Assembly (NCBI GenBank): GCA_965223855.1
Contig: CBDCXM010000009.1
Span: 2,304,001 to 2,368,000, forward strand
Origin: Candidatus Multivoradales bacterium
GTDB taxonomy: Bacteria; Acidobacteriota; Thermoanaerobaculia; Multivoradales; JAHEKO01
Length of the DNA stretch: 64,000 nucleotides
Direction of reading: 5' to 3'
Shown here piece by piece: positions 1 through 64,000 of this stretch. The stretch's first letter is position 1. Every line of letters starts with the position of its first letter. Made by a program: the position numbers and the translations under genes. Below the pieces are notes generated by a model. It saw only the letters and a program-made list of their open reading frames with translations, did no database searches and had not been told where the DNA came from.

Positions 1-1080
1 GGCGACACGCGTCGCCACCTGAATCGCCGTCAACAGGCCGTCGCCGGTCGTGCCGAGGCCGAGGTGCACGATGTGCCCAGACTGCTCTCCGCCGAGGGTC
101 AGGCCCCGCTCGCGGAGCGTCTCGACGACGACCCGATCGCCGACGTCGCAGCGAACGACTTCGATCCCGTCGCGACGGAGTGCCTTCTCGAGGCCGAGGT
201 TGCTCATCGAAGTCGCGACGATCTCCATCGGGTCGAGGTCGCCGGAGGCGGCGAGCGCGCGTGCCCACAGGTAGAGCACCGCGTCGCCGTCGACGAGCTC
301 TCCCGACGGCGCGACGAACAGCGCCCGGTCGGCGTCGCCGTCGAAGGCGACACCGAGGTCGTAGGAGCCCTCCGCCACGAGGCTCTGGAGCGTGCCGGGG
401 TGCGTAGAGCCGCAGTCGAAGTTGATGTTGCGGCCGTCGGGCGCATCGGCCATCACCGTCACGTCGGCCCCGAGCGAGGTCAGGAGCTCTGCGGCCCACG
501 GGCTCGCAGCGCCGTTGGCGCAGTCGACGGCGAGCCTCAGCCCGGCGAGGCGCTCGGGGGTGTCGATCGATGTGCCGAGCGACGAGAGATAGCTCGAGAC
601 CCACTCCTGGTCCGCCGTCAGGGTGGGGGAGGGATGCACCTCGTTGGCCACCGACGGTGTCGCTCTCAGCCTCTCTTCCAGGCGGCGCTCGAAGCGGGCT
701 TCGCGCTCGCGCGACCATTTGAAGCCGTCGTCGCCGACCAGCTTGAGGCCGTTGTCCTGCCACGGGTTGTGGCTCGCCGAGACCGCCACGCCGTCACATC
801 CCAGGGCGCGAGCCGCCCAGGCGACCGCCGGTGTCGGCACGGTGCCGAGGAACAGAAGCTCGCACTCCGCGGCAGCGATGCCGGCGGCGAGCCAGCTCGC
901 CAGCAGAGGGGTGCTCTCACGCGTGTCGCCGCCGACGACCACCCGCCGCGACCGGTCCTCTTCCACCAGCATCCGGCCGAGCTCGAGACCGAAGACGGTG
1001 ACGGTCGAGCGATCGAGAGGCGGGTCGCCGAAAGGCCCGCGGAGGCCGTCAGTTCCGAACCGGAGCTGCGTCTTCGTCAT
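1..1080 (-). CDS. glmM: Phosphoglucosamine mutase (3' end runs off the window)
   Basis: Manual translation from ATG at 1080 gives MTKTQLRFGTDGLRG, with the SASHNP active-site and FDGDADR metal-binding motifs; canonical position after cdaA-cdaR. Confidence 0.93.
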   Translation of the reverse strand, partial: MTKTQLRFGTDGLRGPFGDPPLDRSTVTVFGLELGRMLVEEDRSRRVVVGGDTRESTPLLASWLAAGIAAAECELLFLGTVPTPAVAWAARALGCDGVAVSASHNPWQDNGLKLVGDDGFKWSREREARFERRLEERLRATPSVANEVHPSPTLTADQEWVSSYLSSLGTSIDTPERLAGLRLAVDCANGAASPWAAELLTSLGADVTVMADAPDGRNINFDCGSTHPGTLQSLVAEGSYDLGVAFDGDADRALFVAPSGELVDGDAVLYLWARALAASGDLDPMEIVATSMSNLGLEKALRRDGIEVVRCDVGDRVVVETLRERGLTLGGEQSGHIVHLGLGTTGDGLLTAIQVATRVA

Positions 1081-1732
1081 CGGGCTCGACGTTGGGGATG
1101 GCGAGTTCGACCCGCACTTCGACGGTCGTCGGCGCCTGAATCGAGATCAGCGGCTCGGGCGGCCGCACCGCCACCTCCTCGCGGAAGTCGCGGGCGTGGC
1201 CGTTGAGGCTGATCGGTAGCGTCTGTACCGTCTCGAGCAGCTCGAGTCGTGAGGCCGGTCCCTCCACCAGCGTCGTGTTGGGTACGACGCGCCAGCCGAG
1301 CACCTGTGCCCCCGCCGCCGGTTCGCCGGCGAGCTCCGGCTCCACCTGCACGAACTTCGTGACCTGCCGGTCCATCGTCACCTCGATGACGTTCGGCTCG
1401 ACCGACACCAGCTCCAGACCTTCGGGGAGGATGATCTGGTCCTCGCCGATGGCGATCTGGTGAAGCCCCTCCTCCTCGGGCAGGTCGATGACGACGTCGA
1501 CGAGCGGCGAGGTGAGGCTGCGGATCTTGCTCTGCGGCCCGCGGGCGCCGACCCGGACGGACTCGACCCGCTGCAGCAGCAGGTAGTCGGGCGGAGTGTC
1601 GTAGTTGAGCGCCGCCTCGACGACCCGCTCCGACTGCGGCTCGCGCTTCTCGCCGCTGAAGGCGAACCAGGCGAGGCCGGCGAGCGCGAGCGCCAGCAGC
1701 CTCAGCCCCCACCGGCTGGCGACTTCGTTCAT
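1049..1732 (-). CDS. cdaR: CdaR/YbbR-like regulator of diadenylate cyclase
   Basis: N-terminal TM (LRLLALALAGLAWF), YbbR-like beta repeats, lies between cdaA and glmM. Confidence 0.85.
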   Translation of the reverse strand: MNEVASRWGLRLLALALAGLAWFAFSGEKREPQSERVVEAALNYDTPPDYLLLQRVESVRVGARGPQSKIRSLTSPLVDVVIDLPEEEGLHQIAIGEDQIILPEGLELVSVEPNVIEVTMDRQVTKFVQVEPELAGEPAAGAQVLGWRVVPNTTLVEGPASRLELLETVQTLPISLNGHARDFREEVAVRPPEPLISIQAPTTVEVRVELAIPNVEPDDEDAAPVRN

Positions 1733-2517
1733 TCCGGTCTCCCGATCTGCAGGTTCACGTCTCGAATGAGGTACTGATAGAGCTTGTTGCGCAGGCCTCG
1801 CGCATCGAGCCCCTGGAGCAGCTGGCCGCCGAGGGCGATCGAGATGCCGCCCGTCTCCTCGGAGACGACGACGGCCAGAGCATCGGTCTCCTCGGTGATG
1901 CCGACCGCGGCCCGGTGGCGGGTACCGAGCTTCTTGCTGAGGCTGGTGCGAGAGGTCAGCGGCAGAAAGCAGCTCGCCGCGGCGATCCGGTCCTGCTGCA
2001 CGATGGCGGCGCCGTCATGGAGCGGCGTGTCGGGGGAGAAGAGGTTGGTCAGCAGAGAGTGGCTGACCCGGGCGTCGATCTCGACCCCGTTCTCGATGTA
2101 GTCGCGCAGCCCCTGCAGCCGCTGCAGCACGATCAGCGCGCCGGTGCGGGAAGCCGCCAGCGCCGAGGCGGCGAGTTCGACCTCCTCGATCGTCGACTGC
2201 ACCTTGGTCTGGGTACCGAATCCCCACAGCGGGTTGCGGCCGAAGTTCGCCAGCGCCCGCCGGATCTCCTGCTGGAAAAGAACGATGATCGCCAGCGGCA
2301 GCAGGGTGAGGAAGCGCGACAGGAGCGACTGCAGGGTGACCAGCTCGAAAAGGCCCGCGACGTACCAGACGCCGCCGAGGAACAGGATGCCGAGGAGCAC
2401 CTGCACCGCCCTGGTGCCGCGGATGAGGATCAGGAGGTAGTAGATCGCGATGGCGACGAGCAGGATGTCGACGACGTCGCGCCAAGTGACGAGCTCGCTC
2501 CAGGCACCGAGGTTCAT
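1729..2517 (-). CDS. cdaA: Diadenylate cyclase CdaA (c-di-AMP synthase)
   Basis: Start reassigned to MNLGAWSEL (ATG 2517); 3 TMs, then FQQEIRRAL, PLHDGA and LGTRHRAA motifs. Confidence 0.95.
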   Translation of the reverse strand: MNLGAWSELVTWRDVVDILLVAIAIYYLLILIRGTRAVQVLLGILFLGGVWYVAGLFELVTLQSLLSRFLTLLPLAIIVLFQQEIRRALANFGRNPLWGFGTQTKVQSTIEEVELAASALAASRTGALIVLQRLQGLRDYIENGVEIDARVSHSLLTNLFSPDTPLHDGAAIVQQDRIAAASCFLPLTSRTSLSKKLGTRHRAAVGITEETDALAVVVSEETGGISIALGGQLLQGLDARGLRNKLYQYLIRDVNLQIGRPE

Positions 2518-3470
2518 GCGCCGTCTCCCTCGCGCCCTTCGAGCGCTCGCCAGACGTCGAGCAGCTGCCGCGTGGCCGCCACGTCGTGCACCCGCAGGAT
2601 CTCGGCTCGGTGCCGGGCGGCCCACGCCGCGATGGCGAGACTCGCCGGCAGCCGATCTTCCACCGCCGCACCCGTCACGGCGCCGAGGAAGCTCTTGCGG
2701 CTCGCTCCGACCATCACCGGTCCGAGCCGCCGCAGCGCCGGAAGCTCGGCGAGCAGGCGCAGATCGAACTCCGGGGTCTTGCCGAACCCGATCCCCGGAT
2801 CGACGACGATCCGGTCTCTCGCGATACCTGCGGCGAGCGCCCGCTCGACTGCGGCCTGGAGTTCGGCGCACACCTCCGTGACGACGTCGTCGAAGGCGAT
2901 CTCCTTCTGCATCGTCGCCAGGTGTCCCCGGCTGTGCATCAGCACCACCGGGCAGCCGGCGCCCGCCACCACCTCGGCCATGCCGGGATCGGAGAGTGCG
3001 CTGACGTCGTTGACGAGGTCGGCTCCCGAATCGAGCGCCCGTCGAGCGGTCTCCGCCTTGCGGGTATCGACGCTCAGCGCCGCGTCGGTGTGCTGACGCA
3101 GAGCGTCGAGCACCGGAGCGAGCCGCCGCCACTCCTCGGCGGCGTCGACATCGCTCGCACCGTCGCCGTAGACCCCGCCGCCCGGCCTCGTCGACTCCGC
3201 TCCGAGATCGAGAGCGTCGGCGCCCTCCTCGAGGAGCCTCAGCCCCTGCTCGACCGCCCGGTCCGCCTCGAGGTAGCGCCCTCCGTCGGAGAACGAGTCC
3301 GGCGTGATGTTGACGACGCCGAAGACGAGGGGGGTGCCGCCGAAGGCGAGGTGGCGACCGCCGCGCAGCGCGAGTCCAGGGGCGGTCGGCCCGCCGGCAG
3401 CGCTGGTGCTCCCGGCGGCCTCCGCTCCCACTCCCGTCACCGCCCTTTCGAGCGCCGCCTCACTCTGCAC
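2514..3470 (-). CDS. folP: Dihydropteroate synthase
   Basis: GVVNITPDSFSDGG, GAESTRPG, DPGIGFGK, SRKSFLG and RVHDV motifs; exact start uncertain. Confidence 0.95.
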   Translation of the reverse strand: MQSEAALERAVTGVGAEAAGSTSAAGGPTAPGLALRGGRHLAFGGTPLVFGVVNITPDSFSDGGRYLEADRAVEQGLRLLEEGADALDLGAESTRPGGGVYGDGASDVDAAEEWRRLAPVLDALRQHTDAALSVDTRKAETARRALDSGADLVNDVSALSDPGMAEVVAGAGCPVVLMHSRGHLATMQKEIAFDDVVTEVCAELQAAVERALAAGIARDRIVVDPGIGFGKTPEFDLRLLAELPALRRLGPVMVGASRKSFLGAVTGAAVEDRLPASLAIAAWAARHRAEILRVHDVAATRQLLDVWRALEGREGDGA

Positions 3471-3474
3471 CGGG

Positions 3475-5441
<1,967 letters not shown>

Positions 5442-5445
<4 letters not shown>

Positions 5446-7022
5446 GGTGCTGTCCTTGGGGGATTCAGGTCGTTGCTCGGGGTGGAGGAGGGTGACGGCG
5501 CGCTCGAGGGCGTCAACAGCTCGGCGACCCAGAAACGCTGCTCGTTCTCTTGTCCGTCGCCGGCGTTCGTTCGGATTCGGCGGCGATCGTCGATCGTGAC
5601 TCCCGGAACCCAGGCGACACGATCCTCGACGATCAACAGCGGCAGGGCGTCCCGGTCTTCCCGCGGGAAGCGACGGTCGATCAGCACGTCCTTGAGCTTG
5701 CGCTCGTAGGAGCAGCCGAGGGGACGGATCCGGTCTCCGGGTCTTCGATTGCGAATCTGCACGACATCACCTTCCACCAGGGGAAGTTCCAGGGCGGCTC
5801 GGGTCCGCGAGCCCTCGAACATCCATGGCTCGCGAGGCCGCCTGGTGATGCGCATCACCTTCCCGATCTCGGGAATCGAGACCTCCCCCGGCACCGCTAG
5901 TCTACAGGAGAAGGGGATCGGCTCTCCGGCGCGCCCGGCCGGCGCCCGGACCAGCCTCAGCCGCGGTTCGAGCCGCCCCTCGAGCCCGGCTCCGGCCCCC
6001 TGCTCGACCTCCCATCTCCAGCCGTCGCCGCAGTCACATCCGACCACCTCGTCTCTCGACAGCTGGCGCTCCAGCTCGGCCACCGCGTCCCTGCGAGGGG
6101 CCGGGCCGGCTCCGGCGGCGCGGTGCAGCCGGGCGAGCGCCCAGGTGCGGAGCGGCGAGGGCAGGGCACGCCAACCTTCGAGCCCGAAATCGGCTCCGCC
6201 GTCCGTGGCCTGCACGGGGAGCCGCTCCTCGAGAAGGCGATCCACCTTGCGGGAAGCGGCGCGAGCGAGGCGGGCGATCCGTGCGAGCCGGTCGAGCCCC
6301 GGCCTCTTCATTTCGAGACCGGGCGTTTCGAAACCGGGCGCTTCGGAACCGGACTCCGCCGCCTCCAGAGCCGGCCGCAGCCGCTCGCGAACGAGGTTGC
6401 GCGGCCGCCTCAGGTCGGCGTTGCCGGGGTCGTCGATCGCTTCGAGGCCGCCCTCCTCGACCAGTGCGAGAAGGTGGCGACGGGGCCGGTCCAGCAGCGG
6501 CCGCACGATCCGACCGCGCACCGCTGCCATCGCACCGATACCGGCGAGGCCGGAGCCGTAGAGCAGACGCAGCAGCACGGTCTCGACCTGGTCGTCGCGG
6601 TGGTGGGCGACGGCGATCCAGCGCGCGTCGAAGCGCTGCCGGCAGGCTTCGAGGAACTCGTAGCGTTGCCGCCGCCACCAGGCCTCGAGGCCTTCGCTCC
6701 GCGCATCGGTCGATGGCCGGTCGAGGCGCTCGCTCACGAAGGTGACGCCGCAGGCAGCGGCCAGGCGCTCGGCCCTGTGCATGCGGCTGGAGGAGCCCTC
6801 GTCGCCCCCGTGGTCGAGGTGCGCGGCGATCGGGACGAGCGGCAGCCGCTGCGACGCCCGAGTGAGCGCCAGCAGCAGCGCCAGCGAGTCCGGGCCGCCC
6901 GAGAAGCCGACGACGACCGGCGTCGTGCCGGACGGCGTCGTTCCAGGCGATCGCAGCAGGCGCGAGAAGAAACGCTCCACGGCAGCGACCAGGTCGTCGG
7001 TCGAGCGTCGCTGCGCGATCAT
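5442..7022 (-). CDS. tilS: tRNA(Ile)-lysidine synthetase
   Basis: PP-loop [25 protein letters not shown], TilS C-terminal [11 protein letters not shown]...KLKDVLID. Confidence 0.95.
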
Positions 7023-7042
7023 CGCCGCGGGGACTGTCGATT

Positions 7043-7119
7043 TGGTGGCGGTGAAGGGACTTGAACCCCTGACCTAGCGGTTATGAGCCGCTCGCTCTAA
7101 CCACCTGAGCTACACCGCC
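7043..7119 (-). tRNA. tRNA with CAU anticodon (probably tRNA-Ile2; elongator tRNA-Met not excluded)
   Basis: Reverse complement GGCGGTGTAGCTCAGGTGGTTAGAGCGAGCGGCTCATAACCGCTAGGTCAGGGGTTCAAGTCCCTTCACCGCCACCA folds as a cloverleaf; 1-72 paired, so not the initiator; encoded CCA. Confidence 0.93.
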
Positions 7120-7250
7120 GTGGAAGGGCCGCGCGGCTTCGGGGCCGCCGCGGCGGGGCGAAGTATAGACGTTCCGTCGTCGAAAGCGTAGCGGCCCGGG
7201 GGCCCTCTCCCAAGCCCCCGACCGCACCGGCCTTCGAAGGAACGCGGCGT

Positions 7251-7565
7251 CTAGCCGAGCTTGCCGTCGAAGTGGCTGAACTCGCCGAAGAAGCGCTTGG
7301 CGGAGTAGGCCATCGCCTCCGGATTGAGCGAATAGATGACCTGCTGGCCACGCCGCTCGTCGATGACGAGGTTGGCCTCCTTGAGAACGGAGAGGTGGCG
7401 CGAGATCGTCGGCTGCGCGAGCCCGAAGTTGCTCACGATCTCGCCGACGCTGTGCTCTCCGCGCTCGAGGATCTGCAGGATGTTGCGGCGCGTCTCGTCG
7501 GAGAGAGCCTTGAAAAATTTGTTGAGCTCGCGACCCAGTTGGCGGGCCTGCATGTTGTCCCTCAT
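7251..7565 (-). CDS. ArsR/SmtB family transcriptional regulator (no cysteines)
   Basis: FKALSDETRRNILQIL...SVGEIVSNFGLAQPTISRHLSVLKEANLV..ERRGQQVIYSL winged HTH. Confidence 0.92.
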   Translation of the reverse strand: MRDNMQARQLGRELNKFFKALSDETRRNILQILERGEHSVGEIVSNFGLAQPTISRHLSVLKEANLVIDERRGQQVIYSLNPEAMAYSAKRFFGEFSHFDGKLG

Positions 7566-7665
7566 GGTCTTGACGGTCCTCTTGGTAGGTGGAGCGTGAA
7601 CGATGTCCGGCCAGGAGCCCCCTGGACCGGAGCGCCCGTGCGGGCTTATCTACAGTTGTCTGTGG

Positions 7666-7681
7666 AGCAAAGTGCGTGCCA
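7666..7681 (-). promoter_or_regulatory. Sigma-54 (-24/-12) promoter upstream of the ArsR gene
   Basis: Reverse complement TGGCACGCACTTTGCT matches TGGCACG-N4-TTGCW exactly, about 100 bp upstream of the start. Confidence 0.75.
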
Positions 7682-7876
7682 CTCCTGAATCCGATCGGCA
7701 GAAGTCACGATCTGCGGAGCAGCCCGCCCCGAGGGTGCACCTCGGGGCGCCGCCGGGAGGAAGGGAGCAGTCAAGAACGGCGGAAGCGCCGAAAATGCGG
7801 TGGTTCTTCTGAAATAACGGCGGTTTCCGCCGATCTTGAGCCGCTCAGGGCGCCGATTTCGGGCGCCGGGGCGCTT

Positions 7877-8482
7877 TCAGGTCGCGTCGGCGAAGCGCCG
7901 GGACACCGCTTCCCAGTCGACCACCTCGAACCACGCCGAGACGTAGTCCGGCCGACGGTTCTGATAGTGGAGGTAATAGGCGTGTTCCCAGACATCGAGT
8001 CCGAGAATCGGACGGTTTCCGTCCATCACGGGGGTGTCCTGGTTCGGCGTGGACGAAACTTCGAGGGTGCCGTCGCCCGTCACGCTCAGCCAGGCCCAGC
8101 CGGAGCCGAAGCGGGTCGCGGCCGCCTTGGCGAAGCTCTCGCGGAAGGCATCGAAGCCGCCGAGGTCGCGATCGATGGCGGCGGCGAGATCACCACTCGG
8201 AGTTCCGCCGCCGTTCGGGCTCATGATCTGCCAGAAGAGCGAGTGGTTGGCGTGCCCGCCGCCGTTGTTGCGAACGGCGGTCCGGATCGACTCCGGCAGG
8301 GAGTCGAGGTTCGCGAGCAGCTCGTCGAGCGGCAGGTTCGCGGCGTCGTGCCCGTCGAGCGCGTTGTTCAGGTTGGCGACGTAGGCGGCGTGGTGCTTGC
8401 CGTGGTGGATCTCCATCGTACGCGCGTCGATGTGCGGCTCGAGGGCGTCGTGGGCGTAGGGAAGGTCGGGTAGCTGATGCAT
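7877..8482 (-). CDS. sodA: Superoxide dismutase, Mn-type signature
   Basis: [26 protein letters not shown] and DVWEHAYY motifs. Confidence 0.95.
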
Positions 8483-8542
8483 CCTTGGCTCCTGTCTTTG
8501 GAATCGATCGCTCGCAGACCGACGGGTCGCGGCGACAGGTCG

Positions 8543-10141
8543 TTACGGTGTCGGTACGTTGCCGCGCCAGAACTCGCGGGCGTAGGCGTAGGCCTGGCGA
8601 CCGATGCGGCGGCCGAGAACCCGGCCCCTGAGGTCGCCGTCCTGGAAGTGAATCCCCCCGTAGAGACGGGAAATGCCGGCCTCGTTGGCGGCATCGATCA
8701 TGTTGCGCCAGCGTAGCACCACGGTTTCGGCCGGCGTGCCGGACTCGACGCGCAGGCTGCCCGCGATCTGGATGTGCTCGCCGAGCTTGTCGATCTCGCC
8801 GTCGCCGTCGTAGTCGTCGTCGAGACGGGTCACGCCGTCGTAGAGCCGGTCGCTACCGGCGAACGCCTTGAGCACCTCACGGGCGGCGCGGCTGAAGGTC
8901 GAGTGTCCGGAGACGTACTCGGCGAACGGCGGCGTGACGAAGGTGAGCTCCTGGAACGGTCGCCAGTCGTAGCCGCGAATCCGCTGCGTCCCCTGGTTGG
9001 GGCCGCCCCAGGCGTCGATCCGCTGGTTGCGGTACTTGTCCCGGACCGCGGACTCCGGGCGCACGAAGTCGTAGTGGCGCTTCGCCTCCCAGGCCGCGAT
9101 GCCGGCGTCGAGCAGGGCGCCGTTGAGAGCGAAGAACATCCGTGCGTCGTCGGCGACGTTGTGACGGTCGCGAATGGAGATGCCCTGGGCGACCTGATTC
9201 CAGTGGCCCGGCGGGGTCCAGGTCCGCGGGCCGTCGGCCCAGAACTCGGCGATCACCTTCTGCTTGTCGGTCAGTGCCGCCTGGATCGCGACCACTTCGT
9301 CGGTCTGGCTGTTCCACGCCTCGTCGTGCGTCGACAGGCGGCCCCGGGCGTCGACGTAGGGTGCCGTCGAGTAGCGCTGCGGCGGACCCGGCGGCCTGAA
9401 CTGATGGCCCGAGGTCATGGAGAACGGCTCGACCGCCCCCCAGTGCGGCGTGAGGAACTTCTGATCGGTGTAGGTCGACGGATCGTCGTTGTCGATGATC
9501 GCGTTGCCCTCGGCGTCGACCAGAGTTCCGTTGGCGACCCTCAGCGGCTGCCAGTGGTTGGGATCGAAGTCGCTTCCGCCCGGGGCGGCCGACGACTCGG
9601 GGTCGGGGGAGTTCTTCGGTGCGTAGGGGACCGGGTAGGTCGAAGAGGTGAGCTCCTGGAAGCCGCGCCGCGCGTTCGAGCCGTCGCGGTATCGCTCGGC
9701 GAGTACCCTTGCCGCGACGACGTTGCCGACGCCGGCGGGGGTCGTCACGTCGCTGGTGTTGTTGCCGGGGTCGTAGCCGAGGTCGCGCATCGCCTGCCGG
9801 AAGAGAGGGCGCTGGTTCGGGTAGATCCGACTCAGCACGCGATAGGCCGCATAGCTGACCGCCTCCTCCCGGTTGGCCCGGTTGAATTCGTCGGCCGGCC
9901 GCTTGTAGTCGTTGCCGGTGACGTAGCCGTAGGGCCGCGGATGGTAGGCGGCCCACGCGTCGTAGACCGCGGTGCTGAGAACGAAGAATCTCCAGGTCGT
10001 CGCCGTCGGGTCGGCGGAGTTCCGCGTCACGGCGTCGAGGGCGATGCGGTTCCAGTCGACGACCACCGAAGCAGCCTGCGTTGCGGGGGCACAAAGCGCG
10101 GCGACGACGAGGAGAGCGGACAGACGGAGCTTGAGCGGCAT
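8543..10141 (-). CDS. Secreted vanadium-dependent haloperoxidase (PAP2 superfamily)
   Basis: Start reassigned to MPLKLRLS (signal peptide); WEAKRHYDFVRP, PPFAEYVSGHS and SRLYGGIHF vanadate-binding motifs. Confidence 0.88.
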   Translation of the reverse strand: MPLKLRLSALLVVAALCAPATQAASVVVDWNRIALDAVTRNSADPTATTWRFFVLSTAVYDAWAAYHPRPYGYVTGNDYKRPADEFNRANREEAVSYAAYRVLSRIYPNQRPLFRQAMRDLGYDPGNNTSDVTTPAGVGNVVAARVLAERYRDGSNARRGFQELTSSTYPVPYAPKNSPDPESSAAPGGSDFDPNHWQPLRVANGTLVDAEGNAIIDNDDPSTYTDQKFLTPHWGAVEPFSMTSGHQFRPPGPPQRYSTAPYVDARGRLSTHDEAWNSQTDEVVAIQAALTDKQKVIAEFWADGPRTWTPPGHWNQVAQGISIRDRHNVADDARMFFALNGALLDAGIAAWEAKRHYDFVRPESAVRDKYRNQRIDAWGGPNQGTQRIRGYDWRPFQELTFVTPPFAEYVSGHSTFSRAAREVLKAFAGSDRLYDGVTRLDDDYDGDGEIDKLGEHIQIAGSLRVESGTPAETVVLRWRNMIDAANEAGISRLYGGIHFQDGDLRGRVLGRRIGRQAYAYAREFWRGNVPTP

Positions 10142-10315
10142 CGAGGTCTCCCAGCGAAGGTGAGGGGTGCGGCGGTAGACGGAGCCGGTTGGCGTCGTCG
10201 GGATCCGGCGGCGGCCGATCGGGGAGAGAAGATTGTAGTGAGCGCCGAAAACCCGGGTCAAGGAAGCGGCCGCCCGGGTCGTTCGGCTCCGGTCTCGTGC
10301 GCCCTGAAACGCGCG

Positions 10316-10344
10316 TTGACTTCGAACGGGCGCTTCCATACTAT
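10316..10344 (+). promoter_or_regulatory. Sigma-70 promoter of the tRNA-Val/tRNA-Asp/rpmG unit
   Basis: TTGACT-17 bp-TACTAT followed by a GC-rich discriminator. Confidence 0.7.
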
Positions 10345-10360
10345 TTGCCGGCCCCGAACG

Positions 10361-10435
10361 GGGAGGTTAGCTCAGTGGGAGAGCATCTGCCTTACACGCA
10401 GAGGGTCGGGGGTTCAAATCCCTCACCTCCCACCA
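10361..10435 (+). tRNA. tRNA-Val(TAC)
   Basis: GGGAGGT acceptor stem, anticodon loop CTTACAC, GGTTCAAATCC T-arm, CCA end. Confidence 0.96.
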
Positions 10436-10488
10436 ACGGCGCTACGCCGGGCCGGCCTCCTCACGAGGGCTGACTTTCGGGTCAATGC

Positions 10489-10565
10489 GGGGTCGTAGTT
10501 CAGCTGGTTAGAATGCCGGCCTGTCACGCCGGAGGTCGCGGGTTCGAATCCCGTCGGCCCCGCCA
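10489..10565 (+). tRNA. tRNA-Asp(GTC)
   Basis: GGGGTCG acceptor stem, anticodon loop CTGTCAC, GGTTCGAATCC T-arm, GCCA end. Confidence 0.96.
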
Positions 10566-10577
10566 ATCACCACAGCT

Positions 10578-10630
10578 CTGGACACACAGCCCAGGACCCA
10601 CAAACAGGGCCCACACTTCAGGACACAGAA
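10578..10630 (+). repeat. Degenerate 13-14 nt tandem repeat (x4) in the rpmG leader
   Basis: ctggacacacagcc / caggacccacaaa / cagggcccacactt / caggacacagaa starting at 10578, 10592, 10605 and 10619. Confidence 0.5.
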
Positions 10631-10632
10631 CG

Positions 10633-10788
10633 ATGCGCGACAAGATCAAGTTGGTTTCGAGTGCCGGTACCGGTTACTTCTACACCACCGACAAGAACAA
10701 GCGGCTCCAGCAGGGCAAGCTGACGCTCAAGAAGTACGACCCGAAGGTCCGCAAGCACGTCGAGTTCGTCGAAGAGAAGCTGAGGTAG
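10633..10788 (+). CDS. rpmG: 50S ribosomal protein L33 (zinc-free form)
   Basis: [24 protein letters not shown]...[23 protein letters not shown]. Confidence 0.97.
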
Positions 10789-10843
10789 CGACGGCGGCGG
10801 GCCGGGAGCCCGCGCCCGTGTGCTAACCTCACGAGGTCTGTCG

Positions 10844-10876
10844 CGCCGAGCGCCTGTCGCTCGGCGCTTTGCGTTT
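10844..10876 (+). terminator. Probable rho-independent terminator after rpmG
   Basis: gcgccgagcg-cctgt-cgctcggcgc stem followed by tttgcgttt. Confidence 0.6.
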
Positions 10877-10959
10877 GAGAACAGCGTCCAAGAACGCAGC
10901 GTTCAAGGACGCCGGTTGCAGGGTCTTGCGCCCTCCACTCCACCGAAAAGGAGTGGAAG

Positions 10960-11664
10960 ATGCTCAACCCCCGACCCGACCAGGCCCTACCCGAAGAGCC
11001 CCGGCCGCAGGACCACGAACCCAGGAGACCCGAGCGGTCCGCTCGTGAGTTGCTCGACCGCTGCGCAGCCGGTGGCAGCGAGAGCGACTGGCGCGAGTTC
11101 GAACGCCGGTTCGAGCCGTCGATGCGCCAGGCGATCCGGCGCATCCTGCTGCGCGCGATGGGGCACGTTTCCCGCGACATCGAAGACGACCTGATGCAGG
11201 AGGCCTATTGCCGCCTGCTGGCCGACGGCAGGCGCCGCATGCACAAGTGCGAGAGATCGGACGATGCAGGCGTCGTCGGTTTCCTCTGCCGGCTGGCCGA
11301 GAATGTCTCGCGCGACGTCGGCCGCAAAGAACGCGCCGCCAAGCGCGGTCGCGACCGCACCATCTACGGCTCCGGCGCCGAACTGGGCGTCCTCGCCTCG
11401 TATCCCGATCCTCGGGCCGAGCCCGACAGGCGCATGATGGTCGCCGAGGGGGCGCGGATCTACTTCGAGCACGGTGAGCGGGCGCTCAACGGCCTGACTC
11501 CCCGCCGCGACCTCGAGGTGACCTTCCTCGCCGAGTTCGGCGGCTGGACGAGCCGCGAGATCGCCGAGCGGTTGAGTCTGACGACGACCAACGTCGACTC
11601 GATCGTCCACCGGACACGGCAGCGCCTGGCGGCGGCCGATCTCGCGCTGCGTCCCGCCTCGTGA
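10960..11664 (+). CDS. Sigma-70 family (ECF-like) RNA polymerase sigma factor
   Basis: Region 2 (DWREFERRF...IEDDLMQEAYCRLL) and region 4 HTH (GWTSREIAERLSLTTTNVDSIVHRTRQRL). Confidence 0.82.
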   Translation: MLNPRPDQALPEEPRPQDHEPRRPERSARELLDRCAAGGSESDWREFERRFEPSMRQAIRRILLRAMGHVSRDIEDDLMQEAYCRLLADGRRRMHKCERSDDAGVVGFLCRLAENVSRDVGRKERAAKRGRDRTIYGSGAELGVLASYPDPRAEPDRRMMVAEGARIYFEHGERALNGLTPRRDLEVTFLAEFGGWTSREIAERLSLTTTNVDSIVHRTRQRLAAADLALRPAS

Positions 11665-11670
11665 GCGGCG

Positions 11671-13290
11671 TCAGTTCAGGCCGAGGCCGGCGGCGGAGGG
11701 GACCTCCGCGTCGAGGCTGCGCCGTCTCGCCAGCAGCTCACCGGCGTCGTCGAAGAGCTCGAGTGCCCGCTGGATCTGCGGATCGCCCTGAGCGAGCACC
11801 TGGTAGCGCGCTTCGATGCCGAACGCTGCGTTGAGCACCTCGGCGACGATGTAGCGCAGCGCCGTCTCGCGCGTCTCCTCGTCGGCGAACCCCTCGTCGA
11901 TACGCTTCTCGGTGGCGGTCTCGCGCTCCAGCAGCCAGGCGGAGAAGTCGTCGAGCAGCGTCGCCGGCGGCTCCCAGTCGCGGTCGCGAATCTGCTGGTC
12001 GGCGGTGATCTCGACGGCGAAGTCGAAGAAGGCGTTGCGGCTCAAAAGGAACTGGACGAAGGGCGCCAGCGTCGCCGGCTCGACACGGATGTCGGGCTCG
12101 ATGCCGCCCTCGCCGAACACCTCCCGGCCGAGGTCGGTGAAGTAGGTCTCACGCGAGTCGTCGTCGGTTTCGACCGCGGCCTGGGCTTCGTCGCCCGAGC
12201 TGCGGTAGGACGCATAGTCGAACCACGACGTGTAGTCGCGCTGGATCAGCCGGCCTGACGGGGTGTAGTACTTGGCGGTCGTCACGGCGAGGCCGTTGCC
12301 GTAGGAGAGGGAGTAGACGGTCTGCACGAGCCCCTTGCCCCAGGTCGGCGTGCCGACAATGAGCCCGATGTCGTGGTCCTGAATCGCGCCGGCGAGGATC
12401 TCCGCCGCCGAGGCGGTGCCGTCGCTCACCAGCGTCACCACCGGGATGTCGATCTCGTGGTACTTGTCGCCGGCGGAGAACTCCTGGAACGAGTCGCGCG
12501 TGCGGCCGCGGGTCTCGACGATCTTGCCGTCGCCCGGCACGAACTGGTCGGCCACGACCACCGCCTGATCGAGCAGGCCGCCGCCGTTGTTGCGCAGGTC
12601 GAGCAGCAGCCGCTCCATCCCCTGTTCCTTGAGGTCGGCGATCGCGTCGCGCACCTCTTCGCCGGTGCCGCGGTTGAAGTCCGACACCGCGAGGTAGCCG
12701 GTCCCCGGCTCGATCATGTAGGCGTAGCGCACCGTGTTCTGCGGGATCTCGGCTCGGGTGATCTCGAGCGGCAGCGGCTCCGGCAGGCTGTAGCGGACGA
12801 TCTCGATGTTGACCGTCGTCCCCTTGGGCCCCTTGAGCTTGCGCACCGCGTCGTCGACGTTCATCCCCTCGGTCGGCTCGCCCTCGATGGAGGAGATGAC
12901 GTCGCCGGCGCGGATGCCGAGCCGGTCGGCGGGCGTGCCCTCGATCGGCGTGATCACCGTCAGCCTCCCGTTGCGCTGGCCGACCAGGATGCCGAGCCCC
13001 GAAAAGGTGCTCTGCTGCCGGTTGCGCATCTCGTCGAACGCCGCGATGCTGAAGAAGTTCGTGTGCGGGTCGAGGGTGCGCACGAGACCGTTGATCGACG
13101 ACTCGACCAGCTCCTCGTAGCTGCGCTCGACCGGGTACTCGTCGTGCAGCACCGAGACGAGTTCGGTGTAGACCTTGAGCACGTCGCGCGCCTCGTCGGT
13201 GATCGCGAGGACGTTCCTGCCCAGCAGCCCGCCGAAGATCACGGCGGAGGCGAAACCGGTGAAGGCGGCGATGCGCCAGGGGCGTCTCAT
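11671..13290 (-). CDS. ctpA: S41 family C-terminal processing protease
   Basis: TLDPHT, PDZ domain, DLRNNGGGLL, TASAAEI, GKGLVQ and YYTPSGR motifs. Confidence 0.92.
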   Translation of the reverse strand: MRRPWRIAAFTGFASAVIFGGLLGRNVLAITDEARDVLKVYTELVSVLHDEYPVERSYEELVESSINGLVRTLDPHTNFFSIAAFDEMRNRQQSTFSGLGILVGQRNGRLTVITPIEGTPADRLGIRAGDVISSIEGEPTEGMNVDDAVRKLKGPKGTTVNIEIVRYSLPEPLPLEITRAEIPQNTVRYAYMIEPGTGYLAVSDFNRGTGEEVRDAIADLKEQGMERLLLDLRNNGGGLLDQAVVVADQFVPGDGKIVETRGRTRDSFQEFSAGDKYHEIDIPVVTLVSDGTASAAEILAGAIQDHDIGLIVGTPTWGKGLVQTVYSLSYGNGLAVTTAKYYTPSGRLIQRDYTSWFDYASYRSSGDEAQAAVETDDDSRETYFTDLGREVFGEGGIEPDIRVEPATLAPFVQFLLSRNAFFDFAVEITADQQIRDRDWEPPATLLDDFSAWLLERETATEKRIDEGFADEETRETALRYIVAEVLNAAFGIEARYQVLAQGDPQIQRALELFDDAGELLARRRSLDAEVPSAAGLGLN

Positions 13291-13411
13291 AGCAAGTCAG
13301 CTTATCAAGCCGCCCGTGTGGCCGATGGCGCCTTCCGCGGGGTGTCCGCAGAGTGCCCGCCGGGCGGTTCCTCCTTGACAACAAAGCTGGAGCCGCCGAT
13401 CATCCCAACCG

Positions 13412-13819
13412 ATGATCGGTTCCCTCGGCATGCCCGAGCTCGTCTTCATCATGGTGTTGGCGCTGCTCGTCTTCGGGCCCAAGCGGTTGCCCCAGGTGGG
13501 GCGCACCCTCGGCAAGGGGCTGCGTGAGTTCCGCCGGGCCACGTCCGACCTCAAGCGCACCGTCGAAGTCGAGATCAACGCACCGGACGAGCCGGAGTAC
13601 CGGTCGCCGAGACCGGCTGCGGCGGCGAGTGTCGAGAAGGCCACGACGGCTGATCCGGACACGATGGAGGGGCCGCCGGTCGGCGAGAGCGGCTCGGATT
13701 CGCACCCGAAAGCGGAGTCGGAATCGAGCAGCGACGGGGAGAGTGACCCGACCGACGCGGCCGGCGCCGAGGCGCGTGAGGAGACCGCCGGCAGCGACGC
13801 GTCGCCCAAGGCGAACTAG
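13412..13819 (+). CDS. Twin-arginine translocase TatA/TatB family subunit
   Basis: GMPELVFIMVLALLVFGPKRLPQVGRTLGKGLREFRR with an acidic tail; directly upstream of tatC. Confidence 0.92.
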   Translation: MIGSLGMPELVFIMVLALLVFGPKRLPQVGRTLGKGLREFRRATSDLKRTVEVEINAPDEPEYRSPRPAAAASVEKATTADPDTMEGPPVGESGSDSHPKAESESSSDGESDPTDAAGAEAREETAGSDASPKAN

Positions 13820-13821
13820 GG

Positions 13822-14631
13822 ATGACCGAGCCCCAGCCAAGGCGGGTCGGCGGGGGAGCCGAGCCGGGAGAAGAAGACCTCCCCCGGATGACGCTCCTCG
13901 AGCACCTCGACGAGCTGCGCAAGCGGATCGTCAGGGCGCTCATCGCGCCGGCGATCGCCTTCGTCGGCTGCTGGAGTTTCCGCGAGCAGATCGGCGAGTA
14001 CCTGGCGCGGCCGATCTACAAGGTGCTGCCCGAGGGGACGAAGCTCGCCTTCCTCGGCATCAGCGACCCGTTCGTCCTCTACTTCAAGATGACGGCGCTC
14101 GTGGCGCTCTTCATCGCCTCGCCGTTCGTCTTCTACCAGGTGTGGCGCTTCGTCGCGCCGGGGCTCTACTCCAAGGAGCGTCGCTACGCACTGCCGTTCA
14201 TCCTCGCGACCACGTTCTTCTTCGTCGCCGGCGGCGTCTTCGCCTACAAGGTCGCCTTCCCCTTCGCCATCGACTTCCTCATCGGCATGGGAGCGGAGTT
14301 CGAAGCGGTCATCACCGCCGACCGCTACTACCGCTTCCTGATGTACATCATCTTCGGCCTCGGGCTGATGTTCGAGCTGCCGGTGCTGATCTTCCTGCTG
14401 GCGAGCCTCGGGGTGGTGAGCCCGCGCTTCCTCATGCGCCACTTCCGCTGGGCGGTGCTCCTGATCTTCGTGCTCGCCGCCTTCGTCACCCCGACGCCCG
14501 ACGTCGTCAACCTGTGCATCTTCGCCCTGCCGACGATCGGGCTCTATCTCGTCGGCGTCGGCGCCGCCTGGCTGGTGACGCGGGGTCGCGACAAGGACGA
14601 CGAGGACGAGGGCGAAGAACAGCCGGCCTGA
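13822..14631 (+). CDS. tatC: Twin-arginine translocase subunit TatC
   Basis: MTLLEHLDELRKR, YQVWRFVAPGLY..ER, FELP and TPTPD motifs; 6 TMs. Confidence 0.97.
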   Translation: MTEPQPRRVGGGAEPGEEDLPRMTLLEHLDELRKRIVRALIAPAIAFVGCWSFREQIGEYLARPIYKVLPEGTKLAFLGISDPFVLYFKMTALVALFIASPFVFYQVWRFVAPGLYSKERRYALPFILATTFFFVAGGVFAYKVAFPFAIDFLIGMGAEFEAVITADRYYRFLMYIIFGLGLMFELPVLIFLLASLGVVSPRFLMRHFRWAVLLIFVLAAFVTPTPDVVNLCIFALPTIGLYLVGVGAAWLVTRGRDKDDEDEGEEQPA

Positions 14632-14708
14632 GTCCTCGTCTGGCGAAGTAGCTCCGGCGTCGAGAGGGTAGGATCGGCGACAAGCAACTCGTATCAAGGA
14701 GGTCGGGT

Positions 14709-15371
14709 ATGTCCACGTCGACGACTCCCACGCGCGCCACGGCAGCCGCCAGAACGCGTGCACTCATCCGCTGGGGCGGGCTGGCCAACATCGGAGGCGG
14801 TGTGGCGGTGGCGGCCGCCTACATCCTGCACCCCAGCACCGTGCCGCCCGAGATCGTCGGCAGCGGCTTCTGGATCCTGGTGCACGCCATCTTCCTCGTC
14901 TCTCTCGTTCTCGGCATCTTCGGCCTCTTCGCCCTGCTGGCGGCGGGCCTGGCCCGCGAGGTCGGAGGGCTGGCGATCGTCGGCACGATCGCCGCCGTCG
15001 TCAGCCTCATCCTGATCGCCGGGCTCGACTACTCGGAGGTCTTCATCTTCCCGACCCTGGCGCACGAGTTCCCGGCGGTGATCGAGAAGTACGGCGCCGG
15101 CGACTCGATGCCGTCGGTAGCCTTCGCCTTCCCGGCCTCCGGCGTGCTGTTCATGGTCGGCTATCTGATGCTCGCTCACGACCTCCGCCGCACCGCGACG
15201 GTCGCGACGGCGAGCGCCTTCACGTTGATGGCGGGAGTGCTGATCTTCACCGTCGGTCTGAGCGGCTTCGTGCCGATGCTGGTGACGCAGGCCGGAGCCG
15301 TGATCTTCGGCGCCGGCCTGGTCGCCATGGGCCGCGACCTCTGGCAGCGCCACGCCGACGGAGCACGGTAG
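14709..15371 (+). CDS. Hypothetical multi-pass membrane protein
   Basis: About 6 hydrophobic segments; AGGAGG RBS upstream. Confidence 0.7.
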   Translation: MSTSTTPTRATAAARTRALIRWGGLANIGGGVAVAAAYILHPSTVPPEIVGSGFWILVHAIFLVSLVLGIFGLFALLAAGLAREVGGLAIVGTIAAVVSLILIAGLDYSEVFIFPTLAHEFPAVIEKYGAGDSMPSVAFAFPASGVLFMVGYLMLAHDLRRTATVATASAFTLMAGVLIFTVGLSGFVPMLVTQAGAVIFGAGLVAMGRDLWQRHADGAR

Positions 15372-15376
15372 CGCCG

Positions 15377-15736
15377 ATGGCCGAGGCGCCGCGGTCCTAC
15401 TCCGGCTGGATCGCCGGTGCGGCGGTGCTGATGATCGCCGCCTCCTTCGTCGTCCTGACGTTGGTGGATGGGGTCGGCGCCTACGCGATCACCGCGCTGG
15501 TGTGGGGCTCGATCCTGCTGTCGATCGCGCTGCTGATCGCGGCGCGGGCCAACACGCGGAGCCTGCAGCACCGCGAAGCGATGGAGCGTCTGCGTGAGAA
15601 CACTGCCCGCCGCGACGCGTATCAGGAGGTGCTGAACCGGATCCTCGAGGACGGCCTGCCTGAGGGCGTTTCGATGGCGGACGTGCACGAGGCTCTGGGG
15701 GGTGACGTTGACGAGCCGGGCGACGACCGGAAGTGA
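15377..15736 (+). CDS. Hypothetical 2-TM protein
   Basis: Two TMs then a charged helical tail; tightly coupled to its neighbours. Confidence 0.6.
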   Translation: MAEAPRSYSGWIAGAAVLMIAASFVVLTLVDGVGAYAITALVWGSILLSIALLIAARANTRSLQHREAMERLRENTARRDAYQEVLNRILEDGLPEGVSMADVHEALGGDVDEPGDDRK

Positions 15737-16253
15737 ACCGCGGAAGTTGCGACGACTGGTGGCAGCAGCCGCGGTCGCCTCGCTCACCGCGGTGGCCGCG
15801 GCCGGCGCTCAGCCGGAGACCACCCTCATCGACTTCTCGTTCGAGGACCAGTTCGGCCGCACCTACACCCACGAGAGCTGGCCTGGACGCGGGCTGATCG
15901 TGGTGGCGGGGGATCGGAAAGGGAGCCAGTTCACCAGCCGCTGGAGCGGGGCGCTCCGCACCGGTCTCGAGGAGCGCGGCCGCGGTGACGCCTACCGCAT
16001 CGTCGGCCTCTCCCATCTCGATTCGGTACCGCGTCTGCTGCGCCGCATGATCCTCAAGAAGTTCCCGCAGGACGAGGAGAGCTGGGTGCTGCTCGACTGG
16101 AACGGGCGCTTCGCCGACGCTTACGGCTTCGAGAAGGACAGTTGCAACGTCTGGGCGTTTTCCGCCGAGGGCGAGCTTCTGGTGAGTCGAGCCGCGACCG
16201 AACTGGACCCCGAGGCTCTCGAGGAGATGCTGGCGATCCTGGTGGCCGACTGA
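15702..16253 (+). CDS. Secreted thioredoxin-like fold protein (YtfJ-like); start uncertain
   Basis: Signal-like LRRLVAAAAVASL, DFSFEDQFG and VLLDWNG motifs; no CxxC. Confidence 0.55.
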   Translation: MTLTSRATTGSEPRKLRRLVAAAAVASLTAVAAAGAQPETTLIDFSFEDQFGRTYTHESWPGRGLIVVAGDRKGSQFTSRWSGALRTGLEERGRGDAYRIVGLSHLDSVPRLLRRMILKKFPQDEESWVLLDWNGRFADAYGFEKDSCNVWAFSAEGELLVSRAATELDPEALEEMLAILVAD

Positions 16254-16348
16254 GAGTCAGTGAGGTGTGCTCGCACGCTCCGCGTCCTCGTCGTCGAGGA
16301 GGCGCTCGAGTCCCTCGAGGGCCGGCATCGAAGCCTGCGGTCTACGAG

Positions 16349-17242
16349 CTAAGCCTCGTCCGGCGTCCGCCGCCAGCGGCGGTGCCACCAGACCCACTGC
16401 GCCGGGTGGCGGCGGACGTGGGCTTCGACGACGGCGGTCATCCGGGCCGTCGCTTCGGTGACGTCGTCGGGTAGCTCGAGCGGTGGCTCGAAGCGCACCG
16501 TGTGGGTGCCGTCGGCGCCGCGCGACAGCAGCGCAGGCACGACCTCGAGGCCGTGCTTGACCGCGATCTCGGCGGCGCCAGTCGGGGTGTAGGCGGGGCG
16601 GTCGAAGAACGGCACCAGCACGCCGTCGACCTTGGTGTCCTGGTCGATCAGCATCACCAGTGCGCCGTCGCCCGAGAGCGCCCGCCGGAGCAGCCGCGGC
16701 GCCCCCGGGCTTCCGCGCTCGATCGTCTCGGCGCCGGTGGCGCCCCGCAGTGCGGTGACGAAGGTGCGCAGCGCCTTCTCGTCCGAGCGCCGGCCGACGG
16801 CGAAGAGCGGCAGCTCGTGTCGGGCACACTCCGCCGCCAGTAGTTCCCAGAAGCCGCAGTGCGCCGTCAGCAACAGAATGCGGCGGCCCTCCGAGCGCAG
16901 TGCCTCGACGTGCTCCCACCCCTCGGCGACCATGCGCCGCTCGAGAACCCGGCGGCCCCTTGCCAGCAGCTGCAGCGCTTCGGCGGCGTTCATCGCCGAA
17001 TGGAAGAAGCACTCCCGGCACAGCGCCTTGCGTTCCTCGAGGGGCAGCTCGGGGAAGGCGATCTCGAGATGCTCGAGGCTGCGCCGCCGATAGCGGCCGT
17101 TGGTGCGGTAGAGCAGCCACCCGAGCCCCCGACCGAAGCCGCGCAGCGCCCGGTAGGGAAGCCGCCCGACCGTGTGGACCAGGCACGGCAGCAGCAGGGC
17201 GAGGGCGCCCGAGCGCAGCCGGCGGTAGAGCGGGCGGCTCAC
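16349..17242 (-). CDS. lpxL: Lipid A lauroyl/late acyltransferase
   Basis: HCGFWE (HX4E), LIDQD and VPFFDRPAYT motifs, C-terminal QWVWWHRRWR. Confidence 0.85.
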   Translation of the reverse strand: MSRPLYRRLRSGALALLLPCLVHTVGRLPYRALRGFGRGLGWLLYRTNGRYRRRSLEHLEIAFPELPLEERKALCRECFFHSAMNAAEALQLLARGRRVLERRMVAEGWEHVEALRSEGRRILLLTAHCGFWELLAAECARHELPLFAVGRRSDEKALRTFVTALRGATGAETIERGSPGAPRLLRRALSGDGALVMLIDQDTKVDGVLVPFFDRPAYTPTGAAEIAVKHGLEVVPALLSRGADGTHTVRFEPPLELPDDVTEATARMTAVVEAHVRRHPAQWVWWHRRWRRTPDEA

Positions 17243-17251
17243 TCGCCGCGC

Positions 17252-17821
17252 CTATTCAGTGTCAGGGAGCTGGCGGTCGAAGGTGAACGGCCGGAAGACA
17301 TCGTCCCAGTCGCCGCGCGCCCGCAGGATCGCCTCGATCGCTTCTCGCACGCAGCCCCTCCCGCCGCCGGCGTCGAGCACCCGGTGCACCACCGTCCTGA
17401 CCTCGGGGGCCGCGTCGGCCGGGGCGAACGCCAGCCCGCAGCGCGCCAGCACCACCAGGTCGTTGAGGTCGTCGCCGATGAAGGCGATCTGGCGCACCGT
17501 CAGGTTGCTGTCTTCGAGGAAGGCGTCGAGCGCCGCCCCCTTGTCGCTGATGCCGTCGAGGATCGGATCGAGGTCGAGCTCACGCGCCCGGTGCTCGAGG
17601 GCGGGGGAGGAGCGGCCGGTGATCACGCCGGTGCGCAGCCCCGCACGCTGGGCGAGCCGCAGCCCCATGCCGTCGCGCACGTCGAAGCGCAGGAGGCCGT
17701 GCCCCCGGCGGTCATAGTAGAGCCCGCCGTCGGTCAGCACCCCGTCGACATCGCACAGCAGGCACTCGATGTCTGCCGCGCGGCGGGCAAAATCCTCGTC
17801 GCTCGTCACGAGCGTGTTCAT
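17252..17821 (-). CDS. kdsC: KDO-8-phosphate phosphatase
   Basis: DVDGVLTDG, DGMGL, GDDLND and GGRGCVRE HAD motifs. Confidence 0.93.
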   Translation of the reverse strand: MNTLVTSDEDFARRAADIECLLCDVDGVLTDGGLYYDRRGHGLLRFDVRDGMGLRLAQRAGLRTGVITGRSSPALEHRARELDLDPILDGISDKGAALDAFLEDSNLTVRQIAFIGDDLNDLVVLARCGLAFAPADAAPEVRTVVHRVLDAGGGRGCVREAIEAILRARGDWDDVFRPFTFDRQLPDTE

Positions 17822-17848
17822 CGCCAGCGCCCCATCAGAAGTGCCCCA

Positions 17849-18819
17849 TCAGAAAAGCTCCAGCCCCCAAAGGTCGTGCAGGTGAACGACCCCCTCGAGC
17901 ACGCCGCCGGCGTCGCAGACGAAGAGCGAGGTGATGCGATCGTCCTCCATCGCCTTGAGGGCCGCCGAGGCGGGCTTGTCGCCGTCGATCGTGTGCGGGG
18001 TGTCGTGCATGCACTCGCCGGCGCGCCGCTCGAGGAGCGACGGGTCGGCGGAGATCCGCCTCCTCAAGTCGCCGTCGGTGATGCAGCCCACCAGCATCCC
18101 GTCCCCGTCGATCACCGCGGTGATGCCGAGCCGCTTGTTCGACATCTCGTAGATCGCGTCCGGCATCGGCGTCTCCGGATCGACCGCCGGCAGCCGCTCG
18201 CCGCCGTGCATGACGTCGCGCACCGACAGCAGCCGGCGCCCCAGCCGGCCACCGGGATGGAGGCGCTTGAAGTCGTCGCGCGAGAAGCCGCGCACCTCGG
18301 CGAGCGCCATCGCCAGCGCGTCGCCGAGCGCCAGCGTCGCCGTCGTCGAGGCGGTTGGCGCCAGCTCCAGCGGGCACGCCTCCTTGTCGATCGCCGTCGG
18401 CAGGTGGAGGTCGGCGAGCTTCGCGACGGCGCTTTCGGCGTTGCCGGTCATGGCGATCATCGGCACGCCGAGCCGCTCGAGAATCTCTCCCAGCCGCACC
18501 AGCTCCTCGGTCGAGCCGGAGTAGGAGGCGGCGAGCACAATGTCTTCCGGGGTCAGCATGCCGAGGTCGCCGTGGATCGCCTCCGCGGGGTGGAGGAAGA
18601 ACGCCGGCGTGCCGGTGGAGGCGAGAGTCGCCGCGACCTTGCGCAGGACGAGGCCGCTCTTGCCCATGCCGGTGCACACGACCCGCCCTTCGCACGCCGC
18701 CAGCCGCTCGACCGCCCGGTCGAAGCTCTCGCCGAGCTGCTCGATCAGGCCGGCGACCGCCGCCGCCTCGATCTCGAGCACCTGACGGGCGACCTCGCGC
18801 GGCGCCCTCGTTTCCCCGC

Positions 18820-18823
<4 letters not shown>
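17849..18823 (-). CDS. kdsD: Arabinose-5-phosphate isomerase (KpsF/GutQ)
   Basis: Start reassigned to TTG 18823 overlapping the kdsA stop; TGMGKSG, HPAEAIHGDLG, EACPLELAPTASTT, HPGGRLG and two CBS domains. Confidence 0.93.
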
Positions 18824-21344
<2,521 letters not shown>

Positions 21345-21370
21345 CTAGCTGAGCCGATGCGCGCGCACGT

Positions 21371-22123
21371 TCAACCCGTGCCGCCCGCGAGCAGCTCCCG
21401 GACCGCCTCCAGGTCCGCCATTGTATCGACCCCCGGCCACGCCTTCTCGACCTCGAGGACGCGGATCGGGATGCCGTTCTCGAGCGCCCGCAGTTGCTCG
21501 AGAGACTCCGTTCGTTCCAGCGGTGTCGGCTCGAGAGCCGCCAGCTCGAGGAGCGTCTCGCGCTGGTAGCCGTAGATGCCGATGTGCTTCAAAGGGGCCG
21601 CCCCGTCCAGCCGCGCGAACGGGATCGGCGCACGGCTGAAGTAGAGCGCCGTACCGTCGCGCGCGGTCACCACCTTGACGACGTCGGGGCTCGCGAACTC
21701 CTCCTCGCGCGCCGGGGCGGCCAGCGTCACCATCGGCACCTCCGGGTGCTCCACCAGGTGCTGGGCGAGGCGCGCGATTGCCGCACCGTCGAGGAGCGGC
21801 TCGTCCCCCTGCACGTTGACCACCGCCGCCGCTTCCCACCGGCGCGCCGCCCAGGCGATGCGGTCGGTACCGCTCGCACAGTCCGCGGGCGTCATCTCCA
21901 CGTTGCCGCCGAAGCCGCGCACCGCCGCCTCCACCCGCTCGTCGTCGGTCAGCACCACGGCCGCCAGCCCCGCCTCTTCGGCCCGCCGGTAGACGTGTTC
22001 GATCATCGGCCGGCCGGCGATCTCCAGGAGCACCTTGCCGGGCAGCCGGGTCGAGCCGTAGCGCGCCGGGATGGCGGCGACGACGGCGGATTCTCGCTGG
22101 TGGGGGGGCGGCGCGGGGTGCAC
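21371..22123 (-). CDS. kdsB: CMP-KDO synthetase
   Basis: IPARYGSTRLPGK, SGTDR, NVQGDEP, LYFSRAPIP, HIGIYGY and LEQLRALE motifs. Confidence 0.96.
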   Translation of the reverse strand: MHPAPPPHQRESAVVAAIPARYGSTRLPGKVLLEIAGRPMIEHVYRRAEEAGLAAVVLTDDERVEAAVRGFGGNVEMTPADCASGTDRIAWAARRWEAAAVVNVQGDEPLLDGAAIARLAQHLVEHPEVPMVTLAAPAREEEFASPDVVKVVTARDGTALYFSRAPIPFARLDGAAPLKHIGIYGYQRETLLELAALEPTPLERTESLEQLRALENGIPIRVLEVEKAWPGVDTMADLEAVRELLAGGTG

Positions 22124-22222
22124 GATTCAATGTACTCACCCCACTGTGGCGAGTCAACGGGCCGAGACCATGGGCGAGCCCCGTTCGGCCCCGGCGAGCA
22201 GCACGGTACGATCCGCTCTTCC

Positions 22223-23335
22223 ATGAAGTCGCGCCCCTATCTCACGACCCTGGTGCTGCTGGCGATCGCGCTGGTGACGGCGCACTGGATCCTGCGCTCG
22301 CTCGAGATCCGCCCCGGGGTGCACGAGGCGCGCTGGATCTGGGCCGAGCAGCGCGACGAACAGGGGACGCCGATGGCGTTCTTCGCCGTGCGCGACTTCG
22401 ACCTCGACTTCGAGCCGACCGCCGCCACCCTGTGGGTCGCAGCCGACGAGGAGTACCAGGTCGGCCTCAACTCGGACGCCTTCGGCGTCGGCCGCCTCAC
22501 TCACTCGGAGGGTGGTGCGGTGGTGATCGACCACTACCGGGTGGAAGACGTGCTCGAGGTCGGATCGAACCAGCTCGCCATCGAGGCTCGGAGCAGCCGC
22601 GGCGCAGGCGGCCTGATGGCCCATCTCGACGTCGAGGGCGCGAACGGCGAGCGCTGGAGACTGTCGACCGACGAGGCGTGGCGCATCGTCCGGGGTGCGC
22701 CGGCGGAGGGACGATTCCCGCCCGGCGGCGAGGAGCCGGTGGTCTGGGGCCGCGCTCCCAGCGGCCGCTGGGCGAAGCTCGACTCGAGCGGCGACGAGAC
22801 CCTCACCCTCGGCGCGCTCCAGGGCGAGCGGCGAATCCGCCCGCAACTCGCCGAGCGCTGGCGCCGGCCGCGCGAGCCGTGGCAGAAGGCGGAGGGGTAC
22901 CTGGCACCCCGCATCGGCCCGTGGGTCACCTTCGACTTCGGCCGCGAGCGCACCGGCTTCGTCAACCTCAAGTACGACGACGGCCAGTCCTCTGCAGGCA
23001 GGCCGGGAGTGGGATTTCTCTACTACTCGCGGCACGAGCCCAAGGACGGCCTCGAGCACCCGGACGAGGTGATCCTGCGGGTCCGCGGCCGCACCAACTG
23101 GGCGCCGAGCCGGCCGGCGACCTTCCGCTTCGTAACGGCGATCGGTTCCCCGTCGATCGTCGCCGCGGAGATCCTGCCGGTCGACCCCCGAATCGCCGCC
23201 GAGCGACTGCTGCGACCGACGCCCGGAAGCCTCTTCGGCGTCGACCGCAAGAAGACCCTAATGTCGCCGGCTGAGCACGAACTCCGGCGCCAGCTCGAGG
23301 GCTTCCCGGGCCTGGCTGGGCGGAAAGAAGGCTAG
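22223..23335 (+). CDS. Membrane-anchored protein resembling alpha-L-rhamnosidase (GH78) N-terminal beta-sandwich domains
   Basis: Start MKSRPYL then a TM; ARWIW, ADEEYQVGLN, GSNQLAIEA, STDEAWR and FDFGRERTG motifs; no catalytic barrel. Confidence 0.6.
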   Translation: MKSRPYLTTLVLLAIALVTAHWILRSLEIRPGVHEARWIWAEQRDEQGTPMAFFAVRDFDLDFEPTAATLWVAADEEYQVGLNSDAFGVGRLTHSEGGAVVIDHYRVEDVLEVGSNQLAIEARSSRGAGGLMAHLDVEGANGERWRLSTDEAWRIVRGAPAEGRFPPGGEEPVVWGRAPSGRWAKLDSSGDETLTLGALQGERRIRPQLAERWRRPREPWQKAEGYLAPRIGPWVTFDFGRERTGFVNLKYDDGQSSAGRPGVGFLYYSRHEPKDGLEHPDEVILRVRGRTNWAPSRPATFRFVTAIGSPSIVAAEILPVDPRIAAERLLRPTPGSLFGVDRKKTLMSPAEHELRRQLEGFPGLAGRKEG

Positions 23336-24280
23336 CTGCCGCTTCGCCTCCTCGGCATAGCCGAGGGCGAGCTCGCGGGTCTCCTCGAGCGTCCCTTCCG
23401 AGTGGACGATGTCGAGGATGTCCTCCGTCGAGGCGCGGGCGAAGGCGCCGTCCTCGAGCACGTGGGCGATCGCCGCGCGGCGCCGGTCATCGACCCGCGG
23501 CAGCGCCAGCAGGAGCGGCAGCGTCAGCTTGCCCTCCTTCAAGTCGGAGAGCACCGGCTTGCCGAGCTCGCGCTCGCGGGCGGTGAAGTCGAGCAGGTCG
23601 TCCACCAGCTGGAAGCAGATGCCGAGTGCCTTGCCGTACTCCGAGAGCACCTGCGCGGCGTCGGCGCGCTCCGGCGTCATCAGCGCCGGTGAAGACGCGG
23701 CGGCGGCGAAGAGATGCGCGGTCTTCCGCTCGATGATCGAGAAGTACTCCTCGCGGGTGAGATCGATCGCCCCCAGGCGGTCGAGCGCCAGCAGCTCGCC
23801 CTCGGTCATTCGCAACGTCGCGTCGCACAGCCGCTGCACGACCTTGAGATTCCCGTGCGACAGCGCCATCTGCATCGAGGTGGTGTAGAGCCAGTCCCCC
23901 AGCAGCACCGTCTTGCTGTTGCCCCATACCTCGTTCACCGTCGGCTTGGAGCGGCGCAACGGCGCGTGGTCGATGATGTCGTCGTGAATCAGCGTCGCCG
24001 AGTGGATCAGCTCGACCACCGCGGCGTAGGTCACCTCTTCCTCGCTGTCGCGCTCGAGCATCTCCGCCGCCAGCAGCACCAGCGCCGGCCGCATCCGCTT
24101 GCCGCCCCCCTCGAAGATGTAGGCGCCGGCCTCTTCGATGAACGGCACGTCGGAGGCGAGGCTGCGGCGGAACACGTCCTCGGTCTGCGCCAGCTTGTCG
24201 GCGATGAGGGCGAAGTAGCGCGCGCCGGTCGACAGCCGGATCGTCGACCTCAGGGCGGATTTGGAGGCTTCGAGGGTCAC
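23258..24280 (-). CDS. ispB: Polyprenyl (octaprenyl) diphosphate synthase
   Basis: GGKRMRP, HSATLIHDDIID...RR, FQLVDDLLD and GKPVLSDLKEGKLTLP motifs. Confidence 0.92.
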   Translation of the reverse strand: MTLEASKSALRSTIRLSTGARYFALIADKLAQTEDVFRRSLASDVPFIEEAGAYIFEGGGKRMRPALVLLAAEMLERDSEEEVTYAAVVELIHSATLIHDDIIDHAPLRRSKPTVNEVWGNSKTVLLGDWLYTTSMQMALSHGNLKVVQRLCDATLRMTEGELLALDRLGAIDLTREEYFSIIERKTAHLFAAAASSPALMTPERADAAQVLSEYGKALGICFQLVDDLLDFTARERELGKPVLSDLKEGKLTLPLLLALPRVDDRRRAAIAHVLEDGAFARASTEDILDIVHSEGTLEETRELALGYAEEAKRQLAFFPPSQAREALELAPEFVLSRRH

Positions 24281-24287
24281 GGGGGCC

Positions 24288-25058
24288 CTATGGGTCGATC
24301 GGGTCGAACGTCAGCTCTTCGGTCAACTCGCCGTCGAGGAAGCGGTAGGCACGCCCGTCGGCGAAGTACCACCACGTGGTCTCGGTGCCGTAGGGGAGGG
24401 CGAGCGACTCGGTGCGGTCGGGGGAGCCGTGGCGCTCGCGGATCCGGTCCTTGTCGGCACCGCTCTCTCGCGGGGAGGCGCTCCCGGTGGCCGAACTCGG
24501 ACGGCTGTTGGTCGAGGAACCCGAGGGCGCAGTCGAGTAGGTCGGAGGCGAGGAAGCCGGGGGAGAGGCGGACTCGCTCCTCCGACTCGGCGCCGCCGTC
24601 TCCGCCGGATCGTCCCCAAGGACGAAGCTCACGATCACCGGCGATCCGCGCAGGATGCGGCGCGACAAGTCGGCTCTGTCCTCCACGTAGTAGCCGTCCG
24701 CGCCGAAGTCGCCGACCGAGAGCTCGAAGCGGTTGTAGTAGTCGTGCCACGTCCAGGTGATGGCATAGCGCCCGATCTTGTCGGTGATCGCCGTGCGCTG
24801 CTGGAGGCCCTGCTTCGATCGACCCATCTGCCGCGGACTCAGGCTCTTGAGGCTGAAGCCGCGGCGGTAGACCTCGAGCACCACCGTGCGCCCCTTCAGC
24901 GGATTGCCGGCGGCGTCGGTCACCGCGCCGGTGATCTCGATCTCCTGCCCCTCGGCGAACGGTGCACGGGCGGCGGCCGGGCCGGCTATTGCCATGCAAG
25001 CCAGCGCCAGAGCGAGAAGCTTGAGGCAGGGCAGGTTGTGAAGCGGGCGCGGTCTCAT
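24288..25058 (-). CDS. Secreted protein with a carboxypeptidase-regulatory-like domain and a C-terminal BamE/SmpA-like segment
   Basis: Signal peptide; ITGAVTDAAGNPL; HGSPDR...TWWY...YRFLDGEL. Confidence 0.55.
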   Translation of the reverse strand: MRPRPLHNLPCLKLLALALACMAIAGPAAARAPFAEGQEIEITGAVTDAAGNPLKGRTVVLEVYRRGFSLKSLSPRQMGRSKQGLQQRTAITDKIGRYAITWTWHDYYNRFELSVGDFGADGYYVEDRADLSRRILRGSPVIVSFVLGDDPAETAAPSRRSESASPPASSPPTYSTAPSGSSTNSRPSSATGSASPRESGADKDRIRERHGSPDRTESLALPYGTETTWWYFADGRAYRFLDGELTEELTFDPIDP

Positions 25059-25229
25059 GTCACTCGATCGCCGGCGGCGGCTGGGCACGCCCGCCCCGAC
25101 ACGGCCGCATTATATGGAGTCCGGTCGCCCCGGTCCGGTCGCTGCAATTGTGGAAGCAGCGCTCGCCCGCGGCGGGCAGCCTTGCCGCTAAGTTCGCCCG
25201 CGATCCGCCGAGCGGATGCGGTGCCCCGC

Positions 25230-25886
25230 CTACTCCTCGAACCAGTCGAGCTCGGCAGGCGGCACGAACCGGCTCGAGTCCTCGACTGGCCGATGGCCGC
25301 TGAAGCGGAAGGTCGTCGCGTTGCCCTCGACGTCCGACCACTCGAGCCCGACCAGCCGGCCGCTCGCGACCCCGAAGAGAAGCGTCGCTCCCTCGATGAC
25401 GTCGCCTTCGGTCTGCGGCGTCATGGCGACACGGTGGACGGCCGTGCCGTCGTCGAGTGCCCCCGCCTCGAGCGCCGCGGCGTAGTGCTCGCGCAGCGCC
25501 TCGAGATCGAGCCGCAGAAGATCCAGGTGCCGCCGGTCGCGCTCCGCCACCTCACCGCGCCGCCCCGCCGACTCGCCCTCGTTCCACGAGTAGGCGGCGG
25601 TGCCGACGATCAGGAAGGTGCGCGGGTAGGGCTGCTGGTAGTCCCAGCGCAGCGACCCTGGAAGTGCGATCGCCACCGTCCCGGTCTCGCTGTCACCGCT
25701 CGAGAAGCCCGCCGGCACATAGGTCTGGGTGAAGTCCGCCGTCCACGCCCCCTGCTCGAAGGCGCTGCGGGCCTCCGACAGCACCCCCCAGGCGTCCTGC
25801 GCCACAGCCGGACTAGGAGCTGCCGGAAGGACAGGCAAGGCTGCGGCCAGCAAGAGCGCGCAGTAGACCAACCTCCTGCCCCTCAA
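25230..25886 (-). CDS. lolA: Outer-membrane lipoprotein carrier LolA
   Basis: Signal peptide; ADFTQT, PGSLRWDYQQP, DVEGNATTFRF, FVPP motifs. Confidence 0.8.
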   Translation of the reverse strand: MRGRRLVYCALLLAAALPVLPAAPSPAVAQDAWGVLSEARSAFEQGAWTADFTQTYVPAGFSSGDSETGTVAIALPGSLRWDYQQPYPRTFLIVGTAAYSWNEGESAGRRGEVAERDRRHLDLLRLDLEALREHYAAALEAGALDDGTAVHRVAMTPQTEGDVIEGATLLFGVASGRLVGLEWSDVEGNATTFRFSGHRPVEDSSRFVPPAELDWFEE

Positions 25887-27433
25887 TGCCGGAAGTGGCG
25901 CGTGCTCGTCATCAGCATCGCCATCCCATGCTCGTCGGCTGCCGCCACGACCTCGTCGTCGCGCTTGCTGCCGCCCGGTTGCACGATCGCCGTCACCCCG
26001 GCCTCCGCCAGCACGTCGACCCCGTCGCGAAACGGAAAGAAGGCGTCGGAGGCGGCGGCCGTACCCTCGGTCGGCAGTTCAGCCTTGGTGATCGCCAGCC
26101 GGCAGGCGTCGACCCGGCTCATCTGCCCGGCGCCGATACCGACCGTCTGGTCCTCGCCGGCGAGCAGGATGGCGTTGGACTTGACGTGGCGCACGGCGTT
26201 CCAGGCGAATTCGAGGGCGTGTTGCTCGGCGTCGGTCGGCTGGCGCTTCGTCGGGCAGCTCCAGGCGCCGACGTCCGCCGGCGTGCCGTCCACCGACTGG
26301 GCCAGAAACCCGCCGTCGATCGAGCGGTATTCCACCGTGCGGCTGGTCGGCGCCCAGGCGGGGGCGGTGACGACACGCAGGTTCTTCTTGGCGCCGAAGC
26401 GCTCCAGCGCCGCCTCGTCGAACTCCGGCGCGATCACCACTTCGACAAAGAGCTCAGCCATCGCCGCCGCCAGCTCCGCGTCGATCGCCTGATTGCAGGC
26501 GACGATCGAGCCGAACGCCGACACCGGGTCGCAGGCCAGAGCCCGCTGGTACGCCTCGGTGGGGGAAGCGCCGCGCCCGACCCCGCACGGGTTGTTGTGC
26601 TTGACGATCGCGATCGCGGGCGCGTCGAAGTGCGCCACCAACCGTCGCGCCGCATCGGCGTCGAGCAGGTTGTTGTAGGAGAGCTCCTTCCCCTGGTGCT
26701 GGACGAACCCACCGAAGACGCCGTCCTCACCCGCCGTGCGATAGAGCGCCGAGCGCTGGTGCGGGTTCTCGCCGTAGCGCGGCTCGAACTCACGCTCCAG
26801 ATCCAGGACGGAATGGCGCAGGAACAGCTCGTCCGCATCCCCGCCGATCTTGCTCTCCAACCAGTGGGCGATCGCCGCGTCGTACGCCTGGGTGTGGCGA
26901 AACGCCTTGATCGCGAGGCTCCGTCGCAGCGCCTGCGGCACCACACCTTCGCCCTCTTCGAGCGCCGCCAGCACCTGCGGATAGTCGTCCGGCTCCACCA
27001 CCACGACCACCCCCTGGTGGTTCTTCGCCGCCCCGCGCACCATCGACGGCCCGCCGATGTCGATCATCTCCACCGTCTCCTCGAACGAAGCGCCGCGCGC
27101 CACCGTCTCGCGGAACGGGTAGAGATTCACCACCACCAGATCGATCGGCGTGATCGCGTGCTCGTTGAGCGAGGTCAGGTGAGCGGCCCGTTCCCGGTCC
27201 GCCAGGATCCCGCCGTGAATCGCCGGGTGGAGCGTCTTCACCCGCCCGTCGAGGATCTCCGGGAACCCGGTGACGTCCGCCACCGGCAGCACCGGCACCC
27301 GCGCCTCGGTCAGCGCCCTCTTCGTCCCCCCGGTCGAGAGGATCTCGATCCCCATCTCCGCGAGCCCCTTGGCGAACTCCACCAGGCCGCGTTTGTCGTA
27401 CACCGAGACCAGCGCTCGTCGGGCTTTCAGCAT
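25883..27433 (-). CDS. purH: Bifunctional AICAR transformylase/IMP cyclohydrolase
   Basis: ALVSVYDK, GRVKTLHP, IDIGGP, YGENPHQ, KHNNPCG and SDAFFPF motifs. Confidence 0.97.
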   Translation of the reverse strand: MLKARRALVSVYDKRGLVEFAKGLAEMGIEILSTGGTKRALTEARVPVLPVADVTGFPEILDGRVKTLHPAIHGGILADRERAAHLTSLNEHAITPIDLVVVNLYPFRETVARGASFEETVEMIDIGGPSMVRGAAKNHQGVVVVVEPDDYPQVLAALEEGEGVVPQALRRSLAIKAFRHTQAYDAAIAHWLESKIGGDADELFLRHSVLDLEREFEPRYGENPHQRSALYRTAGEDGVFGGFVQHQGKELSYNNLLDADAARRLVAHFDAPAIAIVKHNNPCGVGRGASPTEAYQRALACDPVSAFGSIVACNQAIDAELAAAMAELFVEVVIAPEFDEAALERFGAKKNLRVVTAPAWAPTSRTVEYRSIDGGFLAQSVDGTPADVGAWSCPTKRQPTDAEQHALEFAWNAVRHVKSNAILLAGEDQTVGIGAGQMSRVDACRLAITKAELPTEGTAAASDAFFPFRDGVDVLAEAGVTAIVQPGGSKRDDEVVAAADEHGMAMLMTSTRHFRH

Positions 27434-27478
27434 GGGATCGTCATCTCGTCGTCTTCAGAGTTCGAGGAGGCCGGGCCG

Positions 27479-28210
27479 TCACGGACTCGACGGTGCGGTC
27501 AGTTCCGGGAACTGCCGCAGGTCGCGCCCGCCTGCCCGCAGCCAGATATATCGAAACACCCCGATCGTGTCACTGATCGCATGGCTGTAGGCGAGCGCCG
27601 AGATGCCGAACGCGGTCGAGCGATCGTCGAAGAGCTTCCTCCCATCGCCGTAGTGGATGCGGTCGTACTCCGAAGCCAGCATCGGATAGCTCGACCGCCC
27701 CCGCGAGAAGGCGCGCGACACCAGCGCCGAAAGGTGCTCCGGCCGCTCCACCCGCCGCCCGTCGCCGTACCAGGTCGCGTTGAAGCGGTGCTGCGCGCTC
27801 TCCACGTACTGCGACCAGTTGCGGGCGTAGCGAGCCTCGTTCGGATCCCGATTGCTCACCACTAGCGGGTTGTTCGCCACCGCAACGTAGTGCGACACCT
27901 GCCCGAGCCGCTGCACGATCTCCGCGAACGGCTTGTGCGCCCGGATCGCCTGCACCGCGTTCTCGATCTCCTCGAGCAGCACCTCGTCGAGCGGCCGGCC
28001 GAGCTGCGGGTCCTCGATCGCCGACAGCACCCCTTCTCGGAGCGCCGCCGGGTGCTTCTCGATCTGCCGCGCCAGGTCGCGCGGCGCGTACTCCGCCGCC
28101 CGCTTCGCCATCGTCACCTCCGTGTGTGGCGTCCATGCCGCAAGGAGGCCGACGACGGCCAGCAACGGCCATCGGGGAAGCGAACCGGAGGGGGTGGAGA
28201 AGCGCGACAT
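27479..28210 (-). CDS. Secreted all-helical protein, degenerate zinc-dependent phospholipase C / S1-P1 nuclease-like
   Basis: Start reassigned to MSRFSTP; mature N-terminal W (AAWTPHT) and LGQVSHYVAVANNP resemble the family motifs. Confidence 0.45.
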   Translation of the reverse strand: MSRFSTPSGSLPRWPLLAVVGLLAAWTPHTEVTMAKRAAEYAPRDLARQIEKHPAALREGVLSAIEDPQLGRPLDEVLLEEIENAVQAIRAHKPFAEIVQRLGQVSHYVAVANNPLVVSNRDPNEARYARNWSQYVESAQHRFNATWYGDGRRVERPEHLSALVSRAFSRGRSSYPMLASEYDRIHYGDGRKLFDDRSTAFGISALAYSHAISDTIGVFRYIWLRAGGRDLRQFPELTAPSSP

Positions 28211-28232
28211 CGGCGGTATCTTAGGCGAAGCG

Positions 28233-28496
28233 ATGGCGACCACGATCCAGCCGGCGAAGAGCCTCGACGTCCGCGGCCTCCTGTGCCCGATCCCGGTCAC
28301 GAAGGCGCGCCAGGCCGTGCTCGAGATCCCGGTCGGTGAGCTGCTCGAAGTCGTCGGCGACGACCCCTTCATGACCCTCGACTTCCCGGCCTGGTGCGAC
28401 CTCTGCGAGCACGAGCTGGTGGAGTGTGAGCGGGAAGGCGACGAGGTGCGCTGCCTGGTGCGGCGAGGGGAGCCGGTGGGCCCCGATCCTGCTTGA
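28233..28496 (+). CDS. tusA: TusA/SirA family sulfur carrier
   Basis: LDVRGLLCPIPV (CPxP), GELLEVVGDDP, DFPAWC. Confidence 0.88.
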   Translation: MATTIQPAKSLDVRGLLCPIPVTKARQAVLEIPVGELLEVVGDDPFMTLDFPAWCDLCEHELVECEREGDEVRCLVRRGEPVGPDPA

Positions 28497-28549
28497 CGGT
28501 CCCTGGCCGGACTGCTAGAAACTGCGCTCCGGGCTTTCCACCCGGTCGT

Positions 28550-28625
28550 GCCCAGGTAGCTCAGTTGGTAGAGCACCTGACTGAAAATCAGGGTGTCGGT
28601 GGTTCGATTCCGCCCCTGGGCACCA
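28550..28625 (+). tRNA. tRNA-Phe(GAA)
   Basis: GCCCAGG acceptor stem, anticodon loop CTGAAAA, GGTTCGATTCC T-arm, ACCA end; TTGACG-17-TAGAAA candidate promoter at 28493-28521. Confidence 0.96.
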
Positions 28626-28642
28626 TTAGAATTAACAAGTTA

Positions 28643-28672
28643 CGGCCCGCCGCTTGGCGGGCCGATTTCTTC
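28643..28672 (+). terminator. Terminator hairpin after tRNA-Phe
   Basis: cggcccgcc-gctt-ggcgggccg followed by atttcttc. Confidence 0.65.
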
Positions 28673-28691
28673 TAGCAATCACATAGCAATC
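28673..28691 (+). repeat. TAGCAATC direct repeat (11-bp spacing), candidate integrase arm-type sites
   Basis: TAGCAATC-ACA-TAGCAATC; one-mismatch copy TAGCATTC at 33577-33584 beside the integrase 5' end. Confidence 0.5.
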
Positions 28692-30681
28692 AACGCGAGG
28701 AGCTCCCATCGTCGCTTGTCGACTTCCGGCGGCGCTCTGCGAGCCAGGCGTCGAGGTCTTCTCGGGCGTAGACGACCCGACGGCCGAGTTTGGAGAACGC
28801 GGGGCCACCGCCTCGAGAGCGCATCGTCTCCAGGGACGCTGGGCTGATGCTGAGGTACTGAGCAGCCAACGGTGTCGTGAACGCGCCGGGTTCCGAGAGC
28901 GGGCTGACGCCGGCTGGCGGAGCCGCTGCTCGCGGGCGTCTGGGCCGTCGACGTCTTGGTTCTTTGTCTTGGTTCGGCGGTCGTAAGGGAGGTGGGTGGG
29001 GAAGGAGGGGCGGAGCGAGAAGCTCCTCGAATTCTTGAAGATGTCCTAGACGGACCTTCGGCCGAACAGCATCTTCTGACTGTGAGGCCAGCGCTTCTTC
29101 GAAGCGCTGAGCGGAAACGGAATCGTCCAGAAGAGTGACGACGACGTCGAAACCAGCTTCGAGGTCTTTGCGGATGTTCTCGAGGACGTGGCCCTCGGTC
29201 ATCTCGACCTCGATCGCGAGGTTCTTCCTCCCCACGGACACTAGAAGGTCTACGCGGGCGCCTTCCGACTCATCCTCAATGGAAGTGGAGAAGCCTTGTT
29301 CCTCGAGCCAATCGGCGATCGTCTTGACCCACCACTGGTGGGCGATGCCGCCGCGGCCGTATCCACTCGGTGCAGCGATGCCGAAGTCGGAGAGGAGCTG
29401 CCGGCCGGCCCGGGTGAACTCAAGAAGGATGAAACGCTCGCCACGGCCGCCGGGATTGACCGGCACCTCGCGGGCGAGATCTGCGTCGAGGACCGCCTTC
29501 TTGATCTCGCCTCCCTTCCACGCGCTCAAGCCGAGGTGCTCGTTCCGCTGACGGATCGAGAGGAACGGCTCCGTCGCCACGGATTCCAGGTAGTCGAGCT
29601 GCTCCTTGTCCAGCTGCGGCTCTGGGGGTTGCTCCCGGACTTTTTGCTCCCGGCCGCTTCCACTGGGTGAGGCGGCCTCGGCCTCCTCTTCCGTGGCCTG
29701 CCGCTGAGTCGGCGGATCAGCGGCGGAGCTCTCACTGGCCTCCCGGTGGTCCTCAGCAGGAGCACCGGCCCAGCGTCTCCTCGAGAGATCCTGAATCGTC
29801 GCTCGTCGTCGATTGGCCTCCGTGGGATCGAGTCTCGGGAGCCGCTCCGTCTTCAGGTTGAAGTCCGCATCCCGAGAACCGGCGCGGCAGATCGCTTCCC
29901 CAATACTCAGCCCCATCAGGTCGTCGGGGTCGAAGAAGGCGAAGCCCTTCTCGAGCTGCCTCGCATCCGCCTCACCCACTCGGAAGCAGACCCGGGTGTA
30001 GGCGTTGGCCAGCAACGAGCGTTCCACCTCGGGGACCGAAGCGTGAAGCTGATGGAGGTCCTGGTGGGCGACGGTGAGTCCCAGACCGTATTTCCTAACG
30101 CCCGAGAAAAGAGACGCCATCGACGGGGTCGCCACGTGATGAAACTCGTCGATGTAGAGAAAGAATGGCCGCCTCGTGCTCGCTTCCTGGCGCGACCGAG
30201 CCATGGTTACCTGGTGGATCTTCGAAACCAGAAGTGACCCCAGGAGTGCGGCGTTCTCCTCTCCTATGGCTCCAGATGCGAGCTTGCCTAGGAAGATGAG
30301 GCCACCATCAGTCACTTCTCGGAAGTCCAGTCTCGGTCTGCGTGCCGTCACGACGTTGCGTACGAGTCGTGACCGAAGAAAGGTGTCGAGCCGGGTCAAG
30401 ATCGGCGCCTGCGGCCGCTTGCCGATCAACATTGGAAACTCGGTCTCCCAGAACGAGGTGACGTGAGGGTCAGCGACCGTCGCGAGGATCTCCTTGCGGA
30501 AGTCCTCTTCGATCAGGAACCGTCGTAGATCGACCAGCGTTCCTCCACGCCTGCTCTCAAGGAAGACCATGATGGCGTTCGCGAGAACGGCGGTCATCTG
30601 GTCGCCCCAGGACGTCGAGAGTCGCCGGAAGACGCCTACGAGATCAGAAGCCAGGAGGTCCTTTTCGGTCTCAGTCTCCGG
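28690..30681 (-). pseudogene. 5'-truncated VirD4/TraD-like ATPase fused to wHTH, a PD-(D/E)xK-like domain and a C-terminal excisionase HTH
   Basis: FFLYIDEFH and RKYGLGLTVAHQ present but no Walker A; frame extends upstream (ETETEKDLLASDLVGVFRR) to about 30681; HQWW...RVDLLV...AIEVE; C-terminal AAQYLSISPASLETMRSRGGGPAFSKLGRRVVYAREDLDAWL. Confidence 0.75.
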
Positions 30682-31313
30682 CGCTCGGCTACGGCAAAGG
30701 GCTGCATGACGCCCTGTCCGAGATCCACAAGCGGGCCCTCGACGGCGACATCGTCACGAAGACGTCGGCTGCGGCACTCGTCGACCGGCACCTGCACACA
30801 CCATTCGCGTATCCCGCGTTGCGAGGCCAGCTCCGAGACGCAGGCGTCCAGGCAATCGAGCGGTATTTCGACACTCACGGCCAGGAGATCGCCAACACGG
30901 AGTTCTCCGAGAAGCAGATCCAGGTCCACATCGCACCCGGCATCACAGTCGACGGTCGTATCGACCTCATTCGTCGTCTCGACACTGATGAAGTAGCGGT
31001 CGTCGACTTCAAGTCCAGCGAGCGAGCCCAGGCCGAGGACGTGACACGAGACCAGCTTCACGTCTACGCCGTCGGGTATCAGGCACTCGCAGGAGAATCA
31101 GCGGACTTGATCGAGGTACTGAACCTCGACGAGAAGGGCAAGACGACCCGAGAGCAAGTGAACGAACCGCTCTTGAACTCCGTCAGGCACCGCATCCGTG
31201 ACGCCGGCGAAGCGCTACGTACAGGCGAACTCCCGCGGCTTGCCGAATGGGACAACCATACGTGTGGGTCATGTGACCTCGTCGGCCTTTGCCGGACCCG
31301 TCTCGAGTCCTGA
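30681..31313 (+). pseudogene. C-terminal PD-(D/E)xK (RecB/AddAB-type) nuclease domain remnant of a UvrD-like helicase
   Basis: Frame begins abruptly at ALGYGKGLHDAL; GRIDLI...VVDFKS...QLHVYA and C-terminal CGSCDLVGLC; N-terminus missing. Confidence 0.75.
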
Positions 31314-31390
31314 GGCACTCTACGTTCTCGAGTGCCGTATCCCACCGCTGATCTCTAACCACGGGCTCGGCCCCCGAAGTGTCTAGTTGC

Positions 31391-31511
31391 ATTTCAAGAG
31401 CGGCGCTCCACAAACTGGTCTCGTCCCCTGAGGGAACTGGCAGAAGAACTCGACCTGTCAGGCGTTGGGCTGGCAAAGGCGTGTAGGCGGCTCGCGCAGT
31501 CGCTGACGTAG
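31391..31511 (+). pseudogene. Frameshifted remnant of a small HTH protein
   Basis: ISRAALHKLV, then after a frameshift SRPLRELAEELDLSGVGLAKACRRL. Confidence 0.5.
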
Positions 31512-31570
31512 CTAGCTGGGCCAGTGTACTCGGCGCTGGTTGATTCGCGCGACCTGATAGTCTGAAGCAG

Positions 31571-32317
31571 ATGAGACAATGGGTTGGCGTTGTCGCCCTT
31601 CTTGGCCACTTGGCGTGTTCGAGCGAGCGTGAGTTCGAGGCCGCACAGCAAGCTCTTGAGAGCAGGAACTTCGCCGAGGCGATTGAGAGGTTCGAGGCCC
31701 TAGCAAACAAGGGTCATCCTCAAGCGCAGGGCTGGCTTGGGGACATGTATTGCCAGTACCAGTACGAACAGCTTGGGCGCGAAAAGCCAGTCGAGAAGAA
31801 CGAGGAGCTTGGCCGGAAGTGGCTCTTGGAGGCTGCGAAGAACGGTTCCCTTACGGCGCAGAATTCGCTCGCGATCTTCTACTCCCATGGGGCGTGTGGC
31901 TTCGAAGCAAGTACCACGGAAGCGATGCACTGGTGGAAAGAGGCTGCGGAAAGCGGCCATCCCTTCGCGCTTTCGCAACTGGCCAACGAGTATTTCTACG
32001 GGCACACCACACCGAAGAACTACAAGGAGGCGTCGCGGCTCTATCTCGAAGCTGCTGCCTACGCCCCCGGGTTGTCGCTAATCAACCTCGGCGAGATGTA
32101 CCGAGATGGTTTGGGCGTGCCTCAAGATTACGCGGAAGCGTACTACTGGTTCAGTCTCGCGGTGCCAGATGCCCTCACCAAGTGGAACGCCCGGGAGTCG
32201 GGGAGGATCGCTGCACTCCGGGACGCCGTTGCGCAGGAGCTCTCCGCGGGGGAGTTGGCGGAGGTGCAGGAGAGGGCTTCTCGGTGGGAGCCAAAGAAGA
32301 TGCCGGAGCTACGATAG
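31571..32317 (+). CDS. Sel1-like repeat lipoprotein
   Basis: Lipobox HLAC; repeated AQxxLGxMY / AxxWxxxAAExG; NLGEMYRDGLGVPQDYAEAYYWF. Confidence 0.9.
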   Translation: MRQWVGVVALLGHLACSSEREFEAAQQALESRNFAEAIERFEALANKGHPQAQGWLGDMYCQYQYEQLGREKPVEKNEELGRKWLLEAAKNGSLTAQNSLAIFYSHGACGFEASTTEAMHWWKEAAESGHPFALSQLANEYFYGHTTPKNYKEASRLYLEAAAYAPGLSLINLGEMYRDGLGVPQDYAEAYYWFSLAVPDALTKWNARESGRIAALRDAVAQELSAGELAEVQERASRWEPKKMPELR

Positions 32318-32356
32318 CCCAGAGGCGCCGGCACGCAGGGCAGGCTCTCAGGGTGC

Positions 32357-33565
32357 CTAGCCTGCCGTTTTGTCTTCCATAGCGTCTCGCATTGCCTTCG
32401 CACGCTCGTCAGCCGCTCGCTTGAGCGCGTCCGGCGCGAAGTGAGCGTAGGTCTCGGTCGAAGCGCGGGAGCGATGTCCGACGTTCTTGCCGGCGATCTC
32501 AAGCCCCACTCCTCTGGACACGTCCCAGCTGACGACGTTGTGCCTCAGGTCGTGTAGGCGAAGCGGTCCCAACCCCTCGAGATTGGCCAGGCCAGCACGC
32601 CCTCGGATCTTCACCCAAGGCTTCCGCACGGTCGTCAGGTGAGTGGAGAGGGCATGCCCAGGGAAGACAAAACGGCAGCCGGCAACTCTCTGCTGGCCGG
32701 AGAGGACTGCTAGAGCCTCTTCCGGTACTTGTCGATACTCTTCGTCGGCGGTTTTCGTGCGGACCAGCTTGGCCACTCCGCGCTCGAGGTCGAGGTTTGC
32801 CCACTCGAGGCCAAGCGCCTCGCCGATACGCCAGCCCGTCCAGAAGGCGACCCGTATCGCGGCGCAGGCGCTCGGACTTGCACCTGCAGCCTCCTCCTCA
32901 TCAATCGCCTTGAGGAGGGCAGCCATCTGCTCGGGGGTGAGCATGACTTCCTTCTTCGCACCCCGTCGCTCCTCCGGGTAGCGCTCCACGTGACGCGCCG
33001 GATTGCTGTGGTCAGATCGCCAGCCCCACGCCTCGGCCTGGTCGAGCGCCTGCTGCAGGACGGCGAGCACGCGATTGGCGGCGTATGGTCTGTTGCGCAG
33101 CGAGAGGTGAAGCTCTTCGACATCCGCGACTGTGAGCTCTTCGACGCGCTTGTCTCCGAAACGCGGCACGACATGGCAGCGGAGCAGGCTCTCGTAGCTA
33201 CTGACCGACGACGGCCTTGGGGGGCGCTTCTTGTTGGGTAGGTACTCGTTCAGGAAGCGGTCGGCGAGCATCGCGACGGTGGGGTCCGTGTCCGAGTCGC
33301 GGGAGATGCGGGGGTCCTCACCGGTCTGTACCTGGCGCGACGCCCGGACTGCCTTCTTGCGGGCGTCGTCCGCGGTCATGTCGCCGTGCTTGCCGAGTGT
33401 GATTCGCTTTGGCGCCTTGCGAGTGTTCTGCCCCTCCGTTCTGTACTGGTAGATGTAGACCTTGCGCCCGGCTGGGGTGACTTTGCAACCGAATCCGGTG
33501 AGGTTGGTGTCCCAGAGAAAGACATCCCGCGGTCCGGGTTTGAGGGCCTTGCGAATTGACTGCAG
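32357..33565 (-). CDS. Tyrosine recombinase/integrase with N-terminal arm-DNA-binding domain (start unclear)
   Basis: Catalytic R (TGWRIGE), HDLRH, GH and Y (TETYAH); in-frame upstream ALKPGPRDVFLWDTNLTGFGCKVTPAGRKVYIYQYR...RITLGKHG lacks an ATG/GTG/TTG before the next stop. Confidence 0.88.
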   Translation of the reverse strand: MQSIRKALKPGPRDVFLWDTNLTGFGCKVTPAGRKVYIYQYRTEGQNTRKAPKRITLGKHGDMTADDARKKAVRASRQVQTGEDPRISRDSDTDPTVAMLADRFLNEYLPNKKRPPRPSSVSSYESLLRCHVVPRFGDKRVEELTVADVEELHLSLRNRPYAANRVLAVLQQALDQAEAWGWRSDHSNPARHVERYPEERRGAKKEVMLTPEQMAALLKAIDEEEAAGASPSACAAIRVAFWTGWRIGEALGLEWANLDLERGVAKLVRTKTADEEYRQVPEEALAVLSGQQRVAGCRFVFPGHALSTHLTTVRKPWVKIRGRAGLANLEGLGPLRLHDLRHNVVSWDVSRGVGLEIAGKNVGHRSRASTETYAHFAPDALKRAADERAKAMRDAMEDKTAG

Positions 33566-33646
33566 CAGGTGCGTGCTAGCATTCGACTATGTCCCTTAGT
33601 GTGATCTCGAGACGATCTTCCAAGGGCGCTTGGGACGCCTCAAGGA

Positions 33647-36600
33647 TTGCGATTGTCGTCTCGCCGTGACTATCAGCACCGCTACCGCGAGCGAGCGCCA
33701 CTAGATGAGCTCCGTCAGAGCTCTTCTTGGAAGAGCCTTCGAAGGCTCTGGAGTCACCAGCGAGAGGCCCTAGGTTTTGTCGAGCGCTATCTCGCAGACG
33801 CTCCTGAGAACAAGAGCTGGGCGTCGCTACTCCGGCTGCCTACTGGCACCGGGAAGACGGGCATCATGGCCGTTGCTGCGAACTTTCTCGCTCCTGCGGG
33901 CCACGTCCTCATCGTCGCCCCAAGTACTTACCTGACTTTCCAGCTTCACGGAGCTCTAGTGTGCTCCTTCTGGGACGTCATCAAGGCACAACCCTCGAGG
34001 GGACCGAAGCCAACCATCGTCTTCACCCCGACTGTGCTTCGAGATCTTGAAGAGTTCCCCAGGGAGCCTTGCGTCTGGGTCTGCACCACGACAACCCTGC
34101 AGCTGCTGCATGCGGCCTATCTAGGCGAGTCCGGAGCGGCGAACGCGGCCCGATGGGCAGAGTGCTTTGGGCAACTACTGGAGTTGATCGAAGTTGTTCT
34201 TGTCGACGAGGGGCATCGAGAGCCAGCGAAAGAGTGGGCAAGGGCCGTTCGGCGCTTCGGGAGTCCTACGATTCTGTTTTCGGCAACGCCGTATAGGAAC
34301 GATCTTCGCTTCTTTAGGGTCGGCCGCGACAGCGATCGCTATCAGCAGCAGTATCGATTCCACACAGCCGTCTCGCGGCGGACGATTCGAGACGTCCGGT
34401 TTGTGCCGGCCCTGGAGGCCTACTCGCACCCGCCGGAGGATGATCTTCGTCGTCCTCGCCGCCTTCTGAACTCAGCCCGACACTTCTCCAAACAGCTACT
34501 CGACTTCTACGAGTCCGAACTCCTCCCAAACCTGCCAGCCGATGTCGTCACGCCGCGTGTGATCGTCCGCTGCGAGACAGGGGCCGCCGTAGAGGCAGTA
34601 AAGGACTCGATTGAGCGGGAGTTAGTCGCGCGCAACGCTGGAGTTCTGGCGAGCTCCCAGGTCTTGGCGGTTCACGATCGATTCAAAGCCTCGAAGGCTC
34701 CTAACGAGTACCCAAGCGTCCCGCGCCGCGAGAGCCTAGGGGAGGAGTACCCCGACGATGCGGTCTACTGGGTGCACCAATACAAACTCACAGAGGGGCT
34801 CGACGACAGAGACTTCTGTGCGGTCGCTTTCTTCCAGCGGTTCAAGAATTCCCGAGGCCTTGTTCAGCAAGTGGGCCGGATCTTGCGGAATCCAGGTCGA
34901 GGCGACCGACCAGCACTTGTCTTCCACGATCCGAGGGACGACCTTGGAGAGGAGTTCGAGGGCTACCGGTCTTTTGAGCGTGCACCGAGGTCGATCGTTG
35001 GCCCGGAGGAAATCGTCTTCGAGTTCGCTAAGGCCCTCCCAGATTGGTTCTACTTCGGAGGCCGCTATCGAGAAGCGATTGACTACGGGCGGGGCGACCG
35101 AGAGTACATTGAGGATGTGATCAAGGGGCTCCGGGTTAGGAAGACTGCGTTGGTCTTTCGAAGTCGACGTGGGCCAACCGAGAGCGAACTCAAGAGCATT
35201 CTCTTAGAGTACTCGGAGGCCCTTGAAGAGAAGGACTCGGTTGAAATCGGACTATGGTCCAAGACAGAGCCGTCGCACCAGGTAGGGGTGGTCTTGCATT
35301 GCCGCATCGAACAGACGCCCTACCTGTGCGATCGAGCCTTTTTCGACATCTCCCTGTCGCCAAGTGTCTTCTACTGGAGGCAGGGCTTCTTCTTTCTTCA
35401 AGGCAGCAGCTCTGCCGTTCCAACGAGGTTGGTTGGAGAAGTAAAGCCGGTGGAGCCTCACGCTCTGGAGGCCCTCCTCCCGCCAGACGTGACTCGCTTC
35501 ACGCAGGTCTCCTTGACCAACTGTGACCTCGGCCGATCCAGCCTACGGCGGCGAGCAATTGCCGCGTATGCTCTGGAGGACATCGCGCCAGGTCTGGGGG
35601 ATCACTTCCAGTTCGCCTCGGCTGCGGTCGGTTCGGTCCACGAGAGTGGGGTTGACTCTCGTCGGTACCTTGGTTTCACGCGGTCCCGTGTAACGCAGCC
35701 TGAGGCGGAGAATGGCGACATTGCTGCGTTCATGAAGTGGGCCGACAGCCTGGTTGGTGGCCTCCGGAAGCCGCCGGACCGATCACATCCGGTTCTTCAA
35801 CGCTTCGCCCAGTATGTGTCAGCGGGCGAAGATGAGCAGGCCCGCCACATCTTGCTGGAGTTCGATGAATTCTTCAACGTCTACCAGTCGGGTCTTTTCG
35901 GTGAGACCTTCAGTTCTCTAGCTGCCGACGTCGATCCAGACGACGGAACATTCAGTTGTCAGGTCGGAGACCGCGAGATTCTGGGCAAAGTCAAGTACAG
36001 GAGAGGGCGGTTCTATCTGGAATCTAGACAACTCGATGAGGACTTCGAGCCTCGTGATGAGAACGTACGACTTCACCCCACAACATTTCTGACTCAGAGG
36101 GCTCACTTTCGAGTTGTCACTTCAGAAGGCAAGCTCTACGCCGACGGTCGTTTCTATCTTCCACGAACTCCGCTCTGGGAGAACGGACGCCTGGAGGACC
36201 TAGGGATCTTTCACTCAGTACCCTCGCTTGGGGAAGTCACCAAGAAGGAGAAAGGGGGAAAGGGTAAGTTCTCCCGGCTCCCAGATGAGAAGCTGACCTG
36301 GGAGGAGGGGAGTGTCTTTCATGTGATCGATGCAGATCCGGCGCTATTCGAAGCGGCTGACTTCAACCCAGATCTCCTGGTTTGCGACGATCTCGGCACA
36401 GAGCTGGCGGACTTCTTCGCTCTGGATCTGGCGAAAGGAAAGATCTGCCAGATTCACGCAAAAGCCTACGGAGGAGATGAGGCTTTCTCCGCAGGAGCAA
36501 GTCCGTTTCATGATGTGCATGCCCAGGTCGTAAAGAACTTGGAGTACCTTAACCCTGTCCATACCGTTGCTCCGGACCGGTCAAGACGATGGAACGGGGT

Positions 36601-36910
36601 CTGGAAGTGGAACAAGAAGAGTAAGCAAGGAGTGCGGCGTATTCGTAGGGCCCCAGCGGGATTCACGGGAGCGAGAATTGCCGACGAAGTGAATGGCCTG
36701 GTGCGATCGGTCGAGACCCAGAAGGAGGTCTGGGTCGTTCTGGGGAAGGGGTTTGCAGTCAAGGAGCTCCTGGCAGCAGTTGGAGGCGGGAAAGTGCCTG
36801 ACTATCACTCAGTGCAACTGCTCTATCTACTACAGAGCTGCAATGACCAAGTCTCGGCAGTTGGGGCCAAACTTCGGGTCTTCACGGTGGATACAAGGCC
36901 AGGAGGCTGA
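33647..36910 (+). CDS. SF2 DEAD/DEAH (ResIII-like) helicase with C-terminal nuclease-like domain; candidate defence protein
   Basis: HQREA Q-motif, LPTGTGKT, VDEGH, SATP, LTEGLD, QQVGRILR; C-terminal CDDLGTELADF...QIHAK. Confidence 0.85.
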   Translation: MRLSSRRDYQHRYRERAPLDELRQSSSWKSLRRLWSHQREALGFVERYLADAPENKSWASLLRLPTGTGKTGIMAVAANFLAPAGHVLIVAPSTYLTFQLHGALVCSFWDVIKAQPSRGPKPTIVFTPTVLRDLEEFPREPCVWVCTTTTLQLLHAAYLGESGAANAARWAECFGQLLELIEVVLVDEGHREPAKEWARAVRRFGSPTILFSATPYRNDLRFFRVGRDSDRYQQQYRFHTAVSRRTIRDVRFVPALEAYSHPPEDDLRRPRRLLNSARHFSKQLLDFYESELLPNLPADVVTPRVIVRCETGAAVEAVKDSIERELVARNAGVLASSQVLAVHDRFKASKAPNEYPSVPRRESLGEEYPDDAVYWVHQYKLTEGLDDRDFCAVAFFQRFKNSRGLVQQVGRILRNPGRGDRPALVFHDPRDDLGEEFEGYRSFERAPRSIVGPEEIVFEFAKALPDWFYFGGRYREAIDYGRGDREYIEDVIKGLRVRKTALVFRSRRGPTESELKSILLEYSEALEEKDSVEIGLWSKTEPSHQVGVVLHCRIEQTPYLCDRAFFDISLSPSVFYWRQGFFFLQGSSSAVPTRLVGEVKPVEPHALEALLPPDVTRFTQVSLTNCDLGRSSLRRRAIAAYALEDIAPGLGDHFQFASAAVGSVHESGVDSRRYLGFTRSRVTQPEAENGDIAAFMKWADSLVGGLRKPPDRSHPVLQRFAQYVSAGEDEQARHILLEFDEFFNVYQSGLFGETFSSLAADVDPDDGTFSCQVGDREILGKVKYRRGRFYLESRQLDEDFEPRDENVRLHPTTFLTQRAHFRVVTSEGKLYADGRFYLPRTPLWENGRLEDLGIFHSVPSLGEVTKKEKGGKGKFSRLPDEKLTWEEGSVFHVIDADPALFEAADFNPDLLVCDDLGTELADFFALDLAKGKICQIHAKAYGGDEAFSAGASPFHDVHAQVVKNLEYLNPVHTVAPDRSRRWNGVWKWNKKSKQGVRRIRRAPAGFTGARIADEVNGLVRSVETQKEVWVVLGKGFAVKELLAAVGGGKVPDYHSVQLLYLLQSCNDQVSAVGAKLRVFTVDTRPGG

Positions 36911-36997
36911 GGCTTGAGGAGACCCAAGCGACCGTTCTGGACGGCTGGGTGTCGGAGCTGACTACGGGACGGAAGCCCTATTGAAAGGAAACTGACG

Positions 36998-37588
36998 ATG
37001 GAGATCACCCTGGATCCTGAGAATGAAACCCGCGCGACCAGGAGGCTCCAAGCTCTGCTGGGCCTAGGAGCTGCAGAGGCGGAGGCGCTGCTGAGCGCAG
37101 CCGTTGAGGGGGCCGTGGACCGGACACTCGAGCGCGTTGGAGGCTCGGCTCCTGTTCCGACGAGCGTTGTTGCAACTCGCGCCGAGGAGTTGCGATATTG
37201 CTGCCTGCGCGCTAACCGAATCCTGGAGCGCCGCGAGGTAGAGGTGCTGTTTAGGATCGCGGCGAGTGGTGCAAGAGCGATCTTGACGACGACGCGGGCG
37301 ACCTATGAAGAATCTCTTCAAGAGCAGTTCGCCTCGCGAATGCGCGAAGACGCTAGGGTTGAAGAGACTGGGAACGTTGAAGATGGGCAGACTTATACCA
37401 TTGGCTTCTCAGAAGTCGCGAATTTTGAAACCGCGAAGGCCCTGCTGCGTCGCAGGAACTTGCACGTCTATTGTGAGTCGAACCAGCATGGAAAGACGCT
37501 GGCGCTCCCGCGTGAGATCACGATCGAGGGGGTGGCGATCAATCCGCTCGAGGAGCTAGGATTTGATCAACCCGGGCAAGATGCCTGA
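36998..37588 (+). CDS. Hypothetical protein with a possible HTH
   Basis: AAGGA RBS; ILERREVEVLFRIAASGARAIL is HTH-like. Confidence 0.7.
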   Translation: MEITLDPENETRATRRLQALLGLGAAEAEALLSAAVEGAVDRTLERVGGSAPVPTSVVATRAEELRYCCLRANRILERREVEVLFRIAASGARAILTTTRATYEESLQEQFASRMREDARVEETGNVEDGQTYTIGFSEVANFETAKALLRRRNLHVYCESNQHGKTLALPREITIEGVAINPLEELGFDQPGQDA

Positions 37589-37597
37589 GTTTCGAGC

Positions 37598-37975
37598 ATG
37601 ACGGTCACCATGTCCGAATACTCATCTGCGGTCCACCAGATAGGCCAGATCGCGAACTTACTTGGCCTCTTTCTCGCCCTCCTAGCTCTGTTTACCTCGG
37701 AGCAGGCGCGGCGCCTAGGAGAGGAGAAGCGCCGAACGGGGAATCCCGACCAGGCCAATTGCCGGACCATCGTTGGCTTAAGCGCAGCGTTGGGCACGGT
37801 AACGCTCGCCGGAGTGGTGTCGATGGCTCCACTAATGTGGCGGTGCGTCGCAACCTTCGAGATGGGGAGGCGGGTCGATCCTGTGCTGACAGTCTTCGTT
37901 CTTGTGTGGTCCCTGCTGATCGCTCTAGTAGTGTGGCAGTTCAGGCTTGCGAAGGGCGCTTGGCCTCACTCTTGA
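37598..37975 (+). CDS. Hypothetical 3-TM membrane protein
   Basis: Three hydrophobic segments; 9 bp after the preceding gene. Confidence 0.65.
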   Translation: MTVTMSEYSSAVHQIGQIANLLGLFLALLALFTSEQARRLGEEKRRTGNPDQANCRTIVGLSAALGTVTLAGVVSMAPLMWRCVATFEMGRRVDPVLTVFVLVWSLLIALVVWQFRLAKGAWPHS

Positions 37976-38078
37976 TCCTGGCTGCCAGGCCTTTTGGGAC
38001 TAGCTCGCAAGGAGGGGGTCACGTCACGATGACTCGGCCGCTCAACCAACGCTTCCTGCCGAGAGGACTCGTGCAGCG

Positions 38079-38621
38079 ATGACGTCTCACTGGAAGACTG
38101 CACCCGTCCGATGGCGGCGGAAACGCAGGACACGTCAGCACGTGCTTGCCGACCTCGCCGTGAACCATGCTGAGCGGCAGATCATACTCCGCGGTTTCTC
38201 GGTCGACCGGGTCGAACACGACTACGGATTCGATCTGGTCATGACCACATACGATGCGGACGGCATGATCGAGAATGGACAGGTCATGATCCAAGTCAAG
38301 GGGCAGGACAAGTCGCCGGTCATGTCCGCGAAAGAGAGCTTGCCGTTTCGCCTCGATCGCCGAGATCTGGACCTCTGGCTCCGGGAGCCGGAACCCGTAA
38401 TTCTAGCCGTCTACGACGGCTCGACCTCCGAGGCCTACTGGTTGTACGTCCAGGCCCATTTCGAGGCCCAAGGCATCACCAACCCCTATGAGATGCCTCG
38501 CACTGTCACAGTCCACGTGCCGTTGACTAACAAGCTCGATCCCGACGCGATCTCCGAGTTGGCCCGCTTGCGCGACAACATGATGGCGCAGATCATGGGA
38601 AGGATTAGGCACTGTGAATGA
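38079..38621 (+). CDS. DUF4365 family PD-(D/E)xK-like protein
   Basis: HDYGFDL...IQVKG...LWLREPEPVILAVYD...AYWLYVQ. Confidence 0.82.
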   Translation: MTSHWKTAPVRWRRKRRTRQHVLADLAVNHAERQIILRGFSVDRVEHDYGFDLVMTTYDADGMIENGQVMIQVKGQDKSPVMSAKESLPFRLDRRDLDLWLREPEPVILAVYDGSTSEAYWLYVQAHFEAQGITNPYEMPRTVTVHVPLTNKLDPDAISELARLRDNMMAQIMGRIRHCE

Positions 38622-38715
38622 TCCACTGACGTACCGCGGCTTGCACGAGTTCCTACTCTCCCTCGGTTTCCAGAGGCACACGGTCCCCGGCTTAGAGGTT
38701 CCACACGATTCCTGA
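38614..38715 (+). pseudogene. Truncated HicA-like ORF
   Basis: GTG overlapping the DUF4365 end gives MNDPLTYRGLHEFLLSLGFQRHTVPG then stops at 33 aa. Confidence 0.4.
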
Positions 38716-38923
38716 GGAGTCGCCGCGGTCCCCTCTGGCGATCGGGTCATTGGCCCCCTGCGACTCTCAGCAGTCCCACGAAATCTGCTTTCGCCTGCCT
38801 CTCGGGTCGGTTTCGCCGGCGATAGCGTCGGATTTGAGCTCGAGAATGCCTACGGGGTGTAGTCCGGGCGCAGCGGTGCTCCCCAGCTGGCGCTGGGCTG
38901 TCCGTTCTCGAGACTCGGCTGAC

Positions 38924-39826
38924 CTAAGCTTTCAGCGGGACGAAGCCTGCCCCGGGTCGGAAGCACCCGGCTGGGAACTCCGCAGCTCTTCCTCTTCTCA
39001 GGTCTTCGCTGGCCTGACGGTAGGCGAGGACGACGAGGGCGTAGGCTCCCTCGAGAGCTCTACGCATGCGGCCTTCGATCGCGTGGAAGCGCGGTGCCGG
39101 CGTGCGCTTGTCGGGCGAATTCGGCCGATCGTGAGGGTGCTGTCGGAGGATGGCGTCTCGACCGAGGACCTTGTCGGGAGCCTCCTCCTCGATCTGCTTG
39201 ACCATCCGGCGCACTTCCGCTCGCCAGTGGCTCTCTGGCTCGTGCTCCCAACAGGGCAGGGGCGAGAGCTCGAGGCGCTCTCTCGAGGCGAAGAGGGCGT
39301 CGGGGTTGGGTTCGCCTCTCTCGTGAGCCCGGTATTGCTCGGTTCGGTCGATCCAGACACCCTCGAGCGGATCGTCCTGGAGCAGGGCTTTCGTCGAGCT
39401 CGCTCCCGGCCAGTGCCTCGGTGAGGCGACCAGTCCTTCCTTGCAGCCCTGGGCCAGGAGGTAGCGGAGTCTCCCGATCTGCGCTGCGGGTTCGTCGGAC
39501 ACATGGATGTCGACGTAGCGCCGGCCGAAGATCTTCTCTTTCCAGTGGTGGAGCCTTCCGACTTCGCGGGCGATCTTGGAGTTGACGTAGCGCATGAAGT
39601 CGGCGAGCTGCCTGGCGTCTTCCGGGTAGAGCAGCATGTGGCAGTGGTTCGACAGGAAGACGAACGCGCACACTCGCATCCTGTAGCGCTCCTGGCCGCG
39701 GGCGAGGGCGCCGAGGATGATCTCGTTGAGCGCCGGCGAGGGGCGCAGCAGGAAGCGGCGCTGGAGGGTGCGGCAGGTGACTTCTACCAGGGCTTGTGAG
39801 GGCAGATAGCGAATCTTGCGTGCCAT
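38924..39826 (-). CDS. REP-associated tyrosine transposase (RAYT-like, Y1 HUH family)
   Basis: Start MARKIRYL; VEVTCRT, FVFLSNHCHMLL (HUH), FMRYVNS, IFGRRY, RYLLAQG.K.GLV..P..WPGASS; no TnpB adjacent. Confidence 0.88.
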   Translation of the reverse strand: MARKIRYLPSQALVEVTCRTLQRRFLLRPSPALNEIILGALARGQERYRMRVCAFVFLSNHCHMLLYPEDARQLADFMRYVNSKIAREVGRLHHWKEKIFGRRYVDIHVSDEPAAQIGRLRYLLAQGCKEGLVASPRHWPGASSTKALLQDDPLEGVWIDRTEQYRAHERGEPNPDALFASRERLELSPLPCWEHEPESHWRAEVRRMVKQIEEEAPDKVLGRDAILRQHPHDRPNSPDKRTPAPRFHAIEGRMRRALEGAYALVVLAYRQASEDLRRGRAAEFPAGCFRPGAGFVPLKA

Positions 39827-39896
39827 GCCCTTGCAGACGGAGGGCCTACGGGAGATCTCACGCATTTGTGTGGCACCCATCGAGGGGGCCCGCTCC

Positions 39897-40802
39897 TCAG
39901 TCGCCCAGCTCCAGTCGCTGCGCCTCGTCCCACAGGCGCGATCGGCGAAGCAGTTCCGGCCGAACGGCCGGCGGAAGCTGATCGTACTCGGGGATGCTCG
40001 CTCCGATCTCCTCTCGAGGGAAGAGGAGCACCCCATCGGCGAGCTCTCCTGCAAGGAATCTGTCCAGGCGCTTTCGACTCCAGACTTCGCCGAGCATTCG
40101 GTGGCCGGCCGTGCCTCCTGGAGTCACCAACATCCAGGACCCCAGCGCGTCGAAGGCCGGATGGTCCCGAAGGTGAGCCGCGACCGAGAGCACCGCCGCA
40201 CCTTCCGTACCTCGCTCGCGCCAGGACCTGGCGATGCGCTCGCAGTGGAGGTTGCCGAAGAGCCAGAGCTGCGGAAGAGGTGCTGCGGCGGCAAGTCTCT
40301 CCGCCTCCACGAGTTTCTCGCGCTGGAGCCAGGGGACGAGGTCCTCGGCGAGGTGTATCTGATCCCAGGGGATGGGGAGTGAGGCGCCTACGATCCGCAC
40401 CCTCGGCCTGGCACTCTCGCGATTGATCGACTGGGCCGCCCGCAGGAACTCCTCGTAGCCGGGGTGCTCCCAGGCGATTCCCAGGCCGGCGTCCCTCCAG
40501 ATCGGCCGGAGCTCGTCGCGCGACATCGGGGCTTGCTCGATCACAAAGCGATCGAGCAGGGCCTGGTGGGCCGGGGCTGCAAACTCCGCTAGGACCGTCA
40601 GCGACGGGAAGCGACTCGCAGCCGCGGATAGCACCTCGATGCGCAGTTGGCTCTCCTCCTCACCGCCGTGTTCCTCTCCAAGGCAGAGCCGGGGCGCGAG
40701 CTCCAGTACCAGGACTTCTGCAACGCTGATCCGCTGGTCGCAGCCGCTCAGTAGAAAGAGGGCCGTGGTGAGGGCGCTGATCAACGAGAGGTCCTTGTGC
40801 AT
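39897..40802 (-). CDS. Lipoprotein, EreA/ChaN-like fold
   Basis: Lipobox LSGC; LCLGEEHG and FGNLH motifs. Confidence 0.55.
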   Translation of the reverse strand: MHKDLSLISALTTALFLLSGCDQRISVAEVLVLELAPRLCLGEEHGGEEESQLRIEVLSAAASRFPSLTVLAEFAAPAHQALLDRFVIEQAPMSRDELRPIWRDAGLGIAWEHPGYEEFLRAAQSINRESARPRVRIVGASLPIPWDQIHLAEDLVPWLQREKLVEAERLAAAAPLPQLWLFGNLHCERIARSWRERGTEGAAVLSVAAHLRDHPAFDALGSWMLVTPGGTAGHRMLGEVWSRKRLDRFLAGELADGVLLFPREEIGASIPEYDQLPPAVRPELLRRSRLWDEAQRLELGD

Positions 40803-40883
40803 GGCGGTCGTCCCCCAGCATAGAGGCTAGCGATGCGGCCAAGGGGAGCACTTGAGCTGGGGTCGCCCGTCTCTCGAGTTGGC

Positions 40884-40965
40884 GAAATGCGGTGACAGGA
40901 TACTCATCACCGCCACATCACCGATCCTGCAGCGCCGGCGAATGAGTCACCTGTCACCGCTACTC
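40884..40965. repeat. REP-like inverted pair 1 (GGTGACAGG family)
   Basis: GAAATGCGGTGACAGGATACTC (40884-40905) and inverted GAGTCACCTGTCACCGCTACTC (40944-40965). Confidence 0.85.
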
Positions 40966-41065
40966 CCCGAGGACTGAGGCGCCCTGCGAATCGCGAGCAT
41001 CGCGACCAGCTGTAACGTCTCACGCCCGTCGGCCGCCTTCTCAGAAAAGAGGAAAGGAGCCCACG

Positions 41066-42796
41066 ATGCGCTTGTTCTGTGGATGGCTCGTGCTGTCATC
41101 ACTGCTGTCGACGCCCGTCATGGGGGGCGTGGCAGCGCCGCCTTCGGTGTGTGACGAGGTCCTGCACATACTCGTCGACGAGGAGGGTGCCGCCCGGATG
41201 CCGGATTACGTCGCCGCCGACCGAGGGGTTGTGAAGCAGGAGCCAGTGGCGGGCTACCTGCTGAAGGAGCCGTCGACGGCTCGCTTCGAGCTCGAGGACG
41301 GCACCTCCTGCGAGGTCGCGCTGGTTGCGGTGGATCGGTCGCGGCCGCGGGTTCGGATCGAGGTGGACCCGGGCCCCTACGAGGTCGGGTGGGTGCCGGA
41401 GGTCGCGATGGAGGTCTCCGACAACTCGGGGGAAGAGGGTCTTCAGACGGTGCTGCGTCTCGATGGAGAGGTGGTTGCGAGCTTCGACGATCCGGAGCTC
41501 TACATGGCAGGAACCCGGTGCCTGGAGGTCGAGGCGACGGACGCGGCCGGCAACGTGGGGTTCGCGGGCCGCTGCTTCGAGGTGCGTGACGACGAGATCG
41601 CCCGTCTCGGTGCGGATCTCGTCGGATTCGAGTGCGCCAGGGGGAGCGACGGGGTGGCGTTCGGGGTGCAGATGGCGATCGGCGCACCCGGCTTCGATGC
41701 GCTCGCCATCGAGCCCACCTCGTTGACGCTTCATGGGTACGCCAACGGTCAGTCGGTGACCAACGATCTCATTCAGATCCACGGGCTTTGGGACGATGGG
41801 TCCGAGTCCTACGGCACTACCTGCGGGGGGTACGTCGACTTCCGGGGGAGCGGTGGTCAGCTCGAGCGGTGCCCCGACGCCGTCGCGGTGCGCGGATTCC
41901 TGGTCGGCGGGGGGCAGTTCGTGGCCGTCTCGAATACTGGGCCGCAGGACCTGCGGCCCGGTGGGGGTGAGGCTGTCGGCAGAGAGCAGTGCGGTCCGCC
42001 GCGTGGGCTGGAGCCGCCGCCACGGGAGCGCGTCGACCCCTGTGATTGCACCTGGCAGAGCAACGTCGAGCGCGGCTACGACAGCGACAACGAGAGGATT
42101 CCGACTCGAGTGTGCCCCTCGGGATCGCAGTTCGCTTCGGCAAACGCCTGGTCTCTCTTCGGAACTGCCAACGGCTTTGCCAACGCCGGAGATGCCTGTC
42201 ACGGTGTGGCCAGGAGCAGCGTCGCGGTGATTGCGCAGAGCAGCGCCGAGCACTGGGTGACCTGCACGAAGGGGCGCTGCAGTGCCTCCGAGTGCTGCAA
42301 GCCCACTACACAGTGCGAGGCGAGGCCGTACTTCAAGGTCGACGGCGAGTTCATTCCGAACGCTCGGTGTGTCGCCGGCGCCAACATGAGGATCTCCGGC
42401 TGTGTCGAGGCCCAGGCCGTCGGCGCAGGCTATGCGTCCGGTGAGGACGTGAAGACCTACAGCATCGGAGGGCAGGCGGGCTCGCAGTCCGGCGTCAGTG
42501 CCTCGGTCGAGATCACTCCGGCGAACCTCTCCTCGACCGGTAACGCGCTCGTCTTCAACGACGACAAGTCGGCTTCGAACGGGGCCTGCTTCCAGCGGCT
42601 GAGCTCGAGCACGGCGATCAATCTGTCGTCGTACGCCGACAATCGGATCCTCTCGGTCTTTGGAGTCGTCGATGATGCCTACTGCCGCATCAAGCTCGAG
42701 GACTCGAAGGTCGGCGCGCGGGCAAGGTCGTGGTGCACCGACGGGTCGACCGCGCACACGTCGCCGATTTCGGCTTACGTCACGACCATCCCCTGA
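41066..42796 (+). CDS. Secreted cysteine-rich protein with an Ig-like segment
   Basis: AAGGAG RBS, signal peptide, VEATDAAGN Ig-like motif, Cys-rich beta-rich C-terminal half. Confidence 0.7.
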   Translation: MRLFCGWLVLSSLLSTPVMGGVAAPPSVCDEVLHILVDEEGAARMPDYVAADRGVVKQEPVAGYLLKEPSTARFELEDGTSCEVALVAVDRSRPRVRIEVDPGPYEVGWVPEVAMEVSDNSGEEGLQTVLRLDGEVVASFDDPELYMAGTRCLEVEATDAAGNVGFAGRCFEVRDDEIARLGADLVGFECARGSDGVAFGVQMAIGAPGFDALAIEPTSLTLHGYANGQSVTNDLIQIHGLWDDGSESYGTTCGGYVDFRGSGGQLERCPDAVAVRGFLVGGGQFVAVSNTGPQDLRPGGGEAVGREQCGPPRGLEPPPRERVDPCDCTWQSNVERGYDSDNERIPTRVCPSGSQFASANAWSLFGTANGFANAGDACHGVARSSVAVIAQSSAEHWVTCTKGRCSASECCKPTTQCEARPYFKVDGEFIPNARCVAGANMRISGCVEAQAVGAGYASGEDVKTYSIGGQAGSQSGVSASVEITPANLSSTGNALVFNDDKSASNGACFQRLSSSTAINLSSYADNRILSVFGVVDDAYCRIKLEDSKVGARARSWCTDGSTAHTSPISAYVTTIP

Positions 42797-42797
42797 T

Positions 42798-42861
42798 CGG
42801 TGAGGAGTTAGGGGGCACCGCCTCTCCGAGTGGCGATTTGAGTATCCTGTCACCGGGAAGC
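42798..42861. repeat. REP-like element 2 (intact inverted arm, decayed forward arm)
   Basis: GAGTATCCTGTCACCGGGAAGC (42840-42861) is the reverse complement of the motif; decayed CGGTGAGGAGT at 42798. Confidence 0.75.
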
Positions 42862-42868
42862 TGAGGAG

Positions 42869-43900
42869 ATGTCGGGAGGGATCTACATCCCAGCGTGGCT
42901 GGTCGCCGTGATCGTGCTCGCCGGGCTGGCGATCGTGGCTCTCGGCATCGTCGTCGCGCTGCTGGTGTGGTTCTTCGCCGCGCGTGAGGAGCGGATCCAC
43001 CGGTTCGAGCTCGATGCCGCTGACGGGCTGGTCGACCTTGGACCGATCCCGGTGACACTCGGGCCTCGAGACCCGGTCGGTGATGCCACCCGATACTTCC
43101 TCGCGAAGCGCGGGATGCCGGTGTTCGTGGTCCCCTTCGCCGACTACCTGAGGATCGGCTTCAAGGGTAGCGAGGCCGCTCGCGGGCGAATCGACGAGAA
43201 GCAGTTCGTCACGATCTCGCCGGTGTCCTGGTCGCTGGATCTGGCGCGCCGCCTCCAGTTCGAGAAGGTCAGTCCGGAGTCCGGCGTCGTGCCTTCCGGC
43301 ACGTTGACCGACTATGCGTCGATTCCCTCGCCGTTGCGCTGGTTGGTCGGGCAGCCGACCGGCCTGGTGGCTCGCGCGGCGATCGTGCACGACTTCGGCT
43401 ATCGCAGCGACGCCGCTGCCGAGCGTTCGACCGCGCGTCGCCGCGACTGGGACCGCACGATGCTCAAGCTGATGCGCCAGGACGGGGTCAGCCCCGCCCG
43501 CCGGATCCTCATCTATTGGGGGGTGCGGCTCGGGGGCGGCAGAGCCTATCGGGCCGGGTCGGATCGGCTTGGCGACACGGAGTATCAGGAGCTGCTCGAG
43601 TCCGTGGCGTCGCGGACAGAGGACTTTCTTCGCGAGCTGCCCGGGCTGTTCGATCTCGAAGGCCTGGCCGCGCTCGAGAAGGGCGATCTGAAGCCACGGC
43701 CGCAGAGGGTTGTCGTTGGATACAGGCCCCGACCGGGCTTCGAAAGGGTGATCGAGATGCAGGACGAACTGACCTATGGGACCCGTCATCCGACTGACGA
43801 GGACAGGCAAGCCAAGGCGGAGGAGCTCCGCGGCGGCCCGATGAAGCGGCTCTGGACCGCTACCGGGGCGCGGGTCGTGCGGGCGCTGCGCGGGTACTGA
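42869..43900 (+). CDS. DUF1353 domain membrane-anchored protein
   Basis: N-terminal TM; TDYASIP, AAIVHDFGY, DRTMLKLMRQDGV...IYWGVRLGG. Confidence 0.8.
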   Translation: MSGGIYIPAWLVAVIVLAGLAIVALGIVVALLVWFFAAREERIHRFELDAADGLVDLGPIPVTLGPRDPVGDATRYFLAKRGMPVFVVPFADYLRIGFKGSEAARGRIDEKQFVTISPVSWSLDLARRLQFEKVSPESGVVPSGTLTDYASIPSPLRWLVGQPTGLVARAAIVHDFGYRSDAAAERSTARRRDWDRTMLKLMRQDGVSPARRILIYWGVRLGGGRAYRAGSDRLGDTEYQELLESVASRTEDFLRELPGLFDLEGLAALEKGDLKPRPQRVVVGYRPRPGFERVIEMQDELTYGTRHPTDEDRQAKAEELRGGPMKRLWTATGARVVRALRGY

Positions 43901-43924
43901 AGTCCTTCTCTGCGCCACGATTCG

Positions 43925-43980
43925 GAAGAGTGGTGACAGGCCACTCATCGGCCGCCGAGTCCGTAACCGGCCTGTCACGG
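43925..43980. repeat. REP-like inverted pair 3
   Basis: GAAGAGTGGTGACAGGCCACTC (43925-43946) and partly decayed inverted GGCCTGTCACGG (43969-43980). Confidence 0.75.
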
Positions 43981-44032
43981 CCTCCTTCCTACCCTCCACT
44001 CACAACGCCGAAGTGGAGTGGAGGAGCACGCC

Positions 44033-45541
44033 ATGAACCCGACGCCCAGGATCGCACTTGTCGCAGTCAGCCTAGCCTTCGTTCTCGAGGCCGCTGCCGC
44101 GGCGCAACCCCAGATCACGAACCTCAACGCAACTTCGCTCCCGCGAAGCGGACGTCTCGCCATCACCGGCAGCGGCTTCGGGACGGACGGTCAGGTGCTG
44201 GTGGGCGGGCTTCCGGCCTGGGTTTCGACCTGGCTGCCCGGGCGGATCGTCGCCTACGTGCCCGAAGCGCTCGACGTCGGCGACGCGCTCGTCGTCGTCG
44301 AAGTGGACAGCCAGCAGAGCAACTCGATGACGCTCGACGTCACGACCCGGGAGAGCGACGGGCGCCTGCGCTGGACCTTCGAGATCGACTCGGAGTCGCT
44401 CTACTACCGGCCCGCCGAGGCGCCGGACGGGACGCTCTACGTTCACGGCCGGAGCCTCGAAGGGGGCGGCACCGGTCGGGTCTATGCGATCGCGCCGGAC
44501 GGCGCTCTCAAGTGGATCGTTGATGTCGATTCCCACGCCGGAGCGCCACCCGCGGCCGGCCCCGACAACGAGGTCTACGTCGGCACGTTCAGCAAGCTCT
44601 ACCGGATCTCCTCCGCCGGGGACATCGACTGGGTGTTCCAGGGAGATGTCATCCGATCGGGAGCCGCCGTCTCTCCGGAGGGGGTGGTGTACGCCGGGTT
44701 CGAGCATCCGCCCGAGGCCGTCGCCCTCGACGCCGTCACCGGCGATGTGATCTGGACGCTCTCACCCGGTCTCAGCGCCTTCGGCACCGGCGGGAACGAG
44801 ACCCGACTCGGCCGGACCGCGCCGGGCGGCCCCATCGACCGGATCTACTTCTGGTGGGACGCGCTGGCCGCCTTCAGCACTGACGGCGACCATCTGTTCA
44901 CGACTGCCGCCGGCAATATCTACGACCACGAAGTGGGCATCGGCTCGGACGGCACGCTCTACTCGCCGGCGAACTTCGAGAGCGACCTGGTGGCGCTGAG
45001 CCCTTGGAACGGCAGCGTCATGTGGCTCGCGGACAGTCCGTGGCTGGCCGGTACCTCGGACGTCGAGGTCGGGCCGGACGACACGCTCTACTTCGTCAGC
45101 GACGGGCGCTGGATCGACGCGTTCGATCCGGATACCCAGAGCACCATCTGGCGCCACGACATGTTTCACTGGCTGCGCCGGCCGTCGCTGAGCCCGGACG
45201 GGAGCCTCCTGCTGGCCGCCGGTGGAGGCGGTTGCTCCGCCCAGCAGGGCTGCGTCGCCGCCTTCGTCAAGGCGTTCGAGACCGAGGGTGGCTCAGAGCT
45301 CTGGCAGCTGGACTTCGACGAGTGGGATCCGACCTGCTTCAGCATCCCGTGGGACCACGCCCGAGTGTCGGCCGACAGTCAGACCGCACACCTCATCGCC
45401 ATGGTCGGGGGCACCTGCGATCAGAACGACCAGCGGAGCCTCGTCTGGTCGGTCGACCTGGCCGACCCGCTCGGGCCGGACGTGTTCAGCGACGGGTTCG
45501 AGAGTGGGGACACCTCGGCCTGGTCGCAGACCGTGCAGTAG
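44033..45541 (+). CDS. Secreted IPT/TIG + PQQ-like beta-propeller protein with C-terminal FxDGFESGDTSAWS motif
   Basis: Signal peptide; ITGSGFG IPT domain; repeated DGTLY / DGALKW blades. Confidence 0.82.
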   Translation: MNPTPRIALVAVSLAFVLEAAAAAQPQITNLNATSLPRSGRLAITGSGFGTDGQVLVGGLPAWVSTWLPGRIVAYVPEALDVGDALVVVEVDSQQSNSMTLDVTTRESDGRLRWTFEIDSESLYYRPAEAPDGTLYVHGRSLEGGGTGRVYAIAPDGALKWIVDVDSHAGAPPAAGPDNEVYVGTFSKLYRISSAGDIDWVFQGDVIRSGAAVSPEGVVYAGFEHPPEAVALDAVTGDVIWTLSPGLSAFGTGGNETRLGRTAPGGPIDRIYFWWDALAAFSTDGDHLFTTAAGNIYDHEVGIGSDGTLYSPANFESDLVALSPWNGSVMWLADSPWLAGTSDVEVGPDDTLYFVSDGRWIDAFDPDTQSTIWRHDMFHWLRRPSLSPDGSLLLAAGGGGCSAQQGCVAAFVKAFETEGGSELWQLDFDEWDPTCFSIPWDHARVSADSQTAHLIAMVGGTCDQNDQRSLVWSVDLADPLGPDVFSDGFESGDTSAWSQTVQ

Positions 45542-45551
45542 GTCTCGGAAT

Positions 45552-45579
45552 CGGGGTGCTCCTCTAGAGATGCACCCCG
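45552..45579. terminator. Hairpin between convergent genes
   Basis: cggggtgc-12 nt-gcaccccg. Confidence 0.4.
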
Positions 45580-45612
45580 GAGGTGCGACGCGAAACCTGA
45601 GAAGGCCGGCTC

Positions 45613-46908
45613 TCAGCCCAGCCCGCTTTGCAGTACCCCGTGCATCGCCTCGACAAACCGATCGACCTCATCCAACGTCGAGTACACGCTAGGCGACACC
45701 CGAATCCCCTCGAACTCGTCATGCTCGATGCCGACGGTGAAGATGCGGTGACGCTCCCATAGGAAGTCGGCGAGAGCCTTCGTGTCAACGCCTTCGACCT
45801 GCACGGTGGCGATCCCGCAGGCGAACCCCGGTTCGAGACTGGTATGCAGCCGGACGCGGTCGTGCGTGAGGAGTTCCCTGGCCCACCGATCCCGCAGGTA
45901 GATCATCCGCTGCTCCTTGGCTTTGGCGCCGAGGCCGCGATGGAAGGCGAGCGCCTCGGCAATCGCCAGATAGTTGGCGGCGGGGTGGGTGCCAATTTCC
46001 TCGAACTTGCGGATGTCGGCTTCCATCTTCTCGGGCGCCGCGGTCAGCGGCCAGAGGTCGGCGATGCGGTCCTTGCGCACGTAGAGCATGCCGGTGCCGT
46101 GCGGGGCGAAGAGCCACTTGTGAAGGCTCGTCGCGTAGTAGTCGCAGTCGAGGTCGGCGTGGTCGAAGTCGAAGTGGGCGAACGCGTGCGCGCCGTCGAC
46201 GATCACCGGGATGTCGCGCTCCCTGGCCATGGCGACGACCTCTTTCACCGGCAGGATCTGGCCGGTGAGGTTGATCATGTGGCACATCAGGATGAGCCGG
46301 GTGCGCTCGGTGATGTGCGCCTCGAAGAGCCTCACGATCTCGGCCGGGTCCTCGGCCGGGATGGGAATCTTGAACTGGCGCAGGACGATCCCCTCGCGTC
46401 GTTCGCGCTGCTTGAAGGTGGTCACCATGCGGCCGTAGTCCTGGGTGGTGGTCAGCACTTCGTCGCCCGCCTCGAGGTCGAAGCCGAGCTGGCAGATCTG
46501 GAGGCCCTCGGAGGCGTTGCGGGTGAGCGCGATCTCTTCGGCGTCGCAGCCGAAGGCGCGCGCCAGGCTCGCGCGCACCGGCTCTCGCTGCGGCTCGAGG
46601 ATGCGCCACATCGTGTAGGGCGGCGCGGTGTTGGAGTAGTCGAGGTGGCGCTTCATCGCCTCTTGCACCACCGCCGGAGACGGGCTGACGCCGCCGTTGT
46701 TGAAGTTGATGATCGAGCGGTCGACGGTGAACGCCTGCTGTGCCTCGAACCAGAAGGACTCGTCGCGGGCGAGGTCGGCAGGGTGCTCGCTCGCGCCGGC
46801 GAGATCGTTGAGCACGGCATGGGCGCGCTCGGGGTCGAGGGTGGCTGCGGCGGCTGCCGCACCGACGGGCGCTGCGATACGAGTCAGGAAGCTTCGGCGA
46901 TCGAGCAT
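45613..46908 (-). CDS. Class V PLP-dependent aminotransferase (isopenicillin N epimerase-like) with Tat signal
   Basis: DRRSFL twin-arginine motif; NFNNGG, RNASEGL, VDGAHA, SLHKWLFAPHGTG. Confidence 0.88.
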   Translation of the reverse strand: MLDRRSFLTRIAAPVGAAAAAATLDPERAHAVLNDLAGASEHPADLARDESFWFEAQQAFTVDRSIINFNNGGVSPSPAVVQEAMKRHLDYSNTAPPYTMWRILEPQREPVRASLARAFGCDAEEIALTRNASEGLQICQLGFDLEAGDEVLTTTQDYGRMVTTFKQRERREGIVLRQFKIPIPAEDPAEIVRLFEAHITERTRLILMCHMINLTGQILPVKEVVAMARERDIPVIVDGAHAFAHFDFDHADLDCDYYATSLHKWLFAPHGTGMLYVRKDRIADLWPLTAAPEKMEADIRKFEEIGTHPAANYLAIAEALAFHRGLGAKAKEQRMIYLRDRWARELLTHDRVRLHTSLEPGFACGIATVQVEGVDTKALADFLWERHRIFTVGIEHDEFEGIRVSPSVYSTLDEVDRFVEAMHGVLQSGLG

Positions 46909-46996
46909 GGGCTCCTCCTCGGGGGTGACGGGGTGAGGAGGATTGTACGGCAGGCCTCTGGGGCCAGGTGCTGCAGAGTAGTGGCGCGCGAATGAT

Positions 46997-47536
46997 CTAG
47001 GTGCAAGGTCCGAGAAATGCGATCAACGAACCAGCGACACCTTCCCGTCGCAGGCATTGGGGATAAGCGGACTCGCCGAACTCGTCGAACGCTTCAGGGC
47101 AGGGCACAACAAAGAGCGGGGGGAGATCCGGTTGCTGCGACTCCGAGAGGCGGCCGTCTGGCGACACCCAGATGGCCTCGTCGGCCATGGAGCTCGGAGA
47201 GAGGATCAACTGCTCGCCGCTGATACCGAGAGGGTGAGTGTCAATGGGCACGGGCCAGCTGCGAACGACTCGCCCAGCCTCGTCGATCTGATAAGCCCAT
47301 TCGTGCTCCAGCCAGTCGAGACCGAGGGGAACGGCCGGAACCGACAGGGTGATCGTGGCTCCACAAGGATGGTCGGGGTGGGCCTCGACCTCCGGAGGAG
47401 GCTGGGACTCGCCCGCCCAGAAGGTCACTGTCACCACTTCCGGCTCCACCACCTCCGGCTCCGGCGACGTGCAACCGAGAAGGGCGAGGGCCAGCAGACA
47501 AGGACCCGGCGAGCTCCGGAACGCCTCCAGTTTCAA
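46997..47536 (-). CDS. Hypothetical lipoprotein
   Basis: Lipobox LLGC; start overlaps the DUF4199 stop. Confidence 0.6.
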   Translation of the reverse strand: MKLEAFRSSPGPCLLALALLGCTSPEPEVVEPEVVTVTFWAGESQPPPEVEAHPDHPCGATITLSVPAVPLGLDWLEHEWAYQIDEAGRVVRSWPVPIDTHPLGISGEQLILSPSSMADEAIWVSPDGRLSESQQPDLPPLFVVPCPEAFDEFGESAYPQCLRREGVAGSLIAFLGPCT

Positions 47537-48063
47537 GCCGTCCTGGCCGGCAGGAACCTGCTATTCCGCAGCAGCGCCGCCGAGATCAGCGAGACCACCA
47601 GCCCGAACGGGATAATCTCGAGAGAGGTCATGAAGACTCGCATCAGTGGGTTGGCGGTGCGCTCCTTCATCGTCTCCATCTGCGTCACGATCGCCTCGAG
47701 CTCCGCACCAGTGACCCCCGCGGCCTCCTGGCTCTCGATGTAGCTCGCCACGAAGTCGTCGATGAAGGTGTAGCCGGTCGAGGCGAGGAAGATCTCCCAG
47801 ACGACGACGTAGGCGACGCCTGCCATCAGGCTCATCCACAGCCCCACCACGAACGCCTGGCCGAAGCGGATCACTCCGCCCAGCTCACTGTCGCGGTAGC
47901 GCTTGATCCCGAAGAAGAGGATGCTGAGGACGACCAGCATGATGAGGAAGCCCCAAGCGCCGCTGACGTGCCCTTCGCGGATCGCGAGCAGCGACCCGAG
48001 GATGAAGACGGCGGCGCACAGCGCTCCTGTGATGGCGCCGAAGACGAGGATGATTCTCTGCAT
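47533..48063 (-). CDS. DUF4199 family membrane protein
   Basis: 4 TMs; FFGIKRYRDSELGGVIRFGQAF and EIIPFGLVVSLISAALLR. Confidence 0.85.
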   Translation of the reverse strand: MQRIILVFGAITGALCAAVFILGSLLAIREGHVSGAWGFLIMLVVLSILFFGIKRYRDSELGGVIRFGQAFVVGLWMSLMAGVAYVVVWEIFLASTGYTFIDDFVASYIESQEAAGVTGAELEAIVTQMETMKERTANPLMRVFMTSLEIIPFGLVVSLISAALLRNSRFLPARTA

Positions 48064-48114
48064 GTCCTACCTCCTTTTCTGGAGCGGATTGTAGGGACGG
48101 AGGCGACCCTGTAC

Positions 48115-48158
48115 ATCGCCCGAACGGGTGATTTCGGGAAACTCGCCCGTTTGGACCA
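48115..48158. promoter_or_regulatory. Candidate LuxR operator (palindrome plus a second degenerate site)
   Basis: ATCGCCCG-AA-CGGGTGAT (48115-48132) and CTCGCCCGTTTGGACCA (48142-48158) between luxR and DUF4199. Confidence 0.55.
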
Positions 48159-48164
48159 AGGCTC

Positions 48165-48584
48165 TCAGGGCAGGATCTGCAGCAAACGCGCCTTCTGCAC
48201 GGCCTGAGTCCGCCTGGAGACGTCGAGCTTGCCGTAGAGATGCCCGACGTGAGTCTTGACCGTGTGCGGCGAGACGTGGAGCAGTTCGGCGATCTCCTTG
48301 TTCGAGTGCCCGCCCGCCAGGAGCTCGAGCACCTCGAGTTGTCGATCGCTGATGCCGAGCGACTGGATCGCCTCCTGGTTGAGCTCGAAGTTGCCGGCCG
48401 ATCGGCGAGGCGTGAGCCGGAAGCCGATCCAGACGCCGAGGGCGGTGAAGCCGACGGCGAGGATCGTGATGTAGGCCTCGGTCGACAGCGCGCGGATGAG
48501 GTGGCGGTACTCGAGCCAGCGTAGGGCCAGAGCCGCCAGGACCAGTGTCGCGGCGTAGGCGATGAGGATGCGGGCCTTGCTCAC
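48165..48584 (-). CDS. Membrane-anchored LuxR-type regulator
   Basis: Two TMs then ISDRQLEVLELLAGGHSNKEIAELLHVSPHTVKTH. Confidence 0.9.
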   Translation of the reverse strand: MSKARILIAYAATLVLAALALRWLEYRHLIRALSTEAYITILAVGFTALGVWIGFRLTPRRSAGNFELNQEAIQSLGISDRQLEVLELLAGGHSNKEIAELLHVSPHTVKTHVGHLYGKLDVSRRTQAVQKARLLQILP

Positions 48585-48635
48585 AACGTGCCGTCGATTC
48601 TATCGATGGCCCCGGTCCAGGCTCCGGTGCGGGGC

Positions 48636-49646
48636 CTACTGAGCCGGCTCGACCGGGGGCTCGATGCCCAACGATGGATGGTAGAGCGAGAGCACCTCGC
48701 GCATCCGCCGCCGCTGGCGGCGCGTGAACTCTTCGAGACAGGCGTCGTCGCTGTAGTCCATGAAGTTGGTCACCGGGTCGGGCTCATCGTCTTCCAGGCA
48801 GGTGTCGCGGCCGATCGGGCAGCCGTAGGCGGGCTCGGCCTCCGGGGGAGTGTCGAAAACCTCGTCTCCCGGTGCTTCACAGCCGCCTTCGAACGTGTGG
48901 AAGAGGCCCAAGGCGTGGCCGATCTCGTGGACGGCGGTGTGCCCGAGGTCGAAGGGAGCCGCCCGACCGCCGGGGAGGGTCCGGTAGTCGAGGACGATGC
49001 CGTAGAGCGGGCTGTCCTCCGGGTACCACCACGGGTACATGGCGTAGCCGAGCGTACCGCCGTCGGGGTTGCAGGTGTAGACGTTGAGAGTGGTCGTGGG
49101 ATCGACGGCCAGGCGCTCGGTCATGCGGACGAACTTCGGTTTCAGCGCTCCGTTGCGCTTGAACGCGTAGCAGCGGTGAAACCAGTGGGGGCGATCGGTT
49201 CGATCAATGCCGGCCAGGGTGAACTGGATGCGCGAGTTGCGGAACGACCGGTTGAGGATGGCGACCTGCTCCTCGATCGCGGCGTCCGAGACGAAGCCGC
49301 GCCCTGCTGCATGGACGACGTGAAACGCCAGGGGAACGATGCGCCGCTGGTGCCGGGGGCCTGGCGCCAGCGCTCGGGCGAGCTCGAGGCTCTCGTCGAC
49401 GAGCCGGCGGAGCTCCGGCGTGCCCTGAGGTGTGGCGCATCGACGTGCCGGCCTGACGAGGCCGGGGCTCACCTCGACCGAGACGTCGGGCGGACCGAAG
49501 ACGGTGCTGCTCTCGAGCCAGTCGCGATGCCAGCCGTCTGACGGCGGATTGGCCCCCTCGTCGGCGACGGTGGGAGCGGCTGCCAGACAGAGCGACAGCG
49601 CTACCAGAAACCGGAGGGATCCGGCGGGGCGGGAACGGGGTTGCAT
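48636..49646 (-). CDS. Secreted M43 (pappalysin/ulilysin-like) zinc metalloprotease
   Basis: HEIGHALGLFHTF, DTPPE and NFMDYSDD Met-turn motifs. Confidence 0.9.
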   Translation of the reverse strand: MQPRSRPAGSLRFLVALSLCLAAAPTVADEGANPPSDGWHRDWLESSTVFGPPDVSVEVSPGLVRPARRCATPQGTPELRRLVDESLELARALAPGPRHQRRIVPLAFHVVHAAGRGFVSDAAIEEQVAILNRSFRNSRIQFTLAGIDRTDRPHWFHRCYAFKRNGALKPKFVRMTERLAVDPTTTLNVYTCNPDGGTLGYAMYPWWYPEDSPLYGIVLDYRTLPGGRAAPFDLGHTAVHEIGHALGLFHTFEGGCEAPGDEVFDTPPEAEPAYGCPIGRDTCLEDDEPDPVTNFMDYSDDACLEEFTRRQRRRMREVLSLYHPSLGIEPPVEPAQ

Positions 49647-49689
49647 CGGGTGCGCCCGAGGGCGCTCGGTCGGGTCAGTCCACGCCGGA

Positions 49690-50331
49690 TCAGTCGACGC
49701 CGAACTCGGTCAGCTCCACCGGGATCTCGCAGGTCAGGCCGAGGTCGAAGGGGCCCACCGCGCCGTTGAATCCCTGGACCAGAACCAGGTACTCCTGACC
49801 GTCGGCGCTGACCCAGGTCACGGTCGATCCGCGGTTGAGGGTCGAGCCGGTCGACGAGATGACGCAGTCCGGATGGGGATTGGTGCCGTCCGGGCTGCCG
49901 TCGTCGTTGCCACCGATGCAGTCGTCGTCCAGGGCGCCGCAGTCGGAGGTGAAGACGTTGAGCTTGGTGTCGTAGTCGGTGTTGCCGCCGGTGTCGACCG
50001 AGAAGCAGGTGGTGACCTGCATCTCGCCGCCGTTCCCCTGGATGGAGTACCAGACTCCGGGGGCGGTGATCGAGGTTCCGCAGGTGGGGGGCGCCGGCAC
50101 CTCGTCGGTCGCCGCCGAAGTGCTTCCGGTGAGGATGTCGCCACAGCCGAGCGTGATCGGCGCCGAGCAGTCGTCGTTGGCGGGCGGACCGAGTTGCAGG
50201 ATCTCGCGGACGGGGCGGGTCCTTTCGGTGACGCCTCCGAGTTTGATTTCGTCCTGCGCAGTCGCGGCTGCTGCGAACGCGGCGATCAGAAGAGTCGCCA
50301 ACGCCAGATGCCGAAGATGGATGGTCTTCAT
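49690..50331 (-). CDS. Secreted protein with PANDDC motif and C-terminal IPVELTEFGVD
   Basis: Start MKTIHLRH, signal peptide; PANDDCS, GVWY, YDTKL, YLVLVQGF (PPC-like beta sandwich). Confidence 0.72.
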   Translation of the reverse strand: MKTIHLRHLALATLLIAAFAAAATAQDEIKLGGVTERTRPVREILQLGPPANDDCSAPITLGCGDILTGSTSAATDEVPAPPTCGTSITAPGVWYSIQGNGGEMQVTTCFSVDTGGNTDYDTKLNVFTSDCGALDDDCIGGNDDGSPDGTNPHPDCVISSTGSTLNRGSTVTWVSADGQEYLVLVQGFNGAVGPFDLGLTCEIPVELTEFGVD

Positions 50332-50633
50332 GCTGTCTCCCCTCGAAGCGAGTCGTTGGGTCTGATGGGCGGGATGTGAAGGGAATTTATCATGCGCTCG
50401 AGTGCGCGCTCCCGGCTCGGCACTCCCCTGCGACGTGTGAAGCACGACAAGCGACCCGCGTCGTTGTTTTGCCTCGACATTGGTAGGAATCATGAGACTG
50501 ATTTGACGTTGCTGCCTGGACGAGGTCGGGACGTGCGGTTGGCGGTGTGGCTCAGGCCCGGGCCCCGGAACCGACAGCGGTCCTGGTTGCGGTCCACAAA
50601 CCTCCTGGGAGATCAGAGGCCGATACCCGAGGC

Positions 50634-52442
50634 TCAGTCGCCGTGGTCGCCGCCAGGCCGCGGCATCGGGAGCAAGCCGTCGGGAGCGCCGAGAGTGTCC
50701 TCGGGCACTTCCGGTGCCGCACCCACCCTGCGGAACTCACCCCGCACCAGGCCCTGACTCGGGTTACGGATGGTGAGCGTGTCGTCCTGGCAGGTGTAGT
50801 CGAACGTCATGTTGCGTTCCTGCCCTTCCGCCACGAGGTCTTTGTCGGTGTCGAGCGGGCCCGACCCGCCTCGTCCGGCGGAGGAGGTTCGGGTCATCTT
50901 TCCGCGGGAGACGTCGCGCTCCTCGCAGACGTAGAGCTTGCCGTCACCGGTGCCCCAGAAGCCGAGTCCGGCGTTGACGGAGTAGCTCGTCACGGTTCGT
51001 ACCCACTGGTCGCCTTCGCGCTCGATCATGTCCATGTGGAACGGCTGGTCCGAGCGGAATCCGCGGTTGTCGAAGAAGGTCCAGACCGGCGGCGGCTGAT
51101 CGACGGCGAGGAGCTCGACGCTGGCGGCCATCGCGTGGTCGGGTGCCACGAAGTTGACGTCCTGCCAGCGGCCGAGCAGGCACGGATCCAGACCGTCGGG
51201 CAGGTGGTCGCAACTCCGGATGCAGGAGTCACCGGCCTTCTCGAACCGCACTTTGAGTGGCACTTCGTCGGGGTCGATCCCGTAACCGACGAGGACGAAC
51301 GGCTCCGTCTCGCCGCACACCGTCTCGAGCGTCAGCGGCCCGTCGAGCGGGATCCACAGGCCGTCCGGGTCGCCGTTCTCGAGCACCCCGGAGACGAAGC
51401 CGTCGCCCCCCTCGGGAAGCGTCAGCCGCCACTGGCCGGGCCCCAGCACGAAGCCGGAGCGGGCGAGGCGGCCGAACTTGCGGACGAAGGACTCTTCTTT
51501 GTCCTCGCGGATGTGGGTTGTCGGCCGCGAGTCGCGCCGGCTGGGAAGCACACGCCGGCCGTCGGGCAGGCGGATGTGGAAGGCCGAGTAGCGGGTCGCG
51601 AAGTCGAGCCAGTCCTGATCCTCGAGCGTGTCGAGGATGGAGGCGACCGAGTCCCCGTGGCCGTCGAGGCGGCGCAGGTAATCCATCGTGGCCCGGGCTC
51701 CGTAGGCCTCGGCATGCCAGGCGAAGACCGGCCATGCCCCGTAATCCATCTTGCGGATGTCGAGGTGCCGGTGGCGGAACTCGAACCACAACAGCCAGTT
51801 GTGCGCAGCGTTCCCTTCGTCCAACGGCACGTTCGGAATGGCCGAGAAGGCGAACCAGTTGGCACCGCCTTCCAGATACCAGGAGAGCGGGTCGTCGTCC
51901 TCTCCGGTGGCGTCCTCCCAGTAGGCGGTGCCGAAGGTCTGGTCCTGAATGCAGTGGAAGAGCTCGTGGGCCACGATGCGCGACAGTTCGATCGACCCGC
52001 GCCCGTGCCCGTGAGGCGAGATCGCGATGTAGCACCGGTTGTTCCTGACGTCCGATTCGCCATTGGTGGTGGAACTGGCGCCCGACTGGTCGGTCAGCAC
52101 CACCCGCACGTGGCGGCCGACACTCACGTCGGAGCCCAGCTCGGCGGCGAACGTCACCGCTCGATGCAGGGCGTCGTGCACTGCCTGCGCCTGCTCGTCG
52201 CTGACCTCCACCCCCTGTTCGTAGAGGTCGTAGGCGAGCGCCTGCAACGTTCCCCCGGAGCCCGTGACCGGGTTCGGCAGCGGGGCGTTGTCGATCACCG
52301 AGTAGCAGTCGCCACCGAACGTCCGCCCCCACAGCGACGGATCGTCGTCGGGCAGGAACAGCTCAGGCGCGCAGGTGCCCCGAGCCGACGCGCTGCCGGC
52401 CACCAGGGCCAGGGTCATGAGGAGGGTTGCTGTCTTCGTCAT
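50634..52442 (-). CDS. Secreted HExxH metallopeptidase-like protein
   Basis: Start MTKTATLL, signal peptide; VAHELFHCIQ...WYLEGGANW gluzincin-like pattern. Confidence 0.68.
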   Translation of the reverse strand: MTKTATLLMTLALVAGSASARGTCAPELFLPDDDPSLWGRTFGGDCYSVIDNAPLPNPVTGSGGTLQALAYDLYEQGVEVSDEQAQAVHDALHRAVTFAAELGSDVSVGRHVRVVLTDQSGASSTTNGESDVRNNRCYIAISPHGHGRGSIELSRIVAHELFHCIQDQTFGTAYWEDATGEDDDPLSWYLEGGANWFAFSAIPNVPLDEGNAAHNWLLWFEFRHRHLDIRKMDYGAWPVFAWHAEAYGARATMDYLRRLDGHGDSVASILDTLEDQDWLDFATRYSAFHIRLPDGRRVLPSRRDSRPTTHIREDKEESFVRKFGRLARSGFVLGPGQWRLTLPEGGDGFVSGVLENGDPDGLWIPLDGPLTLETVCGETEPFVLVGYGIDPDEVPLKVRFEKAGDSCIRSCDHLPDGLDPCLLGRWQDVNFVAPDHAMAASVELLAVDQPPPVWTFFDNRGFRSDQPFHMDMIEREGDQWVRTVTSYSVNAGLGFWGTGDGKLYVCEERDVSRGKMTRTSSAGRGGSGPLDTDKDLVAEGQERNMTFDYTCQDDTLTIRNPSQGLVRGEFRRVGAAPEVPEDTLGAPDGLLPMPRPGGDHGD

Positions 52443-52471
52443 TGGGGGGAGGCTTGCCTCAGCCGTGAGCC

Positions 52472-53164
52472 TCACGGAATCCGCTCCGGCGCGGCTCGCA
52501 GCAGCGAGATCCCGAAGATGGAGAACCAGAGCATGTGGAGAGGTCCGGCTCCCATCGAGGTGATCCCCAGGATCGGGACCAGACCCTGGAACATCTGCGT
52601 GACCGCGAAGACGCCGCACAGCATCCCCAGCCAGCAGACCCATCGCGGGACGATGCCGTGGCGCAGTGCGACCCAGGCCATCATGGCGCTGCCACAGGCG
52701 ACCACCAGAGCCGGCCCGACGAAGGCGGAGAGCGCCAGGTACTGGACCTGGAAGATGTCGACCACGGCCAGCACGCTCGGCTGTAGGGGATCCTGCTTCA
52801 GCGAAAGCCACCACATCAGGCCGACTTGCGTCGCGAAGCCCGCCACGGCGACCGGAATACCCACCGAATAGCCGAGCAGGGAGAGGGCACGGCGCCAGTC
52901 GTCTTCGAACCGTCGGTGGAAGAGGCAGCGGGCGCAGCCGAGCATACAGACGAAGCCGGCCACGAGGCTGCTCATCGCCAGCCTCCACCCGACCGGATGC
53001 ACGCGGACCGCCTCGATCCAGGCGGACGAGTCGCCGCCCCGAAGTGTGTCGACGGCGAACGCATGGCCCTGAGCCGAGCCGACGAACGCGTAGGTGAGCA
53101 CGAGCGGGCCGACGAGCGATCCGAAGACGCCGGCCCAACGGACGGACGCGATCTCCTTGTTCAT
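52472..53164 (-). CDS. DUF4386-like membrane protein
   Basis: About 6 TMs, IVPRWVCWLG; GGAGG RBS. Confidence 0.55.
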   Translation of the reverse strand: MNKEIASVRWAGVFGSLVGPLVLTYAFVGSAQGHAFAVDTLRGGDSSAWIEAVRVHPVGWRLAMSSLVAGFVCMLGCARCLFHRRFEDDWRRALSLLGYSVGIPVAVAGFATQVGLMWWLSLKQDPLQPSVLAVVDIFQVQYLALSAFVGPALVVACGSAMMAWVALRHGIVPRWVCWLGMLCGVFAVTQMFQGLVPILGITSMGAGPLHMLWFSIFGISLLRAAPERIP

Positions 53165-53259
53165 GGCAACCTCCGTCGGGAGCCTACAGGACGGGACTGG
53201 TCGTGTTCGCGCGGCAGGCCCCGCCGCTTTGGGCTACGGAAGGGGGATGCGTTGAGGAC

Positions 53260-53709
53260 ATGACGAGTCTTGGGCCAAGGCCGGTGGCACGGAGGTATGG
53301 CGCTGCGGTGTTCATCGGCTCTCCGGGAGCGATCGCGAGCCTAGCGCTGCCGTCTCGTCTGCGGGTTCCGGAAGCTCTCTACTTCGACTTGCTGCTCGTC
53401 CTTGCGGTCGTCGTGCTGGCCGTCAACGGACTCCATGGCTGGCTACTCGCGTGCATTCGAGACAGGGCTCCGGATACCTGGAATGTGCTCGGCCGGCCAA
53501 GTCCGTGGCCGTTCCCGAGGAGTGGGTTGGGCGGTTGGGCTCCGTCGGTGCTTCGAGCTGTCAAGCGCCCCGAGCTGGTGAAGTCGCTGGAGAAAAAGGA
53601 CGCCGGCTTCCGATGGATCTTCACCACGCTTCGCTGTCTGAGCGGGCTGGGCAAGGTTCTCTTTGCGTTGCTCCTGCTCGCCTTTGTCTTCATCGAAAGG
53701 GCACCCTGA
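53260..53709 (+). CDS. Hypothetical membrane protein (start uncertain)
   Basis: 2-3 hydrophobic segments, PDTWNVLGRP; GAGGA RBS before ATG 53260. Confidence 0.45.
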   Translation: MTSLGPRPVARRYGAAVFIGSPGAIASLALPSRLRVPEALYFDLLLVLAVVVLAVNGLHGWLLACIRDRAPDTWNVLGRPSPWPFPRSGLGGWAPSVLRAVKRPELVKSLEKKDAGFRWIFTTLRCLSGLGKVLFALLLLAFVFIERAP

Positions 53710-53811
53710 CGTCCGATCCTCGTCCGAGACGCGAACCGGGGGCTCCAACCAGACATGCCGCGCGGAAGGTGAGCCGGGACTCTCTCCCTGAGCCGGCCTT
53801 CCGACTGGAAC

Positions 53812-54459
53812 TCAGTCGGCCAGGAGCCGTGCGCGGAGCTCCGAGAGCCTTTCGGCGGCGGAGAAGTTCTCTGCCAGCAGGTACTCGGAGACGAGCCAGT
53901 CGAGCCGGTGGGCGAGGGCGGCATCCAGAGGAAGCATCCCCTGCTCGAGCAGCAGGTAGGGGTGCTCGCCGAGCTTTCGGGCCTGGTCGGCTCTGCCCTG
54001 GCTCTCGTACAGGTGCTGCAGCCGAGCGACGTAGATCGCGACGGAAGACGGCTTGCCGGAAATCCCCGGGGTGGCAGCTGAGCCCGGGCCTCGTGAGAGG
54101 AGCATCTCTACGACGGCCAGCGACTGCATCGACTCCGCGCGCTCGTGGTCGCCGTCGAGGTAGGCGACCAGGCCGAGTTCGTCCAGCGTTTCGGCGAACC
54201 GCCAGTCTCTGGCTCCGAAGGCTCTTGCAAGGAGCGCACCGGCGCAGAACTCGAGATGGGCAGCGTCGAGGTCGCCCGTTCGGATCGCTTCGATTCCCGC
54301 GAGGTAGTGGCGGTTCCAGGCGGCATCGGTCGACCCTTCCTGGCCCTCCGACGACTCGAGGACGAACTGTCCGTCTCGCCGGCAGGTCTCCGGGACCCAT
54401 CGTTCGAGGGGAGCTCGGTCGCTTTCGTTCTTCCCGCTCTCGGCGGGCATTGCGGCCAT
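53812..54459 (-). CDS. TPR-like helical repeat protein
   Basis: FGARDWRFAETLDELGLVAYLDGDHERAE and LYESQGRADQA resemble kinesin-light-chain-type TPRs. Confidence 0.55.
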   Translation of the reverse strand: MAAMPAESGKNESDRAPLERWVPETCRRDGQFVLESSEGQEGSTDAAWNRHYLAGIEAIRTGDLDAAHLEFCAGALLARAFGARDWRFAETLDELGLVAYLDGDHERAESMQSLAVVEMLLSRGPGSAATPGISGKPSSVAIYVARLQHLYESQGRADQARKLGEHPYLLLEQGMLPLDAALAHRLDWLVSEYLLAENFSAAERLSELRARLLAD

Positions 54460-54475
54460 CGGGGAGGGAGCGAAA

Positions 54476-54674
54476 GGAGTTTCGGTGACAGGATACTTTT
54501 CTTTGCGACGAGGAGTTTCGGTGACAGGATACTTTTCTTTGCGACGGGGAGTTTCGGTGACAGGATACTCTTCTTTGCGACGGCTCTTCTCTTCGCCCCG
54601 TTGCCTCGTCGCGTCTCAGGGCGACGGACCGAGTGGAGTGGAAGGGGAGTTAAGTAACCTGTCACCGAAACTCC
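54476..54674. repeat. REP-like element 4: three tandem 36-bp units plus one inverted arm
   Basis: GGAGTTTCGGTGACAGGATACTYTTCTTTGCGACGR at 54476, 54512 and 54548; inverted AAGTAACCTGTCACCGAAACTCC at 54652-54674 (22/23 match). Confidence 0.92.
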
Positions 54675-54725
54675 GATGTTGATCCACCACTGCCGACGCG
54701 CAGCTCTCTTGCGAGACTCATCGCG

Positions 54726-56054
54726 ATGCGGCGTGCACTCGACATCGCTGTGCTGGGGTGGTTGGTACTGGCTGCATCCACCGCAGCCCAGCCTCCTTGC
54801 GATCCTCTCCCGCCCCCCGCAGGTCCGGTCGTCGACGTCTTCCCTGCGGACGCCGGCCAGCTTCGCTCGATCGTGGCAGGCGCCGCTGCCGGCACGACGC
54901 TTCTCCTCCACGACGGCTTCTACGACCTGAGCCACGGTGACAGCAACGACCGGCTGAGCTTCCACACCCCCGGCGTGACGCTTCGCTCGGTGAGCGGCAA
55001 CCGCTCGGCCGTAGTCCTCGACGGCGACTACACCACCAACGAGCTGATCAGCATCCACGCCTCGAACGTGACGATCGCCGACCTCACGGTTCAGCGTGCC
55101 TTCCATCACCCGATCCACGTCTCCGGGCAGGCGGGGGCGCCGATCGACGGGGTGGTGCTCCACAACCTGCACGTCGTCGATCCGGGGGAGCAGGCGATCA
55201 AGATCAACGCCGTGGGCGACGGCTACGCGGACAACGGCGTGGTCGAGTGCAGCCTGATCGAGCTGACCGACGTGGGGCGGCTCGAGATCAGGAACAACTG
55301 CTACACCGGCGGCATCGACGCCCACAAGGCGTGGGGATGGGTCGTTCGACGCAACCGCATCACCGGCTTCTGGTGCGACCAGGGACTCTCGGAGCATGCG
55401 ATCCATTTCTGGAGCGCCTCACGGGACACGCTCGTCGAGGAGAACGCGATCGCCGACTGCGCACGGGGAATCGGCTTCGGCCTCGGGTCGAGCGGGGCGG
55501 ATCGGACGTACGCCGACAACCCGTATCCGGGCGTTGGCTACCTGGGGCATATCGACGGCACGATCCGCAACAACTTCGTCGCCGCCAACGACCCCGCGCT
55601 TTTCGCCTCGGTGTCCGGGTTCGATACCGGAGTCGGGCTGGAGCAGGCCCGCGGCACTGTGGTGTTCCACAACAGCGTGGCCTCGACCGAGGCGCCTGCA
55701 TCTTCATCCATCGAGTGGCGCTTTCCCAACACGCTGGCCGAGATCGCCAACAACCTGGCGAGCGATCGATTGCTCGAACGAAACGGGGGAGTGGCGAGCC
55801 TCGCGACAAACCTCGAGCATGTGGCGTTGTCGTGGTTCACGGATGTGGCGGCGGGGGACCTGCATCTGACTCCGGCAGCGACCGGCGCCGTAGACGGAGG
55901 GACGGCTCTGCCGCCCGGGTTTGCCGACCTCGATATCGACCTCGAACCGCGCGACAGCTCACCGGACGTCGGGGCCGACGAGGTCGGCGACACGATCTTC
56001 GCCGACGGGTTCGAGTCGGGGGATACGTCGGGCTGGTCGGCGACGGTGCCGTGA
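54726..56054 (+). CDS. Secreted right-handed parallel beta-helix protein with C-terminal IFADGFESGDTSGWS motif
   Basis: Signal peptide; repeated xxxN beta-helix rungs; DLHL...VDGG...D.D..PR...PDVGADE. Confidence 0.82.
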   Translation: MRRALDIAVLGWLVLAASTAAQPPCDPLPPPAGPVVDVFPADAGQLRSIVAGAAAGTTLLLHDGFYDLSHGDSNDRLSFHTPGVTLRSVSGNRSAVVLDGDYTTNELISIHASNVTIADLTVQRAFHHPIHVSGQAGAPIDGVVLHNLHVVDPGEQAIKINAVGDGYADNGVVECSLIELTDVGRLEIRNNCYTGGIDAHKAWGWVVRRNRITGFWCDQGLSEHAIHFWSASRDTLVEENAIADCARGIGFGLGSSGADRTYADNPYPGVGYLGHIDGTIRNNFVAANDPALFASVSGFDTGVGLEQARGTVVFHNSVASTEAPASSSIEWRFPNTLAEIANNLASDRLLERNGGVASLATNLEHVALSWFTDVAAGDLHLTPAATGAVDGGTALPPGFADLDIDLEPRDSSPDVGADEVGDTIFADGFESGDTSGWSATVP

Positions 56055-56130
56055 GGGACTGCCCGCAGGGCCTCGGACCCGAGGCGCAGCTGCTCAGGGC
56101 CGAGCGGTGTCGAGGTTCGGCAAGCCAGCG

Positions 56131-58170
56131 CTACGGCGTCTCGGACCCTGTCGTGAACAGGATCGTTCCGTAGAGGCCCGAGGCCAGGACGCCGCCCGTC
56201 GAGGGGGCCAGGACATCGCGGCCGAAGCCTACTGAGTAGTCGCCACTCTGCCAGTCCGTCGTTCCGTTCCGGTAGCGGTACAGGCGCCGGTCGCTGCCGT
56301 ACCAGATCGTGTCGCCGCGGACAGCAAAGCCGTGAATCGGGTTCTGGGTGATCTGCTGTTCGTCGACCACCACGTAAGTACCCTGCTCGAAGCGCATCGT
56401 GGTCAGCACTCCGTCGTTACCCGCCAGTCTGATGAGGGGCGAGCCGTAGCTCGGTGCCACGGAAAGATCCGTGAAAGCGCCTTCGAGCGAGAACTCGGTC
56501 TCGCCGGTGCGCGCGTCGAGAACGAGCAGCTCTCCGAAGGAGCCGTGGCTCTTGAGCGCCAGGAGCTCCGGCGCCGGGTCACGATCTGTGTTTCCTACCC
56601 GTAGAGCCGTGGCAGGCGGGCTCCCGTCGGTCGTTCTCCAGAGCTCTCGACCGTCTCGCGCGTCGAACGCCGCGATGTAGGCGCCGGCCGGGTCACTCAC
56701 GCCGGCGATGAAAGCCCTCAATCTTTCGTTGCCGAGGCCCTCGACAGAGGTGAAGGAGGTCGTGGCGGAGTCGAAGGTCTTGCGCCCGATCGACTTGAAC
56801 CCGTCTCCTCGGAACTTCCAGGCGTCCAGGGAGGAGCCATGGGTGTGGCTTCCCGCGAAGAGGATCTCGGCACACCCGTCGCGATCCACGTCTCGCACCC
56901 TGAGGTCGACCGCTCTCGTCGCGTCCCTGTCGCCGGCTCGAAGCACGGTTCTGATGGCGAGAGTCACGGGGTCGAGGACAAGAACCGCTGCCGGATCGGC
57001 ACCGGACAGTTGGCTGCCCGCGGCGACGACCAGCTCGGGCTCCCCGTCACAGTCGACATCGGCCTCCTCCGGTCCGAGGAAGGGGCCCCGCAACGACAGA
57101 CTGCGCCACTCCGGCTTGCCCGTCGCCCCGTTCGTGGCGTGAAGATAGTCGGGGCCGGAGCTGTGACCGCCGGCGCTCCAGAAGACCTCCTTGATTCCGT
57201 CTCCGTCGAGGTCCTGAACCGCGAAGCCCTTGGTCGTGTCTCCCTGGCTGACCCACTCGCGCAGCAGAGTCGAGGTGTCGTAGGCATTGACTCCACCGGG
57301 GCCGTCGAAGACCACCTCAATCGCGCGGTCGTCATCCAGGTTGCCGAGGCCGATCTTGCCTCGCGATTGGACGCCGAGCGTCCAGAGCTCCGACCGGGTC
57401 TCCACGTCCCACGCATAGACCGACGAGAGATAGGTGCCGACGAGCTCCAGGTTGCCGTCGTGGTCGAGGTCCGCCGCGCTCAGGCCCAGCGTCCTGTATT
57501 CGGCGAACCGCCAGACAGGCTCGAGGGTCGGCAGATCGAAGACCCAGCCGCCGTCCACCGCCACCTCCAGATCGGCATCACCGTCCATCTGTCCCAACAC
57601 CAGGCTGGTGCTGTAGAAGTCGTCGACGGCCGCGAGGCGCTGGCCCGAAGAGGAGAACAGCGCCAACTGGCAGTCGATACCGACGAACTCGGGAGCCGGA
57701 CCGCCGAACAGGTCGACGGCTTCCACCGCCTGGAGCGAACATCCGGACCGTACCTGCAGCTGTACCGCCCCCAGCTCCCGCTTGTCGGTGGCGGAGAAGA
57801 AGCGAACTCTGCCGGTGACGCCTGCCGCGTAGATCCGGCGTTCACTGATGCCGGGAGCCTCGCGAACGACCCCGACCTGAGCGAGGATTCCCAGGCTGTC
57901 GCTCACGAAGGCGGTTCGGTATCCGTCCGACTCGGTCGGCTTGACGGTGTACCAGTAGGCGCCGGGATGCGGCGCGGTCGCCAGCATCTCCCGATCGATG
58001 CCGGGCGAGAGCGGCATCAGACCCGCCTCTCCGATCCGGGTGCCGAAGCTCGCGAGCCCCCGAATCGGCCGCGGCTCCGAGTCCACGTCGGTCTGTCCCG
58101 AGGCGACACCTGTCGAGAACAACGCGACAAGCGATGCAGCCAGCAGCCCGGGTGAACGGCGGAGGTTCAC
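56131..58170 (-). CDS. Secreted FG-GAP/VCBS-repeat beta-propeller protein
   Basis: Signal peptide; repeated DxDxDGxxE (DLDHDGNLE, DLDGDGIKE, DVDCDGEPE, DVDRDGCAE). Confidence 0.8.
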   Translation of the reverse strand: MNLRRSPGLLAASLVALFSTGVASGQTDVDSEPRPIRGLASFGTRIGEAGLMPLSPGIDREMLATAPHPGAYWYTVKPTESDGYRTAFVSDSLGILAQVGVVREAPGISERRIYAAGVTGRVRFFSATDKRELGAVQLQVRSGCSLQAVEAVDLFGGPAPEFVGIDCQLALFSSSGQRLAAVDDFYSTSLVLGQMDGDADLEVAVDGGWVFDLPTLEPVWRFAEYRTLGLSAADLDHDGNLELVGTYLSSVYAWDVETRSELWTLGVQSRGKIGLGNLDDDRAIEVVFDGPGGVNAYDTSTLLREWVSQGDTTKGFAVQDLDGDGIKEVFWSAGGHSSGPDYLHATNGATGKPEWRSLSLRGPFLGPEEADVDCDGEPELVVAAGSQLSGADPAAVLVLDPVTLAIRTVLRAGDRDATRAVDLRVRDVDRDGCAEILFAGSHTHGSSLDAWKFRGDGFKSIGRKTFDSATTSFTSVEGLGNERLRAFIAGVSDPAGAYIAAFDARDGRELWRTTDGSPPATALRVGNTDRDPAPELLALKSHGSFGELLVLDARTGETEFSLEGAFTDLSVAPSYGSPLIRLAGNDGVLTTMRFEQGTYVVVDEQQITQNPIHGFAVRGDTIWYGSDRRLYRYRNGTTDWQSGDYSVGFGRDVLAPSTGGVLASGLYGTILFTTGSETP

Positions 58171-58465
58171 GACGGGCAGAGTCTAGCAAGGAAGGGCCGA
58201 TGCTCCCGGAGCTGCCGCGCCGGAAGCCTGAGAGCTCGCCAGAGCGTCACGGAGACGAGGATGCCCGAGCTCGCTCGCCCGGTACGGAGCTGGAGCCGGG
58301 AAAGTCGGGGAGTCGCGGCCCCGTTGGTATGCCTCGCGGTACTGCTGTAGATAGTTGTGTAGCGGGATGGCTCGATTGCAAAGCCGTGCCCCAGAGCACA
58401 GAATCAGCGCCTGTTTGCAGGGTGAACAGCTGCCATCTCATCCCGGGGGGGCCGGAATCGGATGC

Positions 58466-59137
58466 ATGCGAAACACCCGAATCAGGAAGGCCTTGTGCTC
58501 GCGCCGCTCCCGCGGCTACACGCTGGTGGGGATGATGGTGGCGGTCACCATCATCGCCGCCTCGCTGGCGTTCGTCCTGCCGGCGTTCCAGAACTGGATT
58601 CAACGGGCTCGCGTGGAGGGGTTCGGCAGAGAGCTGTCCGTGCTGCTCCGCCAGGCTCGGAGCGTGGCGGTTCGCGACGGCGTGCCCGTGGTCGTCGCCC
58701 TCGACGAGGACAGCGGCGCGGTGTTCGCGTTCCTGGATCGCTCCGAGGCGAGGCCGGTCGGCCCCGACGACGGGGTCTTCAACCCGGATGATGGCCTGCC
58801 TTCGGACCTCACGGATCTCCAGATCGGACGGCGCTTCCTTCCCGGTGGTGTCGGCTTCCTGACGCCTGGGGGAGACGACCTGATCGACGGCTTCACGAGG
58901 GTCGGCGCCGAGCGGGTCGCCGTGTTCGAGCCGGACGGCTGCGTTCGCAACAGCGGGGCGTTTCGTTTCGGAGATCAGTGGGGCAACTATCTCGAGGCGC
59001 GAGTCGGACCGGCGGCCTCCGCCCGCGTTCAACTCAGAAAGCACACCTCCGCCGGAGGCGGCGCCAACTGGCAAACGCGCGAGGAGGCCCCCTGGGAGTG
59101 GTACTGGGGCAAAGGCCGGCAGGCGACCGAATCGTGA
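58466..59137 (+). CDS. GspH/FimT-like pseudopilin
   Basis: Class III signal RRSRG|YTLVGMMVAVTIIA; LRQARSVAV helix; VFEPDG. Confidence 0.78.
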   Translation: MRNTRIRKALCSRRSRGYTLVGMMVAVTIIAASLAFVLPAFQNWIQRARVEGFGRELSVLLRQARSVAVRDGVPVVVALDEDSGAVFAFLDRSEARPVGPDDGVFNPDDGLPSDLTDLQIGRRFLPGGVGFLTPGGDDLIDGFTRVGAERVAVFEPDGCVRNSGAFRFGDQWGNYLEARVGPAASARVQLRKHTSAGGGANWQTREEAPWEWYWGKGRQATES

Positions 59138-59538
59138 CCGGCTCCGGGGCTCTAGGGCGACGAAGCGCACAGAGGGGGATCCTCGTCCTCCTGTCCGCCC
59201 TGTTTTGCGGGAGCCTCGCCTGCTCGTCACCGCCCGCCGAGGTTCCGGCCGAGATCCTGGGTACCTGGACGACTGGCGCCGCGGGCTTCGAAGGTCGGGC
59301 GATCGAGATCCGCTCCGAGGCGATCGAGTTCGCCAACGGGGGCGATGCGACGGTCTCGCACTGGGTCACCGCGGTCGAGGTCGGCGAGGCCGCTGACGGG
59401 CAGCGCCCGATGGTGATCGTGTACGAGGGCGAGGGCGGCAACGAGTATCGCCTCGGAGTGATCCACGATCGGGCCGAGGGCACGCTGAGGCTGCGTCATC
59501 GGGGAGCGGTCGAGTGGCGTCGGGGGAGCGGAAGGTGA
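59134..59538 (+). CDS. Hypothetical lipoprotein
   Basis: GTG overlapping the previous stop; SLAC lipobox; VPAEILGTWTT. Confidence 0.62.
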   Translation: MTGSGALGRRSAQRGILVLLSALFCGSLACSSPPAEVPAEILGTWTTGAAGFEGRAIEIRSEAIEFANGGDATVSHWVTAVEVGEAADGQRPMVIVYEGEGGNEYRLGVIHDRAEGTLRLRHRGAVEWRRGSGR

Positions 59539-60035
59539 CCGGGCCCGGGCTCGAGCGTCGCCCTGCCCCGCAACCCGACCCGCGTCTCGGCCGGGCCGTC
59601 GGCTTCACGGTGCTGGAGACCCTCATCGCCGTGACGCTCGTCGGCGTGCTGGCAGCGATCGTCGTGCCCTATGTCCTGGGCGAGCTCAAGAAGAGCCGGG
59701 AGCTGCGCGTCCTCGGCGATCTGCGGGCGATCGAAGCAGCGATCGAGACCTATCAGGCCGACCTCGCCGATCTGCCCGACGACCTCGACCAGGTCGGCAT
59801 GGACGTCCCGCTCGATCCCTGGGGGCACGAGTACCGCTACTTCCCGTTCAAGGGCAACAACTGGAGGGGTAGCGCCCGCAAGGACCGCTTCCTCGTACCG
59901 ATCAACTCGACCTACGACCTCTACAGCGTCGGCCCCGACGGAGAGTCGCGGCCGCCGCTGACTGCCCCCCAGAGCTGGGACGACCTGATCCGGGCCAACA
60001 ACGGCGAGTACATGGGCCCCGCGTCGGAGTACTAG
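59535..60035 (+). CDS. GspG-like pseudopilin
   Basis: G|FTVLETLIAV class III signal; DPWGHEYRY; YDLYSVGPDG; DDLIRAN. Confidence 0.85.
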   Translation: MTGPGLERRPAPQPDPRLGRAVGFTVLETLIAVTLVGVLAAIVVPYVLGELKKSRELRVLGDLRAIEAAIETYQADLADLPDDLDQVGMDVPLDPWGHEYRYFPFKGNNWRGSARKDRFLVPINSTYDLYSVGPDGESRPPLTAPQSWDDLIRANNGEYMGPASEY

Positions 60036-60045
60036 GGACTGGAGG

Positions 60046-61662
60046 ATGCTGAGTTCCCTGTCGAGTCGCGTCGGTCGTCGTCTGGTCTTCCTGTTCGGCG
60101 TCTCGGCGATCGTGCCGCTGCTCGGCCTCGCCACGCTGTCGTACTTCGCGGTGAGCGACTACCTCCTCGAGTCGAGCCGCAACGAGCTGCGGGTCGGCAG
60201 CAAGTCCTACGGCATGAGCCTGCTGGAGCGCCTGCAGGCGCTCGAAGCGGCGCTCGACGAGGCGGCGCCCCTCGCGGAGGGGGGAGAGCTGCCGGAGGCG
60301 AGGCGGGAACTGCTGGCTCGATACTTCGAGTGGCTCGGTGTCCTCGAACCCGGTTCGACGGCGCGGACTCTGGTCGGCGACGCGGCCGCGGCGCCCGCCG
60401 ACGAGCATCTGCTTTCGCTCGGCTCTCTCTCCAGCGACGCGACCTCGGTGACCCACCGCCCTGTCCTGCTCGCCATCCGACGGCCGACGGCCGACGGCGG
60501 GTTCCGCATCCTCGCCGGGCGCCCCACCGAGAGCTACCTGTGGTGGGGCTCGGTGGGCGAAAGCACGCTCCCCGCCAGCACAGGTGTCGTTGTCCGTGCC
60601 GACGGCGAGATCGTTCACGTGACCCTGGCGGAGCGAGGCACCGAGGCGCATGGTCGAAGAGCGCTGACGCCGGCGCCCCCGGTCGAGCAGTCGGTGGGTG
60701 GGCACTGGACCCTGCCGTTGAGCCTGAGTTTCGAAGGCGAGGACTGGGAGATCGCCTGGATCCGTTCGAGAGACGATGTGCTCCGACCGGTCCGCCGCTT
60801 CACCGGCACCTTCGCATTGGTCCTGACGGCGACGCTGCTCGGCGTCGCCCTGCTGGCGCTGACCCAGATTCGCCGCTTCCTCGAGCCGCTGGGTGAGCTG
60901 GGCGTCGGCGTGAGGCGGGTGGCGCGGCAGGACTTCTCGACTCCGGTGAAGGTCTCGAGCGGCGACGAGTTCGAGGACCTGGCGAAGTCGTTCAACGGCA
61001 TGACGCAGCAGGTGGAGACCCTCATCGGGGAGCTGCGACGCCACCAGCTCGGGACGCTGCGCTCACTGGCGCGAACGATGGACGAGCGCTCGCCGTGGAC
61101 GCTCGGCCACTCGGGACGGGTGGCCGATCTGTGCCGGCGGATCGCCCAGGTGATGGCGCTTCCGGACCGGGAAGTGCGGACGCTCTACCGGGCCGGTCTG
61201 CTCCACGACATCGGCAAGCTGCGACTGCCGACCGAGCTGCTCGAGAAGCCCGCCGTGCTCACGCCGTCGGAATTCGAGCAGATTCAGGAACACGTCGAGG
61301 CCGGAGTCCGGATTCTCGCGCCGATCCCCGGGTATGGGGCGGTCACCAAGGTCGTGGAGGAGCATCACGAGCGACTCGACGGCACGGGCTACCCGCGCGG
61401 GCTGTCCGGCGACGACATCTGCCTGGGAGCGCGGGTTCTTGCGGTGGCCGATTCGTTCGACGCTCTCTCGAGCGACCGTCCCTACAGGCCTCGATTCACC
61501 CGAGCCGAGGCGCTCCAGGAACTCCACAACGGCTCCGGCACGCTCTACGACCCGGAGGTACTGGCAGCGTTGGAGGTAGCCCTGGCGCTCGACCCGGCTC
61601 GTCACGCGGATCGGAGCGCCGTCGTCGAAGAGCCCTCGGACAGGGCCGAGTCCGCGAACTAG
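60046..61662 (+). CDS. Membrane HAMP + HD-GYP cyclic-dinucleotide phosphodiesterase
   Basis: Two TMs around a periplasmic domain; HAMP (DEFEDLAKSFNGM); HSGRV, HDIGK, HHERLDGTGYP, VADSFDAL, RPYR. Confidence 0.92.
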   Translation: MLSSLSSRVGRRLVFLFGVSAIVPLLGLATLSYFAVSDYLLESSRNELRVGSKSYGMSLLERLQALEAALDEAAPLAEGGELPEARRELLARYFEWLGVLEPGSTARTLVGDAAAAPADEHLLSLGSLSSDATSVTHRPVLLAIRRPTADGGFRILAGRPTESYLWWGSVGESTLPASTGVVVRADGEIVHVTLAERGTEAHGRRALTPAPPVEQSVGGHWTLPLSLSFEGEDWEIAWIRSRDDVLRPVRRFTGTFALVLTATLLGVALLALTQIRRFLEPLGELGVGVRRVARQDFSTPVKVSSGDEFEDLAKSFNGMTQQVETLIGELRRHQLGTLRSLARTMDERSPWTLGHSGRVADLCRRIAQVMALPDREVRTLYRAGLLHDIGKLRLPTELLEKPAVLTPSEFEQIQEHVEAGVRILAPIPGYGAVTKVVEEHHERLDGTGYPRGLSGDDICLGARVLAVADSFDALSSDRPYRPRFTRAEALQELHNGSGTLYDPEVLAALEVALALDPARHADRSAVVEEPSDRAESAN

Positions 61663-62129
61663 TCCTCGAGTACGCCGGGCCAGTTTTCGTCGGCCTTCTC
61701 GATATTGGCGTCGCGATCCTCCTGCCACTGCGACATGACGCTCAGGCTGTAGTTGAGGAAGAGTCGGTCGCCGACGACGGTCCATGCCTCAGGATCGGTG
61801 GAGGCGGTGTAGCCGCGGCTGACCGCCCAGGCGCAGTAGCCGCCGTATTGCGGCGCCCATCGCTCGGGGTCCTCGGCGAAGCGGTCACGGTTCTCGGCGC
61901 TGGCGAAGCGCCACTCCGCGCCGTTCCACTCGTAGGTGTGGTCGCTCGATCCTTCGACCGGTTCGGCTTCGGTGAAGTAGACGACCGGGTCGTAGCCGCG
62001 GATGGCGACGTTGCTGAGGGTGGTGGTGAACACCGGGTCCTCGGCGGCCGCGGCGGGGGTGGGAATCGTCAGCAGCGCGAGAAGGGCGGCTGCTACCGGG
62101 AGTCGCAGGAACAGGAATCGACAGGTCAT
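61659..62129 (-). CDS. Secreted YHS-domain protein
   Basis: AIRGYDPVVYF, WRFASAENRDRF, PQYGGYCAWAV, LFLNYS motifs. Confidence 0.9.
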   Translation of the reverse strand: MTCRFLFLRLPVAAALLALLTIPTPAAAAEDPVFTTTLSNVAIRGYDPVVYFTEAEPVEGSSDHTYEWNGAEWRFASAENRDRFAEDPERWAPQYGGYCAWAVSRGYTASTDPEAWTVVGDRLFLNYSLSVMSQWQEDRDANIEKADENWPGVLED

Positions 62130-62251
62130 CGGCTCTCCGATCTGGTGGCGTTGGCCTGCCACTCTATCGGCGGTTTCGCGCATACGCCTGGATCGGTCAC
62201 AGGCCGCTCGTGCCTTGACGGCGCCGGAACCGCCCTCGAAGCGGTCCCGCT

Positions 62252-63826
62252 TCAGCGAGAGGCGTTGGACGCCGCCGCCGCCGCTGCGTCTTCCGGCACC
62301 TCGAAAGCAAACGGCAGCGGCTCGAGCTCGGTCGCGCAACCGATGTCGACTCCGTCGAGCGACGAAGCCTCCGCCAGTTGACCGATCGCGCCCAGCCAGC
62401 ACGCCGCCGCCGCTTCGTCGAGGGCCCCGTGTCCGCGGTGGGCCAGGACCATGTGGAGGCTGCGGGAGAGGGTGCGAGCGACGAGGTCGCCGTTGGCGAC
62501 CGGGGTCACCGGGTCGAGTTCGCCGCTGATCAGCAGTACCGGCACCGAGGAAACCAGCGGCTCGCGCATGTGCGGGTCGGCCTCGCCCCGGGGCCAGACT
62601 TGGCAGATGTCGAGCTGCTGCTGCATCCGGTACATCCCCAGCACCGTGCCGTTCGAGGACGCGATCTCGCGTTCGAGATCGACGAAGGGGAGATCCTCGG
62701 CGCAGGTCATCGAGAAATAGAGGCCCTTGTAGAAGTTCACGCTGATGTCGTAGTAGGCGAGAGCGATGAGGCTCAGGAGTGGCTCGTAGTCACCTCCATG
62801 GGCGGCGGCGATGAGCTGCGGGAAGCGGGCGAGTACCGGTGCCCGATAGGCGAGGAACCTCAGCCCCATGACGAACTCACCGTAGGCGAGGGTGACGTCC
62901 TGCGGCTGGTCGAAGGCCGGGTGGGTGACCGTGGCTCGCGCCGGCTCGTCCCCGACCCGCGCGAGGACTTCGGCCAGCTGCTGGGCGAACTGCGGGTAGG
63001 CGCCGTGGCACACCGCGTCGTTTGCGCAGAGCTCGACGAGCTGGTCGAGGGCGTCCTGCTGAGAGCGTGCGAACCCCGAGGGGGCGGTCATCGAGGGCGG
63101 CGCCACCCCGAGGAGCACCGCGAACTCGATGCGCTCCGGGTGGCGGCGCACGGTCTCCTGTGCGAGCCGGGTGCCGTAGGAGCCGCCGAAGAGCGCCATC
63201 CGGGGGTAGCCGAGAGCCGCTCGCACGTCGTCGAGGTCGTCGGCGGCGTAGGAGGTCGTGTACTGGGTGAGGTCTGCGTCCGGCGACAGCGCGTCGCGGC
63301 ACCGACGCACGTCCTCGAGGCGCAGCAGGTAGGTCATGTGGGGCTGCAACCGGTCGGCAGGTCCGGCCGGCAGGCACTGCAGCGGCGCTGAGCGTCCGGT
63401 GCCTCGTATGTCGACGAAGACGAGATCGCGGGCGCCGAGGAAAGGAGTGATGTAAGGGCCGAGGCCCCCTGCGGAGGCGGTCGCCGCGTCACCCGGGCCG
63501 CCGGCGAGGAAGAACAGTGGAGGCTTCGCGCCGTCGGGGTCGGGATCGGCTGCCGGCAGGACCACTGTGAAGAGCGCCAGCGTCCGCCCGGTCTCCGCGA
63601 GGCGATTCTCGTAGACCTCCACGGTGCCGCATCTCGCCTCCGAAGGCAGTCCGAGTTCCGCTGCGCATGGCTGTGGTGTCCATGATCGAGGTGTTGCCTC
63701 TTCCGCGGCCGAAGCGCCGGCCGCCGTCAGGAGGAGGCCCGTCAGCAGAGCCGCCAGGGAAGCGTGAGGGACGGAAGGCCGCGGAGCGACAGGTGGCAGG
63801 GGCGGAGCGCATCGCAGTGGCTTCAT
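62252..63826 (-). CDS. Secreted alpha/beta hydrolase (TAP-like peptidase)
   Basis: LAGGPG, DIRGTGRS, GGSYGT nucleophile, GELDPVTP, GHG. Confidence 0.88.
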   Translation of the reverse strand: MKPLRCAPPLPPVAPRPSVPHASLAALLTGLLLTAAGASAAEEATPRSWTPQPCAAELGLPSEARCGTVEVYENRLAETGRTLALFTVVLPAADPDPDGAKPPLFFLAGGPGDAATASAGGLGPYITPFLGARDLVFVDIRGTGRSAPLQCLPAGPADRLQPHMTYLLRLEDVRRCRDALSPDADLTQYTTSYAADDLDDVRAALGYPRMALFGGSYGTRLAQETVRRHPERIEFAVLLGVAPPSMTAPSGFARSQQDALDQLVELCANDAVCHGAYPQFAQQLAEVLARVGDEPARATVTHPAFDQPQDVTLAYGEFVMGLRFLAYRAPVLARFPQLIAAAHGGDYEPLLSLIALAYYDISVNFYKGLYFSMTCAEDLPFVDLEREIASSNGTVLGMYRMQQQLDICQVWPRGEADPHMREPLVSSVPVLLISGELDPVTPVANGDLVARTLSRSLHMVLAHRGHGALDEAAAACWLGAIGQLAEASSLDGVDIGCATELEPLPFAFEVPEDAAAAAASNASR

Positions 63827-63924
63827 GCCCAGGGACTACGAAGCCTCCACCGCGCCAGTTTCAGGATTGACCGTTCGGCTGCGGGTTGCTCCTTCCAGGC
63901 CAGCGCGTTCCTGAGGACTCGCTC

Positions 63925-64000
63925 CTACGATCCCGAGATCCAGGCCCAGACGGGTCTGGCGCCCACCCACCCGGCAGCGAGGCCGAGGCCCGTGACGAGT
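63925..64000 (-). CDS. 3' end of a probable membrane protein (partial)
   Basis: Open frame ...LVTGLGLAAGWVGARPVWAWISGS* entering from the window edge. Confidence 0.35.
   Translation of the reverse strand, partial: LVTGLGLAAGWVGARPVWAWISGS

Follow-up and report, generated by a model that had tools for sequence, protein, structure and literature searches.

An extragenic repeat family of REP/REPIN type and its putative RAYT in an acidobacterial genome

Work on REP sequences and their RAYT enzymes has been centred on Proteobacteria. REPs are short extragenic repeats. Judging by the systems studied so far, each relies on a dedicated HUH tyrosine enzyme with a single gene copy, the RAYT, which copies or moves the repeat as single-stranded DNA. 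In integrons, attC/IntI cassette arrays have structured sites between co-oriented single genes. REP/REPIN-RAYT systems have been described for E. coli and Pseudomonas fluorescens (PMC3116915, PMC3337134, PMC5581495, PMC6006769). A Y---NP signature is given for class 2 RAYTs (PMC6006769), and the mean counts of the flanking 16-mer are given as 57 and 140 for the REP-associated RAYT groups 2 and 3, respectively (Bertels 2017, PMC5581495). Quentin et al. describe atypical REPtrons with weakly structured flanking repeats, and a class 3, found chiefly in Planctomycetes, Acidobacteria, and Proteobacteria, of which a genome holds several related genes. A full-text literature search yielded little on REP/RAYT systems in Acidobacteria and did not find the motif strings discussed below.

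The window examined in this study is a stretch of 64,000 nucleotides from an acidobacterial genome (G000), probably of the class Thermoanaerobaculia. A preliminary description had proposed that a RAYT-like enzyme encoded there uses neighbouring repeats in the manner of attC sites. Our analysis indicates that the repeat is most probably a REP/REPIN-type extragenic family rather than a new gene-cassette system. As in the REPtrons of E. coli (TnpA-REP, PDB 4ER8, with REP/BIME) and P. fluorescens (REPINs), there is a single-copy HUH/Y1 gene with a Y---NP motif, and inverted extragenic repeats are scattered over the genome, form hairpins as doublets, and vary in flavour with the enzyme lineage. Unlike in these REPtrons, the unit is not a palindrome and lacks the GT[AG]G foot, only about 30 copies occur, direct arrays of up to five units end in an inverted cap, the host is an acidobacterium, and the RAYT scores below the NCBIfam equivalog cut-off. 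The weakly structured flanking repeats of the atypical REPtrons, as Quentin et al. describe them, are a further point of likeness.

The repeat in the host genome and in the window

In a genome-wide PWM scan the repeat unit was resolved as the 27-nt family GGAGTTYCGGTGACAGGWTACYYATCT; the host genome has about 30 copies of it, and 30 matches reached at least 14 bits, versus none in the reversed-genome control. All 28 strong copies (at least 25 bits), which fall into eight clusters, are intergenic in a genome of which ~78% is called coding, a placement with a chance probability of ~2e-19 when counted per copy, or 5e-8 when 11 groups, counted by eye, are used. Their neighbours are functionally unrelated (LeuRS, PEP carboxylase, DnaE, MgtE, CorC, VIT1, MatE, SDR, and endonuclease III), and the convergent MFS and PEP carboxylase genes have six copies between their 3' ends. 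Some copies stand alone, others form inverted doublets, and others again make up direct arrays that end in a single inverted unit. Tandem arrays comprise 3-6 units, and direct runs reach up to five units before the inverted cap. Doublet geometry is uniform in this genome, a (+) unit being followed by a (-) unit in all adjacent inverted pairs.

The 22-bp imperfect palindrome reported previously was not recovered: the 27-nt consensus is a non-palindromic word, and single units show no more folding than shuffled sequence (z +0.28, -0.55, and -0.67). Inverted doublets, four of which were folded, do fold well (z -2.3, -4.9, -2.0, and -7.2). The canonical GT[AG]G foot is absent from the consensus, which has GGAG as its 5' word; 2 of the 28 strong copies have GTAG.

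The window contains the following copies:

40883..40909, + strand: REP copy A1, left arm of a REPIN-like doublet (PWM 34.8 bits; exact core at 40890)
40940..40966, - strand: REP copy A2, right arm of the doublet (PWM 30.4 bits; exact core at 40950)
42836..42862, - strand: unpaired REP copy B, 7 bp upstream of the ATG at 42869 (PWM 26.0 bits; exact core at 42846)
43924..43950, + strand: decayed REP copy C1 (13.7 bits in the relaxed PWM scan; one-mismatch core TGGTGACAGG)
43965..43991, - strand: decayed REP copy C2, inverted partner of C1 (below 12 bits; one-mismatch core CCGTGACAGG at 43971-43980)
54476..54583, + strand: tandem array of three REP units with a period of 36 bp (units at 54476, 54512, and 54548)
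54648..54674, - strand: REP copy D4, which forms an inverted pair with the last tandem unit (PWM 47.7 bits)

The exact core CGGTGACAGG occurs at 40890(+), 40950(-), 42846(-), 54483(+), 54519(+), 54555(+), and 54658(-), and one-mismatch cores at 43931(+) and 43971(-). Repeat sites are thus present where they had been noticed, and matches with at most one mismatch number 16 in the window versus 7.3 +/- 2.4 in shuffles, none of 100 of which reached 16. The confinement of the copies to one part of the window was confirmed as well, since no exact core was found in the window outside 40.9-54.7 kb, and no PWM match of at least 12 bits beyond the strong copies and that at 43924. All window copies are indeed intergenic. 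Their arrangement as inverted pairs holds for 40883/40940, 43924/43965, and 54548/54648 but not for copy B, for which neither folding nor a relaxed PWM scan detected a partner. The A1/A2 hairpin has an MFE of -20.8 kcal/mol (z -2.3), that of C1/C2 -15.2 kcal/mol (z -2.0), and that of D4 with 54548-54574 -34.6 kcal/mol (z -4.9). A decayed arm suspected near 43969 corresponds to C2; the one suspected at 42798 scores below 12 bits in the PWM scan, and 42790-42868 is without a fold (z +0.77).

The tandem array is well preserved (TRF 3.0 copies, 97% matches, score 202; PWM 49.0, 49.0, and 47.9 bits). Decay is most advanced, for the genome as a whole, in the sites at 40.9-44.0 kb (13.7-34.8 bits), and 22 of the other 25 strong copies score 35-51 bits. 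Altogether, a 14-kb part of the window holds seven strong copies and two decayed ones, a local crowding that plain scatter leaves unexplained.

Three successive intergenic regions (40.9-44.0 kb) carry sites, each before a co-oriented gene. The nearest copy precedes the + strand genes at 41066, 42869, 44033, and 54726 by 100, 7, ~43, and 52 bp, respectively, in a constant orientation relative to the gene, and the N-termini of these four proteins read as signal-peptide-like or membrane-anchor-like, in line with the earlier observation of sites upstream of envelope or secreted-protein genes. The short spacing from the start codon (7-100 bp) and the constant orientation would suit a transcription-factor operator or an alternative-sigma promoter element governing a regulon of envelope genes, as would the 14-nt core of the motif, which is kept across genera. 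We nevertheless consider this highly improbable, since it fits neither the six copies between convergent 3' ends nor the tandem arrays, the neighbouring genes share no function, the motif is absent upstream of leuS in four congeners, and an inverted bracketing of a RAYT gene in many phyla is unexpected for a regulon motif.

The 219-aa RAYT and the Y1 gene of the window

The sequence evidence points to a 219-aa RAYT, encoded at C9:452705-453364 and 1.85 Mb from the window, as the putative cognate enzyme of the motif, rather than the 300-aa Y1 gene of the window. The genome's best match to NF047646 (REP_Tyr_transpos) is at C9:452717-453121, with 69.9 bits, below the NCBIfam equivalog cut-off of 80; on Pfam Y1_Tnp (PF01797) the 219-aa RAYT scores 35.5 bits versus a cut-off of 23. 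It carries the HUH motif PNHVHLL and the Y motif RYVLMNPVRAGLV, with the class 2 signature Y---NP, aligns to E. coli TnpA-REP (PDB 4ER8) with E 7e-5 and both motifs covered, and is single-copy in the genome (one match at E <= 1e-10). The repeat brackets this gene, with a (+) copy 68 bp upstream and a (-) copy across the stop codon. Five copies in 7 kb surround it, the second-largest local cluster, which fits local seeding by that enzyme.

This association extends beyond the host genome. Of five orthologues of the 219-aa RAYT elsewhere in the family or order (56-64% identity), four have GGTGACAG or GGGGACAG in the best inverted pair around the gene. A wider set comprised 41 RAYT loci in named genomes from many phyla: an inverted pair that shares 20 or more identical positions flanks the gene in 33 of them, GGTGACAG occurs with no more than one mismatch in 21, and G[GT]GACA was read in 29 of the 33 pairs. 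Among relatives, three of the eight with the motif, as a G000-flavoured 17-mer, have a RAYT orthologue of at least 50% identity (G003, G007, and G008), and three of the six with such an orthologue have the 17-mer.

The Y1 gene of the window has flanking elements of its own:

38924..39826, - strand: RAYT-like Y1/HUH gene, 300 aa, 1,057 bp from copy A1
39864..39877, - strand: its own upstream motif GGTGCCACACAAAT, an exact match 37 bp before the ATG
38697..38710, + strand: inverted degenerate copy GGTTCCACACGATT of this motif, with two mismatches, 214 bp after the stop

The RAYT-like Y1/HUH gene had been recognised correctly, and its homologues are named 'REP element-mobilizing transposase RayT' in the sources, but it scores below both curated cut-offs (NF047646, 51.9 versus 80 bits; Pfam Y1_Tnp, 22.8 versus 23). 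It is one of 19 full-length, diverged paralogues (56-82% identity) with the Y motif RYLLAQ, i.e., Y---Q. The flanking motif of this family is of the type GGTGCC-N4-RAAT, which occurs within 150 bp upstream of 15 of the 19 paralogues (background rate, 0.08 per kb per strand); the paralogues keep their own flavour 37-124 bp upstream, and a one-mismatch inverted copy follows within 450 bp downstream of nine of the 19, a count that leaves out the window copy at 38697..38710 with its two mismatches. Copies of the CGGTGACAGG family are seldom found near this clade: for 17 of the 19 paralogues the nearest one lies beyond 90 kb, or the contig has none. Judged by these sequence comparisons, the 300-aa Y1 gene is most probably not the partner of the motif, because a different motif flanks it and 17 of the 19 family members are without nearby copies. 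The earlier REP/RAYT reading thus holds in that the repeat is REP-like and brackets a RAYT, but not in its pairing with the Y1 gene of the window.

If the 300-aa enzyme or its paralogues also acted on the motif, the two motif families being related, the local concentration of copies would be explained. Such cross-mobilisation could be seen in the proximity of the Y1 gene to A1 and of the paralogue at C9:525715 to a CGGTGACAGG-family copy (6.1 kb), and one paralogue flavour, GGTGTCACAGGAATAC, resembles GGTGACAGGATAC by eye. It is very unlikely in view of the distance of the copies from most paralogues, the flavour that each paralogue keeps upstream, and the position of the second-largest cluster around the 219-aa RAYT.

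The IS200/IS605 elements are comparable in their Y1 HUH fold family (Pfam PF01797) and subterminal structured ends; unlike in these elements, the 219-aa gene is single-copy, the 19 paralogues are not near-identical recent copies, and the repeats far outnumber the genes. By description only, the 19-paralogue family with its Y---Q motif is reminiscent of the class 3 REPtrons of Quentin et al., although the class 3 traits Y----Q and a CnGA foot, as described there, were not found here.

Comparison of loci and gene capture

Between a conserved 946-aa gene and leuS, the host genome carries three strong copies and a truncated fourth (15.5 bits). In four congeners both genes are retained and no copy within two mismatches of the 14-mer occurs there, the gap being 197 bp in G004 versus 861 bp in G000; this repeat-free LeuRS neighbourhood indicates insertion polymorphism of the motif. 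The window locus shares no synteny with the congeners. A search of 30 relatives recovered neither the gene at 41066-42796 nor that at 42869-43900, except for one weak domain match to the latter. The first three sites bracket these two genes, whose absence from the relatives is left unexplained. Contigs from three runs of one sample, all of one study, cross the window sites colinearly, and no junctions ending in the motif were seen among them.

Capture or shuffling of single-gene cassettes by the neighbouring Y1 enzyme would agree with the array of sites and co-oriented genes at 40.9-44.0 kb, with the near absence of two of these genes from relatives, and with the congener G003, in which doublets (57-bp spacing) alternate with genes as doublet-gene-doublet-gene before secreted FG-GAP and beta-propeller genes. 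The likeness to integrons is limited to this one window stretch. Most copies lie elsewhere, and the six between convergent genes together with those beside core genes largely contradict an attC-like role. The adjacent Y1 enzyme has a different motif, the putative cognate RAYT is far away, and neither an adjacent cognate recombinase nor an attI-like site accompanies the array; the supposed cassette sites are the most decayed ones, whereas actively used sites would be expected to be conserved, and no cassette-level variation was seen in the colinear contigs. The LeuRS neighbourhood, kept without repeats in the congeners, adds to this, and we regard the attC-like model as extremely improbable.

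The flanks of the three decayed sites are as close to the congener REP flavour as to that of the host, or closer; those of A2 match the G003 flavour at 19 of 28 positions versus 15 of 28 for the G000 consensus. Given these flanks and the two genes absent from 30 relatives, the sites at 40.9-44.0 kb could be footprints of gene acquisition, in which foreign or relative-derived DNA would have been integrated by REP-REP or RAYT-mediated joining, but we consider this very unlikely. If true, accessory genes would now and then be captured at REP doublets.

Proposed reading and implications

In our opinion the motif is, with high probability, a REP/REPIN family of the host genome with the 219-aa RAYT as its cognate enzyme, the window copies being passive and the Y1 gene belonging to a separate system. 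The 219-aa RAYT would bind and cut the motif and seed new copies, of which those in the window would be passive insertions, the first three sites probably old and decayed. The Y1 gene of the window would represent a second RAYT-like system with its own GGTGCC-N4-RAAT repeats. Several observations sit uneasily with a REP/REPIN family: the low copy number (~30), the lack of a single-unit hairpin and of a GT[AG]G foot, and the sub-cut-off score of the RAYT. The imperfect co-occurrence with the RAYT in relatives, the local crowding, and the two genes absent from 30 relatives are further points of this kind.

The analysis removes a false lead, as there is no evidence here for an HUH-driven counterpart of integrons, and provides a clear REP/RAYT pair from an acidobacterium. 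The core G[GT]GACAG accompanies a single RAYT clade in many phyla, which offers a data set on the co-evolution of enzyme and site. The 4.5-Mb genome additionally holds 19 full-length, diverged RAYT-like paralogues with their own repeat flavours and could be used as a natural setting in which to study how enzymes of this kind tell their substrates from one another.

The repeat in the window and in the genome

The exact core CGGTGACAGG of the 27-nt repeat occurs seven times in the window, and the motif search added two one-mismatch cores. At up to one mismatch there are 16 matches, against 7.3 +/- 2.4 in dinucleotide shuffles, none of 100 of which reached 16. The preliminary description had found the motif absent from the first 28 kb, which is confirmed insofar as the three matches there are all one-mismatch and at chance level. 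It had also held that all copies form inverted pairs; from the DNA this can be read for 40883/40940 and for 43924/43965, whereas the copy at 42836-42862 stands alone.

Repeat copies and Y1-associated words in the window (coordinates, strand, feature)
38697-38710, +: inverted word copy near the Y1 gene, two mismatches
38924-39826, -: Y1 gene, RAYT-like, 300 aa
39864-39877, -: upstream word of the Y1 gene, GGTGCCACACAAAT
40883-40909, +: site A1, exact core at 40890; inverted pair with A2
40940-40966, -: site A2, exact core at 40950
42836-42862, -: site B, exact core at 42846; lone copy ending 7 bp upstream of the ATG at 42869
43924-43950, +: site C1, one-mismatch core at 43931; decayed inverted pair with C2
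43965-43991, -: site C2, one-mismatch core at 43971
54476-54583, +: three direct 36-bp units, exact cores at 54483, 54519 and 54555; TRF score 202, 97% matches
54648-54674, -: single inverted unit after the tandem array, exact core at 54658

No Rfam family reached its gathering score in 38000-56000. The 215-aa ORFs beside copies at 53812-54459 and at the leuS locus (L011:5945-6592) were considered as paralogues and ruled out (BLASTP E = 14). GC content is mostly 0.66-0.71 in the window and lower (0.58-0.63) at 30-38 kb; next to the Y1 gene, the stretch 30000-38700 (GC 0.58-0.63) contains genes for a ResIII/DEAD helicase-like protein of 1087 aa (33647-36910) and a DUF4365 protein (38079-38621), and is possibly an island of acquired DNA or of a defence type. 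Further on, two candidate ORFs overlap on opposite strands, 50547-52871 (+, 774 aa) and 50634-53138 (-, 834 aa), of which only the latter weakly matches the MXAN_6640 HExxH metalloprotease family.

Across the source assembly (G000; 4.52 Mb, 9 contigs), in which the window is C9:2304001-2368000, the exact core was counted 43 times, where base composition predicts ~19, and 27 of these cores have long flanks in common (consensus GGAGTTYCGGTGACAGGWTACYYATCT). Scanning with a position weight matrix at >=14 bits gave 30 matches and none in the reversed genome; a relaxed scan gave 33 versus 3. The intergenic bias suggested by the window holds genome-wide: all 28 strong copies (>=25 bits) are intergenic according to a crude GC3-based ORF filter, which labels 78% of the genome coding and which missed the RAYT gene discussed below, calling a spurious 81-aa ORF in its place. 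The strong copies form eight clusters.

Clusters of strong copies on contigs C8 and C9
C8 466.6 kb: 3 copies
C8 510-514 kb: 2 copies
C9 448-455 kb: 5 copies
C9 519.6 kb: 1 copy
C9 1706 kb: 6 copies
Window: 7 copies
C9 2546.7 kb: 3 copies
C9 2761 kb: 1 copy

Their neighbours are mutually unrelated, among them genes for LeuRS, PEP carboxylase, the DNA polymerase III alpha subunit, MgtE, CorC/CNNM, VIT1, MatE, an MFS transporter, an SDR, endonuclease III and an FG-GAP/LamG protein. With its eight clusters beside such genes, the motif largely shows the pattern that the preliminary description had named as speaking against its own model, a genome-wide scatter without a link to variable genes. At 1706 kb the MFS and PEP carboxylase genes converge, with six copies between their 3' ends. 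Promoter readings made by eye (a sigma-70 -35-like GTGACA, a -10-like TAWCCT, sigma-54) were dropped because of such convergent-gene arrays and because copies flank the RAYT gene.

The predicted cognate enzyme and the Y1 gene of the window

A search of the genome with the NCBIfam model REP_Tyr_transpos gave 24 matches. No score exceeded the 80-bit cut-off; the highest (69.9 bits, C9:452717-453121) falls within the 448-455 kb motif cluster. The 219-aa ORF at this position (L013:11705-12364) contains PNHVHLL and RYVLMNPVRAGLV, aligns with E. coli TnpA-REP (PDB 4ER8; E 7e-5) over both motifs, and scores 35.5 bits on Pfam Y1_Tnp (cut-off 23). This gene is single-copy and enclosed by the motif, with a (+) copy 68 bp upstream of its ATG and a (-) copy over its stop codon, the REPtron layout as presented in Quentin et al. 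(2018; PMC6006769) and Bertels et al. On this sequence evidence, the 219-aa RAYT, 1.85 Mb away, is the predicted enzyme of the motif.

The pairing recurs in other genomes. Five further genomes from its family or order have orthologues at 56-64% identity, and in four of these the best upstream/downstream inverted repeat contains GGTGACAG or GGGGACAG, placed 38-114 bp upstream of the ATG and then shortly past the gene; in the fifth (G008) the inverted pair is a different one, 42 nt long, and contains GGGGACAC. Named genomes were scanned as well and yielded 56 loci; 41 of these, with sufficient flank on either side, were analysed, and 15 were dropped for short flanks or only partial matches. At 33 of the 41 loci the gene is flanked by an inverted pair that agrees at 20 or more positions, GGTGACAG at up to one mismatch is present at 21, and, by our own reading, G[GT]GACA within 29 of the 33 printed pairs. 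The labelled hosts include Acidobacteriota/Thermoanaerobaculia, Gamma- and Alphaproteobacteria, Planctomycetota and Omnitrophota, the closest among the analysed loci being Thermoanaerobaculia/Acidobacteriota MAGs, which tentatively points to this taxon for the window too. The RAYT clade of loci L042-L086 (40-73% identical to the 219-aa protein) has the common flanking inverted-repeat core G[GT]GACAG. These flank analyses replaced a co-occurrence test with a G000-flavoured 17-mer, which was too flavour-specific to decide: it has 1-4 matches in 8 of 30 relatives, three of which (G003, G007, G008) carry an orthologue at >=50% identity, while G012, G014 and G026 carry such an orthologue without the 17-mer and with flanking repeats of different flavour.

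The Y1 gene of the window contains NHCHML and RYLLAQGCKEGLV, most likely starts at MARKIRYL, and scores below the cut-offs of both NF047646 (51.9 bits) and Pfam Y1_Tnp (22.8 bits); a PDB sequence search with its protein gave no match at E <= 1. It has more than 1,200 database homologues, often named "REP element-mobilizing transposase RayT" by JGI, and is one of 19 full-length paralogues (56-82% identity, plus fragments) in the 4.5-Mb genome (e.g., C9:3179184, C8:737563, C9:1592435, C9:92911 and C9:1069707-1078503). Within 150 bp upstream of 15 of the 19, mostly 37-55 bp from the start, lies the gene's own flavour of the word GGTG[CT]C-N4-[GA]AAT in gene orientation, and nine of the 19 have it in inverted form no more than 450 bp downstream; in the background it occurs at 0.08 per kb per strand, and such words also stand in arrays at other places (e.g., eight (+) copies at C9:1978285-1978685). 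The CGGTGACAGG family is rare near these genes: only two of the 19 have a copy within 90 kb, the window's Y1 gene (1,057 bp away) and C9:525715 (6.1 kb away). Judged from these words, the window's Y1 gene would belong to another, separate RAYT-like family that carries repeats of its own, and 19 paralogues are unusually many REPtron-like units to reside in one genome.

Sites A to C and the question of gene capture

The preliminary description proposed that the motif sites act as attC-like sites for single-gene cassettes. At the leuS locus, in the gap that separates leuS from a conserved 946-aa gene, G000 has three strong copies and a truncated fourth one (C8:466715, 15.5 bits). Both genes are kept in four congeners (78-84% DNA identity), whose leuS locus has no copy within two mismatches of the repeat's 14-mer. 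The gap is 861 bp in the source genome versus 197 bp in G004. Repeats thus come and go with the flanking genes unaltered. Among the congeners (L098-L101, compared with L011:5948-6802 of G000) the spacer ranges from 197 bp (G004) to ~2.8 kb (G002), the latter including a stretch of ~500 bp, without repeats, that is 68% identical to the G000 spacer.

Sites A to C are the weakest genome-wide (34.8, 30.4, 26.0, 13.7 and <12 bits). Unlike those of all 25 other strong copies, the flanks of A1, A2 and B match the flavour of the congener G003 equally well or better than the G000 consensus (consensus/G003 matches of 28 positions: 18/18, 15/19 and 14/14). For the genes 41066-42796 and 42869-43900 no counterpart was found in 30 relatives, except for one weak domain match. 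The gene 44018-45541 and the aminotransferase have congener orthologues (57-59% and 72-83% amino acid identity, respectively), which on the congener contigs covered adjoin neither each other nor other window genes. This stretch is consequently accessory DNA, and the proposed link to variable genes is favoured locally, at sites A to C, but not genome-wide. In G003 a doublet-gene-doublet-gene arrangement precedes secreted FG-GAP and beta-propeller genes; its neighbourhood (L040, G003:C5:12001-28009) also holds a TIR-domain gene and a LodA-like lysine oxidase with a flavoprotein partner.

The proteins of 44018-45541 and 54726-56054 have the same end tag, F[SA]DGFESGDTS[AG]WS (coded at 45485-45541 and 56000-56054), probably a lineage-specific C-terminal sorting signal; its coding DNA gives dozens of short matches over four congeners, and two G003 genes downstream of REP doublets have the same tag.

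Public data consisted of Logan contigs from four runs of one study, three from one sample, at a depth of ~3-7. They are colinear over 38967-41670, 42253-45993 and 42599-46072, and none of the 15 joints listed out of 29 ends in the motif, although such contigs cannot show absence, circular junctions included, and the shorter side of each listed joint measures 20-26 nt, a length that often stems from other organisms or repeats. One contig (run X1, record 6) lacks exactly one 36-bp tandem unit (54475-54510), which may reflect variation in copy number or a collapse in the assembly; other contigs break at the array. Given the genome-wide scatter and the unchanged leuS flanks, the attC-like cassette mechanism finds no support.

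Folding and nature of the repeat family

Single units show no folding advantage over shuffles (z +0.28, -0.55 and -0.67). Inverted doublets fold strongly, at -20.8 (z -2.3), -34.6 (z -4.9), -15.2 (z -2.0) and -32.3 kcal/mol (z -7.2). Adjacent inverted pairs always consist of a (+) unit followed by a (-) unit, as does the pair enclosing the RAYT gene. The elements thus behave as REPINs of a non-palindromic unit. The 4-bp arms GAGT/ACTC described previously do not extend to the family, ACTC being found at that position, by our own count, in 6 of the 30 copies listed. Some lineages of the 219-aa RAYT clade have a true hairpin unit (GGGGACAG...CTGTCCCC), the second arm of which is missing in G000. 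This reading does not account for the local density of copies or for their position around two orphan genes. The repeat is real and is a REP/REPIN family.
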